Shown here: piece after piece, positions 1 to 64,000 of the stretch
How the letters are laid out: each line of letters begins with the position of its first letter
How positions within the stretch are numbered: position 1 is the stretch's first letter
Assembly: GCA_964019335.1 (NCBI GenBank)
Contig: OZ025713.1
Coordinates: forward strand, 62,001-126,000
Length of the DNA: 64,000 bases
Reading direction: 5' to 3'
Origin: Diplonema japonicum
Taxonomy: Eukaryota > Protista > Euglenozoa: Diplonemea
The notes under the pieces: model-generated
What the model was told of the DNA's origin: nothing
Databases searched by the model: none
Seen by the model: the letters and a program-made list of their open reading frames with translations, nothing else
Translations under genes and position numbers: made by a program

Positions 1-1914
1 TCAGGGATGAACTTCGAGATGGGGTCGGAGGGCTTCACCACACCTTCCTCAAAGGCAATAGCAGTGAGCATCCCTGACATGATCTTGGTCATCCCACCCA
101 TGCGGTAGATCGTAGAGGTCGAAACCTTCTTCCCCTTCGATGCGAACCCTGCCCCGAAGGCCTGTTGCTCACCTGTTTTCGCGTTCCCGACCACCAGCTT
201 CACCCCCCTGTCGTTGTTGGCCTTCGACCAGTCATCGAACTCCTTCTGGATCTCAGCCACAACAGAGGAATCGAAGCTCACCGGGGAGGGGGGAACAGAG
301 AGAACTGCCTGTGCCTCACCTTGCATAAGGGTTGCGACCCACCTGTTGAAGTTCTTCTTCACGAAAATCGCTCCGAGCTGCTTGCTGCCGCTCTGTGCCA
401 GGACAGTGTTCTCCCCTCCCACTCCGTACAGCCCGCTCTCGACGTCGAACTGTGGTGTGTGTGGTGGAAATTCAAGGTGGAAAATGGATGGAAGAAAAGA
501 CAAAAGAGGGAGAAAAAGACTTGATCACACACCTTAAACATGGTCCCGAAGCTCCCTGTCCACTGGCCAACAGACGTGCTCGACTCCGAGAAGTAAGGGA
601 AGGAAGGTGCCCCAGACATGTCGTTCTGCGAGCCCTCACGACGCCCGGAGAAGCCCCACCTGAGGGGAAGAAAGAAATGGAAGTATATGGTTTGACTAAA
701 GAAATCACACACCTCCACTCGCTCTGCTTGGAGAAGTCCCCTGCTGTGTCCATGTACCTGAAGGGAGGGAGGAAGCCCATCCCTTCATCTTCCCTCACAG
801 TTGGTGACATGAACCTCTTCCACGTCGTCTCGCACGCCACCTCTGCCCCGTTGCTGCCGGTCCCCTTTTGCACCACTGCCTGAAGGAACTTCGCGAAGTC
901 CTCGAAGGTCATCATGGCCCCTTCCCCGAAGCCAGACACACCAGGGTACGCCGCGTCACCAGACACCTCGAACGGGAACTCCCCCATCAGGTTCCACATG
1001 GAGGCGTCCCATGTCGACACATCGCTTGCCCACATGTTTTGTCCAGCCCGCATCCCTGCAGGGACTGTCCCGCTGGGGAACGATGCCGCAGGAGGGACCT
1101 TGAAGAACAGGTCCGCCACGTCCCCTTTCGGTGAGGTCCCTGTGCGGAGCCAGCTCATGAAGGCACTGTCCATCCCGAGCTTGTTCCACACCTTCTCCCT
1201 CATCAGGGTCTCAGCATCCTTGTTGTACGCCTTCGCAAGGGCCATCCCGATCACGTCGTAGTCGTAGCCATAGTAGGACCTCTCACCTGGCTGCGAGATC
1301 AGAGGGATCTTCGGCCTGCACCCGAGCCAGTCGGCCGCCCTCACGAGCTTCCCACCGTTTGCTGTTGTCATCGCACCAGAACACTTGTCAGAAGCAAGCT
1401 TGGGAAGGACACCGTCAGCAGGTGATATCGTTGCAGCATCCTTCAAGGTTCCCATCCCGAACTGGGAGTTGCTGAAGCCACACTTCATCCCAAGACAGTC
1501 CCAGAAGGTGAGCTCCCTCTTCAATGGCTTCTCGACAGTTGCCCCGTTCACAGAAGAGACAGCAGTGAGCTTGGAGGCGGCCAGTTCAGGGATGAACTTC
1601 GAGATGGGGTCAGAGGGCTTCACCACACCTTCCTCAAAGGCAATAGCAGTGAGCATCCCTGACATGATCTTGGTCATCCCACCCATGCGGTAGATCGTCG
1701 ATGGGGACACCTTCTTCCCCTTCGATGCGAACCCTGCCTCGAATGTCTGTTGCTCACCCGTCTTCGCGTTCCCGACGATGAGCTTCACCCCCCTGTCGTT
1801 GTTGGCCTTCGACCAGTCGTCGAACTCCTTCTGGATCGCCGCGATCTTGCTGGTGTCGAAGGACTGCCCTGCAGCCAGCGCCGCAAGAGCAAGCCATATG
1901 AAGGCTCGTTGCAT
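1..1914 (-). CDS. Triple beta-lactamase/PBP-fold (AmpC/serine-hydrolase-like) surface protein, copy 1; partial, runs off the left edge; introns 660-712 and 450-532
   Basis: Signal peptide MQRAFIWLALAALAAG. Family motifs IYRMGGMTK, DPISKFIPEL, PLISQPGE and YGYDYDVIG. Two GT-AG introns, both starting GTGTGTGAT, join the ORF-track pieces in frame. Nearly identical to 10286-12199. Confidence 0.85.
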
Positions 1915-1930
1915 TTTGAAGTTGCTTAAT

Positions 1931-1952
1931 CTGAAAAGAGAGATGAGAATTG
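1931..1952 (-). promoter_or_regulatory. Putative spliced-leader trans-splice acceptor (pyrimidine tract + CAG) just upstream of the ATG; same site in copy 3 at about 20231
   Basis: Minus strand reads ttctcatctctcttttCAG attaagcaacttcaaaATG. Function inferred from the euglenozoan-type organisation. Confidence 0.45.
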
Positions 1953-2520
1953 GTAGGCAATGCTGGCAAGAAACAGAAAAGAAGCAAGAAGATGCATAGG
2001 AGTGCGCTAAGAATTATTTAGAAATAAATACTAAACAGGAAACCTACCGAAGAGGTGATCTCTTTGATCTTTAGTGTTACACAACTTGTAATTTTTGTAA
2101 TCTTCGGTAATTCTTCGCTCAAGTAAAGGAAAAGAAGAAAACTAAAAGTACTTACTCCGCACAAAAGAGGACAAGTCTTATTTTTGTATACCGTGTTCCA
2201 AATTACTACCGCCCGAAATAAAAAAGAGAAAACGTAATCACAGAAGCACAGTTAGAAGGTTGCGATGTATCACCATGACAGAGAGGCCCCGTCCGGTGAT
2301 GCTTCGAAAACGAATTTCCCATAATAAAAAGTTGTTGTTGTGGTCCCCACAGGCTTGTCACTGTCAGAGTCCTTGCCGATTTGTTCATCCGGCCATTAAA
2401 ATGGCTCCTTACCGGTTTTTAAGAGTCATGCTGCGCTATTTGTTCATCGGAAGAAATATATATAAAAGAGCAAAACGAAAAAGAGAAGCAGTATTGCGAA
2501 GCCTGCACCGTGGAAACTAA

Positions 2521-3120
2521 CTACTGACCAAAAGAGGGTGCGCCAGAGGTGAGGTAAGCCTTCTCCTCGGCGGTTGTTGGGCGGCCGATGATTTTATTTC
2601 TGTGCGGGAAACGACCAAAGCGCTTCACAATGTCGTAGTGCTGCACAGCATAGTCGTAGGAGCCATCAAGGGACTTCTTGTGGTCGGGGAAGCGTTCCGC
2701 AAGGTTCTTGTAAACAAGCAGGGACTGCTCCTGGTCGGCAAGGTCCTCGCTGTGCTCCAAGGGGAGGTAGAAGAAGGTGCCGTACACAGCTGGAATCTCG
2801 AGGTCCCATCCTTTCTCGATTCCTTCTTTGCAGGCGGACAATGCCAAGCTGTCCCCAGAGAAGGCCTCTGGTAGCCCCCTGTGCACCACGCGGGTCATCT
2901 GGTCGAGCAACAGGATGTACGCCATCATCGACTCCTTCTCCTTGCGCCACTCCTGAAGCCCGCCTGAAACGGCTTCATCCACCAGCGACTTGAACTCCGT
3001 CTTCATGAAGTCGTCGTCCTCCTTGCGGCCGAAGAACCACAACGCCATGCGGTCCTCCACTGACCACCCGTTCCTCACGGTTCCGAACCAGTAGTCGAGG
3101 ACAGGCTGGTACTTGCGCAT
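2521..3120 (-). CDS. DUF924 family protein, copy 1
   Basis: VLDYWFG, LLLDQMTR, FFYLPLEHSEDL and RFGRFPHRN motifs. 199 aa, intact. Confidence 0.9.
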   Translation of the reverse strand: MRKYQPVLDYWFGTVRNGWSVEDRMALWFFGRKEDDDFMKTEFKSLVDEAVSGGLQEWRKEKESMMAYILLLDQMTRVVHRGLPEAFSGDSLALSACKEGIEKGWDLEIPAVYGTFFYLPLEHSEDLADQEQSLLVYKNLAERFPDHKKSLDGSYDYAVQHYDIVKRFGRFPHRNKIIGRPTTAEEKAYLTSGAPSFGQ

Positions 3121-3264
3121 TGTTTTTACGTAAGAATACTGGAAAAGGTCAAATAAAAGCGAAAACGGGACTGGTAAAAAAACTTGCGGAAAAAAAGAGA
3201 AAGAAAAAAAAAAGGAACGAACAAAACGCAGTCAAAAGGAAAAGGGGTGTAAATAACAAAGAAA

Positions 3265-3305
3265 GATGTCTTTGAGGGAACCTGCAGTATGTGACAGGAT
3301 CGCCT
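3265..3305 (-). mobile_element. Orphan LINE 3'-terminal stem-loop, family A
   Basis: gatgtctttgagggaacctgcagtatgtgacaggatcgcct, repeated at 14138 and 22748. Related to the 3' UTR of the LINE at 24269-24306. Confidence 0.75.
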
Positions 3306-3400
3306 AAAGAAAAGAGAGGAAAGAGGGGGAGGGAGGGGGGAGAATGACAAAAAAAAAATCAAAATATAAATAAAAGCACGCGGTGTATCGTTGCCCCCGC

Positions 3401-3829
3401 TCAACAGTTGATGTCTACCGGGACTGGCGAGTAGCCTGGCTGTGTGAAGTTAAAGACGAGTTGCGGTGAAAGCCCCTTGTTCTCTAGCTCCCTGTGGTGC
3501 TGTATCAGGGCACATGGCGTCCAGTTCAGCACGGTGCACGTGTCGCCCCCACCGCAGGTACGGATACTCGCCTTCTCCTCTACCTTGAACCGGTCTCTAA
3601 TCTCCCTTCGCTGTCCTGCAAGTGCGGCCACTGCATATATAGAAAACACAGACAGGCAGCACATCCCCCAGTTCATCCCATCCCGCCCTTCAAGTGCCGC
3701 CTGGTGCCTCCCCATCAAGCACGGTTGGCAGAACCACGCCTCCAAGCATAGCTGCCCGCATTCAGGCTTTTCAAGAGGCACTGCAAAGCTCTTCGCCACG
3801 CACTCAGAGCTCGAAGCGTCGAAGCCCAT
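3401..3829 (-). CDS. PLAC8-family Cys-rich protein
   Basis: WFCQPCLMGR, RREIRDRF and TPCALIQHHREL. ATG at 3829 follows an A-run. Confidence 0.8.
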   Translation of the reverse strand: MGFDASSSECVAKSFAVPLEKPECGQLCLEAWFCQPCLMGRHQAALEGRDGMNWGMCCLSVFSIYAVAALAGQRREIRDRFKVEEKASIRTCGGGDTCTVLNWTPCALIQHHRELENKGLSPQLVFNFTQPGYSPVPVDINC

Positions 3830-4080
3830 TTTTCTTTTTTTTTTTTTTTTTCCCTCCGGTGTGGACTGTGGTATGGAGTACAATTGATGGCTTGGACATT
3901 TGACGAAATAGCCGCCACTTCTTTGAATTAAAAAAAAAAAAAAGAGATAGGAGAAAAAAAAAATGTTGAGCGACGTGCGGCGGGGGAGGAAGGGAAAGGT
4001 GGAATAGCGGGAAAAAAAAAAAAAAAAAAAAAAAGAAGAAGAACAAAAAACCTCTCAAAAAATCCCACATTCTTTCTTTT

Positions 4081-4560
4081 TCACACCCTCACCCAAGCAC
4101 AATTATTGTTGAATTCAATCCTTTTATCTTCCGGTAGCAATGTGCCGACTAGATCTGTGTGCAAACCAGTTTGAAAGGTGAGAGTGCACCCTGATATTGT
4201 GCCGGTCGCAGGTGACCATGAATGAACAGGACACAGCAAGCTTAACTGGCTGCCCACTTGCTGTATTGTGATTGTGTCTATTCCATCTGCATTCTTCCAC
4301 ACCCCGCCCACATTCAAGCTGTCAACGGCAGGTTTCCGCTGGCACTTTTCACCATGCTCCCCGGGCCAGTTCATGCACTTATCGCAGCAATGCGCGGTTG
4401 CCACACCAGTCACCTTGCAACAACAGTTCAAGCATTTGAAATACCGTTTCGCGCACTTCGGTCCGTGTGCTCCAGGGGACATGAGACACAGGTTGCAACA
4501 GTGCGTGAGGCGGTCTTGGGTGACGGAGTAACTGCATGTGGGATGCGCGCACTTTGTCAT
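4081..4560 (-). CDS. Small Cys/His-rich hypothetical protein (two HCC..C....HG.KC repeats plus a C-terminal beta domain)
   Basis: 3' part of ORF 4081..6213, starting MTKCAHPTC. Separated from the LRR gene by G- and T-runs. Confidence 0.6.
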   Translation of the reverse strand: MTKCAHPTCSYSVTQDRLTHCCNLCLMSPGAHGPKCAKRYFKCLNCCCKVTGVATAHCCDKCMNWPGEHGEKCQRKPAVDSLNVGGVWKNADGIDTITIQQVGSQLSLLCPVHSWSPATGTISGCTLTFQTGLHTDLVGTLLPEDKRIEFNNNCAWVRV

Positions 4561-4600
4561 TTCCACCCTTCCCCCCCCCCCCCCCCCCCCCCCCCTTCCC

Positions 4601-5970
4601 TTACTGTGAGAAAAAGAAAAATCGGGGAGGAAACAAAAAAAAAAAAATGTGTAAGCAAGCGTACGTACGTTTGTCCCTTCTAGAAACCCGCATTCATCAA
4701 CACGTACATGCGATAAGAACGCGCAATCGAATGCGGTGAGAGCCGTGCATCCCGAGGCGAAATATTCCCCGATGCCCCTGAGCGCAGTGGGTGCACCCAT
4801 GTCGATGTTGTTGAGAAGGTAACACTCCGAGAAAGCTCTCGCCCCGATCCTTTCAAGACGGCACAGCGGAGCAAGAGACACCGTTTCAAGCGACTCGCAA
4901 TTGGAAAGGAATTCCCCCCCGATGGCCACCACATCCCGCAGAGGGGAAAGGTTCAAACTGCACAGCGACACACAGCCCGACAAAAACGCATCCTCTATCT
5001 CCTCAACACCACCGAACGCAGACAAGTCGATCACCAACAACGACGTACAGTTACACATGAAGTACTTCTGGATCACCCTGACCCTTCCAGGACGCTTCTC
5101 CCTCGTAAACTTAACAGTTTTAAGCGATTCACAGGATGCAAGAAATCGCTCTCTAATATGCAATAGACATGTCAAAGGACTGATGTCAACGGTGGTGATG
5201 GAAGCACAGTCCTCCATAAACCTCGGTTGGAGGGATGTAACAAGGTGTAGTGGCGACAGGTCGATCGCGTTAAGAGAGGCGCATCCTGACAGAAAGTTCG
5301 CCCCGACCGTTTGTACCGTTGAAAAGGGGCTTAAATCCACGCTCCGCAACGACCAACAACCGTGCATGAAAAAATCAGAAATGGTTGTCAAATAGGGCAG
5401 CGGTGAGACGTCGATTACCTCCAGACACTTTGAGCCGCATAAAAACGACGATTCAATTTGCGTCACCATCTGGAAATCGAGGCTTAGAAATGTTAAATAA
5501 GTGTCCATTAGAAAACCGCAGCCAATGGACGATACGAGGTTTTCAGGATCTTTTATCGATAAGCTTTTCACGCCCTGTGGAAGGCTTGTGGCGCGGAGGT
5601 GGAAGGTGTTGCCTTCGAGCAAGTCGTTGTTCGTGACGATAATGACGAGCGTTGTGGTGTTGTCGCGGGCGATGCGTGCTTCTAACTCACGTTTTTGCGT
5701 GCTCAGATCGGACTTACAAACGTGTATTTCGTTTTTGCATTCCATCACGATGGTGCAGCCATCGCACAGCCCCGTCCTCTGCACCTCGTCCTCGTCTGCT
5801 TCGAGTAGTTCCGCGCCCTCCCACAGCAGCTTGAAAGGTTCTGTCATCCCCGCCAACATCCGGGCCTTTTCATAAATGTGCCTGTTCTTCTCGCTGCCAA
5901 ACACCTCCATGTCATAGGTTGCTTGAGGGGTCACGATGTACAAGGTTATGGAAGAGGTGGAGGCGGCCAT
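4601..5970 (-). CDS. Ubiquitin-like domain + leucine-rich repeat (BspA/TpLRR-like) protein; terminal intron 4604-4668
   Basis: N-terminal UBL-like segment (FKLLWEGAELL...GLCDGCTI). About 24-aa repeats L..IDLSPL..V..I...FL.GC.SL. GTACGT...CACAG intron followed by an in-frame TAA at 4601-4603. Confidence 0.75.
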
Positions 5971-7332
5971 TTTTTTTTTTGACTTCCCCACTTTTATTGT
6001 AGTAAAAAAATGGTTCCCCCACGCCCACCCCCAGGCATAGTGGTGAAGCGAGTCGCATACACTCGCACACTCTCGCACGATTCTCGCACATGCTAGTGTG
6101 CACTTCAGATGTGCATGTGTCAAAAATAACCCCCCCTCCCCCCCCCCTCGACCTTCATACTCCTCCCGAACTAACGCGATCAGTGCGTTCACGTCCGCCC
6201 CCGTGTGATTCACCCTCCTTGATGTCCAGGTGGAGGAGGAAGGGCTCCTCTGAGTATCCGACCAGCCCAGAAATGTTTGGCACTGGTGGCGTCTGTGCTT
6301 AACGGCAACAGGGTCTTTTCGATGCTTTGCTTCACTCTTCTCGAGCCCTTGTCTCCTTCTCGAATCCGGGCCCCTTTGCCAGCAGCGTGTCTGGTGTCGG
6401 TATCGTCATGCGCGCGAGCTCTACCAATGGGATGCTGAAGGCGTGTTTGCTGCTTGGTGGTTGGTGGTGCCTGCGACCAAACACGACACCGCCCACCCAT
6501 GCAAAGCACTGCCTGTTGAGGTCCTTCGAAGGTTTTGACACTCAGGCACCTGGCTTTCCCTGAAGTTTTCAGCCAAAAAAAAACTCTCGCATGCGAGCCC
6601 GGACGAGCAAGGGAACACACGACCAACCGCACAGGAAAAGCGGAGACTTTCACAAGTATAGCATGTCTAGATTAAAGAAAAAAAGGGGGGGGGGGGGAAA
6701 AGAGGAGGAAGATGAGGGTGTGTTTTCTTGGTGGGGAAAGGGGGAATCCACCATGTGAATTCTGTTCACTCTACCGTATTCTTTTTTCTTCGTCTTTATA
6801 ATCATTTTGAAAAACTCATTTTTTTCATTTTCTTAAGAATACGGGTAATTCGCTATAGAAATCTCGTTTTCTTTTCTTTTTTTTTTTTCTTTTTCATTCC
6901 TGCCTTTGTTGTTTCTTTCTTCATAGTTAAAGTCAATAAGAAAAATATTTCTTTTTGATTCAAGTGCTTTCTGTCCAAGTAGAGGGAGGTGTCAGCGTTG
7001 TGATGCACCCCACCCTATTTATTTGCATCGGTGAGAAAAACAAACAAAAAGAATTGTTGAGGGAAAAAAAAAAAAGAAAAAGGAAAACGAAAGCAGGTGC
7101 AGTGTGGTTTCTTTTAAAATATAATAATCAAGTGGCCGAAGCAGAAGGATATCGAGAGTAGAACCAGCAAAAAAAAAAAAAAAAAGCTTTGAAAATATAA
7201 AAAAAAAAATTAAAATGCCCCGTAAGAAGAAAGAAATCACACCAAAGTGATTTTCTTTTTTTTTTCTTTTTTTTTTTTTATTCTACTCTCTTTTTTCTCA
7301 TCTCTACATTTCTTTTCACACACCTAAATGCG

Positions 7333-7362
<30 letters not shown>

Positions 7363-7364
<2 letters not shown>

Positions 7365-10300
7365 AAAGCACAAAGCGTTCCAGGTGCCCACCACTGTTAT
7401 CACTCCCAGTTGTGGTGGTGGGGGGCCCAAAACTAGGCGGGGGTGGACTCTGATAGGGAAGAGAAACATTCGCAGGATCAAAACCGTCCAGAGCCTGAGG
7501 AGTATACGTGGATGCATTAAATGTCGGCTGACTAGACCCTGCTTTGATGCTGCTAATGTTGGTGTTGGAGGTCCTACTGCTAGGAACAGAGGACTGATCC
7601 TGGTCCCTGGCCTCCAGCTCTTCCTGCAAAAAGTCACTCGTCTTGGCGTAGGGCTTCCTTCTCAGCACGAACATCCCTGCAAGCATCGCTGCACAGAATA
7701 CAGCTGCAACACTCAGTAGTATAGGAAGAAGGTACATTGTGCTGTCATCATCATTACTCGACTCCGGTGCAACATTTTCACCAGCACCAAGGTGTTTGTA
7801 CTCTGGGGTTTCAATATGGTCAGCCAATGGGGATCCAGGTTCAAAAGGTGGAAGCTGTGGTGTTGGAGCAGCATCAGGTGTTGTTGCTGCCGCGTTATCG
7901 CACTCGAGCATCGCCTTCCACCTCTGCAGGTTGTCCTCGACGAAGCGCCTTCCCGGCTGTTCATGCCCTGACAGCTCGCTCACCGTGTTCTCACCGCCCA
8001 CGCTGTACACACCTGTTTCCATGTCGAAGCTGAAGATCGTCCCGAAGCTCCCGAACCACCTACCTTCCTTGTTCTTCTCCTCGTACCCCCACTTCCATGT
8101 TCCCTCACCTGTGAACCTTCCTGACCCGAAGTATCTTGCTGTTGGGAGGAACCCGACACCTTCTCCTTCTCCAACAGTCGCCGACATGAACTTCCCTATC
8201 ATCGTCTCCCCGAGTACTTGGTTCCCGTTCCCACCGCTGCCCTTTCGCACCACCGCCTGAAGGAACTTCGCGAAGTCCTCGAAGGTCATCATGGCCCCTT
8301 CCCCGAAGCCAGACACACCAGGGTACGCCGCGTCACCAGACACCTCGAACGGGAACTCCCCCATCAGGTTCCACATGGAGGCGTCCCATGTCGACACATC
8401 GCTTGCCCACTGGTTCCCGAAGAAGATCTCCGCCACGTCCCCTTTCGGTGAGGTCCCAGCGCGGAGCCAGCTCATGAAGGCACTGTCCATCCCGAGCTTG
8501 CTCCACACCTTCTCCCTCATCAGGGTCTCAGCATCCTTGTTGTACGCCTTCGCAAGGGCCATCCCGATCACGTCGTAGTCGTAGCCATAGTAGGACCTCT
8601 CACCTGGCTGCGAGATCAGAGGGATCTTCGGCCTGCACCCGAGCCAGTCAGCCGCCCTCACGAGCTTCCCACCGTTTGCTGTTGTCATCGCACCAGAACA
8701 CTTGTCAGAAGCAAGCTTGGGAAGGACACCGTCAGCAGGTGATATCGTTGCAGCATCCTTCAAGGTTCCCATCCCGAACTGGGAGTTGCTGAAGCCACAC
8801 TTCATCCCAAGACAGTCCCAGAAGGTGAGCTCCCTCTCAACAGGTGTCGTCACAGTTGCCCCGTTCACAGAAGAGACAGCAGTGAGCTTGGAGGCGGCCA
8901 GTTCAGGGATGAACTTCGAGATGGGGTCAGAGGGCTTCACCACACCTTCCTCAAAGGCAATAGCAGTGAGCATCCCTGACATGATCTTGGTCATCCCACC
9001 CATGCGGTAGATCGTCGATGGGGACACCTTCTTCCCCTTCGATGCGAACCCTGTGGCAAATGCTGCCTGCTTCCCACTTTTAGCATTGCCAAGAATAAGC
9101 TTCACCCCCCTGTCGTTGTTGGCCTTCGACCAGTCGTCGAACTCCTTCTGGATCTTCTGCACTGTCTCTGTCTTGTACACGGGCCTGGGTGTCGGGAGGG
9201 GATCAGCAGAAGCCCCCTTTGCAAGGCGCGACATCCACCTGTTGAAGTTCTTCTTCACGAAGTCCGCACCCGCCTGCTCCACACCGCTCTGTGCCAGGAC
9301 AGTGTTCTCCCCTCCAACTCCGTACAGCCCGCTCTCAACGTCGAACTTGAACACCGTCCCGAACGCACCTTCCCACTGCCCGCCAAGCTCGCCCCCTTCG
9401 TTGAAGTAGCTCCTGCTGAGAAGGCCATCCTTCGACTCCAGTCGCTCTTCCTTCTTCCCTGCGAAGCCCCACTTCCAGGTGCTCTGGTCGGAGAAGCTGC
9501 CTGTCCCGTCCACGTAGCGCCCTGCAGGGACGAACCCCATCCCTTCGTCGCTGTTTACAGTCGGTGACATGAACCACTTCCACACCGTCTCCCCGAGTAC
9601 TCGGTTCCCGTTCCCACCGCTGCCCTTTCGCACCACTGCCTGAAGGAACTTCGCGAAGTCCTCGAAGGTCATCATGGCCCCTTCCCCGAAGCCAGACACA
9701 CCAGGGTACGCCGCGTCACCAGACACCTCGAACGGGAACTCCCCCATCAGGTTCCACATGGAGGCGTCCCATGTCGACACATCGCTTGCCCACTGGTTCC
9801 CGAAGAAGATCTCCGCCACGTCCCCTTTCGGTGAGGTCCCAGTGCGGAGCCAGCTCATGAAGGCACTGTCCATCCCGAGCTTGCTCCACACCTTCTCCCT
9901 CATCAGGGTCTCAGCATCCTTGTTGTACGCCTTCGCAAGGGCCATCCCGATCACGTCGTAGTCGTAGCCGTAGTAGGACCTCTCACCTGGCTGCGAGATC
10001 AGAGGGATCTTCGGCCTGCACCCGAGCCAGTCGGCCGCCCTCACGAGCTTCCCACCGTTTGCTGTTGTCATCGCACCAGAACACTTGTCAGAAGCAAGCT
10101 TGGGAAGGACACCGTCAGCAGGGGATATCGTTGCAGCATCCTTCAAGGTTCCCATCCCGAACTGGGAGTTGCTGAAGCCACACTTCATCCCAAGACAGTC
10201 CCAGAAGGTGAGCTCCCTCTTCAATGGCTTCTCGACAGTTGCCCCGTTCACAGAAGAGACAGCAGTGAGCTTGGAGGCGGCCAGTTCAGGGATGAACTTC

Positions 10301-12199
10301 GAGATGGGGTCAGAGGGCTTCACCACACCTTCCTCGAAAGCAATAGCAGTGAGCATCCCTGACATGATCTTGGTCATCCCACCCATGCGGTAGATCGTAG
10401 AGGTCGAAACCTTCTTCCCCTTCGATGCGAACCCTGCCCCGAAGGCCTGTTGCTCACCTGTTTTCGCGTTCCCGACCACCAGCTTCACCCCCCTGTCGTT
10501 GTTGGCCTTCGACCAGTCATCGAACTCCTTCTGGATCTCAGCCACAACAGAGGAATCGAAGCTCACCGGGGAGGGGGGAACAGAGAGAACTGCCTGTGCC
10601 TCACCTTGCATAAGGGTTGCGACCCACCTGTTGAAGTTCTTCTTCACGAAAATCGCTCCGAGCTGCTTGCTGCCGCTCTGTGCCAGGACAGTGTTCTCCC
10701 CTCCCACTCCGTACAGCCCGCTCTCGACGTCGAACTGTGGTGTGTGTGGTGGAAATTCAAGGTGGAAAATGGATGGAAGAAAAGACAAAAGAGGGAGAAA
10801 AAGACTTGATCACACACCTTAAACATGGTCCCGAAGCTCCCTGTCCACTGGCCAACAGACGTGCTCGACTCCGAGAAGTAAGGGAAGGAAGGTGCCCCAG
10901 ACATGTCGTTCTGCGAGCCCTCACGACGCCCGGAGAAGCCCCACCTGAGGGGAAGAAAGAAATGGAAGTATATGGTTTGACTAAAGAAATCACACACCTC
11001 CACTCGCTCTGCTTGGAGAAGTCCCCTGCTGTGTCCATGTACCTGAAGGGAGGGAGGAAGCCCATCCCTTCATCTTCCCTCACAGTTGGTGACATGAACC
11101 TCTTCCACGTCGTCTCGCACGCCACCTCTGCCCCGTTGCTGCCGGTCCCCTTTTGCACCACTGCCTGAAGGAACTTCGCGAAGTCCTCGAAGGTCATCAT
11201 GGCCCCTTCCCCGAAGCCAGACACACCAGGGTACGCCGCGTCACCAGACACCTCGAACGGGAACTCCCCCATCAGGTTCCACATGGAGGCGTCCCATGTC
11301 GACACATCGCTTGCCCACATGTTTTGTCCAGCCCGCATCCCTGCAGGGACTGTCCCGCTGGGGAACGATGCCGCAGGAGGGACCTTGAAGAACAGGTCCG
11401 CCACGTCCCCTTTCGGTGAGGTCCCTGTGCGGAGCCAGCTCATGAAGGCACTGTCCATCCCGAGCTTGTTCCACACCTTCTCCCTCATCAGGGTCTCAGC
11501 ATCCTTGTTGTACGCCTTCGCAAGGGCCATCCCGATCACGTCGTAGTCGTAGCCATAGTAGGACCTCTCACCTGGCTGCGAGATCAGAGGGATCTTCGGC
11601 CTGCACCCGAGCCAGTCGGCCGCCCTCACGAGCTTCCCACCGTTTGCTGTTGTCATCGCACCAGAACACTTGTCAGAAGCAAGCTTGGGAAGGACACCGT
11701 CAGCAGGTGATATCGTTGCAGCATCCTTCAAGGTTCCCATCCCGAACTGGGAGTTGCTGAAGCCACACTTCATCCCAAGACAGTCCCAGAAGGTGAGCTC
11801 CCTCTTCAATGGCTTCTCGACAGTTGCCCCGTTCACAGAAGAGACAGCAGTGAGCTTGGAGGCGGCCAGTTCAGGGATGAACTTCGAGATGGGGTCAGAG
11901 GGCTTCACCACACCTTCCTCAAAGGCAATAGCAGTGAGCATCCCTGACATGATCTTGGTCATCCCACCCATGCGGTAGATCGTCGATGGGGACACCTTCT
12001 TCCCCTTCGATGCGAACCCTGCCTCGAATGTCTGTTGCTCACCCGTCTTCGCGTTCCCGACGATGAGCTTCACCCCCCTGTCGTTGTTGGCCTTCGACCA
12101 GTCGTCGAACTCCTTCTGGATCGCTGCGATCTTGCTGGTGTCGAAGGACTGCCCTGCAGCCAGCGCCGCAAGAGCAAGCCATATGAAGGCTCGTTGCAT
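7363..12199 (-). CDS. Triple beta-lactamase/PBP-fold type-I membrane protein, copy 2 (about 1566 aa); introns 10945-10997 and 10735-10817
   Basis: Spliced length 4701 nt is in frame. Signal peptide, three QKEFDDWSK...GGMTK domains, TM LLPILLSVAAVFCAAMLAGMFVL, Ser/Pro-rich tail. Confidence 0.88.
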
Positions 12200-13162
12200 G
12201 TGGAAAGAAAAAAAAAGAAAACACCTAAGAAGTTGAATGGATGAAGAAGAAACATACAGAAAAAAAAAACCACCCCCTGGTAGCCCAGGTCAATTATTTG
12301 CAGGTAACAGGGTAGATTTCGAGAGAGGTAAACGGCCCATACGTTGCAAAAGGGGATGGAAAAGAAAAAAAGAAATGAATTTAAGCAAGGTGGGAGAAGG
12401 GAGGACAAACAAAAAAAGAAACAAAAAAAAAAACCAAACAAACTTATTTATTTTGGAAAAAGAAAGGGAAAAAAAACCTTTTTTTTGAATATCGGTATCA
12501 CAAAATTAAAAAAGAAAAGGGTCAAAATCAATAACACCGGAAATCACTAAACCATGAGAGAGAATGTATCACGAATTGCTCTCACAGAAAGCGAAAAAAA
12601 AAAAATAAAAATAAAAAAAGTGACCCCTTCTAAAAATCTTGCGATAAGATTCAACTGACTGTTGCCGTGATACCAAAACAAAATAGCTTGTAAAGGGAGA
12701 AAAAAAGAAAAGAAAAAAAAAGAAAAAGAAAAAAGAAGCCCTCCTAGCTGATTGACTCCGACTTTCCTTACGGCAGAGCACGGTAGGATGCAACAAACAA
12801 AAAGAATTCTGAATTCTCAAAATGTTCACCACCTGCAAGAGAAAGAATAAAAAAGCTGCTTTTTTAAAAGGCATGCATAGTGGTATTAAACCAGGTTTAC
12901 CCCCCAGTGAGTTGGGGGTGCATCGGCCCCTTTACCGCAACCTCTTCATCTTTCTTCTTTTTTTATAATTGCCGGGGGGGCGGGCTTTCAAAGTGTGGAA
13001 GAAAAAGAGAAAAAAATAAAGTACTGGTCTTCACTTTATACCACGCAGGGTGGCATAACGGACCCCCCCCTTAGGAGTTTTGCACCTTGTGATGTCTTCT
13101 ACCCGGCTCTCTCGCCAAAAAAAAAAATTGTTGGTGAACCCTACAGAATGTGTTACATAATG

Positions 13163-13195
<33 letters not shown>

Positions 13196-13210
13196 AATTG
13201 GCCAGTGTTT

Positions 13211-13295
13211 GTACCGGGTAAAATCTGTCAACCCGAAACACGTTGCCAACATTCCCTTTTTGTATAGTCTTGAACGAGTCAAAGACGTCGTTCTT

Positions 13296-13297
<2 letters not shown>
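13211..13297. repeat. Dispersed ~90 bp repeat, family G (also ~15149-15230, 34186-34210, 34291-34380, 56654-56745)
   Basis: Shared cgggtaaaa..cccgaaacacgttgccaac..cccttttg..agtcaaagac.cgttcttgc, then an A-run. Confidence 0.7.
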
Positions 13298-13332
<35 letters not shown>

Positions 13333-14137
13333 CATACTGTAAAACGAAAAAACTCCGAGTTTTCTTGGCGTCCGGGGGTTTTTCAGTCCGGGAATTTTCT
13401 AAAAACAAAAAGGAAGAGACAAGCTTCGTAACCCAGATACCGTAGTGTATCATAATTAGCCCAATGATAGTGCGAGCATTCGGAAGAGGTGGGCGCGGGT
13501 GCTTGACCCCAACGGCAAATATTCCAGACCAATTCCGGCCTTACTTTTATGGGTGTCGATTATGGACCTGAAAAGGTGTAAAAAAGCTTCCTCCCGGGAG
13601 TCTTTCCGACATTATTTGTTTTACAGTATTTTGTTCTTTTTCTTTTTTTTTCTTTTTCTTCTTTCCATTTTTATCTGTTATTCTTCCACTGGCACACCGT
13701 CACCCATACTTTTAATAAAAAGATGTTTCGGCAGACAGAGGAATAAACATAAGAGAAGTTTAACAAACAAAAAAAAAGGAGTTAGGGGCTTTTTTAAAAA
13801 AAAAAGAGGGTGAAACAGTGTTCTATTTTCTAACTCGGGTGAGTTAAACTATGGCCTCATTTGGCGGTAAGCATGTTGGTTTTTTCTTCTTTCTTTCTTT
13901 TCTTTTCTTAACATCCTTTGGTCACGGCTAAAGGCGCAAAAAAAAAGAAAAAAAGAAAAGAATTACTGCAACCTTTGCGCAGCAGCACACAACCTTTTGA
14001 CGCATAAGGAATATTTTCCCTTTCCTTTTTTCTTTTCTCTTTTTGACTTATGTCGTATGACAAAATGGTTTTAACATTTTTCTTGCATAATGGTAACAAA
14101 ATTGTGGGTAAAAGAACAAGTGATAATAAAAAAAAAA

Positions 14138-14179
14138 GATGTCTTTGAAGGGAACCTGCAGTATGTGACAGGATCGCCT
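14138..14179 (-). mobile_element. Orphan LINE 3'-terminal stem-loop, family A
   Basis: Matches 3265-3305. T-run follows on the minus strand. Confidence 0.75.
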
Positions 14180-14204
14180 AACCAGGAGAACAAGATGAAG
14201 AGAG

Positions 14205-14258
<54 letters not shown>

Positions 14259-14376
14259 AAGAACTTTACCCACATCGTAAGAGTAGCCCACTTGCAAGAT
14301 ACTTCATTTCCCTTCCTTCCTTTCTTTTTTTTTTTTTTTTTTTTTTTTTTTCTCTCTTCATCTTGTTCTCCTGGTT
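14180..14376. repeat. Perfect 25-bp inverted repeat extended by A/T runs
   Basis: aaccaggagaacaagatgaagagag (14180-14204) + A-run versus T-run + ctctcttcatcttgttctcctggtt (14352-14376). Confidence 0.9.
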
Positions 14377-14585
14377 TCCGAGGACAGTAAAAGCACGCCA
14401 GTACCAGAAATAGTTGCCACTAGCACCGCACCCATAGCTGAAGCTCCTAGCGCTAGGAGAAGGCTGTTCTGTTGATCACATGGCACTTTCTCCTCTAGCA
14501 CATGTGCTGCTGTGTTATTCCCGGTCGTTGCCGTCCGTGCTACCGCCAGAATAGCGAAAGACAGCATAAGGATCACTCTCAGCAT
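14358..14585 (-). CDS. 75-aa micro membrane protein (signal peptide, short ectodomain, TM)
   Basis: MLRVILMLSFAILAVA signal-like start. LLLALGASAMGAVLVATISGTGVLLL TM. A-run before the ATG. Confidence 0.55.
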   Translation of the reverse strand: MLRVILMLSFAILAVARTATTGNNTAAHVLEEKVPCDQQNSLLLALGASAMGAVLVATISGTGVLLLSSETRRTR

Positions 14586-15105
14586 TTTTTTTTTGTTTTT
14601 TTTGTTGTTGTTGTTGTTGTTATATATCTGTGGGGGGGGGGGGGGGGGAATATCATTTTTCGTTGTTAAAGTAGTTCGGTTTTCCGAAATATAAAAAAAA
14701 AAAGAAAAAAAAAGAAAAAAAAACCAAGAGATAGAGGTAAAAACAGGGGGTGTAAAAAAAAAAGCCAACATTTGAACGAAACTTTCTTTATTCTTTTTCT
14801 TTCTTTTTTCGCGGTTATCCGGAATGTTGGTGTTGTTAGATGGAAAAAGATAGCTCTTGAAAAGAGAGGCAGTTTCTGAGACTGGGGGCTTTTCTTAACG
14901 CAATCACAAATTAACGACATGCGCCTTTACCTGTGGAACAAAGCTGCTTCCTTGTCGGTAGGTAAAGTGATTTCTTTTTTCTTACAGCGTAGAATTGTAA
15001 TCACAGGAGTTTTTTGATCTTTGTTTGTTTTGTGGCACACACAAAAGAAGAACCTTTTTTATCATGAGAGGGAGGTATAAAAAGAGATTATTATTGTAAG
15101 CGGAT

Positions 15106-15140
<35 letters not shown>

Positions 15141-15338
15141 GGAACTAGCCGTTGGTAGTACGTTCTGGGGTATAAAAAGCTGGAGAGAAGTTTTAATTAA
15201 AAACCCGTAAAAAAAACATATGTTTCCATTACTTACTGTATATTTCTTTCTTTTTTTTTTTCCTTCTTTTTCCCCCCGGGGGTTATCGCCACAGCAAAAA
15301 GAAGAAAGAACGAAAAAACAAAAAAATAATTCTTTATG

Positions 15339-15462
15339 ACTATATGTCTTTGTTGTTCGCACGAGCAAAAAAAGGTTTTTTAAAAAGCTGCGAAAGTTTT
15401 TTGCTCGGCACAAGTTGCATATAGTTATAAAATCATTTTTTTGAAAGATAAATATTTGTAAC
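15339..15462. repeat. Dispersed self-complementary repeat, family E (also 22830-22956, 24126-24247)
   Basis: Near-identical ~125 bp unit with ctatatg/catatag, cgagcaaaaa/tttttgctcg and ttcgca/tgcgaa complementarities. Confidence 0.85.
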
Positions 15463-15502
15463 AAAAAAAAAAAAAAAAAAAAAAAAAAACAATTACCCTC
15501 CC

Positions 15503-18500
15503 TTAAACAACTTTGATTACCTCTAACTCGTCACAAAACGGAGAGCCACTGTTACCATAAGGCTTCGCAGCGGTTATGTTCACCCCTCTACAAGATGGGG
15601 TATCAAAGGGAGGCGTGCTTGGTGGAGTAGCAAACGGGTGGTGGTCCAACCTACCTGAAGCATTCTCTGCCTCATCGTCAGGTCTACCTTTATCCTCGAA
15701 GTTTTGTAAAGTTGCAGGAGACTGCTGCCCTAGTTCAGATTCGGTGGGAGGCATCATTCTCAATAAAGATTTGTTTCTATTCATATAAAAGAGACCCACT
15801 CCAACTACCGCACCAAGTACAATAGCACCTGCACTTGAAGCAAGAATAGTGATTAGCATTTTTTCTTGGTTAGAATTCCCAGTGGATTTGTTATCTCTGG
15901 AGACAAAACTTACGTTTCCGCACTCGAGCATCGCCTTCCACCTCTGCAGGTTGTCCTCGACGAAGCGCCTTCCCAGCTGTTCATGCCCTGACAGCTCGCT
16001 CACCGTGTTCTCACCGCCCACGCTGTACATACCTGTTTCCGTGTCGAAGCTGAAGATCGTCCCGAAGCTCCCGAACCACCTACCTTCCTTGTTCTTCTCC
16101 TCGTACCCCCACTTCCATGTTCCCTCACCTGTGAACCTTCCTGACCCGAAGTATCTTGCTGTTGGGAGGAACCCGACACCTTCTCCTTCTCCAACAGTTG
16201 CCGACATGAACTTCCCTATCATCGTCTCCCCGAGTACTTGGTTCCCGTTCCCACCGCTGCCCTTTCGCACCACTGCCTGAAGGAACTTCGCGAAGTCTTC
16301 GAAGGTCATCATGGCCCCTTCCCCGAAGCCAGACACACCAGGGTACGCCGCGTCACCAGACACCTCGAACGGGAACTCCCCCATCAGGTTCCACATGGAG
16401 GCGTCCCATGTCGACACATCGCTTGCCCACTGGTTCCCGAAGAAGATCTCCGCCACGTCCCCTTTCGGTGAGGTCCCAGTGCGGAGCCAGCTCATGAAGG
16501 CACTGTCCATCCCGAGCTTGCTCCACACCTTCTCCCTCATCAGGGTCTCAGCATCCTTGTTGTACGCCTTCGCAAGGGCCATCCCGATCACGTCGTAGTC
16601 GTAGCCGTAGTAGGACCTCTCACCTGGCTGCGAGATCAGAGGGATCTTCGGCCTGCACCCGAGCCAGTCAGCCGCCCTCACAAGCTTCCCACCGTTTGCT
16701 GTTGTCATCGCACCAGAACACTTGTCAGAAGCAAGCTTGGGAAGGACACCGTCAGCAGGGGATATCGTTGCAGCATCCTTCAAGGTTCCCATCCCGAACT
16801 GGGAGTTGCTGAAGCCACACTTCATCCCAAGACAGTCCCAGAAGGTGAGCTCCCTCTCAACAGGTACCGTCACAGTGGTCTCGTTCACAATATCAACAGC
16901 AGTGAGCTTGGAGGCGGCCAGTTCAGGGATGAACTTCGAGATGGGGTCAGAGGGCTTCACCACACCTTCCTCGAAGGCAATAGCAGTGAGCATCCCTGAC
17001 ATGATCTTGGTCATCCCACCCATGCGGTAGATCGTCGATGGGGACACCTTCTTCCCCTTCGATGCGAACCCTGTGGCAAATGCTGCCTGCTTCCCACTTT
17101 TAGCATTGCCAAGAATAAGCTTCACCCCCCTGTCGTTGTTGGCCTTCGACCAGTCGTCGAACTCCTTCTGGATCTTCTGCACTGTCTCTGTCTTGTACAC
17201 GGGCCTGGGTGTCGGGAGGGGATCAGCAGAAGCCCCCTTTGCAAGGCGCGACATCCACCTGTTGAAGTTCTTCTTCACGAAGTCCGCACCCGCCTGCTCC
17301 ACACCGCTCTGCGCCAGGACAGTGTTCTCCCCTCCAACTCCGTACAGCCCGCTCTCAACGTCGAACTTGAACACCGTCCCGAACGCACCTTCCCACTGCC
17401 CGCCAAGCTCGCCCCCTTCGTTGAAGTAGCTCCTGCTGGGAAGGCCATCCTTCGACTCCAGTCGCTCTTCCTTCTTCCCTGCGAAGCCCCACTTCCAGGT
17501 GCTCTGGTCGGAGAAGCTGCCTGTCCCGTCCACGTAGCGCCCTGCAGGGACGAACCCCATCCCTTCGTCGCTGTTCACAGTCGGTGACATGAACCACTTC
17601 CACACCGTCTCCCCGAGTACTCGGTTCCCGTTCCCACCGCTGCCCTTTCGCACCACCGCCTGAAGGAACTTCGCGAAGTCCTCGAAGGTCATCATGGCCC
17701 CTTCCCCGAAGCCAGACACACCAGGGTACGCCGCGTCACCAGACACCTCGAACGGGAACTCCCCCATCAGGTTCCACATGGAGGCGTCCCATGTCGACAC
17801 ATCGCTTGCCCACTGGTTCCCGAAGAAGATCTCCGCCACGTCCCCTTTCGGTGAGGTCCCAGTGCGGAGCCAGCTCATGAAGGCACTGTCCATCCCGAGC
17901 TTGCTCCACACCTTCTCCCTCATCAGGGTCTCAGCATCCTTGTTGTACGCCTTCGCAAGGGCCATCCCGATCACGTCGTAGTCGTAGCCATAGTAGGACC
18001 TCTCACCTGGCTGCGAGATCAGAGGGATCTTCGGCCTGCACCCGAGCCAGTCAGCCGCCCTCACGAGCTTCCCACCGTTTGCTGTTGTCATCGCACCAGA
18101 ACACTTGTCAGAAGCAAGCTTGGGAAGGACACCGTCAGCAGGGGATATCGTTGCAGCATCCTTCAAGGTTCCCATCCCGAACTGGGAGTTGCTGAAGCCA
18201 CACTTCATCCCAAGACAGTCCCAGAAGGTGAGCTCCCTCTCAACAGGTGTCGTCACAGTGGTCCCGTTCACAGAAGAGACAGCAGTGAGCTTGGAGGCGG
18301 CCAGTTCAGGGATGAACTTCGAGATGGGGTCAGAGGGCTTCACCACACCTTCCTCAAAGGCAATAGCAGTGAGCATCCCTGACATGATCTTGGTCATCCC
18401 ACCCATGCGGTAGATCGTAGACGTCGACACCTTCTTCCCCTTCGATGCGAACCCTGCCCCGAAGGCCTGTTGCTCACCTGTTTTCGCGTTCCCGACCACC

Positions 18501-20214
18501 AGCTTCACCCCCCTGTCGTTGTTGGCCTTCGACCAGTCGTCGAATTCCTTCTGGATCTCAGCCACAACAGAGGAATCGAAGCTCACCGGGGAGGGGGGAA
18601 CAGAGAGAACTGCCTGTGCCTCACCTTGCATAAGGGTTGCGACCCACCTGTTGAAGTTCTTCTTCACGAAAATCGCTCCGAGCTGCTTGCTGCCGCTCTG
18701 TGCCAGGACAGTGTTCTCCCCTCCCACTCCGTACAGCCCGCTCTCGACGTCGAACTGTGGTGTGTGTGGTGGAAATTTAAGGTGGAAAATGGATGGAAGA
18801 AAAGACAAAAGAGGGAAAAAGACTTGATCACACACCTTAAACATGGTCCCGAAGCTCCCTGTCCACTGGCCAACAGACGTGCTCGACTCCGAGTAAGGGA
18901 AGGAAGGTGCCCCAGACATGTCGTTCTGCGAGCCCTCACGACGCCCGGAGAAGCCCCACCTGAGGGGAAGAAAGAAATGGAAGTTTATGGTTTGACTAAA
19001 GAAATCACACACCTCCACTCGCTCTGCTTGGAGAAGTCCCCTGCTGTGTCCATGTACCTGAAGGGAGGGAGGAAGCCCATCCCTTCATCTTCCCTCACAG
19101 TTGGTGACATGAACCTCTTCCACGTCGTCTCGCACGCCACCTCTGCCCCGTTGCTGCCGGTCCCCTTTTGCACCACCGCCTGAAGGAACTTCGCGAAGTC
19201 CTCGAAGGTCATCATGGCCCCTTCCCCGAAGCCAGACACACCAGGGTACGCCGCGTCACCAGACACCTCGAACGGGAACTCCCCCATCAGGTTCCACATG
19301 GAGGCGTCCCATGTCGACACATCGCTTGCCCACATGTTCTGTCCAGCCCGCATCCCTGCAGGGACTGTCCCGCTGGGGAACGATGCCGCAGGAGGGACCT
19401 TGAAGAACAGGTCCGCCACGTCCCCTTTCGGTGAGGTCCCTGTGCGGAGCCAGCTCATGAAGGCACTGTCCATCCCGAGCTTGCTCCACACCTTCTCCCT
19501 CATCAGGGTCTCAGCATCCTTGTTGTACGCCTTCGCAAGGGCCATCCCGATCACGTCGTAGTCGTAGCCGTAGTAGGACCTCTCACCTGGCTGCGAGATC
19601 AGAGGGATCTTCGGCCTGCACCCGAGCCAGTCGGCCGCCCTCACGAGCTTCCCACCGTTTGCTGTTGTCATCGCACCAGAACACTTGTCAGAAGCAAGCT
19701 TGGGAAGGACACCGTCAGCAGGTGATATCGTTGCAGCATCCTTCAAGGTTCCCATCCCGAACTGGGAGTTGCTGAAGCCACACTTCATCCCAAGACAGTC
19801 CCAGAAGGTGAGCTCCCTCTCAACAGGTGTCGTCACAGTTGCCCCGTTCACAGAAGAGACAGCAGTGAGCTTGGAGGCGGCCAGTTCAGGGATGAACTTC
19901 GAGATGGGGTCAGAGGGCTTCACCACACCTTCCTCAAAGGCAATAGCAGTGAGCATCCCTGACATGATCTTGGTCATCCCACCCATGCGGTAGATCGTCG
20001 ATGGGGACACCTTCTTCCCCTTCGATGCGAACCCTGCCTCGAATGTCTGCTGCTCACCCGTCTTCGCGTTCCCGACGATGAGCTTCACCCCCCTGTCGTT
20101 GTTGGCCTTCGACCAGTCGTCGAACTCCTTCTGGATCGCCGCGATCTTGCTGGTGTCGAAGGACTGCCCTGCAGCCAGCGCCGCAAGAGCAAGCCATATG
20201 AAGGCTCGTTGCAT
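15503..20214 (-). CDS. Triple beta-lactamase/PBP-fold type-I membrane protein, copy 3 (about 1525 aa); introns 18960-19012 and 18755-18835
   Basis: Spliced length 4578 nt is in frame. Same ectodomain as copy 2, with a different TM and tail after WKAMLEC. Confidence 0.88.
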
Positions 20215-20786
20215 TTTGAAGTTGCTTAATCTGAAAGGGAAATGAGAATTGGTAGGCAATGCTGGCAAGCAATGGAAAGGAAATTGTAGTTTCAGAGTGC
20301 AGGGGAGTGGACTACAGAAGCTACTAACGCAGGAAACCTACCGAAAGAGGAGATCTCTTAGAGAAAAATGTCACACAACTTGTGATCTTCGGTCTCAAGT
20401 CAAAAAAAAGAGAAGATTAAAGAATTTGTTCGGCCACAAAAAGAGCATTTTTTAACCGAGTTGCATAAAAAATATAGACGAAAATAATAAAAAGAAGAGA
20501 GAAAAACGTAATCACAGAAGCACAGTTAGAAGGTTGCGATGTATCACCATGACAGAGAGGCCCCGTCCGGTGATGCTTCGAAAACGAATTTCCAAATAAA
20601 AAGTTGTGGTCCCCACAGGCTAGTCACTGTCAGAGTCCTTGCCGATTTGTTCATCCGGCCATTAAAATGGCTCCTTACCGGTTTTTAAGAGTCATGCTGC
20701 GCTATTTGTTCATCGGAAGAAATATATATAAAAGAGCAAAACGAAAAAGAGAAGCAGTATTGCGAAGCCTGCACCGTGGAAACTAA

Positions 20787-21386
20787 CTACTGACCAAAAG
20801 AGGGTGCGCCAGAGGTGAGGTAAGCCTTCTCCTCGGCGGTTGTTGGGCGGCCGATGATTTTATTTCTGTGCGGGAAACGACCAAAGCGCTTCACAATGTC
20901 GTAGTGCTGCACAGCATAGTCGTAGGAGCCATCAAGGGACTTCTTGTGGTCGGGGAAGCGTTCCGCAAGGTTCTTGTAAACAAGCAGGGACTGCTCCTGG
21001 TCGGCAAGGTCCTCGCTGTGCTCCAAGGGGAGGTAGAAGAAGGTGCCGTACACAGCTGGAATCTCGAGGTCCCATCCTTTCTCGATTCCTTCTTTGCAGG
21101 CGGACAATGCCAAGCTGTCCCCAGAGAAGGCCTCTGGTAGCCCCCTGTGCACCACGCGGGTCATCTGGTCGAGCAACAGGATGTACGCCATCATCGACTC
21201 CTTCTCCTTGCGCCACTCCTGAAGCCCGCCTGAAACGGCTTCATCCACCAGCGACTTGAACTCCGTCTTCATGAAGTCGTCGTCCTCCTTGCGGCCGAAG
21301 AACCACAACGCCATGCGGTCCTCCACTGACCACCCGTTCCTCACGGTTCCGAACCAGTAGTCGAGGACAGGCTGGTAGTCACGCAT
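20787..21386 (-). CDS. DUF924 family protein, copy 2
   Basis: One amino-acid difference (K3D) from 2521..3120. Confidence 0.9.
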   Translation of the reverse strand: MRDYQPVLDYWFGTVRNGWSVEDRMALWFFGRKEDDDFMKTEFKSLVDEAVSGGLQEWRKEKESMMAYILLLDQMTRVVHRGLPEAFSGDSLALSACKEGIEKGWDLEIPAVYGTFFYLPLEHSEDLADQEQSLLVYKNLAERFPDHKKSLDGSYDYAVQHYDIVKRFGRFPHRNKIIGRPTTAEEKAYLTSGAPSFGQ

Positions 21387-21561
21387 TGTTTTTCTTTTTT
21401 TCAGATAGGTGAGGGGAAAAAAAAAAAAAAAAAAAAAAACCTTTTTTTCGTTGTTAAAGATGCGGTGCTAGAAAAAATAAAATAAAAAAGAGAAAAAAAA
21501 AAAAAACTGACAGGAACTAAGAAAAAAAAAAAAAAAGAAATATGAGGTAATGTAAATGACC

Positions 21562-22215
21562 TCAAGAGACGGTACAACAAGAGCTACTTCGAGGAGTTGA
21601 AGGCGGTGTGTGTTCCTTAGGTTCCTCGGGGTCGTCGGGGGACGGCGAAGGCACGGCCTGAACGGGATCTAGACTGATCTCTTCTATATCGTCTGTGTCA
21701 GATGAACCCAGCTCCGGGCAGGGCCGACTAAACTTGTTATCACCTAGAGAAGCTCTGGGAGAACCACGAGAAACCTTCTTATAAGTCCCATTGTTGATGT
21801 TGAGCTGGTACACGGATAGGGGGAGAATCGCTGGGGGTACTCGCCTCAGGCCTGCCTTCTCGCCGTTCGGACCTGTAGGCAAGACCATGCTCAGTCTTTG
21901 CTCGTAGGAGTCGTTCAACGCATCCTCTAGCTCAGGCGAAAAGTGGTAACCTCCCTCTTGCCTTAAAGGTTCTACTTGGTTGTAAAGAGAGGTTACCTGG
22001 CTGTTCGCCGTGAACTCATCTTTAATGTATCTTCTAATGTCATCTATACACTGGCTAACACTCGCCACGTACTTAGCGGCTGCTAAGTGAACATTTTTTA
22101 ACAGCTTTAAGCGTAAATCTTCCAAATCCTCGGTCACCTTCTCACGCGGCCACTCACCTGCGTTGAGTGATTTATCTACTAAATCAGAGTTTACTGAGTC
22201 AGCCCAACTGATCAT
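21562..22215 (-). CDS. Hypothetical protein with a C-terminal CCTVS (CaaX-like) motif
   Basis: Long open frame with coding-like composition. First ATG at 22215. Ends SSCCTVS*. Confidence 0.6.
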   Translation of the reverse strand: MISWADSVNSDLVDKSLNAGEWPREKVTEDLEDLRLKLLKNVHLAAAKYVASVSQCIDDIRRYIKDEFTANSQVTSLYNQVEPLRQEGGYHFSPELEDALNDSYEQRLSMVLPTGPNGEKAGLRRVPPAILPLSVYQLNINNGTYKKVSRGSPRASLGDNKFSRPCPELGSSDTDDIEEISLDPVQAVPSPSPDDPEEPKEHTPPSTPRSSSCCTVS

Positions 22216-22406
22216 ATGGGGGGGGGGGGGGGGGGGGGGATCTGGCACACATTTCTATTTACAAAAAAAAAAAGAAAAAAAAGAAATCTGATTGGAGAAA
22301 AAAAAAAAAGCCTTTTCTTTTTTTCGTATCTTTTCTTTTATTAATCTGCCCCATATCTTTCCTGGAAAGGAAAGCTGGAAGACAAAGGAGAGGTGAGGTG
22401 AGAACC

Positions 22407-22421
<15 letters not shown>

Positions 22422-22444
<23 letters not shown>

Positions 22445-22720
22445 TGAGTTAAAGGAAGTCTTTGTGAGACGCCCCCTTGTTCTCATCTTCTACCTGCACC
22501 TATCCCCTTTCAGCAGCGGTTTCTCCTCCTTTTGGTGGTCTTGCCGGCCTTCTCCCAGCCTGGCCGCTCTTTCTCTTCGTTCTCTTGCCCATTGTCCTTT
22601 CAACGCCTCTAGGTCATGCTTGGTCTTCGGTGATGCAAATATCGCCCTCCTGTTCCTCTTCCTCTTCTCCTTCCGCCATCGGGGGTGTGCTCCACCGTGT
22701 CCGTGCGCCATCCCCCCTGA
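22422..22720 (-). mobile_element. LINE 3' fragment, family C, with (AT)n tail
   Basis: About 210 bp nearly identical to 48517-48727. Encodes RRAIFASPKTKHDLEALK. Confidence 0.85.
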
Positions 22721-22747
22721 GATGAAAAAAAAAAAAAAAAAAAAAAA

Positions 22748-22788
22748 GATGTCTTTGAGGGAACCTGCAGTATGTGACAGGATCGCCT
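22748..22788 (-). mobile_element. Orphan LINE 3'-terminal stem-loop, family A
   Basis: Identical to 3265-3305. Confidence 0.75.
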
Positions 22789-23721
22789 GACTAACAAAAA
22801 AAAAACCAACAAAAAAAATAATTATCTAACTACGTGTCTTTGCTGTTCGCACGAGCAAAAAGAAAAAAAAAAAAAAAAAAAGTGTTTCCTAAAAAGCTGC
22901 GAAAGTCTTTTTGCTCGGCACAAGTTGCATATAGTTATAAAATTATTTCTTTTGAAAAAACGTGGAACACAAAAAAAAAAAGGAAAAAAAAAAAGTTAGA
23001 TCGGCGCATTGCAAACACCATCCAGCGGTACAACATTGTGGCAACTGAAGCTTCTTTTTCTTTTTAAATCTGACACATCTATCTTTCTTTTTCTTTTTTA
23101 AATACTCTTAGGAGGTAAAAAAAGAATTCTTTTAGTTTTCTTTGGGTGGGGGATAAAGCTATGACGAAAAAGACGGAAAAACAACTGAGAGCGGAGCAAA
23201 GGAAAAAAGAAAAAGTTTCTTTTTCTCAAAATGTGCTGAAATTCGATAAATGAGATGCTGCACTTTATGCCTAGGGGGAGGAGTGCAAAAGAACAAGAGG
23301 TAAAAAAAAAAACTTTCCTTCTCAAAAAAAGAAATTAGACCCTCCTATTTTGTTCGAATGAACTTCTCTGGCTCGCGGCGTAAGGAAAGGTTCTTTCTCT
23401 TTTTATCAGTAGACGACCGGAAAAAGAAATGAAGAGAGCGAAACTTCTGAGGTGTTGTTATCTGAAGCCCCTCGTTCTCAGTCAGCACGGGCTACGACGG
23501 TCCGCCTCTTATAAAAGGAGCACATGTGCAGAAATGAATGCTGAAAAGCGTAGAAAAAGAGGTAAAAGGGGTAGATAGATAGCCACAAGCCACCACTAGT
23601 CTTTTTTCTTTTTTTTTTTTTCTTTTTTTTTTTTTTTGCACCGCAAGGAGGGGGGTACGTTGTTGTCGTACGTACGGCTCATTGTACAGGTAACAGGTCA
23701 AAGGCCATACGTTGGAAAAAA

Positions 23722-24033
23722 TAAAGGAAGCCGGTGTTGGCGGCGCCCTGCACAAGAACTGTCTACTTGATTACAGGGGGCGCGCCACGGCCGAGTTGTA
23801 GCTTCTTCTGCGTTCCGCGTCGTGTCCTTAATGCGTGCGGTGTGGTGCTACTCAACCCTAGCCGGGGCGTCCCGGGTAACCAAGGTTCGTCGCTGGGCTC
23901 TCATGCAAGTTTGCTGCCTGTTCGTCACCCTGAGCATCTGCGTTTCGTTCTTCCACTCGGGCGCTACCGGTGATGACGGAGGTCAACAGCGAACAACGCA
24001 TCTGATGTACTTCTTATATTTCTATGTTATCCC
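23722..24033 (-). mobile_element. Short LINE-derived element, family B (longest copy; others at 36318-36456 inverted, 36516-36600, 37333-37450, 41575-41654, 55388-55627, 56925-57043, 63197-63259)
   Basis: Core ctgtctacttgattacagggggc. Shares the terminus (ta)n-gagttaaagga with family C. Minus frames read LGYPGRP and PPVIK*, resembling the LINE C-termini. Confidence 0.7.
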
Positions 24034-24268
24034 CACCACCTGGGGGGGGGGGGAAAAAATGAAAAGAAAGAGAGGAAAAAGCTATAGCTAGTTTTTTTTT
24101 CTTTTTGCGTATTTGAATGCAGGGTCTATATGTCTTTGTTGTTCGCACGAGCAAAAAAGGTTTTTAAAAAGCTGCGAAAGTTTTTTTTGCTCGGCACAAG
24201 TTGCATATAGTTGTAAAATCATTTTTTGAAAGATAAATATTTGTAACAAAAAAAAAAAAAAAAAAAAA

Positions 24269-27057
24269 GAGATTTAAGGGTACCTGCGGTATGTGGCAGG
24301 ACGCCTGAAGAGTCTCAATCTATCTCTTGATCGAACCTTTCTGCTGTGGTGTGGCCTTCGGCCCCTCGTTCGCCCTCCTCGGTACCTTAGGTATAAAACC
24401 CTCAACCGAGTTGGTAAGGACACAATAGTTGTACAGTTGTTTCTCAAGGATGTGGCGGGTCGCCGGGGAGGCGAATACCGGTCTAGAGGAGTAGCCCCTT
24501 ATGGAGCCGTTGTAGTAACCCAACGTGCGTAGGGAGTGGACAGAGGCTACCGAAGCAGCTGGAATGAGGGGCGCTATGCGCTTATTGGTGTGGATGCGTT
24601 CTAGTGCCGCTATCACCCGGCCTATGACACGCGCGCTCTCCTGGATGTCCTCACCCTCTCCACAAGGCGAGAGTCCTTCTGTGGCAATGAAGTCCACGGC
24701 CAGCTCAAGCCTGGAGACCTGTCCACCTGTTGTACCCCAGTGAAGGGCCGAGAGCCATCGGATGACGTGCGGGAATAGTCGCGGGAGGTACTGTTGCCTC
24801 AAACCGTTGTCGTAGTACCACCTCAGTGACCGCGGCTTGAGCAAACACCCCTTCTCGAAGGGCCTGTTCCACAAGTGAACACTAAAGTCCACAGTCTTCT
24901 TTCGTGCAAAGGCGAGTTGCAAGTTGCCAGTAATCTCCGCCATCATTAGCTGTAACTCAGCTGTTTCCAGCACGAGCCCCCCCGTCGCAATGCCATGCAG
25001 TTGTGTGCACCGGGGCCACTGGTTACGTTGTGCGCATAGTGCCGCCCGCTTCTCGGATGCTGTCCTGATTTGCTCGTGTGCCTGACAGTCCCAGAGGGTG
25101 TGCTCCAGGAGCCTTGACGTATGTTGTGAAACGTCGAAAGTAGCGTCGCAGCCCATGCACTTCGTCCGCCCCCCGACCGTGTCATTGATGACCTTGGGGT
25201 GGAATGGGAAAACGGCCCCCACTATCACCTGTAGCACCCTTCGAGCTTTGGGCGGATTGCGAGTCGCCAGGTGTAAGTGTAGCCCGTTGGTGGCCTTCTC
25301 GTCGATGTTGCCCGTCCCCTGAAAGGAGGGTCTGCTCTCTTCTAGGGCCGTTTGCAGGTGGACCTTCAGGAGCTTCCTGACCTCGTGCTTCAGGGCCCTT
25401 GGCTCCAGGGGTACCCATTGCCGCGCGAACTGCGCCCAGCTGGACCCCAGTTCCCCCAGCAGTTCGTGGGTCTGTCCGAGCATCCCGCAAGGGCCGAGGG
25501 GGCTCCCGCCCCGGGCGGCTTCCTTGTACTTGTCCCTGCACGTTTTAACGAGTGCCCTGGACCCTTCGTCGCTTTGCATCATTCGCGCAAACGTCGTGAT
25601 TCTGCGGTATGCGGCTGCTGAATAAGGGTCCAGCCTGTGACCTTTGAAAGCCACCCCAAGGAGGGCTCCCGAGCGAGTCGGGTTGTGTGGGCCCCATATG
25701 CAAGAGGTAATCTTCTTCCTGAGGGAGTCCAGAAGCGAGTCCGTGGGCGGTGTGTAGAGCACTCCGTAGAGCGCCGCTGGGAGGATGCAGTCCTCTATCA
25801 GTAGAGCCTTACGCGATCTCGTGATGTGGGTTACCGCGAGCCTGTCGACCGCATCCAGCGCCGTGGCAAACCTAGTGTTCTTCGTTCGGGTGGGCTGCAA
25901 GCACACTGTGCACCCCAGCATAGTAATGCTTTTCACTGTTTCAAATACGGTGTCCCCCATTGTCAGCTTGCCTCTGTATCCCTTCTTGGTGCTGAAGGCC
26001 TTTGTTTTCCCCGGGTGTACCAACATGTTCGTCAGGCGGCAGAGCTCGTCAAGCAGGAGAATGGAACTCTGGACCGCCCTCTCCGAGATCCTAGAGAAGA
26101 GGTATAGGTCGTCTGCGTAGGAGATGGGTAGGACTTCTGGGGATGTAGCGACGCATCGCCTGGTGTAGGCAGCGAGGATGGCATTGATGAAGACGGGCGA
26201 GATAGGGCACCCCTGGAGGATCCCATTTGTGGTGCGGAACACCTCCCCTACCCCCGCCTGGAAGCGCAGACGTCGGTCGAGGTTGGCGTACATGGATCTT
26301 AGTGGTCTTAGGATGTTCTCGGACATGCCCAGTCTCTCCGCCAGGTCGAACGTTAATGTGACAGGGATGGAGTCGAAACACTTCCTGAAGTCCACTGACA
26401 GACCATACAGAGGTTCCGCCCCCTGTCGGGCATTTTCCACTTGCGCACACACTTTGAAGAGTAGGTCATCCACACCGTGTTTTGGTCTAAATCCGTGCTG
26501 TGTCGGAGTGATCCACCGTTCCTGCCACTCGAGAATGTCTGGAAGCCTGGCGCACGCCCAAAGGCGGTAGAAGGCACTAGAAACCGTGATCGGGGTGATC
26601 CAGGGGTTCCTCCGACTCAGATTTCGGGATCATCGTGATCTGGGCAGTCAGGATGGCCTGTGGCCACACGCCGGTCGTCTCGATCCAGTCAAAGAGGAAC
26701 AAGAAACCATTGAGGAGCTCCGGGGGTAGGTGTGCTAGCTCACTCAGCCTCCATCCGTCTACCCCCGCACAGTGTTGCCGCTGTTTCTTGTGGAGGACCT
26801 TTTGCAGTTGAGCAAAGGTGAGTTCCGTGGTGGTCATCGAACAGTGCGGGATATATCCCCCGAAGAATTTCACGAACTCTTCAGTAGCCGGCTCCGGTCT
26901 GTCCTTGTACATCTGGAACACAGGACTCCATGCCTCCCTGAACGCGCGGTCGATCTCGCCAAGGTTGGTGCTGAGCCTCCCGTCAGCCGTCCGGACCGCC
27001 AGTAGCTCTCGACTGTTTGCCCTGCACCAGCCCTGCTATGGTCCGTCGATGCTTCGC
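24269..27057 (-). mobile_element. 5'-truncated non-LTR retrotransposon (RT, CCHC Zn finger, ELAVDF C-terminal domain); frameshifts near 26592 and 27030
   Basis: GVDGW, QHGFRP, VDFRKCFD, GILQGCPIS, YADD, CMGC...HTLWDC. Bounded on both sides by T-runs on the element strand. Confidence 0.92.
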
Positions 27058-27220
27058 AAAAAAAAAAAAAAAAAAAAAAAAAAAGCGAGAAAAAGTTGCT
27101 AAAAGAAAGCCTTCAGGGAGGTGTCGAAAAAAAAAAAAAACCAGATATAGTTTCGGAAATATGAAACAGGGGGGGGAGCCCCCCTATTTTCTCCGTGGAA
27201 AAAAAAAAAAAGTTCGTAAA

Positions 27221-29593
27221 TTATCCCACTTTCTCTCTTATTGGGGTAACAGTGCTCAACCCTCCTTCATAGAACTGTTTCACAAAGATGTGAGGGTCAC
27301 CTTTCGCAGCCAGTATCTGAGACACAGCCCAACGTACCACCGGCGATTCATTTTCAGAAACGCTAGCTTGCAGCTTTTCCAGTTCATCTACTGTCAGACA
27401 CCCCCGTCCATGCAAGGTTTCGATCGCTCTGGGGAGCTGTCCCTGCGACGTTTCTGCGCATTCACGTTGGTACATCCACTCCTGAAGGTCTTCGGTCTGT
27501 TGCGTGCCGAGAGCATACACGGTACTTAAAATGTTGTTTCCATCGCATGATACGCCGAGGGGAACTGTAAGAAACTCGTTCGATAGACTAATCTTGACCG
27601 AAAGCGACACAACTACAACAGTGTCAAGAACATCTTCCTCAACAAGCTTCGAGTAAGCTAGCATTGTCTTCAAAGAAGATACAGCATACCCTACTGCTGC
27701 AAATCCTCTGAACGTACTTGAACCAATGTTCCCCGCCTGCATACGACCGTTGACAATGCCCGCGTGGAAATGCTGAAGTTTGGTTCCCGCCATGGCCGAT
27801 GCAGCACGGAAGCACCCTGCTTCACACCGTTGTACTACATCCCAGCTGATGAACAACACGCTTGGGTCGATTGTGCTGAACCCGTGAAGGACGCCTTTCG
27901 TGGATTTCACCACTTCTTCAAGCACACTGAGCGATTCGGTAAACGACGAGGGTTCGAACGTGAAGCTTGCCGCTGCAACGGTACCGCATGAAACTTGATT
28001 GAGGTGCAAGTTGGTCGGCTTCAACACCACCACATCTGAGATGTCAAACTTATTGTTGGTGTTGTTATTGTTGTTGTCATCGTCGTCCCCTGTACTTTTC
28101 TCCGAACCCGAGGACGAGCGTACCGCGTTGTCGATCGTGTAGCGGTCGACGTTCTTGATAAAAAGCGATCTTGGAAGGTACACCTTGTACTCCTCTAGCG
28201 ATTCGACTGCAAACAGCAAACCCTTTGTCAGGCAATCAATCTCTGCTACTACTATACACAATCGCAGCTCACGGATTGCGTTCTTTGTGGCGACAAGATC
28301 CATAACCTCTAAGTTGACCATTGCACGGGACAGAGCCCGCATTGGTCTAGCGATGAAGAACACCTCGCAGAAGGCTAGTATCAAGTCGATAACTAATATT
28401 GCAGCGCACAACACCAGCAGCCTGACGAGTGCAGAGTATATCTTGTCTGAGACAGATGATACGGGCCGCATCCATAACAAGAAAACAGTGTAGTTCCCAC
28501 CGAAACCGTCTGACAGCTTCGTCATTCTTATGAAGTACTCGCCCGATTTAAGAGAAACTCTATCGGTCCGATCGACGTCGTTGAACTTAGTTCGAATGCT
28601 CACGTCGGTTCCGGGGAGGTCGGAAATAAAAAAATTCCCGTTTCTTCCAACAGCACGCGAGGTTGCTTGGCTGACCGTGCTTCCAAGAATAGACAAGGGT
28701 TGTAAACAAGCGGTATCGTATGAAAGTCCGCATGAATCGCAAGTTCCGTTGCACTGTCTTGTTGCAGGCAGGAGGTTGAAGAAAGAGTGGGCATACACAA
28801 CATTCTTAAACGGATCGAGAAGAACAAGCGAGCTTTCACGAACAGCGCTTGCTTGCGCAATGAAATCAGACCACGTTCCTATGCTGAGATAGCTTGTAAC
28901 TAGAACGTTGTATCCGTGAAACGCGTCGCCCGGCGGAAACAAAACAGAATGGTACGAATAGCTGGTAGGACGACCCGTCTTCGACACGATCGGCGCCGAC
29001 CAGAATTCCTTCCCGCCCACCAAGGAGGTCATCAGACCGTCGACAGCACTCGCATTCAAAGAAATCGTTGATACGGAACGACTTTCCACACGCCCAGTAG
29101 TTGTATTGATGCTAAAAATGGGAAGTTTGTGATGAACACCGTCATAAGAAGAACCGTTCAGGCCGCCATGGTAAATCGCAGTATACCACACTCTGTTTAT
29201 ATGCCATACGTTCAGAGCAATGACACCGTCTGTATTGTTGAAAGATCCCCTTCGCAACATGCGAAGAGCCATGGCGAATCCGTTTCGCGTCCTCAGTCTT
29301 GTGTAAAAGTACCGTGCAACCATGGAGGTGAAATCGTGTTTCGACAGGGTTTCCAGCTCCGGGCCGTCGCGGAAAAAATCGCCTGCAGCGCGGACTTCTT
29401 GCCGCACGTGGTCGAAGGACGTCTCGAGTTTACGCAGGGAGCCCTCAATCGCCGCCTTGCTTGTCTCTTCTACCGAATCGTGTAAGGCCGAAACCGACTC
29501 ATTGTACAGTAGTACGCCAGATATTATAGATATTGTTGTTGACACTACCGTTGCCATCGCAATAATCAGCTTCGCAGGGAGGATTGGCCGCAT
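27221..29593 (-). CDS. Receptor-type protein: TM, extracellular sensor, TM/HAMP-like linker, degenerate class III adenylate/guanylate cyclase-like domain
   Basis: Two hydrophobic helices, ARPMRALSRAM, YKVYLP, HAGIVNGRMQAGNIGS..RGFAAVG, EWMY. Confidence 0.7.
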   Translation of the reverse strand: MRPILPAKLIIAMATVVSTTISIISGVLLYNESVSALHDSVEETSKAAIEGSLRKLETSFDHVRQEVRAAGDFFRDGPELETLSKHDFTSMVARYFYTRLRTRNGFAMALRMLRRGSFNNTDGVIALNVWHINRVWYTAIYHGGLNGSSYDGVHHKLPIFSINTTTGRVESRSVSTISLNASAVDGLMTSLVGGKEFWSAPIVSKTGRPTSYSYHSVLFPPGDAFHGYNVLVTSYLSIGTWSDFIAQASAVRESSLVLLDPFKNVVYAHSFFNLLPATRQCNGTCDSCGLSYDTACLQPLSILGSTVSQATSRAVGRNGNFFISDLPGTDVSIRTKFNDVDRTDRVSLKSGEYFIRMTKLSDGFGGNYTVFLLWMRPVSSVSDKIYSALVRLLVLCAAILVIDLILAFCEVFFIARPMRALSRAMVNLEVMDLVATKNAIRELRLCIVVAEIDCLTKGLLFAVESLEEYKVYLPRSLFIKNVDRYTIDNAVRSSSGSEKSTGDDDDNNNNNTNNKFDISDVVVLKPTNLHLNQVSCGTVAAASFTFEPSSFTESLSVLEEVVKSTKGVLHGFSTIDPSVLFISWDVVQRCEAGCFRAASAMAGTKLQHFHAGIVNGRMQAGNIGSSTFRGFAAVGYAVSSLKTMLAYSKLVEEDVLDTVVVVSLSVKISLSNEFLTVPLGVSCDGNNILSTVYALGTQQTEDLQEWMYQRECAETSQGQLPRAIETLHGRGCLTVDELEKLQASVSENESPVVRWAVSQILAAKGDPHIFVKQFYEGGLSTVTPIREKVG

Positions 29594-29940
29594 GGCGTTT
29601 TTGTTGTTCTCCCCCCCTACCCCTGCCCCTGCCCCTGCCCCCCTCTGTTTTTTTTTGTATAAAAAGTACTAAAGAAGGAGTAAAAAAAAAAAAAAAAAAA
29701 GGTTTTTGTTATAACATGCTGGGCAGCCGGTACACGACTATAACCTTGTCGTGCTTAACACATACAACGGGCACGCTCGGTGGGTTCATTTTTTTTCTTT
29801 TCTTTTTTTGCTTTTTTCTTTTTCTTTTTTGCCATGCGCCTGTGTGGCCGGTTTGCAAAAAAAGGAGGACTAGAAGGCCCACCGTCACGCACATAAATTT
29901 AAAAAAAAAAAAAAAAAGAAGAAGAAATAGTGTGGTAAAA

Positions 29941-29984
29941 ATATATGAGTTAAAAAAGGAGGTCTTTTGTGAGACGCCCCCCTT
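29941..29984 (-). mobile_element. Orphan LINE 3' terminus, family C (also 35844-35884, 36086-36115, 41185-41206)
   Basis: atatatgagttaaa..gga.gtct.tgtgagacgcc. Confidence 0.7.
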
Positions 29985-30501
29985 GGAGAAAGAAAAATAA
30001 ATAAAAAAAACGTACTGTGACAAAGAAAAAAAAAAGGGTGGGCGATGTTTAAGGGCGAAATCCCGCTTGAAGACCACAAACTTGCTTTTTCTTTTTTCTT
30101 TTTTCTTTTTTTGTTTTTCTTTTTTTCATCTTGTTAAAAAAAGAAAATTGCACTTTTTCTTTCTTTCTTTCTTTTGTTTTCTTTTCTTTTTCCTCTCGAT
30201 CGGCTGGTACGACTAAAACCAAAGAAGGAAGAAAAAAAACTTAAAAAAAAAAAATCCCCTTTCTTTTTTTTTATTTACTTCCAAGCTTTAGCTTTTTGTT
30301 AGTAAATAATAAAAAAAAAAAAAAAAAACTAATTTATGAAAAAAAAGAAAACCAGCTCAGATTTCACTTTGTGGCGACTCGCTTCGCTCGTGAAGCAAAA
30401 CCACTCTAAAGTTTAAAAAAAAAAAAAAAAAAAGAGAAAACGAGACGCCTACACGTGCAAAAAAAAAAAAAAAAAAAAAAAAAAAGGCGGTTTTTTCATT
30501 C

Positions 30502-31776
30502 TTAGAACCTTTCAACAGAAAAGGGCTCCACGTCGATCCCCGCATGATGCCTCACACCAGTGATCATCCCAGCAAGCATATCAGCGGTAACAGGCGACAG
30601 TGTGGCACCCAAATGACCATGCCCACACAGAAGAAACACATTCGGGTGACCAGGCACACGGGACACCACTGGAAGATAATCAGGCGTTGTGGGCCGCGTG
30701 CCCATCCAGTCCCGAGACGCATCACGCGGGGGCAGATGAGGGAGAAGATCACGAACCTGCTTCTCAAGAAACTCAAACCGAGCCTGAATAGGCGGAGATT
30801 CCGGTGAGGATCCCCACTCTGAAAGCCCCGCAGCACGCAGACGCCCCTTCATCGGCGTGATAAAAAACTTCCCAGGCTGCCACCCGAACGAATGCCGAAC
30901 AATTTCTTCACACCCATCCGGCATCGGGAACTCAATGTGATAACCTCTCTCACCAATAACCGGAAGCGACTGCGCACCATGTGGGTACAGAAGCGGTGTC
31001 TCCCAACCCGCTGCAAGAACTATGGCATCCGAACTATATGTATCAGAATTCCCGTAGACGGTGGAGGTGTGAGGGGAGATCGATTTAACAGTATCGTGAA
31101 CCCATGTACCCCCATTATGAATTATTGTTTCACCCATTGCGGTGAGAAGACCAGATGGGTCTGTGAACGACCATGTGTTTTCCCATGTTGCCGCTGCTGC
31201 AAAACGGTTTGTCGAGGCGAAGACTACAGGTTCAAGGCGTTTCAAGTCCTTTTGGTCCTCGTAGAATGTAGAGGTGAAACCGTGCGCTTCTCGTTTTTTA
31301 TTGTCGGATCGCAGGTTTTCAATTCCGTTGGCATCGGTGGCGAGAAGGATGTGGGCTTGGTGCGTGAAGTTTTCTTTCGCGTCTGGTCCAATGTCTGTGA
31401 AGATGTCCTCCCATGATTGGCCGGCATTTCTGGCGACGGCGGCGAGATTCTTCATTGTTAAATCGCTGTTGTGCTGCTGGCTTGCTTTTAGATATTTTAT
31501 TCCCCACGATGGAAGGCCCTGGAGGCCGCGGATACCAACGGGGCCCCCCATGCAGGATAGCATGAAAGGGAGTTTCGTGAGCATGCCCGGTTGGTTCATT
31601 CCTAGGATCTCGTACCCTGCCATAACCCCGGCATTGCCGTAGGAACAGGCTTTTGTTGTTCCCGATGTTGGGTTTCGGTCGATGATGGTAACCTTTCCTA
31701 CTTTGGCGGTGCGTTGTAAAGACATCGCGATGCTGAGCCCTGCGAAGCCGCCTCCTACAACCGTTATGCTTTGCAT
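30502..31776 (-). CDS. FAD-dependent D-amino acid dehydrogenase (DadA/DAO family), bacterial type
   Basis: VVGGGFAG, CSYGNAG, ERGYH, WMGTRPTTPD.LPV and GHGHLG motifs. 424 aa from the ATG at 31776. Confidence 0.88.
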   Translation of the reverse strand: MQSITVVGGGFAGLSIAMSLQRTAKVGKVTIIDRNPTSGTTKACSYGNAGVMAGYEILGMNQPGMLTKLPFMLSCMGGPVGIRGLQGLPSWGIKYLKASQQHNSDLTMKNLAAVARNAGQSWEDIFTDIGPDAKENFTHQAHILLATDANGIENLRSDNKKREAHGFTSTFYEDQKDLKRLEPVVFASTNRFAAAATWENTWSFTDPSGLLTAMGETIIHNGGTWVHDTVKSISPHTSTVYGNSDTYSSDAIVLAAGWETPLLYPHGAQSLPVIGERGYHIEFPMPDGCEEIVRHSFGWQPGKFFITPMKGRLRAAGLSEWGSSPESPPIQARFEFLEKQVRDLLPHLPPRDASRDWMGTRPTTPDYLPVVSRVPGHPNVFLLCGHGHLGATLSPVTADMLAGMITGVRHHAGIDVEPFSVERF

Positions 31777-31997
31777 TTTTTTTTTTTTTTTTTTTTTTTT
31801 TGGTAGTACTTTTTTTTTGTGTGATTTAATGTGGGGGGAATAAAGGAGAACAAAAAAAAAAAATATAAAATATAAAAAGAAGGGGGGGTTTTTTTTTTTG
31901 ATATTGGGAGGGAAGATAAAACGAGGGGGAAAAAATAAAAAAATAAATAAAAAGTGAGGAGGAGTTTGTGTAAAAAAAAAAAAAAAAAAAAAGATTG

Positions 31998-32033
31998 CTA
32001 TGATAGGAACGAAGTGGTTAGCAACGGCCCACC
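31998..32033. repeat. Dispersed ~35 bp repeat, family F (also 35931-35960 and inverted at 36466-36505)
   Basis: ctatgataggaacgaagtggttagcaacggccc. Confidence 0.7.
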
Positions 32034-33383
32034 AAAAAAAAAAAAAAAAAAGAGGAAAAATAAACTCAAACTCAACCACGGAAGAAGAAAGAAAAGGTTC
32101 AACCCTTAGACGCCCAGGGGGGGTAATTGATTTTCGAAATTTTTCGATTTTGGGTCTTTGTTGGCATTGGGTCAAACATGCTGAGTCTTGAGGTTATTTT
32201 TTTTGATTCGGGGTACGCATTTGGAAGATTTGAAAGATTTGCGTTCATTCCACTAAATATTTAGTGTTTTCGACCCATGGAGGTGCATCGACCGGATGCC
32301 ATGAGTTCATTTGCTTTTCCTGGAAATCATGCATGCGAAACGCGCTAAAATCTCAGTGTGCAATGGGGGTGTTCACTGTTCTGGTGCCTGCGGTGACTGT
32401 TTGTCGCAATGAGATGGACGGCATCTGGGCGAGAAACATTTACATGGAGTTGTGCAAGGCAGGGAGGCAATTTGGTTCAAGGAGAAGAGACCTCGTGCCG
32501 TAGCTGTGTCCAAGGTGCCATAGGTATGCACTCTCGGTTTGGCGTTGGCCGGGAAGGCTGACCTTCCGCATCGTGCTGAGCATTTCTGGACTTCCGCTTA
32601 CCCGGGGGGTCATCCCAGGGGTTGGTGTGAGCACCCTCTTCCTTTTTCCAGCTGCTCTGGCGTCACGACGGTCACAAATTCAGGAAGTATTGTTGCACCA
32701 TCCCGGCACATTCCTTTGCTTTGAACTACTTTCGCTTGGGATCATCCTGTGGTGGGCTGGGGCAGACGGGAGGCCTTCTCACTTCACTCTGTGTACTGAT
32801 TGCTTTTCAATACGTTCTTTACCCATGAATGCCCCGTTATGCTGGTCACCGTCTGGGATCGAGGACACAGGCAGACTGCAAGGCTTGCGATTGCTGCTCG
32901 TGGAACGCTACCGTTAAGGAAAAAATCATGGAAAAATCATGAAAATCCGGAAAATGCCCATTTTTTGGTGTCACCCAGTGTCTCGGCACCCCGTTCTGGG
33001 ATGAAGTTATGAGACCCGGCCAAAAGTCTTGCTGCCCCCATCAGTAAAGGAAGAAAAAAAAAAAAGAAGAAACCTTTACTCGACAGTTAAAAAAAACTTT
33101 ATCTTTTTTTTTTAAAGTGTATATCTCTTGATACTCTTCTTTCTTTTTGGGGGGGGGGGTGATTTCTTTCTTTTGTGCCGAATCAACAGAGAAAGAAAAA
33201 GAAATTAAGAAGAGAAAAGAACAAGGGTTCGTCCACAGCAAAAAAAAAAAACGAAACACAGAGAAACGAAGAGGGAAAAAAAAAAAAAAGAAAAAAAATG
33301 TGAGCTAAAAAAGTTTTTTTTTTTGAAAGCACGTTAATCTTTTGAATGCAAAGTTGCTATGCAATATGGATTCTGATCGATGG

Positions 33384-33418
<35 letters not shown>

Positions 33419-33444
33419 AGGCAAGTTATTTCATTCGTTTGTTT

Positions 33445-33481
<37 letters not shown>

Positions 33482-34979
33482 TTTACAAAAACCTTCATGA
33501 AATGCCGTTCAAACAAATTCCCTTTTTTTTTTTAATTTTCATTTCCTCTTTCTTTCTCTCCCCAAACACACTCCCGCCAAACGCTCCCCCAAAAAAGTGG
33601 GATATTACGGAGCTCTCCTCTGCAAGTTCTGTATTACTTTAGATACGGCTTGTCAGCGAGGATAAAGGAAAGGGGAAGGGAAGGGAGATTAAAAAGGAAA
33701 AAAAAAATCTTTTTTTGTGTGTACACCAAAAGTTAATACTGTGTTTGCGTGTGGGGAGCGAAAAGAGAATTAGGATTCTTACTTATTATGTACCGCACCT
33801 GGGTATGCCTAAGCTGCTTGAGACATTAAGCTGCTGAAATTCTTGCCCCATTGATTTGGGACAATACAGTACATATGACAAAAATCCTGCATGTGAAAGA
33901 AGAAGAACAGAAAAAAAAAAAAAGAGAAAAAAAAGAAGAAAATAGACAAAAAAGATATTTGTTTGCGTGCAGTGGTTTACAAAAAAAATCTCTTTTCAAA
34001 AAAAAAAAAAAAAAAAAAAAAAAAAGAAAAGTTTTCTGTAACACAAAAATGCAGCCCCAACAAAATCTTTTTCTTTTTCTTTTTTCTTCTTTTTTTCCTT
34101 TTTTTTTGTCATTTTTTTAATTTGTTCATTAGAAAATTGTGTTGGGTTCTCTTTTTTTTATTTTCTTTTTTTTTTTTTTTTTTTTCGACAAGTCAAAGAC
34201 TCGTTGCAAGGTGGAAAAAATAGAAATAGAAATTATGACAGATAAATAAGAAGACGAGGGAAAAAAAAAAAAAAAAAGAATGGAATCGGGCCGTTGTTGG
34301 CACGTTCTGGGCATGAAACCTGGAGAAGCTTATAAACCCGAAACATTGCCAAGTCTCCCCTTTATGTTTAGACAAGTCAAAAAAAAGAAAAGAAAAAAAA
34401 AAAGAAAGCTAGTTTTGGTGCTTAGCAGAAAATATGATTACTCATTTTTCGCACCGCCAACAACCAGTCTTCCCCCCAAAAAAAAATATACTCGACAAAA
34501 ATAGAGTTTCTTTGTATTTGGAACAAAAAAAAAAAAGAAAAAGAATTCTTCATCGCGGAGCTATTTTCTTTTTTTTTTTTGAAATTCTTATTTTTTGTTT
34601 TTTTTTCTCGCTTTTTTCCTAGTACAAAAAAAAAAAAAAAAAAAAAAGGAAGAAAAAAGAAGAAGAAACATTTAGAGGAAAAAAAACAAAAAACAAAAAT
34701 GATATTTAAGGGAAAAAAAACAAAAGTACGCCCAACTCCCCGTTTTGGATTACAGCACTGTGCCAAAAAATCGGGGGGGGAGTGGGGGCTGCCGATGGAT
34801 ATGTGGGAGGAAACAGGAGAGAGAACAAAAGAAGAAGAGAGAAAAAAAAAACCAGAAAAGATTGCTTTTCTTTTTTAAAAAAAAAAAGCCAAAGTTTTGA
34901 GGGGGGGGACTTCTTTTTTTTCTTTTTAACCACTAAACCCACATCATCTAACATATAACATTTCACAAAAAAAGAAACA

Positions 34980-35021
34980 CTCAAAGTACAGGACAAGCCC
35001 CCCCGCTAGAGGGCCGCCCTA
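34980..35021 (-). mobile_element. Orphan LINE 3'-terminal stem-loop, family D
   Basis: ctcaaagtacaggacaagccccccgctagagggccgcccta matches the 3' UTR of the LINE at 42120-42160. Confidence 0.85.
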
Positions 35022-35118
35022 AGAAAAAAAATAAAAAAGAAAATCCATAGACCTCTCCATTTTTCTTTTTATTTTCTTTTTCTTTGAAATTCTGTGGGCT
35101 TAGTGGTTACAAAACCCT

Positions 35119-35153
<35 letters not shown>

Positions 35154-35229
35154 CTTTTTTCACATCACAGCACACAGGGAACACCCAACCTATAAAATGA
35201 GAGATTTTCATTTTTTTTTTTTTTCATTT

Positions 35230-35763
35230 TTACAAAACACAAACCTGAGGTGATTCTTCCAAAACATCTTCATCCTCCTCTCTGCACAACGCCCCCCACT
35301 TACCCAGATTATGCTCGACTCCAGCTTCTGTGAATAAGTCACATAGTTCGGGCAGGACGAGGGCAAGGTGTGAAGGCTGCGAAGGCAATCCTATTGTCAT
35401 GCCAACTTCTAAAAGATTTAAATTGGGACCCCCGGAAGATGGGTCATAATATAGGTGCACTCTCCCATTGATTCTAGTCACAACCCCGTCACTGGTGCAC
35501 CGAAGTGTTTTAGTTGCCTTGTGTAGTGAAAACTCAATCGTGTCGCACGCGGCCACCTTCTCCATGTTCTCGATGCTGTCCTTGCTGAACACTGCTGCCT
35601 TTCGCCTGTCAAAGAACTGCACCCGTACTGTCTCCTCGTCATCTGTGCACCCGCTCACTTGTTCTCGCAGCCACCATAAGCACGGCCCTTCTTCGCATTC
35701 TTCTTCTCTGCTGTCGTTTCTGCACTCCCTGTACCCGTATGAAGAATCTCGAGAATCCGTCAT
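35230..35763 (-). CDS. Hypothetical protein, 177 aa
   Basis: Clean ATG-to-TAA ORF, homopolymer-free, flanked by homopolymeric intergenic DNA. Confidence 0.65.
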   Translation of the reverse strand: MTDSRDSSYGYRECRNDSREEECEEGPCLWWLREQVSGCTDDEETVRVQFFDRRKAAVFSKDSIENMEKVAACDTIEFSLHKATKTLRCTSDGVVTRINGRVHLYYDPSSGGPNLNLLEVGMTIGLPSQPSHLALVLPELCDLFTEAGVEHNLGKWGALCREEDEDVLEESPQVCVL

Positions 35764-35764
35764 T

Positions 35765-35795
<31 letters not shown>

Positions 35796-35843
35796 CCCTT
35801 TTTGGTTAGGTGTTAATTATAATGAAAGAAAAAAAGAAAAAAA

Positions 35844-37611
35844 ATATATATATAAGAGTCAAAGGAAAGTCCTTGTGAGACGCCGAAGAAATGAAAGTAA
35901 GATTTAGAAAATAAAAAAAAAAAAAAAACCTTCACTAGTAGGTACGAAGTGGTTAGCAAGGTTCATCGCGGTGGCGTGCCTACCTGACGTTTATATCTTC
36001 CTATCCTTTCTTATGAGGTTTGTCCGGTTCGCCTTCTTCGACAAGTGGGGGTGGGTCATGGCCAATCTTGACTCGGAAGGCTGGAATATAAGAGTTAATG
36101 AAGTCCTGAGACGCCGAAGAAATGATAGCAAGAATAGAAATAAAAAAATAATCAGAGCACGGCTTGTATTCTGTCACTTTTCATCCCTCTCTTTGCCCTT
36201 TTGCTAGCACCTTTACAGGGAAGCTCAAGAGGAGGAGTGGATGGGGAAGGGGCAGAGAGGCTCACAAGTTCCTCACTGGAAGAAAAAGAAGGGGAGTGGG
36301 TGCCTCCTATATCTCTTAATGGGGCGAGCTGCACCACACCACACGCATTAAAGACAAGACGCGGAATCAGAAGAAGCAACAGCTCTGTCGGGATGTACCC
36401 CCTGTAATCAAGTGGACAGTGTTTGTGCACGAGCACCGCCTCCTATATCTCTTATTTTCTTTTTTTGGCGGGCCGTTGCTAACCACTTCGTTCCTATCAT
36501 AGTGAATTTTTTACCGGGGTACATCCCGACAGAGCTGTTGCTTCTTCTGCATTCCGCGTCTTGTCTTTAATGCGTGCGGTGTGGTGCAGCTCGCCCCATT
36601 AAAAAAAGAATAAGCAAGGAAGTTCGGGGCAAGCGGAGTAAAAGCATGAATGTCCAAGTTTCTTTACTATATTCTTTCTTTTTTTCTTCTTTTCTTTTTC
36701 TCTCTTCTCTTTTTTTAAAAATTCGAAAAGAAAACTGGTAAAGCTTCAGTGTGCAGGGAATTACAGAATTATAGAGTCCCCAGCCAAAAACACTAGGGAG
36801 CGGGGCAAAAAGATGAATAAAAAAAAATATAAAAAGGATTTTCTTTCTATTTTGATTACACTTCATTTGTTTTCTTCTTGCTGCTTTGAATGACTTGCTA
36901 GGTATTAAGGTATGCGTCTTGACGCTCACAAGCCAAGCCGAGCTTAGTCCCCCTTTCACCTAAAGTTGCGATCGAAAGCGGCGCCCACTCGCGGGGGAAA
37001 GTTTGTATGCACTTTTTGGAGGGGGTCAGAGCACGGCTTGTATTCTGTCACTTTTCATCCTTCTCTTTGCCCTTTTGCTAGCACCTTTACAGGGAAGCTC
37101 AAGAGGAGGAGTGGATGGGGAATGGGCAGAGAGGCTCACAAGTTCCTCGCTGGAAGAAAAAGAAGGGGAGTGGGGAGGGGGGGAGGGAGAGGAAATAAAG
37201 AAAGGGTAAGGTCAAGATAGGAAGACTTCAACAAATGAGCCCCAATCTGCACCAATCTCTCCCAGATCGAAGTTTTAAAAAATAAACATCATTCATCCTT
37301 TTTTTTTTTAACCCAAAAGAAAAAAAAAGAAAATAAGAGATATAGGAGGCGGTGCCCGTGCACTGTCCACTTGATTACAGGGGGTACATCCCGACCTGCT
37401 GTTGCTCGTCTTGTCTTTAATGCGTGCGGTGTGGTGCAGCTCACCCCATTTAAAAAAAAAAAAAAAAAAAAACAAACAAGGAAGTTCTAGGCAAAGAAAA
37501 AGCATGAATGCCTCAGCTTCTTTACTATTGTCTCTTTTCTTTCTTTGCTTTTCTTTTTTTCTTTCTTCTCCTCTTTTAAAATTCAAAAAGAAAATCGGCA
37601 AAGCTTCAGTG
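35844..37611. repeat. Rearranged repeat cluster with direct and inverted duplications
   Basis: 36152-36300 ~ 37026-37175 direct. 36318-36402 inverted to 36516-36600. 36516-36750 ~ 37381-37611 direct. Contains B, C and F elements. Confidence 0.85.
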
Positions 37612-37827
37612 CTCCAATGGGGTCTTCCACGGGTTCTCGGCAAAGTTCAGACCGCCTGGTTTTGGTTCCACGTAGTTGCTCGGAAGTAGGGAGTCTGAGA
37701 GGCTGCTGAGGTTACGTTTCACAACATTGAAAAACAACAAAGCGGGTAAAAAATCTACAGAAGATACTTACATGTCACGGTAGCAAAAGATACACCACGT
37801 ACTTCCCACCGTTGTGCTCCCAACACT

Positions 37828-40025
37828 TTATTCTGTCTTGTTGTTTTGTGTCACGTCACCGTCGCTGAGAGCCTTCTTCACATCAGCTTTTCCTTCCGTG
37901 ATGAGGATGTGTAATGCGTCGGTGTTTCCATTCTCGGTAGCTATGCAACATGGGGTAGTACCGTTGCTGTCTGCCATGTTCACATCAGCCTTTCCTTCCC
38001 TGATGAGGATGCGTAATGCATCGGCATGTCCGTTTTGAGCCGCCATGTAACATGGAGTAACACCATTATCTCTGGCCTTGTTGACATCAGCCTTTCCTTC
38101 CCTGATGAGGATGCGTAATGCATCGGCATGTCCGTTTTGAGCCGCCATGTAACATGGAGTAACACCATTATCTCTGGCCTTGTTGACATCAGCCTTTCCT
38201 TCCATGATGAGGATGCGTAATGCATCAACGTGTCCATTTTGAGCCGCCAAGTAACACGGGGTAGTATCGTCGTCTTGTGCTTTGTTGACATCAGCCTTGC
38301 CTTCCATGATGAGGATGCGTAATGCGTCAGCATGTCCATTCTGAGCCGCCAAGTAACACGGGGTAGTACCGTCGTCTTCGGCCTTGTTCACATCAGCCTT
38401 TCCTTCCCTGATGAGGATGCGTAATGCGTCGGCATGTCTATTAAGAGTCGCCATGAAACATGGAGTAACACCATTATCTCTGGCCTTGTTGACATCAGCC
38501 TTTCCTTCCGTGATGAGGATGCGTAATGCATCAACGTGTCCATTTTGAGCCGCCGTGTAACACGGGGTAGTACCGTCGTCTTCGGCCTTGTTCACATCAG
38601 CCTTTCCTTCCATAATGAGGATGCGTAATGCATCAACGTGTCCATTCTGAGCCGCCGTGTAACACGGGGTAGTACCGTCGTCTCCTGCTTTGTTGACATC
38701 AGCCTTGCCTTTCATGATGAGGATGCGTAATGCGTCAGCATGTCCATTCTGAGCCGCCAAGTAACACGGGGTAGTATCGTCGTCTTCGGCCTTGTTCACA
38801 TCAGCCTTTCCCTCCGTGATGAGGATGCGTAATGCGTCGGCATGTCCATTCTGAGCCGCCTTGTAACACGGGGTAATACCATTCTCCTTGGCCTTGTTCA
38901 CATCAGCCTTGCCTTCCGTGATGAGGATGCGCAAGACATCGGTGTGCCCGTTTTGAGCCGCCATGAAACAAGGGGTAGAACTCTCGTCGTTGGCCTTGTT
39001 CACATCAGCTTCGCCTTCCGTGATGAGGATGTGTAATGCGTTGGCGTGTCCGTTTTGAGCCGCCATGAAGCAAGGGGTAGAACTCTCGTTGTTGGCCTTG
39101 TTCACATCAACCTTTCCTTCAGTGATGAGGATGCGCAATGCGTCCACGCAGTCGTGTTCAGCGGCGACAGAGCACGCAGTCCTGCCAGACGCATCCACCG
39201 TATCCGCCGCCAGACTCCCAGAGAGGAGGACATCCTTCAGAAGGTCAGAACGATTCCTTGCCGCCGCCGCATGAAGCACTGTCCACCCTTTACGCGGTCC
39301 CTCTTCCTTGTTCGTTCCCCAGAACCTGTCGCCGAGCACCTGAACCACCTTGTCGAACACAGCCCGCCTGCAAGAACACGCAAGAAGCCCGACACCTGCT
39401 GTGTGAAGCTCATCTGGTACCCCAGCAAGTTCCGCTCCCTTGCTCAGCAGAACTGCCGCACTGTTCTCGTGGCTCCCGTTCTTGTTCATCCGCAACACTG
39501 CTGCGAGAGAAGAGTTCAGAGCCTCAGAGTGAGCGGCGGGTGACAGGTTGGCACAGCACAGCGACACCACCTGCTCGTTGTGCTCCAACTCTGCCGCCGC
39601 CTGAAGAACTGTCTTCCCGTCCACAACAGGTATCTCCGTGCTGAGCGGGTAGACCACCCACCTTCCTTCACGTGTCACCGGATGGTTTTCAAAATGTCTG
39701 TCCTCTATGAGCTTCGTCTTGATCGTATCGATGAGCTTCGCGTTGCGGACACGCTCCACCTGTGTCATGACGTCTTCAAGCCTGCCCCAGTGATCGAAGT
39801 CGATTTCCTGCAGCTCCACCACCACCACGCGACGCATGCTTGTGTCGAGAGCCACCTCCAGCAGACGCATCACACCGATGTCAGGGCGCCCCACCACCCG
39901 GAACTGGGTGTTCGCTGAGATCAGAACCTCCTTCTCCTCGGGGAAGCGGCTGAACCGAGCGATGCTCCGCCCAGTCTTAACACGCAGAATGAGGATCGTC
40001 CCCTGAACTTCTTCGTTGTTGTCTC

Positions 40026-40067
<42 letters not shown>

Positions 40068-41106
40068 TACCCTTCCCAAGGAAGTCCTTCACCACCTCAG
40101 GGTTCTCACTTGCACTCGTGGGGTGAGGCATCGTCACCACCGCCCCCACAGAGTACAGCGACTCACTCACCCGGAAGTCCATTGCACGGAACACGGTCCC
40201 CTCGTACTTCGGCTGCGACACCATTGCTCGGTGCAGGGAATAGGCGAAGTCCTTCATCGGCTCGTAGCGCTCCCGCTCCCCACGGAACGCCACCTCACGC
40301 ATCGCCGCGTTCACCTCGTAGCACAAGGGGCTCTCCAGAGTGTACAGCCGAAGGTACGGCTCCGACTTCCCCTCCACCTGCTGCACCGCCCACTTCGCAG
40401 TCATCGCCTGGAACACCCCACCAGCTGCTCGCTGTCCCGGCTTCAGCTTCCCGCACTTCGCAAGGTGCCGCTCCTTGTTCCCCGCATTCAGCGCAGTCCC
40501 ACACGCAGCACACGTCACATACCCAGAGCACTCCCTCCCCATCGCAGCCTCCACCGTCGCCAGCATCGGCCTTGCACACGACCCACCTTTGAAGAACTCG
40601 CTCCACCCTCGGTCCACGTCGATCTCGCCGACCCCATCGCTGTACCGGCTCACCACTCCCTTGTTCGCTGCCACCACCCCTCCTCCACTCACCTTTTTTT
40701 ATTTTTTATTATTTTTATTTATTTTATTATTTTTTTACGCTTCGTACCTTGAACGCCTTCACCGCCTGCTGCAGCTCTTTACGTGCGACACCAGTGATGA
40801 CACACAGTCCCCCACACCGCGCTCCTTGTTGCGCTTCAGGAACTTCTGCATCACAGCAATCACGTTGTGGCACAGTGCGTCGTGCCACTTCCCAAGCGCC
40901 GTGTCCAGCTCCACCTCCAGCTCCCTTCTTCCTGTCTCCACAACTGGCGTGGTGGTGGTTGTGGTTGTACCCCCCACCCTGCTCGCCAACTGTCCACGCA
41001 GCTGCTCCACCGCTTCCCACGCTATTTTTACAGCTCCCTCTCCTGCTGGAGGAGGCGACGTCAGGGCCTTCGCAGCCTGCACACCAGATCCCGCTGTTGT
41101 TGTCAT
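37828..41106 (-). CDS. Zn-finger + R-S-E (ARTC-type) mono-ADP-ribosyltransferase + ankyrin-repeat protein; intron 40693-40747; 1-nt frameshift near 40778
   Basis: CAAC..HLAKC, LRLYT.E...Y..VN..MR, VFRAM, PTSAS, EEKEVLI, then 13 34-aa ankyrin repeats. Upstream exon joins through a GTACG...AAAG intron. Spliced length is 1 nt short of a multiple of 3 (error or lesion). Confidence 0.85.
37870..39195 (-). repeat. 102-bp tandem array encoding 13 ankyrin repeats
   Basis: Repeating TPC..AA.NGH.DALRILI.EGKADVNKA. Confidence 0.95.
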
Positions 41107-42119
41107 GTTGGTTCAGCCTTTGCAGGTGGGGAGTATGTGTTGGGTATTGAAAAAAGAAGGACAAGAAATGGAGAAAAAATATAGTATGAGTTGAAGGAAG
41201 TCCTTTGGTATGCGTTCTTTTTCTTTCAATCGATTGTTATATGTACTTATAAAATATATAGCGCGCATTCGACGGCACTGATCAAGCGACTGGCACCTTC
41301 CGAAGAAGGGCCTCCCACGTCCGCCGGGTTGAGCAGAGGATGCCCCGGGGCGGCCGTTCCAGTCTGATCATGTCGCATTATAATATATTTCTCATCTTCT
41401 AGAAGAAAATGAGGTTTTTGCCCTCGTAGTTTGGGGGGTGGCGCTGCCTGATGTTGTGCCATTGTTGCAGCGTCGAGAAGAAAATGCCAGTCAGTCGCCA
41501 TGGAGTAGTGATCCTTTCCCGAGGGCTCGACACCGTAAGTTTTTATTTCCAGAAACTTATTGTTTTACACTTTAAGTTAAAGGAGGCTGGTGTTGGTGGT
41601 GCATTGTCTACTTGATTACAGGGGGCGCACCCCGGCCGAGTTGTAGCTTCTTCTAAAAAGAAATCACATAAAGAAAGGGTGACAATTTCTGTTGGAGTAC
41701 GCACGAGGAGGAGGAGAAAAAAAAAAAGGGGGAAAAAAAAAAAAAGCCCTATTGGCAAACCCGGTGGGGCTACTCCAGGCCATTCTTGGTGGGAGGAATT
41801 GTTTAAGAAAGTTGGAACATTTTCTTTCCTTTCTCTTTTTTTTTTTTTCTTTTCTTAATATAAATCTAACTCTTAATTGAGTTGCCTATGTTTCTCTTAA
41901 ATATCTTTCATCTTTCTTACGCCCCACTTCGTATCACCACGTGGTACCTCATATTTCAAGTTGAAATCATCCGCTTTTGCTGTTGTCGAGAAGGTCCCAA
42001 GTCCAGAAAAAGCTGGCCTGTGTGGCAAGTAGCAGGCAGCGAGTGACCAAAAGAATGACGAAGGGGGAACACAACAATATCAATAGTAGTACTGAGAGGG
42101 GGGGGGGGGGAGATAAAAA

Positions 42120-45100
42120 CTCAAAGTACAGGACAAGCCCCCCGCTAGAGGGCCGCCCTATGGGAGGGGGGGGTCTATCTGTTAATACTCCCCTTCTGGA
42201 GCATTGCTTTCATCCCGATTGTGGCTGCGAGCGTCTTGCGGAGTAGTGTGATGCGATCCCGCTTGTAGGCGGCCTTCAAATCCATCAGCTTGTCGTGCGT
42301 GGACTGGGTAGCAAAAATGGGCCTCCTGGAGAAGCCTATAGCTGCCTTTCCTCCTATGGCGATGAGGGACTTCACCCTTTTCTGCTCATCCGCTGGGAAG
42401 GGGCGTCGCTTCTTCCGTGCCCTGCACGCTGCGTTTATCTTTACGATTAGGGCCTTGATTCTGCGTGCCCTATCTTCCAGCAGGCCTCCTAATGATTTAC
42501 CGGTCGTCCATTCGAAGTCAATGGCTAGCTCCACCGCCGACACCTCCGAGGCGGTGTCCTTCTCCACCCAGCGCAGCTGTGACAACCATTGTAGCAGCGG
42601 GTTCAGGTACTGGGACAGGACCCCACCCACTCCCTCGAGCTCGCCTGCTATCGGAACGGGGCATCTCTTTCCTACTACATTTCGTTCCCACGGTAGCGGC
42701 TGTGTGTTGACGTCCTCCTTCTGCATGAGCTCCACGTCCCGCTTCTCAACCACCACGGCCAAGTATCGTTGCAGTTTTTCCAGGTATGCAAAGGCATGTC
42801 CTCTCGGCAGTATTGCGTGTAGCTCAAGACACAGGGGCCATCCCGTCCTGTCGCGCAGCGGTTCCAAACCGTCCTGTGCCAGCTCGTCCCGTGCGCAGGC
42901 ACACTCGTAAAGCTGATGGCGGAGTAAGGTTACCGTGTCCGGGTGTGGTGACTCACACAGGTCACACCTGAACCCTTGTGTGCGTGGTACTTCCGTCGTT
43001 GGGACGTGGTCTATGCTGTCCCCGTCTTCCTCGGTGCCATCTCCTTCTGGTGCCAGGGGGACGCTCCTTTGACTCGTACCTGCATGCGGGCTAAGGTAGG
43101 GGACCCCTCCGGCGATCACCCGTCTCAGGCAGTAGGACATGAGTGGGTCCTTGGCTGTCTTCCACAGTTGGTTGGTTTTGGGATCCGCTCCCGCCTCCAT
43201 CCCCTTCACTGTGCTTCTTTCGTTCGCCAGTGACCTGCTCCGGGCTTTCCTCACCGCGTCCCTAAAGGCGTGCCCGCGCTCGGCCCAGGGTTTGTTCCTA
43301 CAGTCTAGCAGCTGCGTCCAGTTCCACCCTATGTAGGGGAGCCACCGACATATCAGGTTGCCTACTGGCCCCATTGGGATGGACCCCGTGCCGCACCCCG
43401 CAGCGATCCGTGTGCATCTCTGTCGCAGTCTCTCGTCCTCAAGCGCTCTGGACACTACCTTCAGGGAGTGGTATATCACATAGGAGAGGGGGTCGCTGGT
43501 GTGCCCCTTCAAGAGGACCGTGTTGACCGCGGTTGGAGATCGTCCACGATGATGCGGGCCCCACAGATTGCATGTTACCCTCGTTGACAACTTCTTGAGT
43601 GTCTCGTCACATGGGGGAGAGAACGGCCCGCTGTAGAGGCATGACGGGAGTACTGTCGTGCTGACCATGTGTGCTTTGGTCTCGAAAGCTAATCTCGTGC
43701 ACCCTAGCCGGTCTAGTGAGTCAAGTGCATCCGTGGATGGTCTGTTCCATTTCGTTCCTGTCCTGCGCGTGTTGATCTTCACGCCAAGCCCTTTGAAGTC
43801 CGTCACTGTCTTGTAAGGTACAGCAACTACCGAGCCTTTCCTAATCGCCGTACGGTCTCCTACGACTCTCGACTTGTAACCCTCTGCGGTGCCAAAGCCA
43901 ACCGTCTTTTCCTCGTTGACCTTCATGCCAGTCAGGTCGCAGAACTCCAGAGTCCCTTCGACCGCTGCTTGTAGGGAGTCGCGTAGCTTCGCTAACAGGT
44001 AAGCGTCGTCGGCATATGCTAGCACCTCGGCGTCCGGCGCTACTTGCTCGATGGCCCGTATCATGATGGAGAGCAGGGCGTTGATGACAATGACCGACAA
44101 CGGGCACCCCTGGAGGATTCCGTTTGTGGCCTCAAATGTGTCACCTACTCCTATGGGGTACTTGAACCTCCTTGTGATCTGGGAATACATCCCCTGGAGT
44201 GCTTTCCCTATGGACTCGTCCATCCCCAGGGCGCTCATGAGGTCAAGTGACAGCTGTTGTGGGACTAGGTCGAAGCACTTTCGAAAATCCAGGGCTAGTC
44301 CCTCCAGAGGCTCTCCTTCCACCGAAGCCAGCTCCAGCTTGGTACACAGTTCCATGAGGGCTGTTGTCGTACTGTGCTTGGGCCTAAACCCGTGCTGTCT
44401 CGGCGTGATCCAACGTTCCTGCCAGTCAAGGACATCCTTCAGCCTCGTACACGCCCACAAGCGGTAGATGGTGCTGGTCACTGTGATGGGTCGGTGGTTC
44501 AGCGGTGCTGACCCTTCACCCTTTGGTATCAGTGACACCAGGGCTGTCGTGATCTGTCTCGGCCACTGGCCCGTCTCCTCAATCAGGTTGAAGAGGTCTG
44601 CGAAGGCCTTCAGGATGCTCACCGGGAGACGTTTCAGCTCACTCATTCGCCAGCCGTCTACGCCACAGGCTCCCTTCTCCGGCTTCTTTTTGACCACTTC
44701 TCTTAGCCGCTCTGCTGTGATCGGGGTCCGCGTCATTGGGGTTTTCTTGATTAAGTCCCTGTAGCGTTGTGCGAATCGTTCGTACTGCGGCTCGTCTTCT
44801 GGTGTCCGCGCAGAAAAGATGCCCGACCAAGCATCCCGCATCACCTCGTCCATCTTCCGTAGGTTTGCGGTCACCCCGCCGTCTGCTGTCTCAACCACAT
44901 CTGTCTTCTGGTTTGGGCGGTCTCTGACCCAGGCTGTGATGTGTCTGCGCTCCTTCCCAAAGTCTGAGCGTATTGAACGTTCGTATGCTTTCGCCTGCAT
45001 GTTCTTGCGTTGTAGGAGCAGCTCCGATAACATTCCCTGGGCGTAGTCTTCAGCTATTTCCAGCTCTCCCCTGATGCTATCAATACTCCCTGCCGCGTCG

Positions 45101-45750
45101 GTCTTGCAGGATTCGACCTTCAGCTCTTCCCCCAACGTTGTAATGTTCCTGAGTGTGTTCCGTACCTCTACTGGGAGCGGCCCGCAGTGCCCGCCCTCAT
45201 AGAGCTTTAACATTTGTTGTTTTGCGCTTCGGATTTTGAGCTTCAACTTCTCAAGTCGTTGTTGTCGATTTGTTGCCGCCCCAACTGTCGACTCCGTAGA
45301 CCTCGCACTCAGCTCCGACTTCGTAGGCTCCCGAACCTTGCCTCTCCCGGTGTATACGCTGCGCACCGGACCCACGTATCCATGTAGTAGGTACTGCTCC
45401 GCGAGGTCTGCTATCTCCGAGAACGCTTCGGTGGGCTTCTGCGCCGTAATGAACTCACGGTATTTCGACTTCTGCATCAGTGTCTCCGCTACTCCGGTGG
45501 GTGCCCTCTTGGTCTTCGGTATCTCCTGCGGGACGGTGTATCTTAGGACTTCTTGTCGGAAGGCTGGGATGTTGAGTGTTACCGACAGGCATCGGTGGTC
45601 CGACCCGGAGATAGCCTCGTTTACTCCACAATGTTCGAGCCCCTGGGCCGCGATGTTGTTCAACAGTACCCTATCCACCCGCGTACTGCAGTTGGTTCTG
45701 ACAAGCGTGCTCTCTACCTGCACTCCATCCCTCCGAGCACAGAACGCAGC
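42120..45750 (-). mobile_element. 5'-truncated APE-RT non-LTR retrotransposon with an uninterrupted 1182-codon frame
   Basis: APE C-terminal motifs TRVDRVL and SDH. RT motifs NHRPITVTS, QHGFRP, LDFRKCFD, GILQGCPLS, YADD. CDLC..HQLYEC Zn finger. VSAVELAIDFE domain. Confidence 0.95.
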
Positions 45751-48507
45751 AAAAAAAAAAAAAGGAAAAAAGTTATTTGCTTACCGTGAACGGTGTTTTT
45801 TCTCAAAAAAAAGAGATTTTCAAAAAACACCAAAATAATTGTCGTATTTCTTTTTCTTCTTTTTTTCAAAAAATAAATAATAATGATAAATAGAAAACTA
45901 GAACAATCTTTTGTTCCCCCCTTTTCCTTTTTTCTTTTGTAATCATTCACTGGTGGAGGGTATTTTTTTTCTTTGTGGAAAAGTCATCACAAAGACAACG
46001 GGGGGGGGGGGGGGGGTGGACAATCAATATGTCTAGACCTGCTCTTCAGTCCTTTCCAGCAGAACCGAGGGCTTTCGTAACGAATTTACGGCATTGTTGT
46101 TGATTCAAAAAAGAAAGCGCTCCTTAAGGCGCTTTAAGCTTCTAAAAAAATGATTGTAGACTCAAGGCACTAGGAGGAGACCCTTCAAAAGAACAACTTA
46201 ACCACAGCTTAATAAAAAGAACTGGCGGTTTTTCTTTGTTTACAATTATGGGGGGGGGGGGGTGTAACAGATCTTCTTCTTCTCGTTCGCTTTCTCTATG
46301 ACCAAAACGTTACAAACCGTTACAAACATGCTCAAATCTTTTTTTTCAAAAACCCTATTTTGACGATCTGAGCCCATTCCAGCCATTAAAACCCAAAATA
46401 GAGCCTTATTTAAGGCCTTAAATGCAGTTTTGAAAAAACTGGTTTTCAGACCTGTGATTCTCCTGGATTTATGATTAACCCGACTGTGATCGAAAATCTA
46501 AAATTGCTCGGGTCGGGTTTCAAAACCCGAAGGTGATCGGTTAACCCTGGACACTATGTAATAAGTAAAGTAAACCCGAAGCCCGTTATATCAAAAGAAC
46601 GGCAAAAAAAAAAAAAAAAAACACAGGTTTGAGCTTTCACAGAAACACACGCTGACAGCCTCTCTCATATTATGTGCAACCTTTCACCTCTACCCGTACC
46701 AGTACCACTGGATAAGGTACGGAGCCGCCTAGTGCTGAAGACGCTGGACGCACTCCCCACCTTCAAAGGAGGGGTGTGCCTGTTCCCTGATAGCCGTAGT
46801 GGTGGAGGAGTCTTTGACTTTTCCGATTTATTCAGGGCACTGAGGGCACTGTAGTTGCTGTAAGCACTGCCCCCCATGAGGTCATCGTCTAGCTTCTCCA
46901 GAGACGCCACGGCACTGATCACAGGCAGCTCGGCCTCCATAGGTTGCAGGTCTTCTAGCATCACAACATCTTCACGCGCCACATCACCCTCCTCGATGCT
47001 GTTCCCGCAGCACAGGAAGTGCGCCACAAACGACCCCTTCCTCCCCTTCTCGTCCCAGACACAGTACTCGTCCACCACGAACACCACCAAGTCGATCACG
47101 AACTTCAGGAGGATCACATACACAATGACCATCGAGAGCTGTCCTGCAACACCTGCCGTCCAGTGGTCAGTGGGGTGGCTGCTTCCCAAGGCAACGGTGA
47201 TGAGGATCGTCACGACCAGCTCCATCCCCACCACACAGGTGTCCAGGAAGTTCTCGTAAGGTGCGATGTAAGGACGGAGAAGCAGAACCAGCAGCATCAC
47301 TCCCAGAATGGTCGCCGTGATCCCCGCCTTCGTCATGCACTGGTCTGAGTTCAGGGGTTCCCACGCCGACACAATCCCCATCAGGAAGGTGGTGAGGAGT
47401 TCCCAGCACAGGTAGTACCTGAAGATCCCAGGGCGGTAGGCATCGTACGATAGCCCGTTCAGCCCACACCACACACCGTCCCCCTCTTGTTTCTTAGACA
47501 CCCACTCCTGTTTTCCCCAGAAGGCCCACTGCAGGATCCCCCCTCCCGTGGGAAGATTATCAACCAGTGCTCTCCTTGGAACTGTCTTTCCTACTCTCCA
47601 AGCGTACACAGCGAACAGCCCAGGGAACACCGCCAGATCCACAGCAGCCAGCACCTTGAACCCCATTGTCGAGTAGAGCAGGGCGGCGAAGCACGACAGC
47701 ACCGACCCCCCGAACAGGAACTGAATCGGGATGAGCGACCACCCCACACGTGCCCTCGCAAGGATGTACAGTGTGCTCTCCCCAGGGTGCCGCGAGCGGA
47801 CGATCGTCACAGCGGTCCCTGCTGCCAGGACAAGTGCCACCTGCATGCCGACACTTCCCACCAGAGCCCCGTTCACCTCCTTGTTCACTCCAGAGCCAAT
47901 CGTGAGCCCCAAGGGGCAGTGTCCTGTCCAGCTTCGTCGTCCCATCAGAGGGACACAGCATCATGCGTTGAACGAGGGATGCCCGCACCAAAGCGGGGCC
48001 TGCCGATGCAGAGGCCGGTACAGCAGCAGCCACCACTGTCACAGAGGCCGTCGCTGCCGCCGTTGTTCCTTCCAGCTGTTCGTGGTTCGGGAGGATGTTC
48101 GCTTCTCCTTTCATCTGCACTGTCACCTTGCACCCCACCCCGCACTCACACTCCATCCCGTCAGCAGCATTCCCACATACAAACGAGCTGCTCGCCCTAA
48201 AAAGCTCTTCCCTCAGGAGAACGGCCACCACCTCACCCTTCCCCTCGAACCCTGTGTAGTTCCCGTCTCGTATCATCAGGTCTACCCCGTCACGACCATC
48301 GCTCACCTTCGCCGTTACCGCTTCCTCGTTCTGCTTGCTGGATGCCACGAACCCCACCCCTGCTGCATCAGGTGCCTTGTCAGTCTCCAGAATCACACAC
48401 GCCCCCCCACCACAGGTCACAGGGGGTGTTCCCCCAAGCACCCGGCCACCGCGACCACTGCCACTATTTCCAAAGGTCATGGACCCCCCAGGCCAGATGA
48501 GAACTAC

Positions 48508-49095
48508 ATATATATATATGAGTTAAAGGAAGTCTTTGTGAGACGCCCCCTTGTTCTCATCTTCTACCTGCACCTATCCCCTTTCAGCAGCGGGTTCTCC
48601 TCCTTTGGTGGTCTTGCCGGCCTTCTCCCCAGCCTGGCCGCTCTTTCTCTTCGTTCTCTCGCCCATTGTCCTTTCAATGCCTCTAGGTCATGCTTGGTCT
48701 TCGGTGATGCAAATATCGCCCTCCTGTTCCATCCGATCACCGCCTTTGTCCTCCCGATGGATCGTAGTGTGTGCACCCTTGTGCTCGGCTCAGCTGGGAA
48801 GGCCCTCCTTCCTTTCACCTTCTTCAGTACCCTCCCTAGCTCCCATGTGTGCCAGATCTTCTTCATCAGTCCAATCTCCTCGCTTTCTGCTGTACTTCTG
48901 CGAGATCCCCCAGCTTCCCTCCAAGGGTCTTCCCGGTCACGTTCTCGAAATCCAGTGCCAGCTCCACCGTCGACACTGACGTGTTTCTGCTGCCTGCATA
49001 CCAGCGCAGTTGCCGCATCCACCTCAGCACCTCCTTCGTGTACTCCCGTAGGACATCCCCTGCCGGTAGCTTGCCGAAGTCCTTGTCCGACGGTT
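48508..49095 (-). mobile_element. 588-bp LINE 3' fragment (family C) with a 10-bp target-site duplication
   Basis: tgagaactac at 48498-48507 and 49096-49105. Removing the insert restores GVPLLVVLIWPGGS, as in the paralog. Encodes VSTVELALDFENVTG. (AT)n tail. Confidence 0.95.
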
Positions 49096-50169
49096 TGAGA
49101 ACTACTAACAAAGGAACCCCGGAACCGTATTCCAAGAGCCGCCCGAGGAGACGGAAGCGAATGGTCCCTCCGTCCCCTCTGATCACATCCCCAGTGAAGC
49201 GCTCCGGATGGATCCTACACTGGAACCTCTTTCCATCAGGTGAGGCTGTGACAGGAGGGGCCGCAGTGGGAAGTGCTGTGGGAGGGATCGCTGTTGCTGG
49301 AGTAGAAGTGGGAGTCTGTGTCGGGGTGAGGGTGGCGGGTGCTGTTGTGGGAGGTGCATCGGTGTTGGGGACGAAGGTGGAGGGGGGCACTGTCGGTGGG
49401 GAAGACGTCGGGGGCTGTGTGAGGGGCACCAGGGTGGGGGGTGCTGAGGTAGGGGGTGCCACCGTTGGTACTGCTGTGTCTGGTGTCACCGTGGCAGGTG
49501 GCTGCGTATCGGGCACAAGAGTTTCAGGGGCTGGAGTTCTTGGTGCCAGTGTGGCAGGCTCAAAAGTGTCAGGTGCGATGGTTATAGGAACGAGCGTGTC
49601 CGGGCTAGCAGTGGCAGGAACAAGTGTCATTGGGGCGGGGGTACTGGTTGCTGATGTCGTACCAGGAACGAGTGTGTCTGGTGCTATTGTATCAGGAACG
49701 ATCGTGGGTGGAGCTGTGTCAGGAGCTGCTGAAGCTGGGAAGGGTGTGCTCGGAGCAGACGTATCTGGAAACGGTGTCGACGGGGCAGCAGTGTTCGGTG
49801 GCGTTGTGTCAGGTGCCGTAGTAGGGACCGCCGTGTCAGGCGCAGGGGTCGGAGGTGCCACTGTGGTACCTGGTACCAAGGTGTCAGGGGCACTTGTCGC
49901 AGGTGCAGGTGTATCAGGTGCAGCAGTGCTTGGGGCCAGCGTATCAGGAGCTGTATTTTCTTTCTTATTTACAGGAACTCAAGAACTATGGCAATATGTT
50001 TACGAGATAAAAACCTCCGAAGTTACCGTAAAAATTAAATAACAACGTGTAGTCCTTAATGGCCAGTGCAACCGAAGAAAATGCCATGTTTAGAAATGTT
50101 CAAAAAAAAATATCCTCATACCAACAGTATCTGGAGAAGGGGTCTTAGGAACCGGTGTAAACGGTGCAC

Positions 50170-51230
50170 TAGTAGCAGGAGGCTGCGTGGCAGGAGCTTG
50201 AGTAGCTGGAGGCTGTGTGGCAGGCGCCTGAGTAGCAGGAAGTTGTGTTGCCGGAGCCTGAGTGGCAGGAGCTTGTGTAGCGGGAGCCTGTGTTGCTGGT
50301 GGTTGCGTGCCGGGGGGCTGCGTAGCAGGTACTTGCGTTGCTGGAGCCTGTGTAGTAGGAGCTTGTGTTGCTGGAGGTTGCGTAGCAGGAGCCTGTGTTG
50401 CTGGAGGCTGTGTGGCGGGGTGTGTGGCAGGAACTTGCGTTGCCGGAGATTGTGTAGCAGGTGCTTGTGTTGCTGGAGGTTGCGTGGCGGGGGCCTGCGT
50501 GACAGGAGCTTGCGTTGCCGGATATTGTGTAGCGGGTGCCTGTGTAGCTGGAGGTTGTGTCGCTGGAGGCTGAGTGGCAGGAGGTTGCGTGGCGGGGGAC
50601 TGTGTGTCAGGTGCTTGCGTTGCCGGAGGTTGTGTAGCAGGTGCCTGTGTTGCTGGAAGTTGTGTGGCGGGGGACTGCGTGTCGGGAGCTTGCGTTGCCG
50701 GAGGTTGCGTAGCAGGTGCCTGCGTTGCTGGAGGTTGTGTGGCGGGGGTTTGCGTGGCAGGAGCTTGCGTTGCCGGAGGTTGTGTAGCAGGAACTTGTGT
50801 AGCTGGAGGCTGTGTGGCAGGAGGTTGTGTTGCCGGAGCCTGTGTTGCCGGAGGTTGTGTGGCGGGGGCCTGCGTGTCGGGAGCTTGCGTTGCCGGAGGT
50901 TGCGTAGCAGGTGCCTGAGTTGCGGGGGCCTGCGTGGCAGGAGCTGGGTTGCTGGAGGTTGTGTGGCGGGGGCCTGCGTGTCAGGAGCTTGCGTTGCCGG
51001 AGGTTGTGTAGCAGGAGGTTGTGTCGCCGGAGCCTGTGTTGCTGGAGCTTGTGTATCGGGAGCCTGTGTTGCCGGAGGTTGCGTGGCGGGGGCCTGTGTG
51101 GCAGGAGCTTGTGTTGCAGGAGCCGGTGTTGCTGGTGGTTGAGTGGCGGGGGGCTGTGTAGCCGGAGGTTGCGTAGCTGGAGGCTGTGTGGCTGGGGGCT
51201 GCGTCGCCGGAGCCGGTGTTGCAGGGGCGC
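50170..51230 (-). repeat. 15-bp coding minisatellite (ATQPP/ATQAP/DTQAP mucin-like stalk)
   Basis: Periodic gcagg/gctgg/gccgg-agg/agc-ttgtgt units. Confidence 0.9.
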
Positions 51231-52420
51231 TTGTGGGAATCGCTGTAGGGGGGGCATCGGTGGGGACGGCTGTGGGATCTGGCGCGTTTAAGTCAATAAC
51301 CTGCAGGCCTTTCTCAAAGTCCGTGACGTAGACGTACGGCTTGTCGAGCACAAGCCCCTTAGGCTTGCCAGGCGTCTTGACGATGCTCGTGAGTGAGAGG
51401 GTGGCCTTATTGGACGCGTCGACAATGGCCAGCCCGCCTTCCCCGTTGTTGGGACCTTCACATGCCACGTAGATGGTGTTTGTGGGGGGGTCGAAGACAG
51501 AGTCCCTGCATTTGAGCCCAATGGCGAGTTCCCCGACGAAGGTGGGGGCCAAAAAATCTGTTGTGTCGAAGATGTGCACCCCGCCGCTCCAACCGCTGCT
51601 TCTCTTCTCCGAAGCGATAAATATAAATTCATTATAGCTTGATACGCCGTGGCCCTTCCCGTTGAACGGAGTAGTTGATTTCTTGCGCAGCTCCACAGTG
51701 GGGTTAGAAATGTCGCCGATCAAGATACTGCCGTCTAACACACAGTAACAAAGCCCACGGGAGAAGTCAACGTTGAAGCCCAAGCCCTTGAGGATGGTGC
51801 TGGAGCGGGCGATACTGGGCACGTCTGATGGTGTCAAGGTAGCACTGGCAACGGCCAACTGCCCTCCCATGATGAGACGGTTATTAGTCTCGTCATAGTA
51901 CGCGTGCTCCATCCAGTTAAAGTCGCACTCATGTAGCATAACCATGGGGTTCATGGTAATATCGAAGACTCTCACCTTCCCGCCTCGGCATGGTACCTAC
52001 ATCCTTGTTCTTGCACTGTTCGTAGCCACCTGCCCGGGCCTGTCTGAATCCGAGTCATGTTTCTGCAGTTGCACTGGGCTGCTAGGATTTGAAACGTCAA
52101 TGATCTCAAGCCCGTTCGCCGCTGCGTGCGACACAAACACAAGGTCCCCGTTCTTCGTGATGAACTCCGCCCTTGGTGGCGAGTAATCGTTTGTGTTCCC
52201 GATGATCGCCGCTGTCTCTACATCCTGCAGCAGAAAGAGGATAAGGGCGTATAAAAAAGAGAGCTTTCTCATCTTCACGACCATGGGGTGGGGGGTGGGG
52301 GGGGGATAACCTGTGAAAGTTCTTGTTGAACAGAAACAACACGTCGAGAAAAGGAAAAAAAGGCTTGGGGGGTCTATCTCTTGATACTCCCTGGCTGCAC
52401 CTACTACAACTTCCAAATTT

Positions 52421-52883
52421 TTATTCTGTGCTGTTTGTGTCACGACCGCAAAGTACTCCAGCAAGGTCCGCTCCCTTGCTCAGCCGCACTGTTCTCGTGG
52501 CTCCCGTTCTTGTTCATCAGCATCACTGCTGCGAGCGAGTTCAGAGCCTCAGAGTGAGCTGTGGGTGACAGGTTGGCACAGCACAGCGACACCACCTACT
52601 CGTTGTGCTCCAACTCTGCCGCCGCCTGAAGAACTGTCTTCCCGTCCACAACAGGCATTGCCATGCTGAGCGGGTAGACTGCAAGCCTTCCTTCACGTGT
52701 CACCGGATGGAGTTCAAGGGCAAGCCTGCCTCAGTGATCGAAGTCGATTTCCTGCAACTCCACCCCACGCTGCTGCTCTACCTCGCCAACTGTCCACGCA
52801 GCTCCGCCGCTTCCCACGCTGTTTTAAGGAGGCGACGTCAGGGCCTTCGCAGCCTGCACACCAGATCCCGCTGTCGTTGCCAT
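52421..52883 (-). pseudogene. Internally deleted remnant of the ART-ankyrin gene
   Basis: Colinear matches to 37828-37862, 39422-39685, 39781-39820 and 40975-41115. Both the ART domain and the ankyrin array are missing. Confidence 0.85.
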
Positions 52884-53466
52884 GTTGGTTCCTGTGTATT
52901 CTTGCAGTGGGGCATGTGGTGGTGCAAATACCAACATCAAGAGGGTAAAAAAAAAAAGAAGAAAAGAGAGGGAGAAAAAAAATAAAAGAGAAATTTAAAA
53001 AAGAAAACAAAAATGTTAAAAGGCTGAGTTCTCGAATTGTGTTCACAAAATCAAATAAGTTTGTCGTCTTCCTGGTTATTCTTATTGGCTTGCTCCCCTG
53101 CGTCACCTCATAACAGGGCGATTTGCTGCAGAAGAGCAAAAATCAAAAAGGAAGAAGAAAAAAAAAAAAAAAGAGACATTTAACGCCAAGGTGACACAAG
53201 ATAAACTAACACCCGAGTATCCGCGGGCATTTGTTCGAAGAAAAGAAAAAATGAAAGAAAAGTTAAGTTTTAGGAAGTAACCAAGATCAAGAGTAGGGAG
53301 AAAGAAGAAATGAGGGCGGTGGGGGGGGAGGGGAGGAAACGGGTCCCGTTCTTCTTTTCTCTTTAACTGGCCGGCCTCATTTTCGTAAATAAAAGGAGGG
53401 CGCAACAAAATAAAAGAAGGGTTAGGGAGGGACTCGTTCTCGTTCTCTTTTCTTTTCTCTGTTACA

Positions 53467-54798
53467 TCAACGTGACCACCCATGACCCAGCGCAACACAG
53501 GCGAGTAGAACACCATAAAGGAAAAATACAACTACAACAATATACATTTCGCAGGCCAAGAACACCTGCTGCATGAACCTCCTGCAAGACAGCAAAAGAC
53601 TATCCTCTTGTACACATTGTGAAGGTACGACGGCGTCACCAATATGGGGTGCTTTCACCGCTCGTGCACGCTTTCCCCTCGTTACCCTCGGACGGAAAAA
53701 GATTGCATAAAGGGGACGCACGCAATATGGACCCCTCTGTTCCCCATCACCAACGGTGATAACGCTGCATAAAATCACGAACCTTTTCCTGTTGTTCCCA
53801 TATATGGTCTCGGGGGTGCTCGAAAAGGACAAATCCGAGATGTTTCTCTTGCACTCCAAGAACAAGGCTAGTTCCGAGGCGGGGAGGAACGTGTTAAGGT
53901 ACAGGTGCCTCTCTTCGACCTCCCCTGTCGCGCGGAGCCCGTAGTACCTCACAAGCCTTTCGTAAGTCCACTCTATCCTGCTGATGGTTACATCTGATGC
54001 CTTTAAGTCCTTCTTCAACTGAATGAGCATTTCGTGAAATGTCCCGTTACGCGGCATGCTTTGCAGGGCTTTGGAAACTGCAGAAAAGTGGCGTGGGTGT
54101 GCTTCGTGAAACCGGAGCTTCGCTGGCGGGAGATCTTCCTCATTAATCATCGCAGAGGTTACACTATCAAGACTGGCGAGCCACGCTGGGATCGACGCTT
54201 TATGGGATTCACCCATATCCCTGAACTTAATGAGGAGCATTGGCAATGCCATGACGGTGTTCCTTTTGGTGTGCACTATATGGAAACGCTGGTCAGGAAC
54301 ATAGGTGGAATGGACCCCAGGTGTGCCAATGAGCAGCTTACAGTACAGCATATACTCTCCACAGTACGGCACGGCTGACTTGGGCTTTGCTGAAAAGTAC
54401 TCGCCTTTTCCGTGGGCTTGGGCGTTGCGTTGTAAAGTATCGAAGCCGTTGTTGGTGATCCCGTCGATGTTCATCTCTGTTGTCCCGTGGTAGCCGTGGC
54501 TTATGTCGAGGTACTCTCCTTTCATGTGGGACAGCCAGGCTTGGGTTTCGTTGAACCTCTGCTCCAGTTTTTTGTTGTTGATTTTCCATGCTTTTAGGAT
54601 GTCGTGCCCCCAGGAGCCCCCCCAAGACGCCTTCAGATCTTGGAAATCTTCGGGGCGTTGTATGCGTTCGAAGCTTGCCACTACTGGGTTTTTCGTTGTT
54701 GCTGCTTTTTTGAGGGGTTTGGGAGTCTTATGGATGAGGTGGCTCTTCGGGCACCTTGTTGTCGCCTTCTCTTCCACTTTTAATGCAACAGCGTTCAT
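53467..54798 (-). CDS. PARP-like (H-Y clade) ADP-ribosyltransferase domain protein with a probable second degenerate PARP-like domain
   Basis: GYHGT...I..NGF, HGKGEYFS, SAVPYC, MLYCKLLIG, ALPMLLIKF. Second block RHLYL..LSFSS..FVILCSV..VRPLYAIFF. 3' end uncertain. Confidence 0.8.
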   Translation of the reverse strand: MNAVALKVEEKATTRCPKSHLIHKTPKPLKKAATTKNPVVASFERIQRPEDFQDLKASWGGSWGHDILKAWKINNKKLEQRFNETQAWLSHMKGEYLDISHGYHGTTEMNIDGITNNGFDTLQRNAQAHGKGEYFSAKPKSAVPYCGEYMLYCKLLIGTPGVHSTYVPDQRFHIVHTKRNTVMALPMLLIKFRDMGESHKASIPAWLASLDSVTSAMINEEDLPPAKLRFHEAHPRHFSAVSKALQSMPRNGTFHEMLIQLKKDLKASDVTISRIEWTYERLVRYYGLRATGEVEERHLYLNTFLPASELALFLECKRNISDLSFSSTPETIYGNNRKRFVILCSVITVGDGEQRGPYCVRPLYAIFFRPRVTRGKRARAVKAPHIGDAVVPSQCVQEDSLLLSCRRFMQQVFLACEMYIVVVVFFLYGVLLACVALGHGWSR

Positions 54799-55270
54799 TT
54801 TTCTTTTCTTTTTAACCGATAAACAACCTTTTTTTGTGAGGGGTGGGGGTGAGCTTCTTTTTTTCTTCTTTTGAACGAGAAAAATAATAATATATATAAA
54901 TAAAAAAAAAAAGAGGGTCTTTTCTTCCGGAGCCAAGGAGCAAGGGATAACGTGGGAAAAACAAAAAAAAAAAAGAAGCTGCAAGACAGAAGACAAAGCG
55001 GAGCAAGAAGGGGAAAAGAGGTGCAAAACAATGCGAATGGGAGAATCGAATAGGAAAAAAAAACCTTTTTTTTTTGAAAATCTTCTCGATCCATATCTTT
55101 AAACAAAAAACCAGTTGTTTCTTGGAATCTTGGTGGAGAAAACCTGCTATACATGCCCCCCTAGGGCTGTGCTTGTGCTTTTTTAAGATGAGGGTAGAAT
55201 CAATAAAATTCTTGTTGCCAACGGGTTTCAGAGATATGGAAGCGGTAGTTCTGGAAAGAAAAAAAAAAAA

Positions 55271-55311
55271 GAGAGACATTTAAGGGTACCTGCGGTATAG
55301 GCAGGACGCCC
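55271..55311 (-). mobile_element. Orphan LINE 3'-terminal stem-loop, family A' (second copy 55881-55920)
   Basis: gagacatttaagggtacctgcggtat(gt)g.caggacgcc matches 24269-24306. Confidence 0.85.
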
Positions 55312-55848
55312 AAAAAAAAAAAAAAAAAAAAAAAAAAAAACGGCTTTGATTGCAATCACTAAGTGGCGTTAAGTGTGCATCGAAGCACGAACTGTCTACT
55401 TGATTACAGGGGGCACACCGCGGCCGTAGCTTCTTCTGCGTTAATGCGTGCGGTGTGCAGCTCAACCCCAGCGGCGTCACGGGTAACCAAGATTCTGCGC
55501 TCGTGCAGTTTGCTGCCTGTTCGTCACCCGCATCTGCAATAGGTTCTTCCACTCGGGTGCTACCGGTGATGACCGACGAGGAGGTCAACACATCTGATGT
55601 ACTTCTTTATATTTCCATGGTTATCCCTACCTTAAAAGAAAAGAAAAATTCAAAGAAAGTAACATAATTGTCACTTTCAAGAGAAAAAAAAAGAAGAAAA
55701 AAAAAAGCTGCTGCCTTGCTAAATAAAAAAAAAAGAAGCGTATCAGTTCAATATTTGCTAGAAAGGAAATGATTTCTGCCAGGGGTTCAAACAAGCATAT
55801 TTTCTCCAGTTCACACACGGAGGGGCCTGTTCTTTACCCGTATTTGGA

Positions 55849-55883
<35 letters not shown>

Positions 55884-56743
55884 ACATTTAAGGGTACCTG
55901 CGGTATGTGACAGGACGCCTTAAATATGGGCTACGGGGCCTAAAAAATCTTTTTTAAAACTAAAAATACGAAATTTCTGGTAGTACCAGTTAACGGAAAG
56001 AAGAAAATATAAACACACACACACAAAAAAAACATTTCTTACTCTCTGACCCGTATCAAAAAAGATGAACTGAAAGTCCCCTTTTCGATGTAAGGTTAGA
56101 CGGGGGCGGGTGGGGGAACAACAAAAGAGTACCCGAGCTTAACTGAATTGTCACATCACTTTGCCAAAAAAGTGCACAACACACCACCGCTCCAAGGATC
56201 TCTTCTTTTTCTTCTTCTTTCTTTTTTTTTTCTTTTTCCTTCTTGTTTGGTTCAAATTGGGGCAGAGTAGCTACTCAATGAGAATATGAGAATAAAATGA
56301 GAAAATGCGTCGGGCTTCTTTTGTTCTGGAGCCCACGATTGGAAATAAAATGTTCTTTTCTTTTTCTTTTTTTTTTTTTTTGTGCGGTATTTCTTGTACC
56401 TTTAATAGAATAGTAGTACCTCTTCACGCCCCCTTTTTTTCTTTTTTTTCTTTTTCTTTTTTCTTTTGCCATCAACTAGTTTTTTCTCAGAAAAATAGAG
56501 GCATTAGTGGCCACTGGGTTCCACAAATGGAGTTTTTTTTTTTTTTTTTTTCTCAATAAGAAGAATTATTTATTTTTATTTTTTTTTTAAATTTTTTCTT
56601 CTTTTGATTCTCTGATTTTTTGTCAGCAGAATAATTCAAGGGATTTTTGTTTGTACGTGCCGGGTAAAACCTGGAGAAGTTTGTCAACCGAAACACGTTG
56701 CCAACGTTCCCCTTTTGTTTAGACAAGTCAAAGACTCGTTCTT

Positions 56744-56799
<56 letters not shown>

Positions 56800-58223
56800 A
56801 GGCGAAAGTCATCTTTACCTGTTAGGGGAAAGGGATAGGGAAGACATAAAGAGAAGTTTGATCTTTTAACGTCAAGGGGGCAAATCGAACAACGCTCCGA
56901 GTGTACTATAAAAGTACAAAGAAATATATAGGAGTTAAAGGATGGCTGGTGTGTTGGCGGCGCCCTGCACAAGAACTTTCTACCTGATTACAAGGGTAGC
57001 TTCTTCTGCGCTCAGCATCGTCGCTCACATCTGATGTACTTCTTTAAAAAAGAAAATAAACCTCTGTGGTCCCGTAAAAGTGGAGAGATAAAAGGAAATA
57101 GGGAGAGGTGAGAAAACTAAACCCGCAAAAAAACTGGAGAGGATATGGTTGCAAATGAGAAAAGGGACTCTCCAGGGGTTGTTCTTAGTTGTACGAAAAA
57201 AAAAAAAAAAAAAAAAAAAGAAAAGCAATATGGAATAGCTATTTAAAAACCTCTGGCCAGCCCTGCTTAGGCGAGAGTGCAGCACTATGCTCTCTAATAT
57301 CATTGTAAAAGGAAAAACACTCTGTCTGTGTATGTGTTTTAGATTCCTTTGGAAAAAGAAACGAAGAAAAAAAAAACAAGTAGGTTCGTCTTGTCTTTCT
57401 TTTTCTCCGTTCCTGAAATTATGTTGAAGCACACGATTTTTTTGAGGGGGGTGTTGGTAGGGGGGGATTTAAAAAAAATAGGATTTGGTTTTTTTTTCTT
57501 TTTTTTTTTCTTCTCTTCTTTTTTTTTTCCCCCAACGCCCCTTTATTTCTTTACCTCATTCAGTGCCAGCAAAGAGAAAAAAAAAAAAGAAAAAAAAAAA
57601 GAGAGCATAAAAAAAAAAAAAAAGGAAGAAAGACGAGATAAAGGAGGTTGGGTCCTGCCTGAGCGTCTACCCTAGTCGGCTCTCGGGATTTCTTTCTGAA
57701 GGCAGAACTTCTCGGGTACCATACCTCTGCTGTCAGAGTCATATATATACGCCTTTACATCCCCCATTGTCTTTTTGTAGCGTTCTCGCGTTTATGAGAA
57801 TAGTCGGTTTTTGAAGAAAAAAAAAAGGAAAAAAAAAAGCCCCAATTAGATGACGGTACGATTTTCTTTTTTTTTTCTTCTTCTTCTCTTTCTCTTTCTT
57901 CTTCTTCTCTTTTTTTTTCCCCTTCTTTTTTTTTTTTTTTTCCCTTTTTCTTTTTTTTAAAAGAGCACGACCGTAAATATCAACCGGGGGGGGGGGGGGG
58001 GGACTGGTAAAAAAAAAAAAGAATTTAAAAAAAAAAACTTATTTGTAAATACATCACTCAGGTGCTTTTGTTTTGTCTTACTTTCATTATTTTCTTTTTC
58101 TTTCTTCTTTCTTTTCTTTTTTGTACAAAAAAAAAAAAAAAAAAAAGCCGAGTGGAAAAAGCATAGCAAAAAATAAAAAAGATAAAAAGCATTTGAATAA
58201 AAATTCTTTGTTTTTTCTTTATT

Positions 58224-61200
58224 TTAAATCAAATTCAACCGCTCGACCTTCCTGTTCCCATCAGCAATTGTTCGCGTGCGTCTCGAACCATGGAAAATAC
58301 CCGAGGCGTCCATCACCTGAGGAGTGAACCGTTTCCCCGTGTTTTGCACTGGGGGGGTTCTAGGTGTCTGTGGACGAGAAGACTTATTCAGCACACTGAA
58401 GTTACTGTAAACACTGCCCCCCATGAGGTCAATCTCTGGTGTATCCACAATCTTTCCACGAACAAATGAATCTTGCGGCTGCAGGTCTTCTAGGCTTATT
58501 ATCCCCGGAGGCACCTTCTCGTCGTCGTCCTCCTCGATGCTGTTCCCGCAGCACAGGAAGTGCGCCACAAACGACCCCTTCCTCCCCTTCTCGTCCCAGA
58601 CACTGTGCTCATCTATTGTGAACACCACCAAATCGATCGCAAATTTCAGGAGGATCACATACACAATGACCATCGAGAGCTGTCCTGCAACACCTGCCGT
58701 CCAGTGGTCAGTGGGGTGGCTGCTTCCCAAGGCAACGGTGATGAGGATCGTCACGACCAGCTCCATCCCCACCACACAGGTGTCCAGGAAGTTCTCGTAA
58801 GGTGCGATGTACGGGCAGAACATCAGTACCAACAGCATCGCCCCGAGGATGGCCGCTGTGAAGGCAGCCTTCGTCATGCACTGGTTCGTGCTTGGTGGTT
58901 CCCACGCCGACACAATCCCCATCAGGAAGGTGGTGAGGAGTTCCCAGCACAGGTAGTACCTGAAGATCCCAGGGCGGTAGGCATCGTACGACAGCCCGTT
59001 CAACCCACACCATGCTCCGTCCCCAGGGGTCTTCCACGACACCCACTCCTGCTTACCCCAGAAGGCCCACTGCAGAGATGTGGTGTTCACCTTTTCAACA
59101 TATGCTTTCCTGGGCACGACCCTTCCTATCTTCCAAGCGTACACAGCGAACAGCCCAGGGAACACCGCCAGGTCCACAGCAGCCAGAACCTTGAACCCCA
59201 TTGTCGAGTAGAGCAGGGCGGCGAAGCACGACAGCACCGACCCCCCGAACAGGAACTGAATCGGGATGAGCGACCACCCCACACGTGCCCTTGCAAGGAT
59301 GTACAGTGTGCTCTCCCCAGGGTGCCGCGAGCGGACGATCGTCACAGCGGTCCCTGCTGCCAGGACAAGTGCCACCTGCATGCCGACACTTCCCACCAGA
59401 GCCCCGTTCACCTCCTTGTTCACTCCAGAGCCAATCGTGAGCCCCAAGGGGTTCAGCGTCCTGTCCAGTTCCGTCGTCCCATCAGAGGGACACAGCATCA
59501 TGCGTTGAACGAGGGATGCCCGCACCAAAGCGGGGCCTGCCGATGCAGAGGCCGGTACAGCAGCAGCCACCACTGTCACAGAGGCCGTCGCTGCCGCTGT
59601 TGTTCCTTCCAGCTGTTCGTGGTTTGGGAGGGTGTTCTGATCTCCTTTCATCGGCACTGTCACCTTGCACCCCACCCCACACTCACACTCCATCCCGTCA
59701 GCAGCATTCCCACATACAAACGAGCTGCTCGCCCCAAAAAGCTCTTCCCTCAGGAGAACAGTCACCACCTCACCCTTCCCTTTAGACTTCTGGTAGTTCC
59801 CGTCTCGTATCATCAGGTCCACCCCGTCACGGCCATCGCTCACCTTTGCTGTCACTGTTCCATTGTTCCGCTTGCTGGCCGCTGCGAACCCCACCCCTGC
59901 TGCATCAGGTGCCTTGTCAGTCTCCAGAATCACACACGCCCCCCCACCACAGGTCACAGGGGGTGTTCTTCCCTGCAATCCGCTATTTCCAAAGGTCATG
60001 GACCCCCCAGGCCAGACCAGAACCACTGACAAAGGAACCCCTGCTCTGTGCTCCAAGAGCCGCCCTAGAATGCTGAAGTGCATGGTCCCTCCGCCCCCTC
60101 TGATCACATCCCCAGTGAAGGGGTCTGGACGGAGCCTCCACTGGAACTTCTTTCCATCCGGTGAGGCTGTGACAAGAGGGGCCGCAGTGGGAAGTGCTGT
60201 GGGAGGGATCGCTGTTGCTGGAGTAGAAGTGGGAGTCTGTGTCGGGGTGAGGGTGGCGGGTGCTGTTGTGGGAGGTGCATCGGTGTTGGGGACGAAGGTG
60301 GAGGGGGGCACTGTCGGTGGGGAAGACGTCGGGGGCTGTGTGAGGGGCACCAGGGTGGGGGGTGCTGAGGTAGGGGGTGCCACCGTTGGTACTGCTGTGT
60401 CTGGTGTCACCGTGGCAGGTGGCTGCGTATCGGGCACAAGAGTTTCAGGGGCTGTTGTATCAGGTGCAGGTGTACTAGGGGCAGGTGTACTAGGGGCAGG
60501 TGTACTAGGGGCAGGTGTACTAGGGGCAGGTGTGCTCGGAGCAGTGGTGTCCGGAAATGGAGTAGGTGGAGCAACGGTAGGGGGGGACGGGGTGTCGGGA
60601 GCCGCAGTTGGCACTGCCGTGTCAGGCGCACGAGTTGACGGCGCTAAAGTGTCAGGTGCCGGCGTGTCGGGTGCTGTTTTTTTTTTTTCTTCTTTTTTCT
60701 TCTGTACTTTATTGGTGTCCAACCGTGTCATAAAGTTTCACTCAGCAGGTAAAACGGTTGGATATATCAATGTGCTCATAATCAGCGGAGAACATCTCCT
60801 TTTGTGCACACCAGAGAGTACACGGCGATCGTTGTTTCAAAGACGCACGCCCCAGCCCAGACATGGCAGGCGACCTCCGAACCCGAAAGCTAATCCAAGG
60901 GAGCACAGGTGGCACTTGGTCGCACCAAGATCGCGTCAGCTCCAGAAGGGAGGTGTTAAAGATAGACCCCCCCCCCCCCCCCCCATAGGCGAAAACAGCA
61001 AGCGAAAGAAGCGCTTTCCAGGGATACCGTACCAGCTAGTCTTGGGATCACAGAACAAAAACAAAGAAACAAAAAGGAAAATGAAAAACATACCAGAAGT
61101 GTCCGGGGCAGACGTGTCAGGAAAAGGTGTCGCAGGCGCAGGTGTCGCTGGAGCCTGGGTGGGCGGAGCGGGCGTCGCAGGTGCCACAGTCGCGGGCGCA

Positions 61201-62249
61201 GGTGTAAGGGGTGCCGGTGTTGCAGGAGCGAGAGTGTCGGGGGCGTCAGTATCCACCGCATTGATGTCAATAACATGCACCCCTGCTGACCCGTCTGCAA
61301 CGTAGATGTACGGCCTCTCAACAACAAGACCCATCGGCATGCCAGGTGTGTTGATCACCTCCTTCAAGGAAGGAGCCGCCTTGTTGGTCACATCCACAAT
61401 AGCAACCCCATCAGGGTCAGCACTGTACATACCCGGACAAGCCACGAAGAGCGTGTCAGCGTCCCACACAACATCCTTGCAACCCATGTTCAACGGGAAG
61501 TCGCTGATGAGAACGGGAGCGGAACTATCTGTCGCATCCAGAATGTGGACACCACCCTTCCAAGACCCGCTGGAAGTGGACGCGATGTAGATGAACTGAT
61601 TCACGGTGAAGACACCGTAGGCCTTGCCGATGATGTTGGTGGTGCTGATGATATCGATCAGCGTTGTTGGGTTTGAAATATCTGCGATTTGAAGCTTCCG
61701 GTCGCTCACCCCGTAGGCGAGGTTGCGGGTGGTGTCGACAGCGAAGCCGACTGCTTTGAACGAAGTTTCACTCTGCGACACTTGAACGGTAGGGGACAGT
61801 GTGACGCTAGACATCCCAGTGGTGGACCCGCCGGCTACGTAAAGTAAATCATTCGTCTCATCGAGAATGCAGTGCTTCAAGTAGTAACGGGTGGTGCTTT
61901 GGACTTCTTGCATAGGGACGGCCGTGATATCGAACACCTTGATGCTCCCTTCTGACTGGTATGTGACGTACATTCTTGTCCTTGCGGCGTTCGTTGCCAT
62001 CTTCCCGGGCCAGATCACCTTGGGGGTGATGACCTTGCTGTCGACTGAGGTGGGGCTGCCAGCGGTGGACACATCGATGATCTCCAGCCCGTCCTCTTCC
62101 GTGTGCGAGACGTACAGGAAGTCCCCGTTCTTCGTGACATACTTCGCCCTCGGTCTCAGCATCGCGTTCGAGGTCCCGATGATCTTCGCGCTCTGCACCT
62201 GCGCTGTGCACAGCAGCAGCAGAGTTGGGATTGCATGTTTTATAATCAT
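58224..62249 (-). CDS. Surface receptor: signal peptide, LVIVD-repeat beta-propeller, Pro/Thr/Ala stalk, Cys-containing domain, multipass TM region, cytosolic tail (about 1201 aa); intron 60674-61093
   Basis: GLEIIDVS, GVHILD, GVAIVDV, YIYVADG..GVHVID. Phase-1 GTATGT...ACAG intron gives 3606 nt in frame, at the same position as the paralog's intron. Confidence 0.85.
60720..60990 (+). mobile_element. Degenerate LINE 3' fragment (family D-like), antisense within an intron
   Basis: ctccagaagggaggtgttaaagatagaccccc..cataggcg matches the reverse complement of 42155-42200. Confidence 0.7.
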
Positions 62250-62474
62250 GTAATTAATTTAAAAAAAAAAAACCTTTTTTTTATTTTCTTTTTTTTTTTT
62301 TTTTATGTGTGGATAAAAAAGAAGAAGAAAAAAGAAAAAAAAAAAAAAAAAAAAAACAAAGAAGTTCACTAAAGGTGAGGATCGAGGAACAACGACCAAA
62401 GAGCGGGGAAAGAAAAGCATGAAGGCAGCCAAGCAGGCCGGTCGATGCAACAACTCACGCAATATTCTGTGTGC

Positions 62475-62566
62475 ACTCTGCTGTTTTTGCGTCACGTCAC
62501 TGTCGCTGAGAACCTTCTTCACATCAGCTCTTCCTTACGTGATGAGGATGTGTAATGCGTCGGTGT
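62475..62566 (-). pseudogene. Remnant of the last ankyrin repeat and C-terminus of an ART-ankyrin paralog
   Basis: Matches 37840-37925 (KKVLSDSDVTQ versus KKALSDGDVTQ). Confidence 0.75.
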
Positions 62567-63342
62567 GTTTGTTAGTCGATTTGCAATACGGGGTAAATAC
62601 CTTTCACATAACTGAACGTAAGAACGTAACCATTCACATTTAAGGGGGGGGGGGGGGAGGGGGCTGCTAAAATGCACTCCCTGCAGGCGTCTACGAAGGA
62701 GCTCGATGGTCCACAGGCTTGTCCACAAGACTTGGCAACGGCGACAGGTCGGATGAGAGCTTTTGATTGTTGCGCCTGCCCTCCGCACTGGCACCTTCTA
62801 TGCATTGCAATAATACAATTTAAAAAAGTGGTGTAAAAAAAGAAGCAGGAAAGGTAAATGTGAATTAAGTTGAGGGTTTTCTTTTTCTTTTTCTTCTTTT
62901 TTTTTTTTTTTTTTTTAACCAGCGCTGGGAGCATTTGGGACACTGTAAAGTGTAAGAAAAGTTGTGATTAAATAAAATATATATTCCGGATTAAAATATC
63001 CACACTTTCTTTTGGCAGTTTTGGCAGAATTTTCTTTTTTTCACTCATAAAACTTAAAAATTGAAAAGTTTGCTTTTCTAAGGGGTTCTTCACGGCTAAA
63101 ATAGGCCAAAATGGCACTATTTCTCCCCACCCCAAAAGCTTCACAGATTTTTCTATCTGCGTCCATTCCTCCGGAAAAACGAAAACGAAAAAAAAATATA
63201 TATGAGTTAAAGGAGGCCGGTGTTGGCGGCGCCCTGCAAGTACTGTCTACTTGATTACAAAAAAAAAAAAAAAAAAATCATTTTAAAAAACATGTTTTTG
63301 CACGTGCGTTTTAAAAATAAAACAAACAGTGAGCATTTTGAC

Positions 63343-64000
63343 CTATGCTACACCTGGGACTCTACACCCTGCTGCGATAAGGGTTTGTAATGCGTCGGCG
63401 TGCTTGTTTTCAATCGCTTTGCAACACGGGGTAATACCGTCGTTGTTGGCCTTCTTCACATCGGCTTTTCCTTCCGTGATGAGGATTCGCAATGCGTCGG
63501 TTTTTCCGTTTTCGGCAGCTATGTAACACGGGGTACAACCGTCATTGTTGGCCTTGTTCACATCAGCCTTTCCTTCCCTGATGAGAATGCGTAATGCGTC
63601 AATGTGACTATCAATGGCCATGATACACGGGGTAATACCGTGGATATCGGCCATGTTCACATCTGCCTTTCCTTCAGTAATGAGGATGCGTAATGCGTCG
63701 CTGTGCCCACCTTGAGCCGCCTTGTAACACGGGGTCATACCATTTCTGTCGGTCTTGTTCACATCAGCTTTTCCTTCCGTGATGAGGATGCGTAATGCAT
63801 CGGCATGTCCATTTTCAGCCGCTATGGAACACGGGGTGGACCCGTCGTCGTAGGCCTTGTTAACATCAGCCTTTCCTTCCGTGATAAGGATGCGTAATGA
63901 GTCAGCGTGACCAATACCAGCCGCCGTGATACACGGTGTCTCACCTTTAATCTCTGCCTTGTTCACATCTGCCTTACCTTCCGTGATGAGGATGCGTAAT
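63343..64000 (-). CDS. Ankyrin-repeat protein of the same family, 3' part; continues beyond the right edge
   Basis: Six 34-aa repeats with the same DALRILITEGKADVNKA framework. Confidence 0.9.
   Translation of the reverse strand, partial: LRILITEGKADVNKAEIKGETPCITAAGIGHADSLRILITEGKADVNKAYDDGSTPCSIAAENGHADALRILITEGKADVNKTDRNGMTPCYKAAQGGHSDALRILITEGKADVNMADIHGITPCIMAIDSHIDALRILIREGKADVNKANNDGCTPCYIAAENGKTDALRILITEGKADVKKANNDGITPCCKAIENKHADALQTLIAAGCRVPGVA

What the first reader, a model, noticed from the sequence alone, without database searches (positions are those of the whole stretch)
37828..64000. Tandem module pairing an ADP-ribosyltransferase-ankyrin protein with an LVIVD multipass receptor, plus a PARP-like gene: candidate protist immunity or conflict locus
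Seen: order along the minus strand is Ank gene, Ank 3' remnant (62475), LVIVD receptor, PARP-like gene, ART-Ank remnant (52421), LVIVD receptor pseudogene, LINE, ART-Ank. Both receptors have the 3' end of an ART-Ank paralog only about 140-230 bp upstream of their ATG, so [ART-Ank then receptor] looks like the duplicated unit. Known: R-S-ExE ARTs are toxin/ARTC-type mono-ADP-ribosyltransferases, and H-Y PARP-like enzymes act in antiviral responses. Inference: a birth-and-death cluster of variable sensors and ADP-ribosylating effectors from two ART clades.
Basis: partly seen in the sequence, partly recalled or inferred. Interest (0 to 1): 0.85.

Follow-up and report, generated by a model that had tools for sequence, protein, structure and literature searches.

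The report
Expanded toxin-like enzyme family in diplonemids
In a marine protist, copies of a multi-copy gene for a toxin-like protein-tagging enzyme with variable ankyrin repeats (likely a defence tool inside the cell) alternate with surface-protein genes in a decaying duplicated array, but the pairing is likely a by-product of duplication rather than a working sensor-effector system.

Summary
The gene order and both remnants are real. The host is a diplonemid. The ART-ankyrin gene keeps R-S-ExE, folds like HopU1/XopAI/ExoS, and belongs to a diplonemid family (7 of 7 homologues keep the triad). Contig depth suggests roughly 20-30 near-identical ART domains in this genome. Ankyrin variation sits on the binding face. 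The 'receptors' are signal peptide + LVIVD propeller + mucin stalk + 7-8 TM proteins of a large family with swappable ectodomains, reaching Bodo saltans (bodonin-like). Both are preceded by an ART-Ank tail, so ART-Ank and receptor were duplicated together long ago. But the window shows no intact pair. Both upstream ART-Ank genes are deleted remnants, receptor 2 is dead, and the 37.8-kb ART-Ank has a frameshifted first exon and no receptor behind it. ART copies outnumber this receptor subfamily about 4-5 to 1. None of 150 relatives of the TM domain is fused to an ART. The PARP-like gene is single-copy and outside the repeat. Unrelated genes are co-duplicated at 0-21 kb in the same window. Verdict: a real, apparently undescribed expanded family that is likely used in conflict; the coupled immune locus is unsupported (about 12%).

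The parts
63343..64000 (-). 3' end of an ankyrin-repeat gene of the same repeat type; 5' end (and any ART domain) lies outside the window
   Evidence: Pfam Ank; about 78% nt identity to ART-Ank repeats; different C-terminal tail
62463..62595 (-). ART-Ank 3' remnant (last ankyrin repeat and tail), about 215 bp upstream of receptor 1
   Evidence: score 145, 0 of 500 shuffles
58224..62249 (-). Receptor 1, intact: signal peptide, LVIVD beta-propeller, Pro/Thr stalk, extracellular domain, 7-8 TM helices, cytoplasmic tail; intron 61093-60674
   Evidence: Pfam LVIVD E 2e-12; hydropathy and intron; TM model; a contig of run X7 joins 61094-62247 to 60504-60667, and X7-X9 cover the exons with 0 differences
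53467..54798 (-). PARP-like gene (H-Y clade, 442 aa), single-copy depth, trans-spliced at 54828
   Evidence: Pfam PARP E 1.6e-7; PARP14 best PDB sequence hit E 0.003; spliced-leader loose end and full cover in run X7 (leader matches a euglenozoan SL consensus in PMC3795323)
52420..52891 (-). ART-Ank remnant: pieces of exon 1, post-ART linker and C-terminal tail; ART domain and ankyrin array deleted; about 135 bp upstream of receptor 2
46665..52284 (-). Receptor 2, pseudogene: nonsense codon near 51997, frameshifts near 50950 and 47916, LINE insertion; intron 50121-49951
   Evidence: the stop is covered with 0 differences by contigs of runs X1, X2 and X4
48505..49097 (-). LINE 3' fragment inserted in receptor 2, with (TA)n tail and 10-bp target-site duplication
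   Evidence: similarity to the C-terminus of the 42-kb LINE ORF; 97% to 22431-22656
42175..45780 (-). LINE ORF (reverse transcriptase)
   Evidence: Pfam RVT_1 E 1e-22
37828..41106 (-). ART-Ank gene: N-terminal helical exon (out of frame near 40785), CxxC...H...C putative zinc finger, ART domain (Arg codon 40188, Ser 40116, Glu-x-Glu 39936/39930), degenerate ankyrin-like linker, 12 full 34-aa ankyrin repeats

Best explanation
This is a decaying tandem array in a diplonemid in which copies of a multi-copy ADP-ribosyltransferase-ankyrin gene, predicted to tag arginines on proteins inside the cell and likely used against invaders, alternate with copies of an unrelated multipass surface-protein gene, likely because the two neighbours were duplicated together. 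Shown: gene order, remnants, breaks, catalytic triad, family membership, splicing of receptor 1. Predicted: ART fold. Estimated from depth: about 20-30 ART copies. Inferred mechanism: the N-terminal helical/zinc-finger part localises or regulates the enzyme, the ankyrin array, variable on its binding face, picks the target, and the R-S-ExE domain transfers one ADP-ribose from NAD+ to arginine. Gene turnover supplies new specificities, as expected under pressure from viruses, endosymbionts or ingested microbes. The receptor is inferred to be a bodonin-like adhesion or sensing glycoprotein. An old [ART-Ank, receptor] segment was duplicated and partly homogenised by gene conversion; its ART-Ank members and one receptor then decayed independently. 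The PARP-like gene is inferred to be a bystander. I give 0.75 to 'adjacency is incidental' and about 0.5 to 'the ART-Ank family acts in conflict or defence'.
For: Triad R-S-ExE in the window copy and 7 of 7 homologues, two of them isoforms of one gene. Structure model matches HopU1 (Z 12.0, rmsd 2.9, 100 aligned), XopAI, SpvB, ExoS, Vis; Foldseek best E 1e-4. No signal-peptide-like N-terminus in window exon 1 (max hydropathy 0.56) or the 7 homologues (0.2-1.6), against 2.1-2.8 for the receptors. Single ART-domain contigs have depth 5073 (X2) and 300-328 (X4) against 176-218 and 11-16 for unique contigs, about 20-30x, while the receptor TM contigs give 998 and 71, about 5-6x, and the PARP-like gene 215 and 11. 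Ankyrin pN 0.38 on binding-face positions vs 0.07 on framework, pS 0.60 vs 0.35, 16 repeats. Receptors: propeller 44% aa identity, dS 1.44; TM 89%, dS 0.19; tail 44%, i.e. old duplication plus conversion or ectodomain swap. No receptor match downstream of the 37.8-kb copy. TM family: 190 clusters, varied ectodomains in 26 of 150 scanned, 0 of 150 with ART/PARP/Ank. Relatives L003 and L004 have other neighbours. Control: 1-3127 matches 18306-21393 at 95%, carrying a beta-lactamase-like and a DUF924 gene together. Diplonemid genes lie in unidirectional clusters probably co-transcribed, with little control at initiation (PMC10161547, passages).
Against: Both receptors, whose ectodomains are near saturation, keep an ART-Ank tail within about 135-215 bp, and the remnants are still 85-89% identical to the 37.8-kb copy, so the arrangement lasted a long time. 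Depth is a rough measure (the tool says it is no copy number) and counts only paralogues at least 90% alike, so divergent receptors paired with other ART-Ank copies would be missed. The neighbour test rests on only 3 close relatives on 3.0-3.5 kb contigs, 2 of which show no ankyrin (one is cut at the contig end). Surface pN/pS is 0.63, below 1, so relaxed constraint fits as well as positive selection; the repeats are not independent and the positions were chosen from recalled ankyrin structure after seeing the sequences. The model is moderate (pLDDT 66). No activity or target was tested.
Confidence: 0.6

Rival explanations
1. Coupled sensor-effector locus: the receptor senses an outside cue with its propeller, its cytoplasmic tail recruits or activates the ART-Ank, and the pair is inherited as a unit with the PARP-like gene as a second effector.
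For: ART-Ank tail directly upstream of 2 of 2 receptors despite old divergence; opposite topologies would fit a relay; ectodomain and tail diverge while the TM core is conserved; receptor 1 and the PARP-like gene both stand in RNA-like runs of one study.
Against: The window shows no intact pair; the transcribed receptor 1 has lost its upstream ART-Ank; copy ratio about 4-5 to 1; no fusion in 150 relatives; PARP-like gene not duplicated; unrelated genes co-duplicate nearby.
Confidence: 0.12
2. ART-Ank is an ordinary intracellular signalling or regulatory mono-ART whose copies multiplied through general diplonemid family expansion and retroposon-rich segmental duplication, with no conflict role.
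For: Conserved in two diplonemid lineages at 41-52% identity; surface pN/pS below 1; diplonemids show very large gene-family gains, including signalling families (PMC10161547, passages); eukaryotes reuse toxin-derived ARTs as modifying enzymes (PMC3417536, passages).
Against: About 20-30 near-identical copies with fast pseudogenisation and variable N-exons, flanks and binding faces fit a housekeeping enzyme poorly.
Confidence: 0.2
3. ART-Ank is an offensive effector delivered into prey or host cells (diplonemids feed on other eukaryotes).
For: Closest folds are bacterial injected effectors HopU1, XopAI, SpvB, ExoS; predatory lifestyle reported for D. papillatum (PMC10161547, abstract passage).
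Against: No signal-peptide-like N-terminus in 8 of 8 sequences checked; no delivery domain seen.
Confidence: 0.08

Closest known systems
R-S-E clade (ARTC / cholera-toxin-like) arginine mono-ADP-ribosyltransferases: HopU1, XopAI, SpvB, ExoS/T, Vis; vertebrate ART1/ART2/ART5
   Same: Fold, Pfam PF01129, motifs R / S-A-S / E-x-E as tabulated for human ART1 and ART5 (PMC7955679, passages)
   Different: No signal peptide or GPI-type N-terminus; carries a putative zinc finger and a long ankyrin array; forms its own well-supported clade of 10 domains (100/99), only 25-31% identical to prokaryotic and phage relatives; multi-copy in a free-living protist
Tankyrases (ankyrin + PARP; recalled)
   Same: Ankyrin repeats likely select substrates for an ADP-ribosyltransferase in one chain
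   Different: Other ART clade (R-S-E, not H-Y-E), domain order reversed, no SAM domain, large variable family instead of one or two conserved genes
Bodonin / DGF-1 multipass glycoproteins of kinetoplastids
   Same: Signal peptide, variable repetitive ectodomain, about 7 TM helices, intracellular tail, multi-copy (PMC4728078, passages); the TM domain hits a Bodo saltans 'membrane-associated protein' at E 4e-6
   Different: LVIVD propeller ectodomain; whether that B. saltans protein is a listed bodonin was not checked; DGF-1 rib and hat-TM profiles found nothing in D. papillatum (bioRxiv 10.64898/2026.07.27.741050, passages); two homologues weakly match fungal TRP-like PF06011 below the cut-off
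Mono-ADP-ribosylating PARPs (PARP14/12/10 type)
   Same: His-Gly-Thr and Tyr motifs; PARP14 is the best PDB sequence hit
   Different: No macro, WWE or zinc-finger domain detected; third catalytic residue unresolved; single copy
Ankyrin accordion of Bodo saltans virus
   Same: Tandem, fast-turning ankyrin genes with N-terminal catalytic parts in a euglenozoan host-virus arms race (PMC5871332, passages)
   Different: Viral side; no ADP-ribosyltransferase mentioned (0 occurrences in main text)

Membership tests
R-S-E clade mono-ART | Arg on strand 1, Ser-x-Ser on strand 2, Glu-x-Glu before strand 5 | tested here: met
   Window copy and 7 of 7 homologues; also L003 first domain and L004
R-S-E clade mono-ART | ART fold | tested here: met
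   Z 12.0, rmsd 2.9, 100 aligned to HopU1; top 18 rows all ARTs; model pLDDT 66
R-S-E clade mono-ART | NAD+-dependent transfer to arginine | not testable with these tools
   needs an assay
Vertebrate ecto-ARTC / secreted toxins | Signal peptide or delivery domain | tested here: not met
   N-terminal hydropathy low in 8 of 8 sequences (simple window scan, not SignalP)
PARP-like (H-Y clade) | His and Tyr of the NAD+ site | tested here: met
   aligned to PARP14; Pfam score 31.5 above cut-off 26.7
PARP-like (H-Y clade) | Third residue (Glu for polymerases) | tested here: inconclusive
   alignment ends at residue 169, before that strand; no Glu is evident by eye
Bodonin | Ectodomain + about 7 TM + intracellular tail | tested here: met
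Bodonin | TM domain homologous to listed bodonins / DGF-1 | tested here: inconclusive
   one B. saltans membrane-associated protein at E 4e-6, not checked against the bodonin list; no DGF-1 Pfam match
Paired sensor-effector immune locus | Intact partners adjacent | tested here: not met
   no intact pair among the parts visible in the window; the 63.3-kb gene's 5' end is unseen
Paired sensor-effector immune locus | Conserved linkage or fusion across paralogues and species | tested here: inconclusive
   0 of 150 fusions; 0 of 17 loci with receptor or PARP hits, only 3 close and all short; no genome held
Paired sensor-effector immune locus | Co-induction or physical interaction | not testable with these tools
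   only contigs of coded runs available; they cannot rank expression

The most novel reading that the evidence does not exclude
Diplonemids run an innate immune-like system in which diversified bodonin-like surface receptors are genetically and physically paired with cytosolic, toxin-derived arginine ADP-ribosyltransferases whose DARPin-like ankyrin arrays recognise invader proteins. The weaker half alone (an expanded, variable ART-ankyrin defence family without receptor pairing) has a probability of about 0.5.
Probability: 0.12. Interest if true: 0.85.

Novelty: new variant of a known kind. Interest (0 to 1): 0.45.

Why it matters
Defence in free-living protists is little understood, and diplonemids are among the most abundant marine microeukaryotes. 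A cytosolic R-S-E mono-ART fused to a variable ankyrin array and present in tens of copies is a concrete, testable candidate for a protist intracellular defence enzyme and a convergent counterpart of tankyrase. My searches found no description of it (open-access library only; the main ART review was not held). The receptor family extends bodonin-like surface proteins to diplonemids. The receptor-ART pairing would matter much more, but the evidence does not support it.

Tried and rejected
No genome is held, so no genome-wide map was possible and the Ank gene could not be extended beyond 64000. No RNA holder was listed as such; runs X7-X9 behave like RNA (splice joint, spliced leader). Lack of cover of receptor 2's unique part (50121-51923) in X7 and of the 62.5-kb remnant in X7 and X8 proves nothing. 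A metagenome scan with the single ART sequence found nothing. The TM model found no fold match (Foldseek best E 0.12; VIA best Z 8.0 on helical bundles). ESM Atlas gave no answer. A PDB sequence search of the ART domain was swamped by its poly-Gly loop. A second ART-like domain in the PARP-like C-terminus was not supported (383 of 500 shuffles). The spacers upstream of the two receptors do not align (14 of 500), nor do the introns. ART-Ank as cargo of one mobile element was rejected because exon 1 and the 3' flank show only about 1-4x depth. No close viral or prokaryotic donor was found (25-31% identity). The first propeller dN/dS row was out of frame and was dropped, then redone. Earlier findings: 4 look-ups, all empty. 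Aravind et al. 2015 on ART natural history is not held and may already mention such fusions; supplements of PMC10161547 (gene-family tables) were not read. No complex prediction was sent, since binding is not claimed.
Full report
Host. The window has no held genome. It is from a diplonemid. Run X7 carries a loose end at 54828 whose reverse complement matches the 3' part of a euglenozoan spliced-leader consensus (PMC3795323, table passage). The best ART-Ank hits carry an 'Hpha' label, which I read from recall as Hemistasia phaeocysticola, or are labelled Lacrimia lanifica. The best receptor hits are Diplonema japonicum proteins.

Observation. Every listed part is present on the minus strand. 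Both receptor genes are preceded by the specific C-terminal tail of the 37.8-kb ART-Ank, ending about 215 bp (62463) and 135 bp (52420) before their ATGs; 0 of 500 shuffles reach either score. The 52-kb remnant is a whole ART-Ank gene reduced by deletions to bits of exon 1, the linker and the tail. The 63.3-kb Ank gene has another tail.

ART-Ank. Homologues show the architecture: helical N-terminus, a conserved CxxC...H...C motif, ART domain, an ankyrin-like linker and an ankyrin array. The R, S-A-S and E-x-E motifs are present in the window copy and in 7 of 7 homologues, of which P0003 and P0010 are isoforms of one gene. The AlphaFold model (8 sequences, pLDDT 66) matches ExoT, VahC and Vis in Foldseek (E 1e-4) and HopU1, XopAI and SpvB by VIA-align (Z 12.0, 11.6, 11.0). 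Two searches of the protein collection found only these 7 relatives, 6 from EukProt and 1 from a metagenome (one search scored only the top 7994 candidates). A metagenome scan added two relatives with the same N-terminal and ART modules but no ankyrin seen: L003 has two ART domains and a FYVE finger, and L004 is cut at the contig end. With the window copy, six of the seven proteins (P0010 and duplicate loci left out) and L003/L004, these form one clade of 10 of 27 domains (100/99); the rest are 25-31% identical prokaryotic or phage domains. The window copy's exon 1 is out of frame near 40785. Runs X1 and X2 hold both this form and a form differing by a 4-nt indel at similar depth; X4 shows only the latter. 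So this copy is likely truncated or dead, and the difference is probably not an assembly error.

Copy number, a rough estimate. In one search unique contigs with no differences have depth 176-218 (X2) and 11-16 (X4). Single contigs over the ART domain with paralogue-type letters have 5073 (X2) and 300-328 (X4), about 20-30 times that. Receptor TM contigs have 998 (X2) and 71 (X4), about 5-6 times. The PARP-like gene has 215 and 11. Exon 1 at 40785 and the 3' flank are at about 1-4 times, so the copies share the catalytic core but differ in N-terminus and flanks. The tool warns that depth is no copy number, and only paralogues at least 90% alike are counted. Across 16 full repeats (12 from the 37.8-kb gene, 4 from the 63.3-kb gene), amino-acid change concentrates at hairpin and first-helix positions: pN 0.38 vs 0.07, pS 0.60 vs 0.35. 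These positions were taken from recalled ankyrin structure, the ratio is below 1, and the repeats are not independent.

Receptors. Receptor 1 is intact. One X7 contig joins its exons across the 61093-60674 intron, and X7, X8 and X9 (one study) cover the exons with no differences. Receptor 2 has a stop near 51997, covered without difference in three runs, frameshifts, and a LINE fragment with a target-site duplication. The two share 44% amino-acid identity in the propeller (dS 1.44), 89% in stalk and TM (dS 0.07-0.19) and 44% in the tail: an old duplication with a recently homogenised centre. The TM domain has 190 relatives at E up to 0.001, of which 150 were listed. Of 28 TM-family clusters looked up, 13 carry a taxon label: five diplonemid genera and one Bodo saltans membrane-associated protein. 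Among 26 of the 150 scanned with Pfam, ectodomains were LVIVD (2), LamG/pentraxin (3), PAN, astacin, RCC1, disintegrin, VWA/zf-A20 (1 each), PT repeats only (5) or none (11). This is the bodonin plan (PMC4728078, passages), though membership is not shown and no fold match was found. 'Receptor' is an inference; adhesion is as likely.

PARP-like gene. It has the His and Tyr motifs and is nearest to PARP14 among solved structures (E 0.003). It is trans-spliced and fully covered in X7, has single-copy depth and has no second copy in the window. Nothing ties it to the repeat except position.

Is the pair functional? For: the tail precedes 2 of 2 receptors despite their age. Against: the window shows no intact pair; the expressed receptor has lost its ART-Ank; the 37.8-kb copy has no receptor downstream; the copy ratio is about 4-5 to 1; 0 of 150 TM relatives carry ART, PARP or ankyrin domains, with the ART profile recovering 7 of 7 controls that it was built from; 0 of 17 loci tested hold receptor or PARP matches, a weak test (L018-L021 not tested). 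The same window co-duplicates a beta-lactamase-like and a DUF924 gene (95% over 3.1 kb), and diplonemid genes sit in long unidirectional clusters probably co-transcribed (PMC10161547, passages), so neighbourhood carries little regulatory meaning.

Literature. Eukaryotes have repeatedly recruited toxin-type mono-ARTs (PMC3417536, passages; PMC3482391, passages). Searches for diplonemid or euglenozoan ARTs and ART-ankyrin expansions gave no description of this family (listings, plus passages of PMC5512222, PMC7955679 and PMC12503489). PMC10161547's main text has no occurrence of 'ADP-ribos' or 'ankyrin'; its supplements were not read, and the main ART review was not held.

Verdict. The interesting object is the expanded ART-ankyrin family, a new variant of a known enzyme kind and likely a conflict effector. 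The coupled receptor-ART-PARP immune locus is possible but unsupported. Interest 0.45.

Noticed in passing
window 1-21400: Tandem segmental duplication of secreted or membrane-anchored beta-lactamase-family genes (1-3 internal domain repeats, several with the same apparent intron or break) together with a DUF924 gene; 95-99% identical blocks
   Followed up: partly
window 4081-6405: BspA-type leucine-rich-repeat protein (Pfam LRR_5, E 4e-34) with a short ubiquitin-like-looking N-terminal part and a cysteine-rich C-terminal part
   Followed up: no
window 63205-63259, 56910-56993, 41575-41654, 23722-23809: Short high-copy repeat sharing the 3' tail of the LINE fragment at 48505; likely a non-autonomous retroposon family
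   Followed up: partly
window 36316-36602: About 290-bp imperfect inverted repeat (76%) built from a dispersed repeat also found at 37322-37450 and 23739-23848
   Followed up: no
window 27221-29668: 815-aa two-TM protein with no Pfam match; by eye it resembles receptor-type adenylate cyclase-like proteins with a degenerate cyclase domain (recalled, untested)
   Followed up: no
L003 243-2720: Relative with two tandem ART domains and a FYVE finger instead of ankyrins, suggesting membrane or endosome targeting within the same ART clade
   Followed up: partly
L001 1031-4714: Phage head-morphogenesis-like protein with four tandem ART-like domains
   Followed up: no
window 39990-40070: Poly-glycine (GGC)n expansion in a loop of the ART domain, much shorter in homologues
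   Followed up: no
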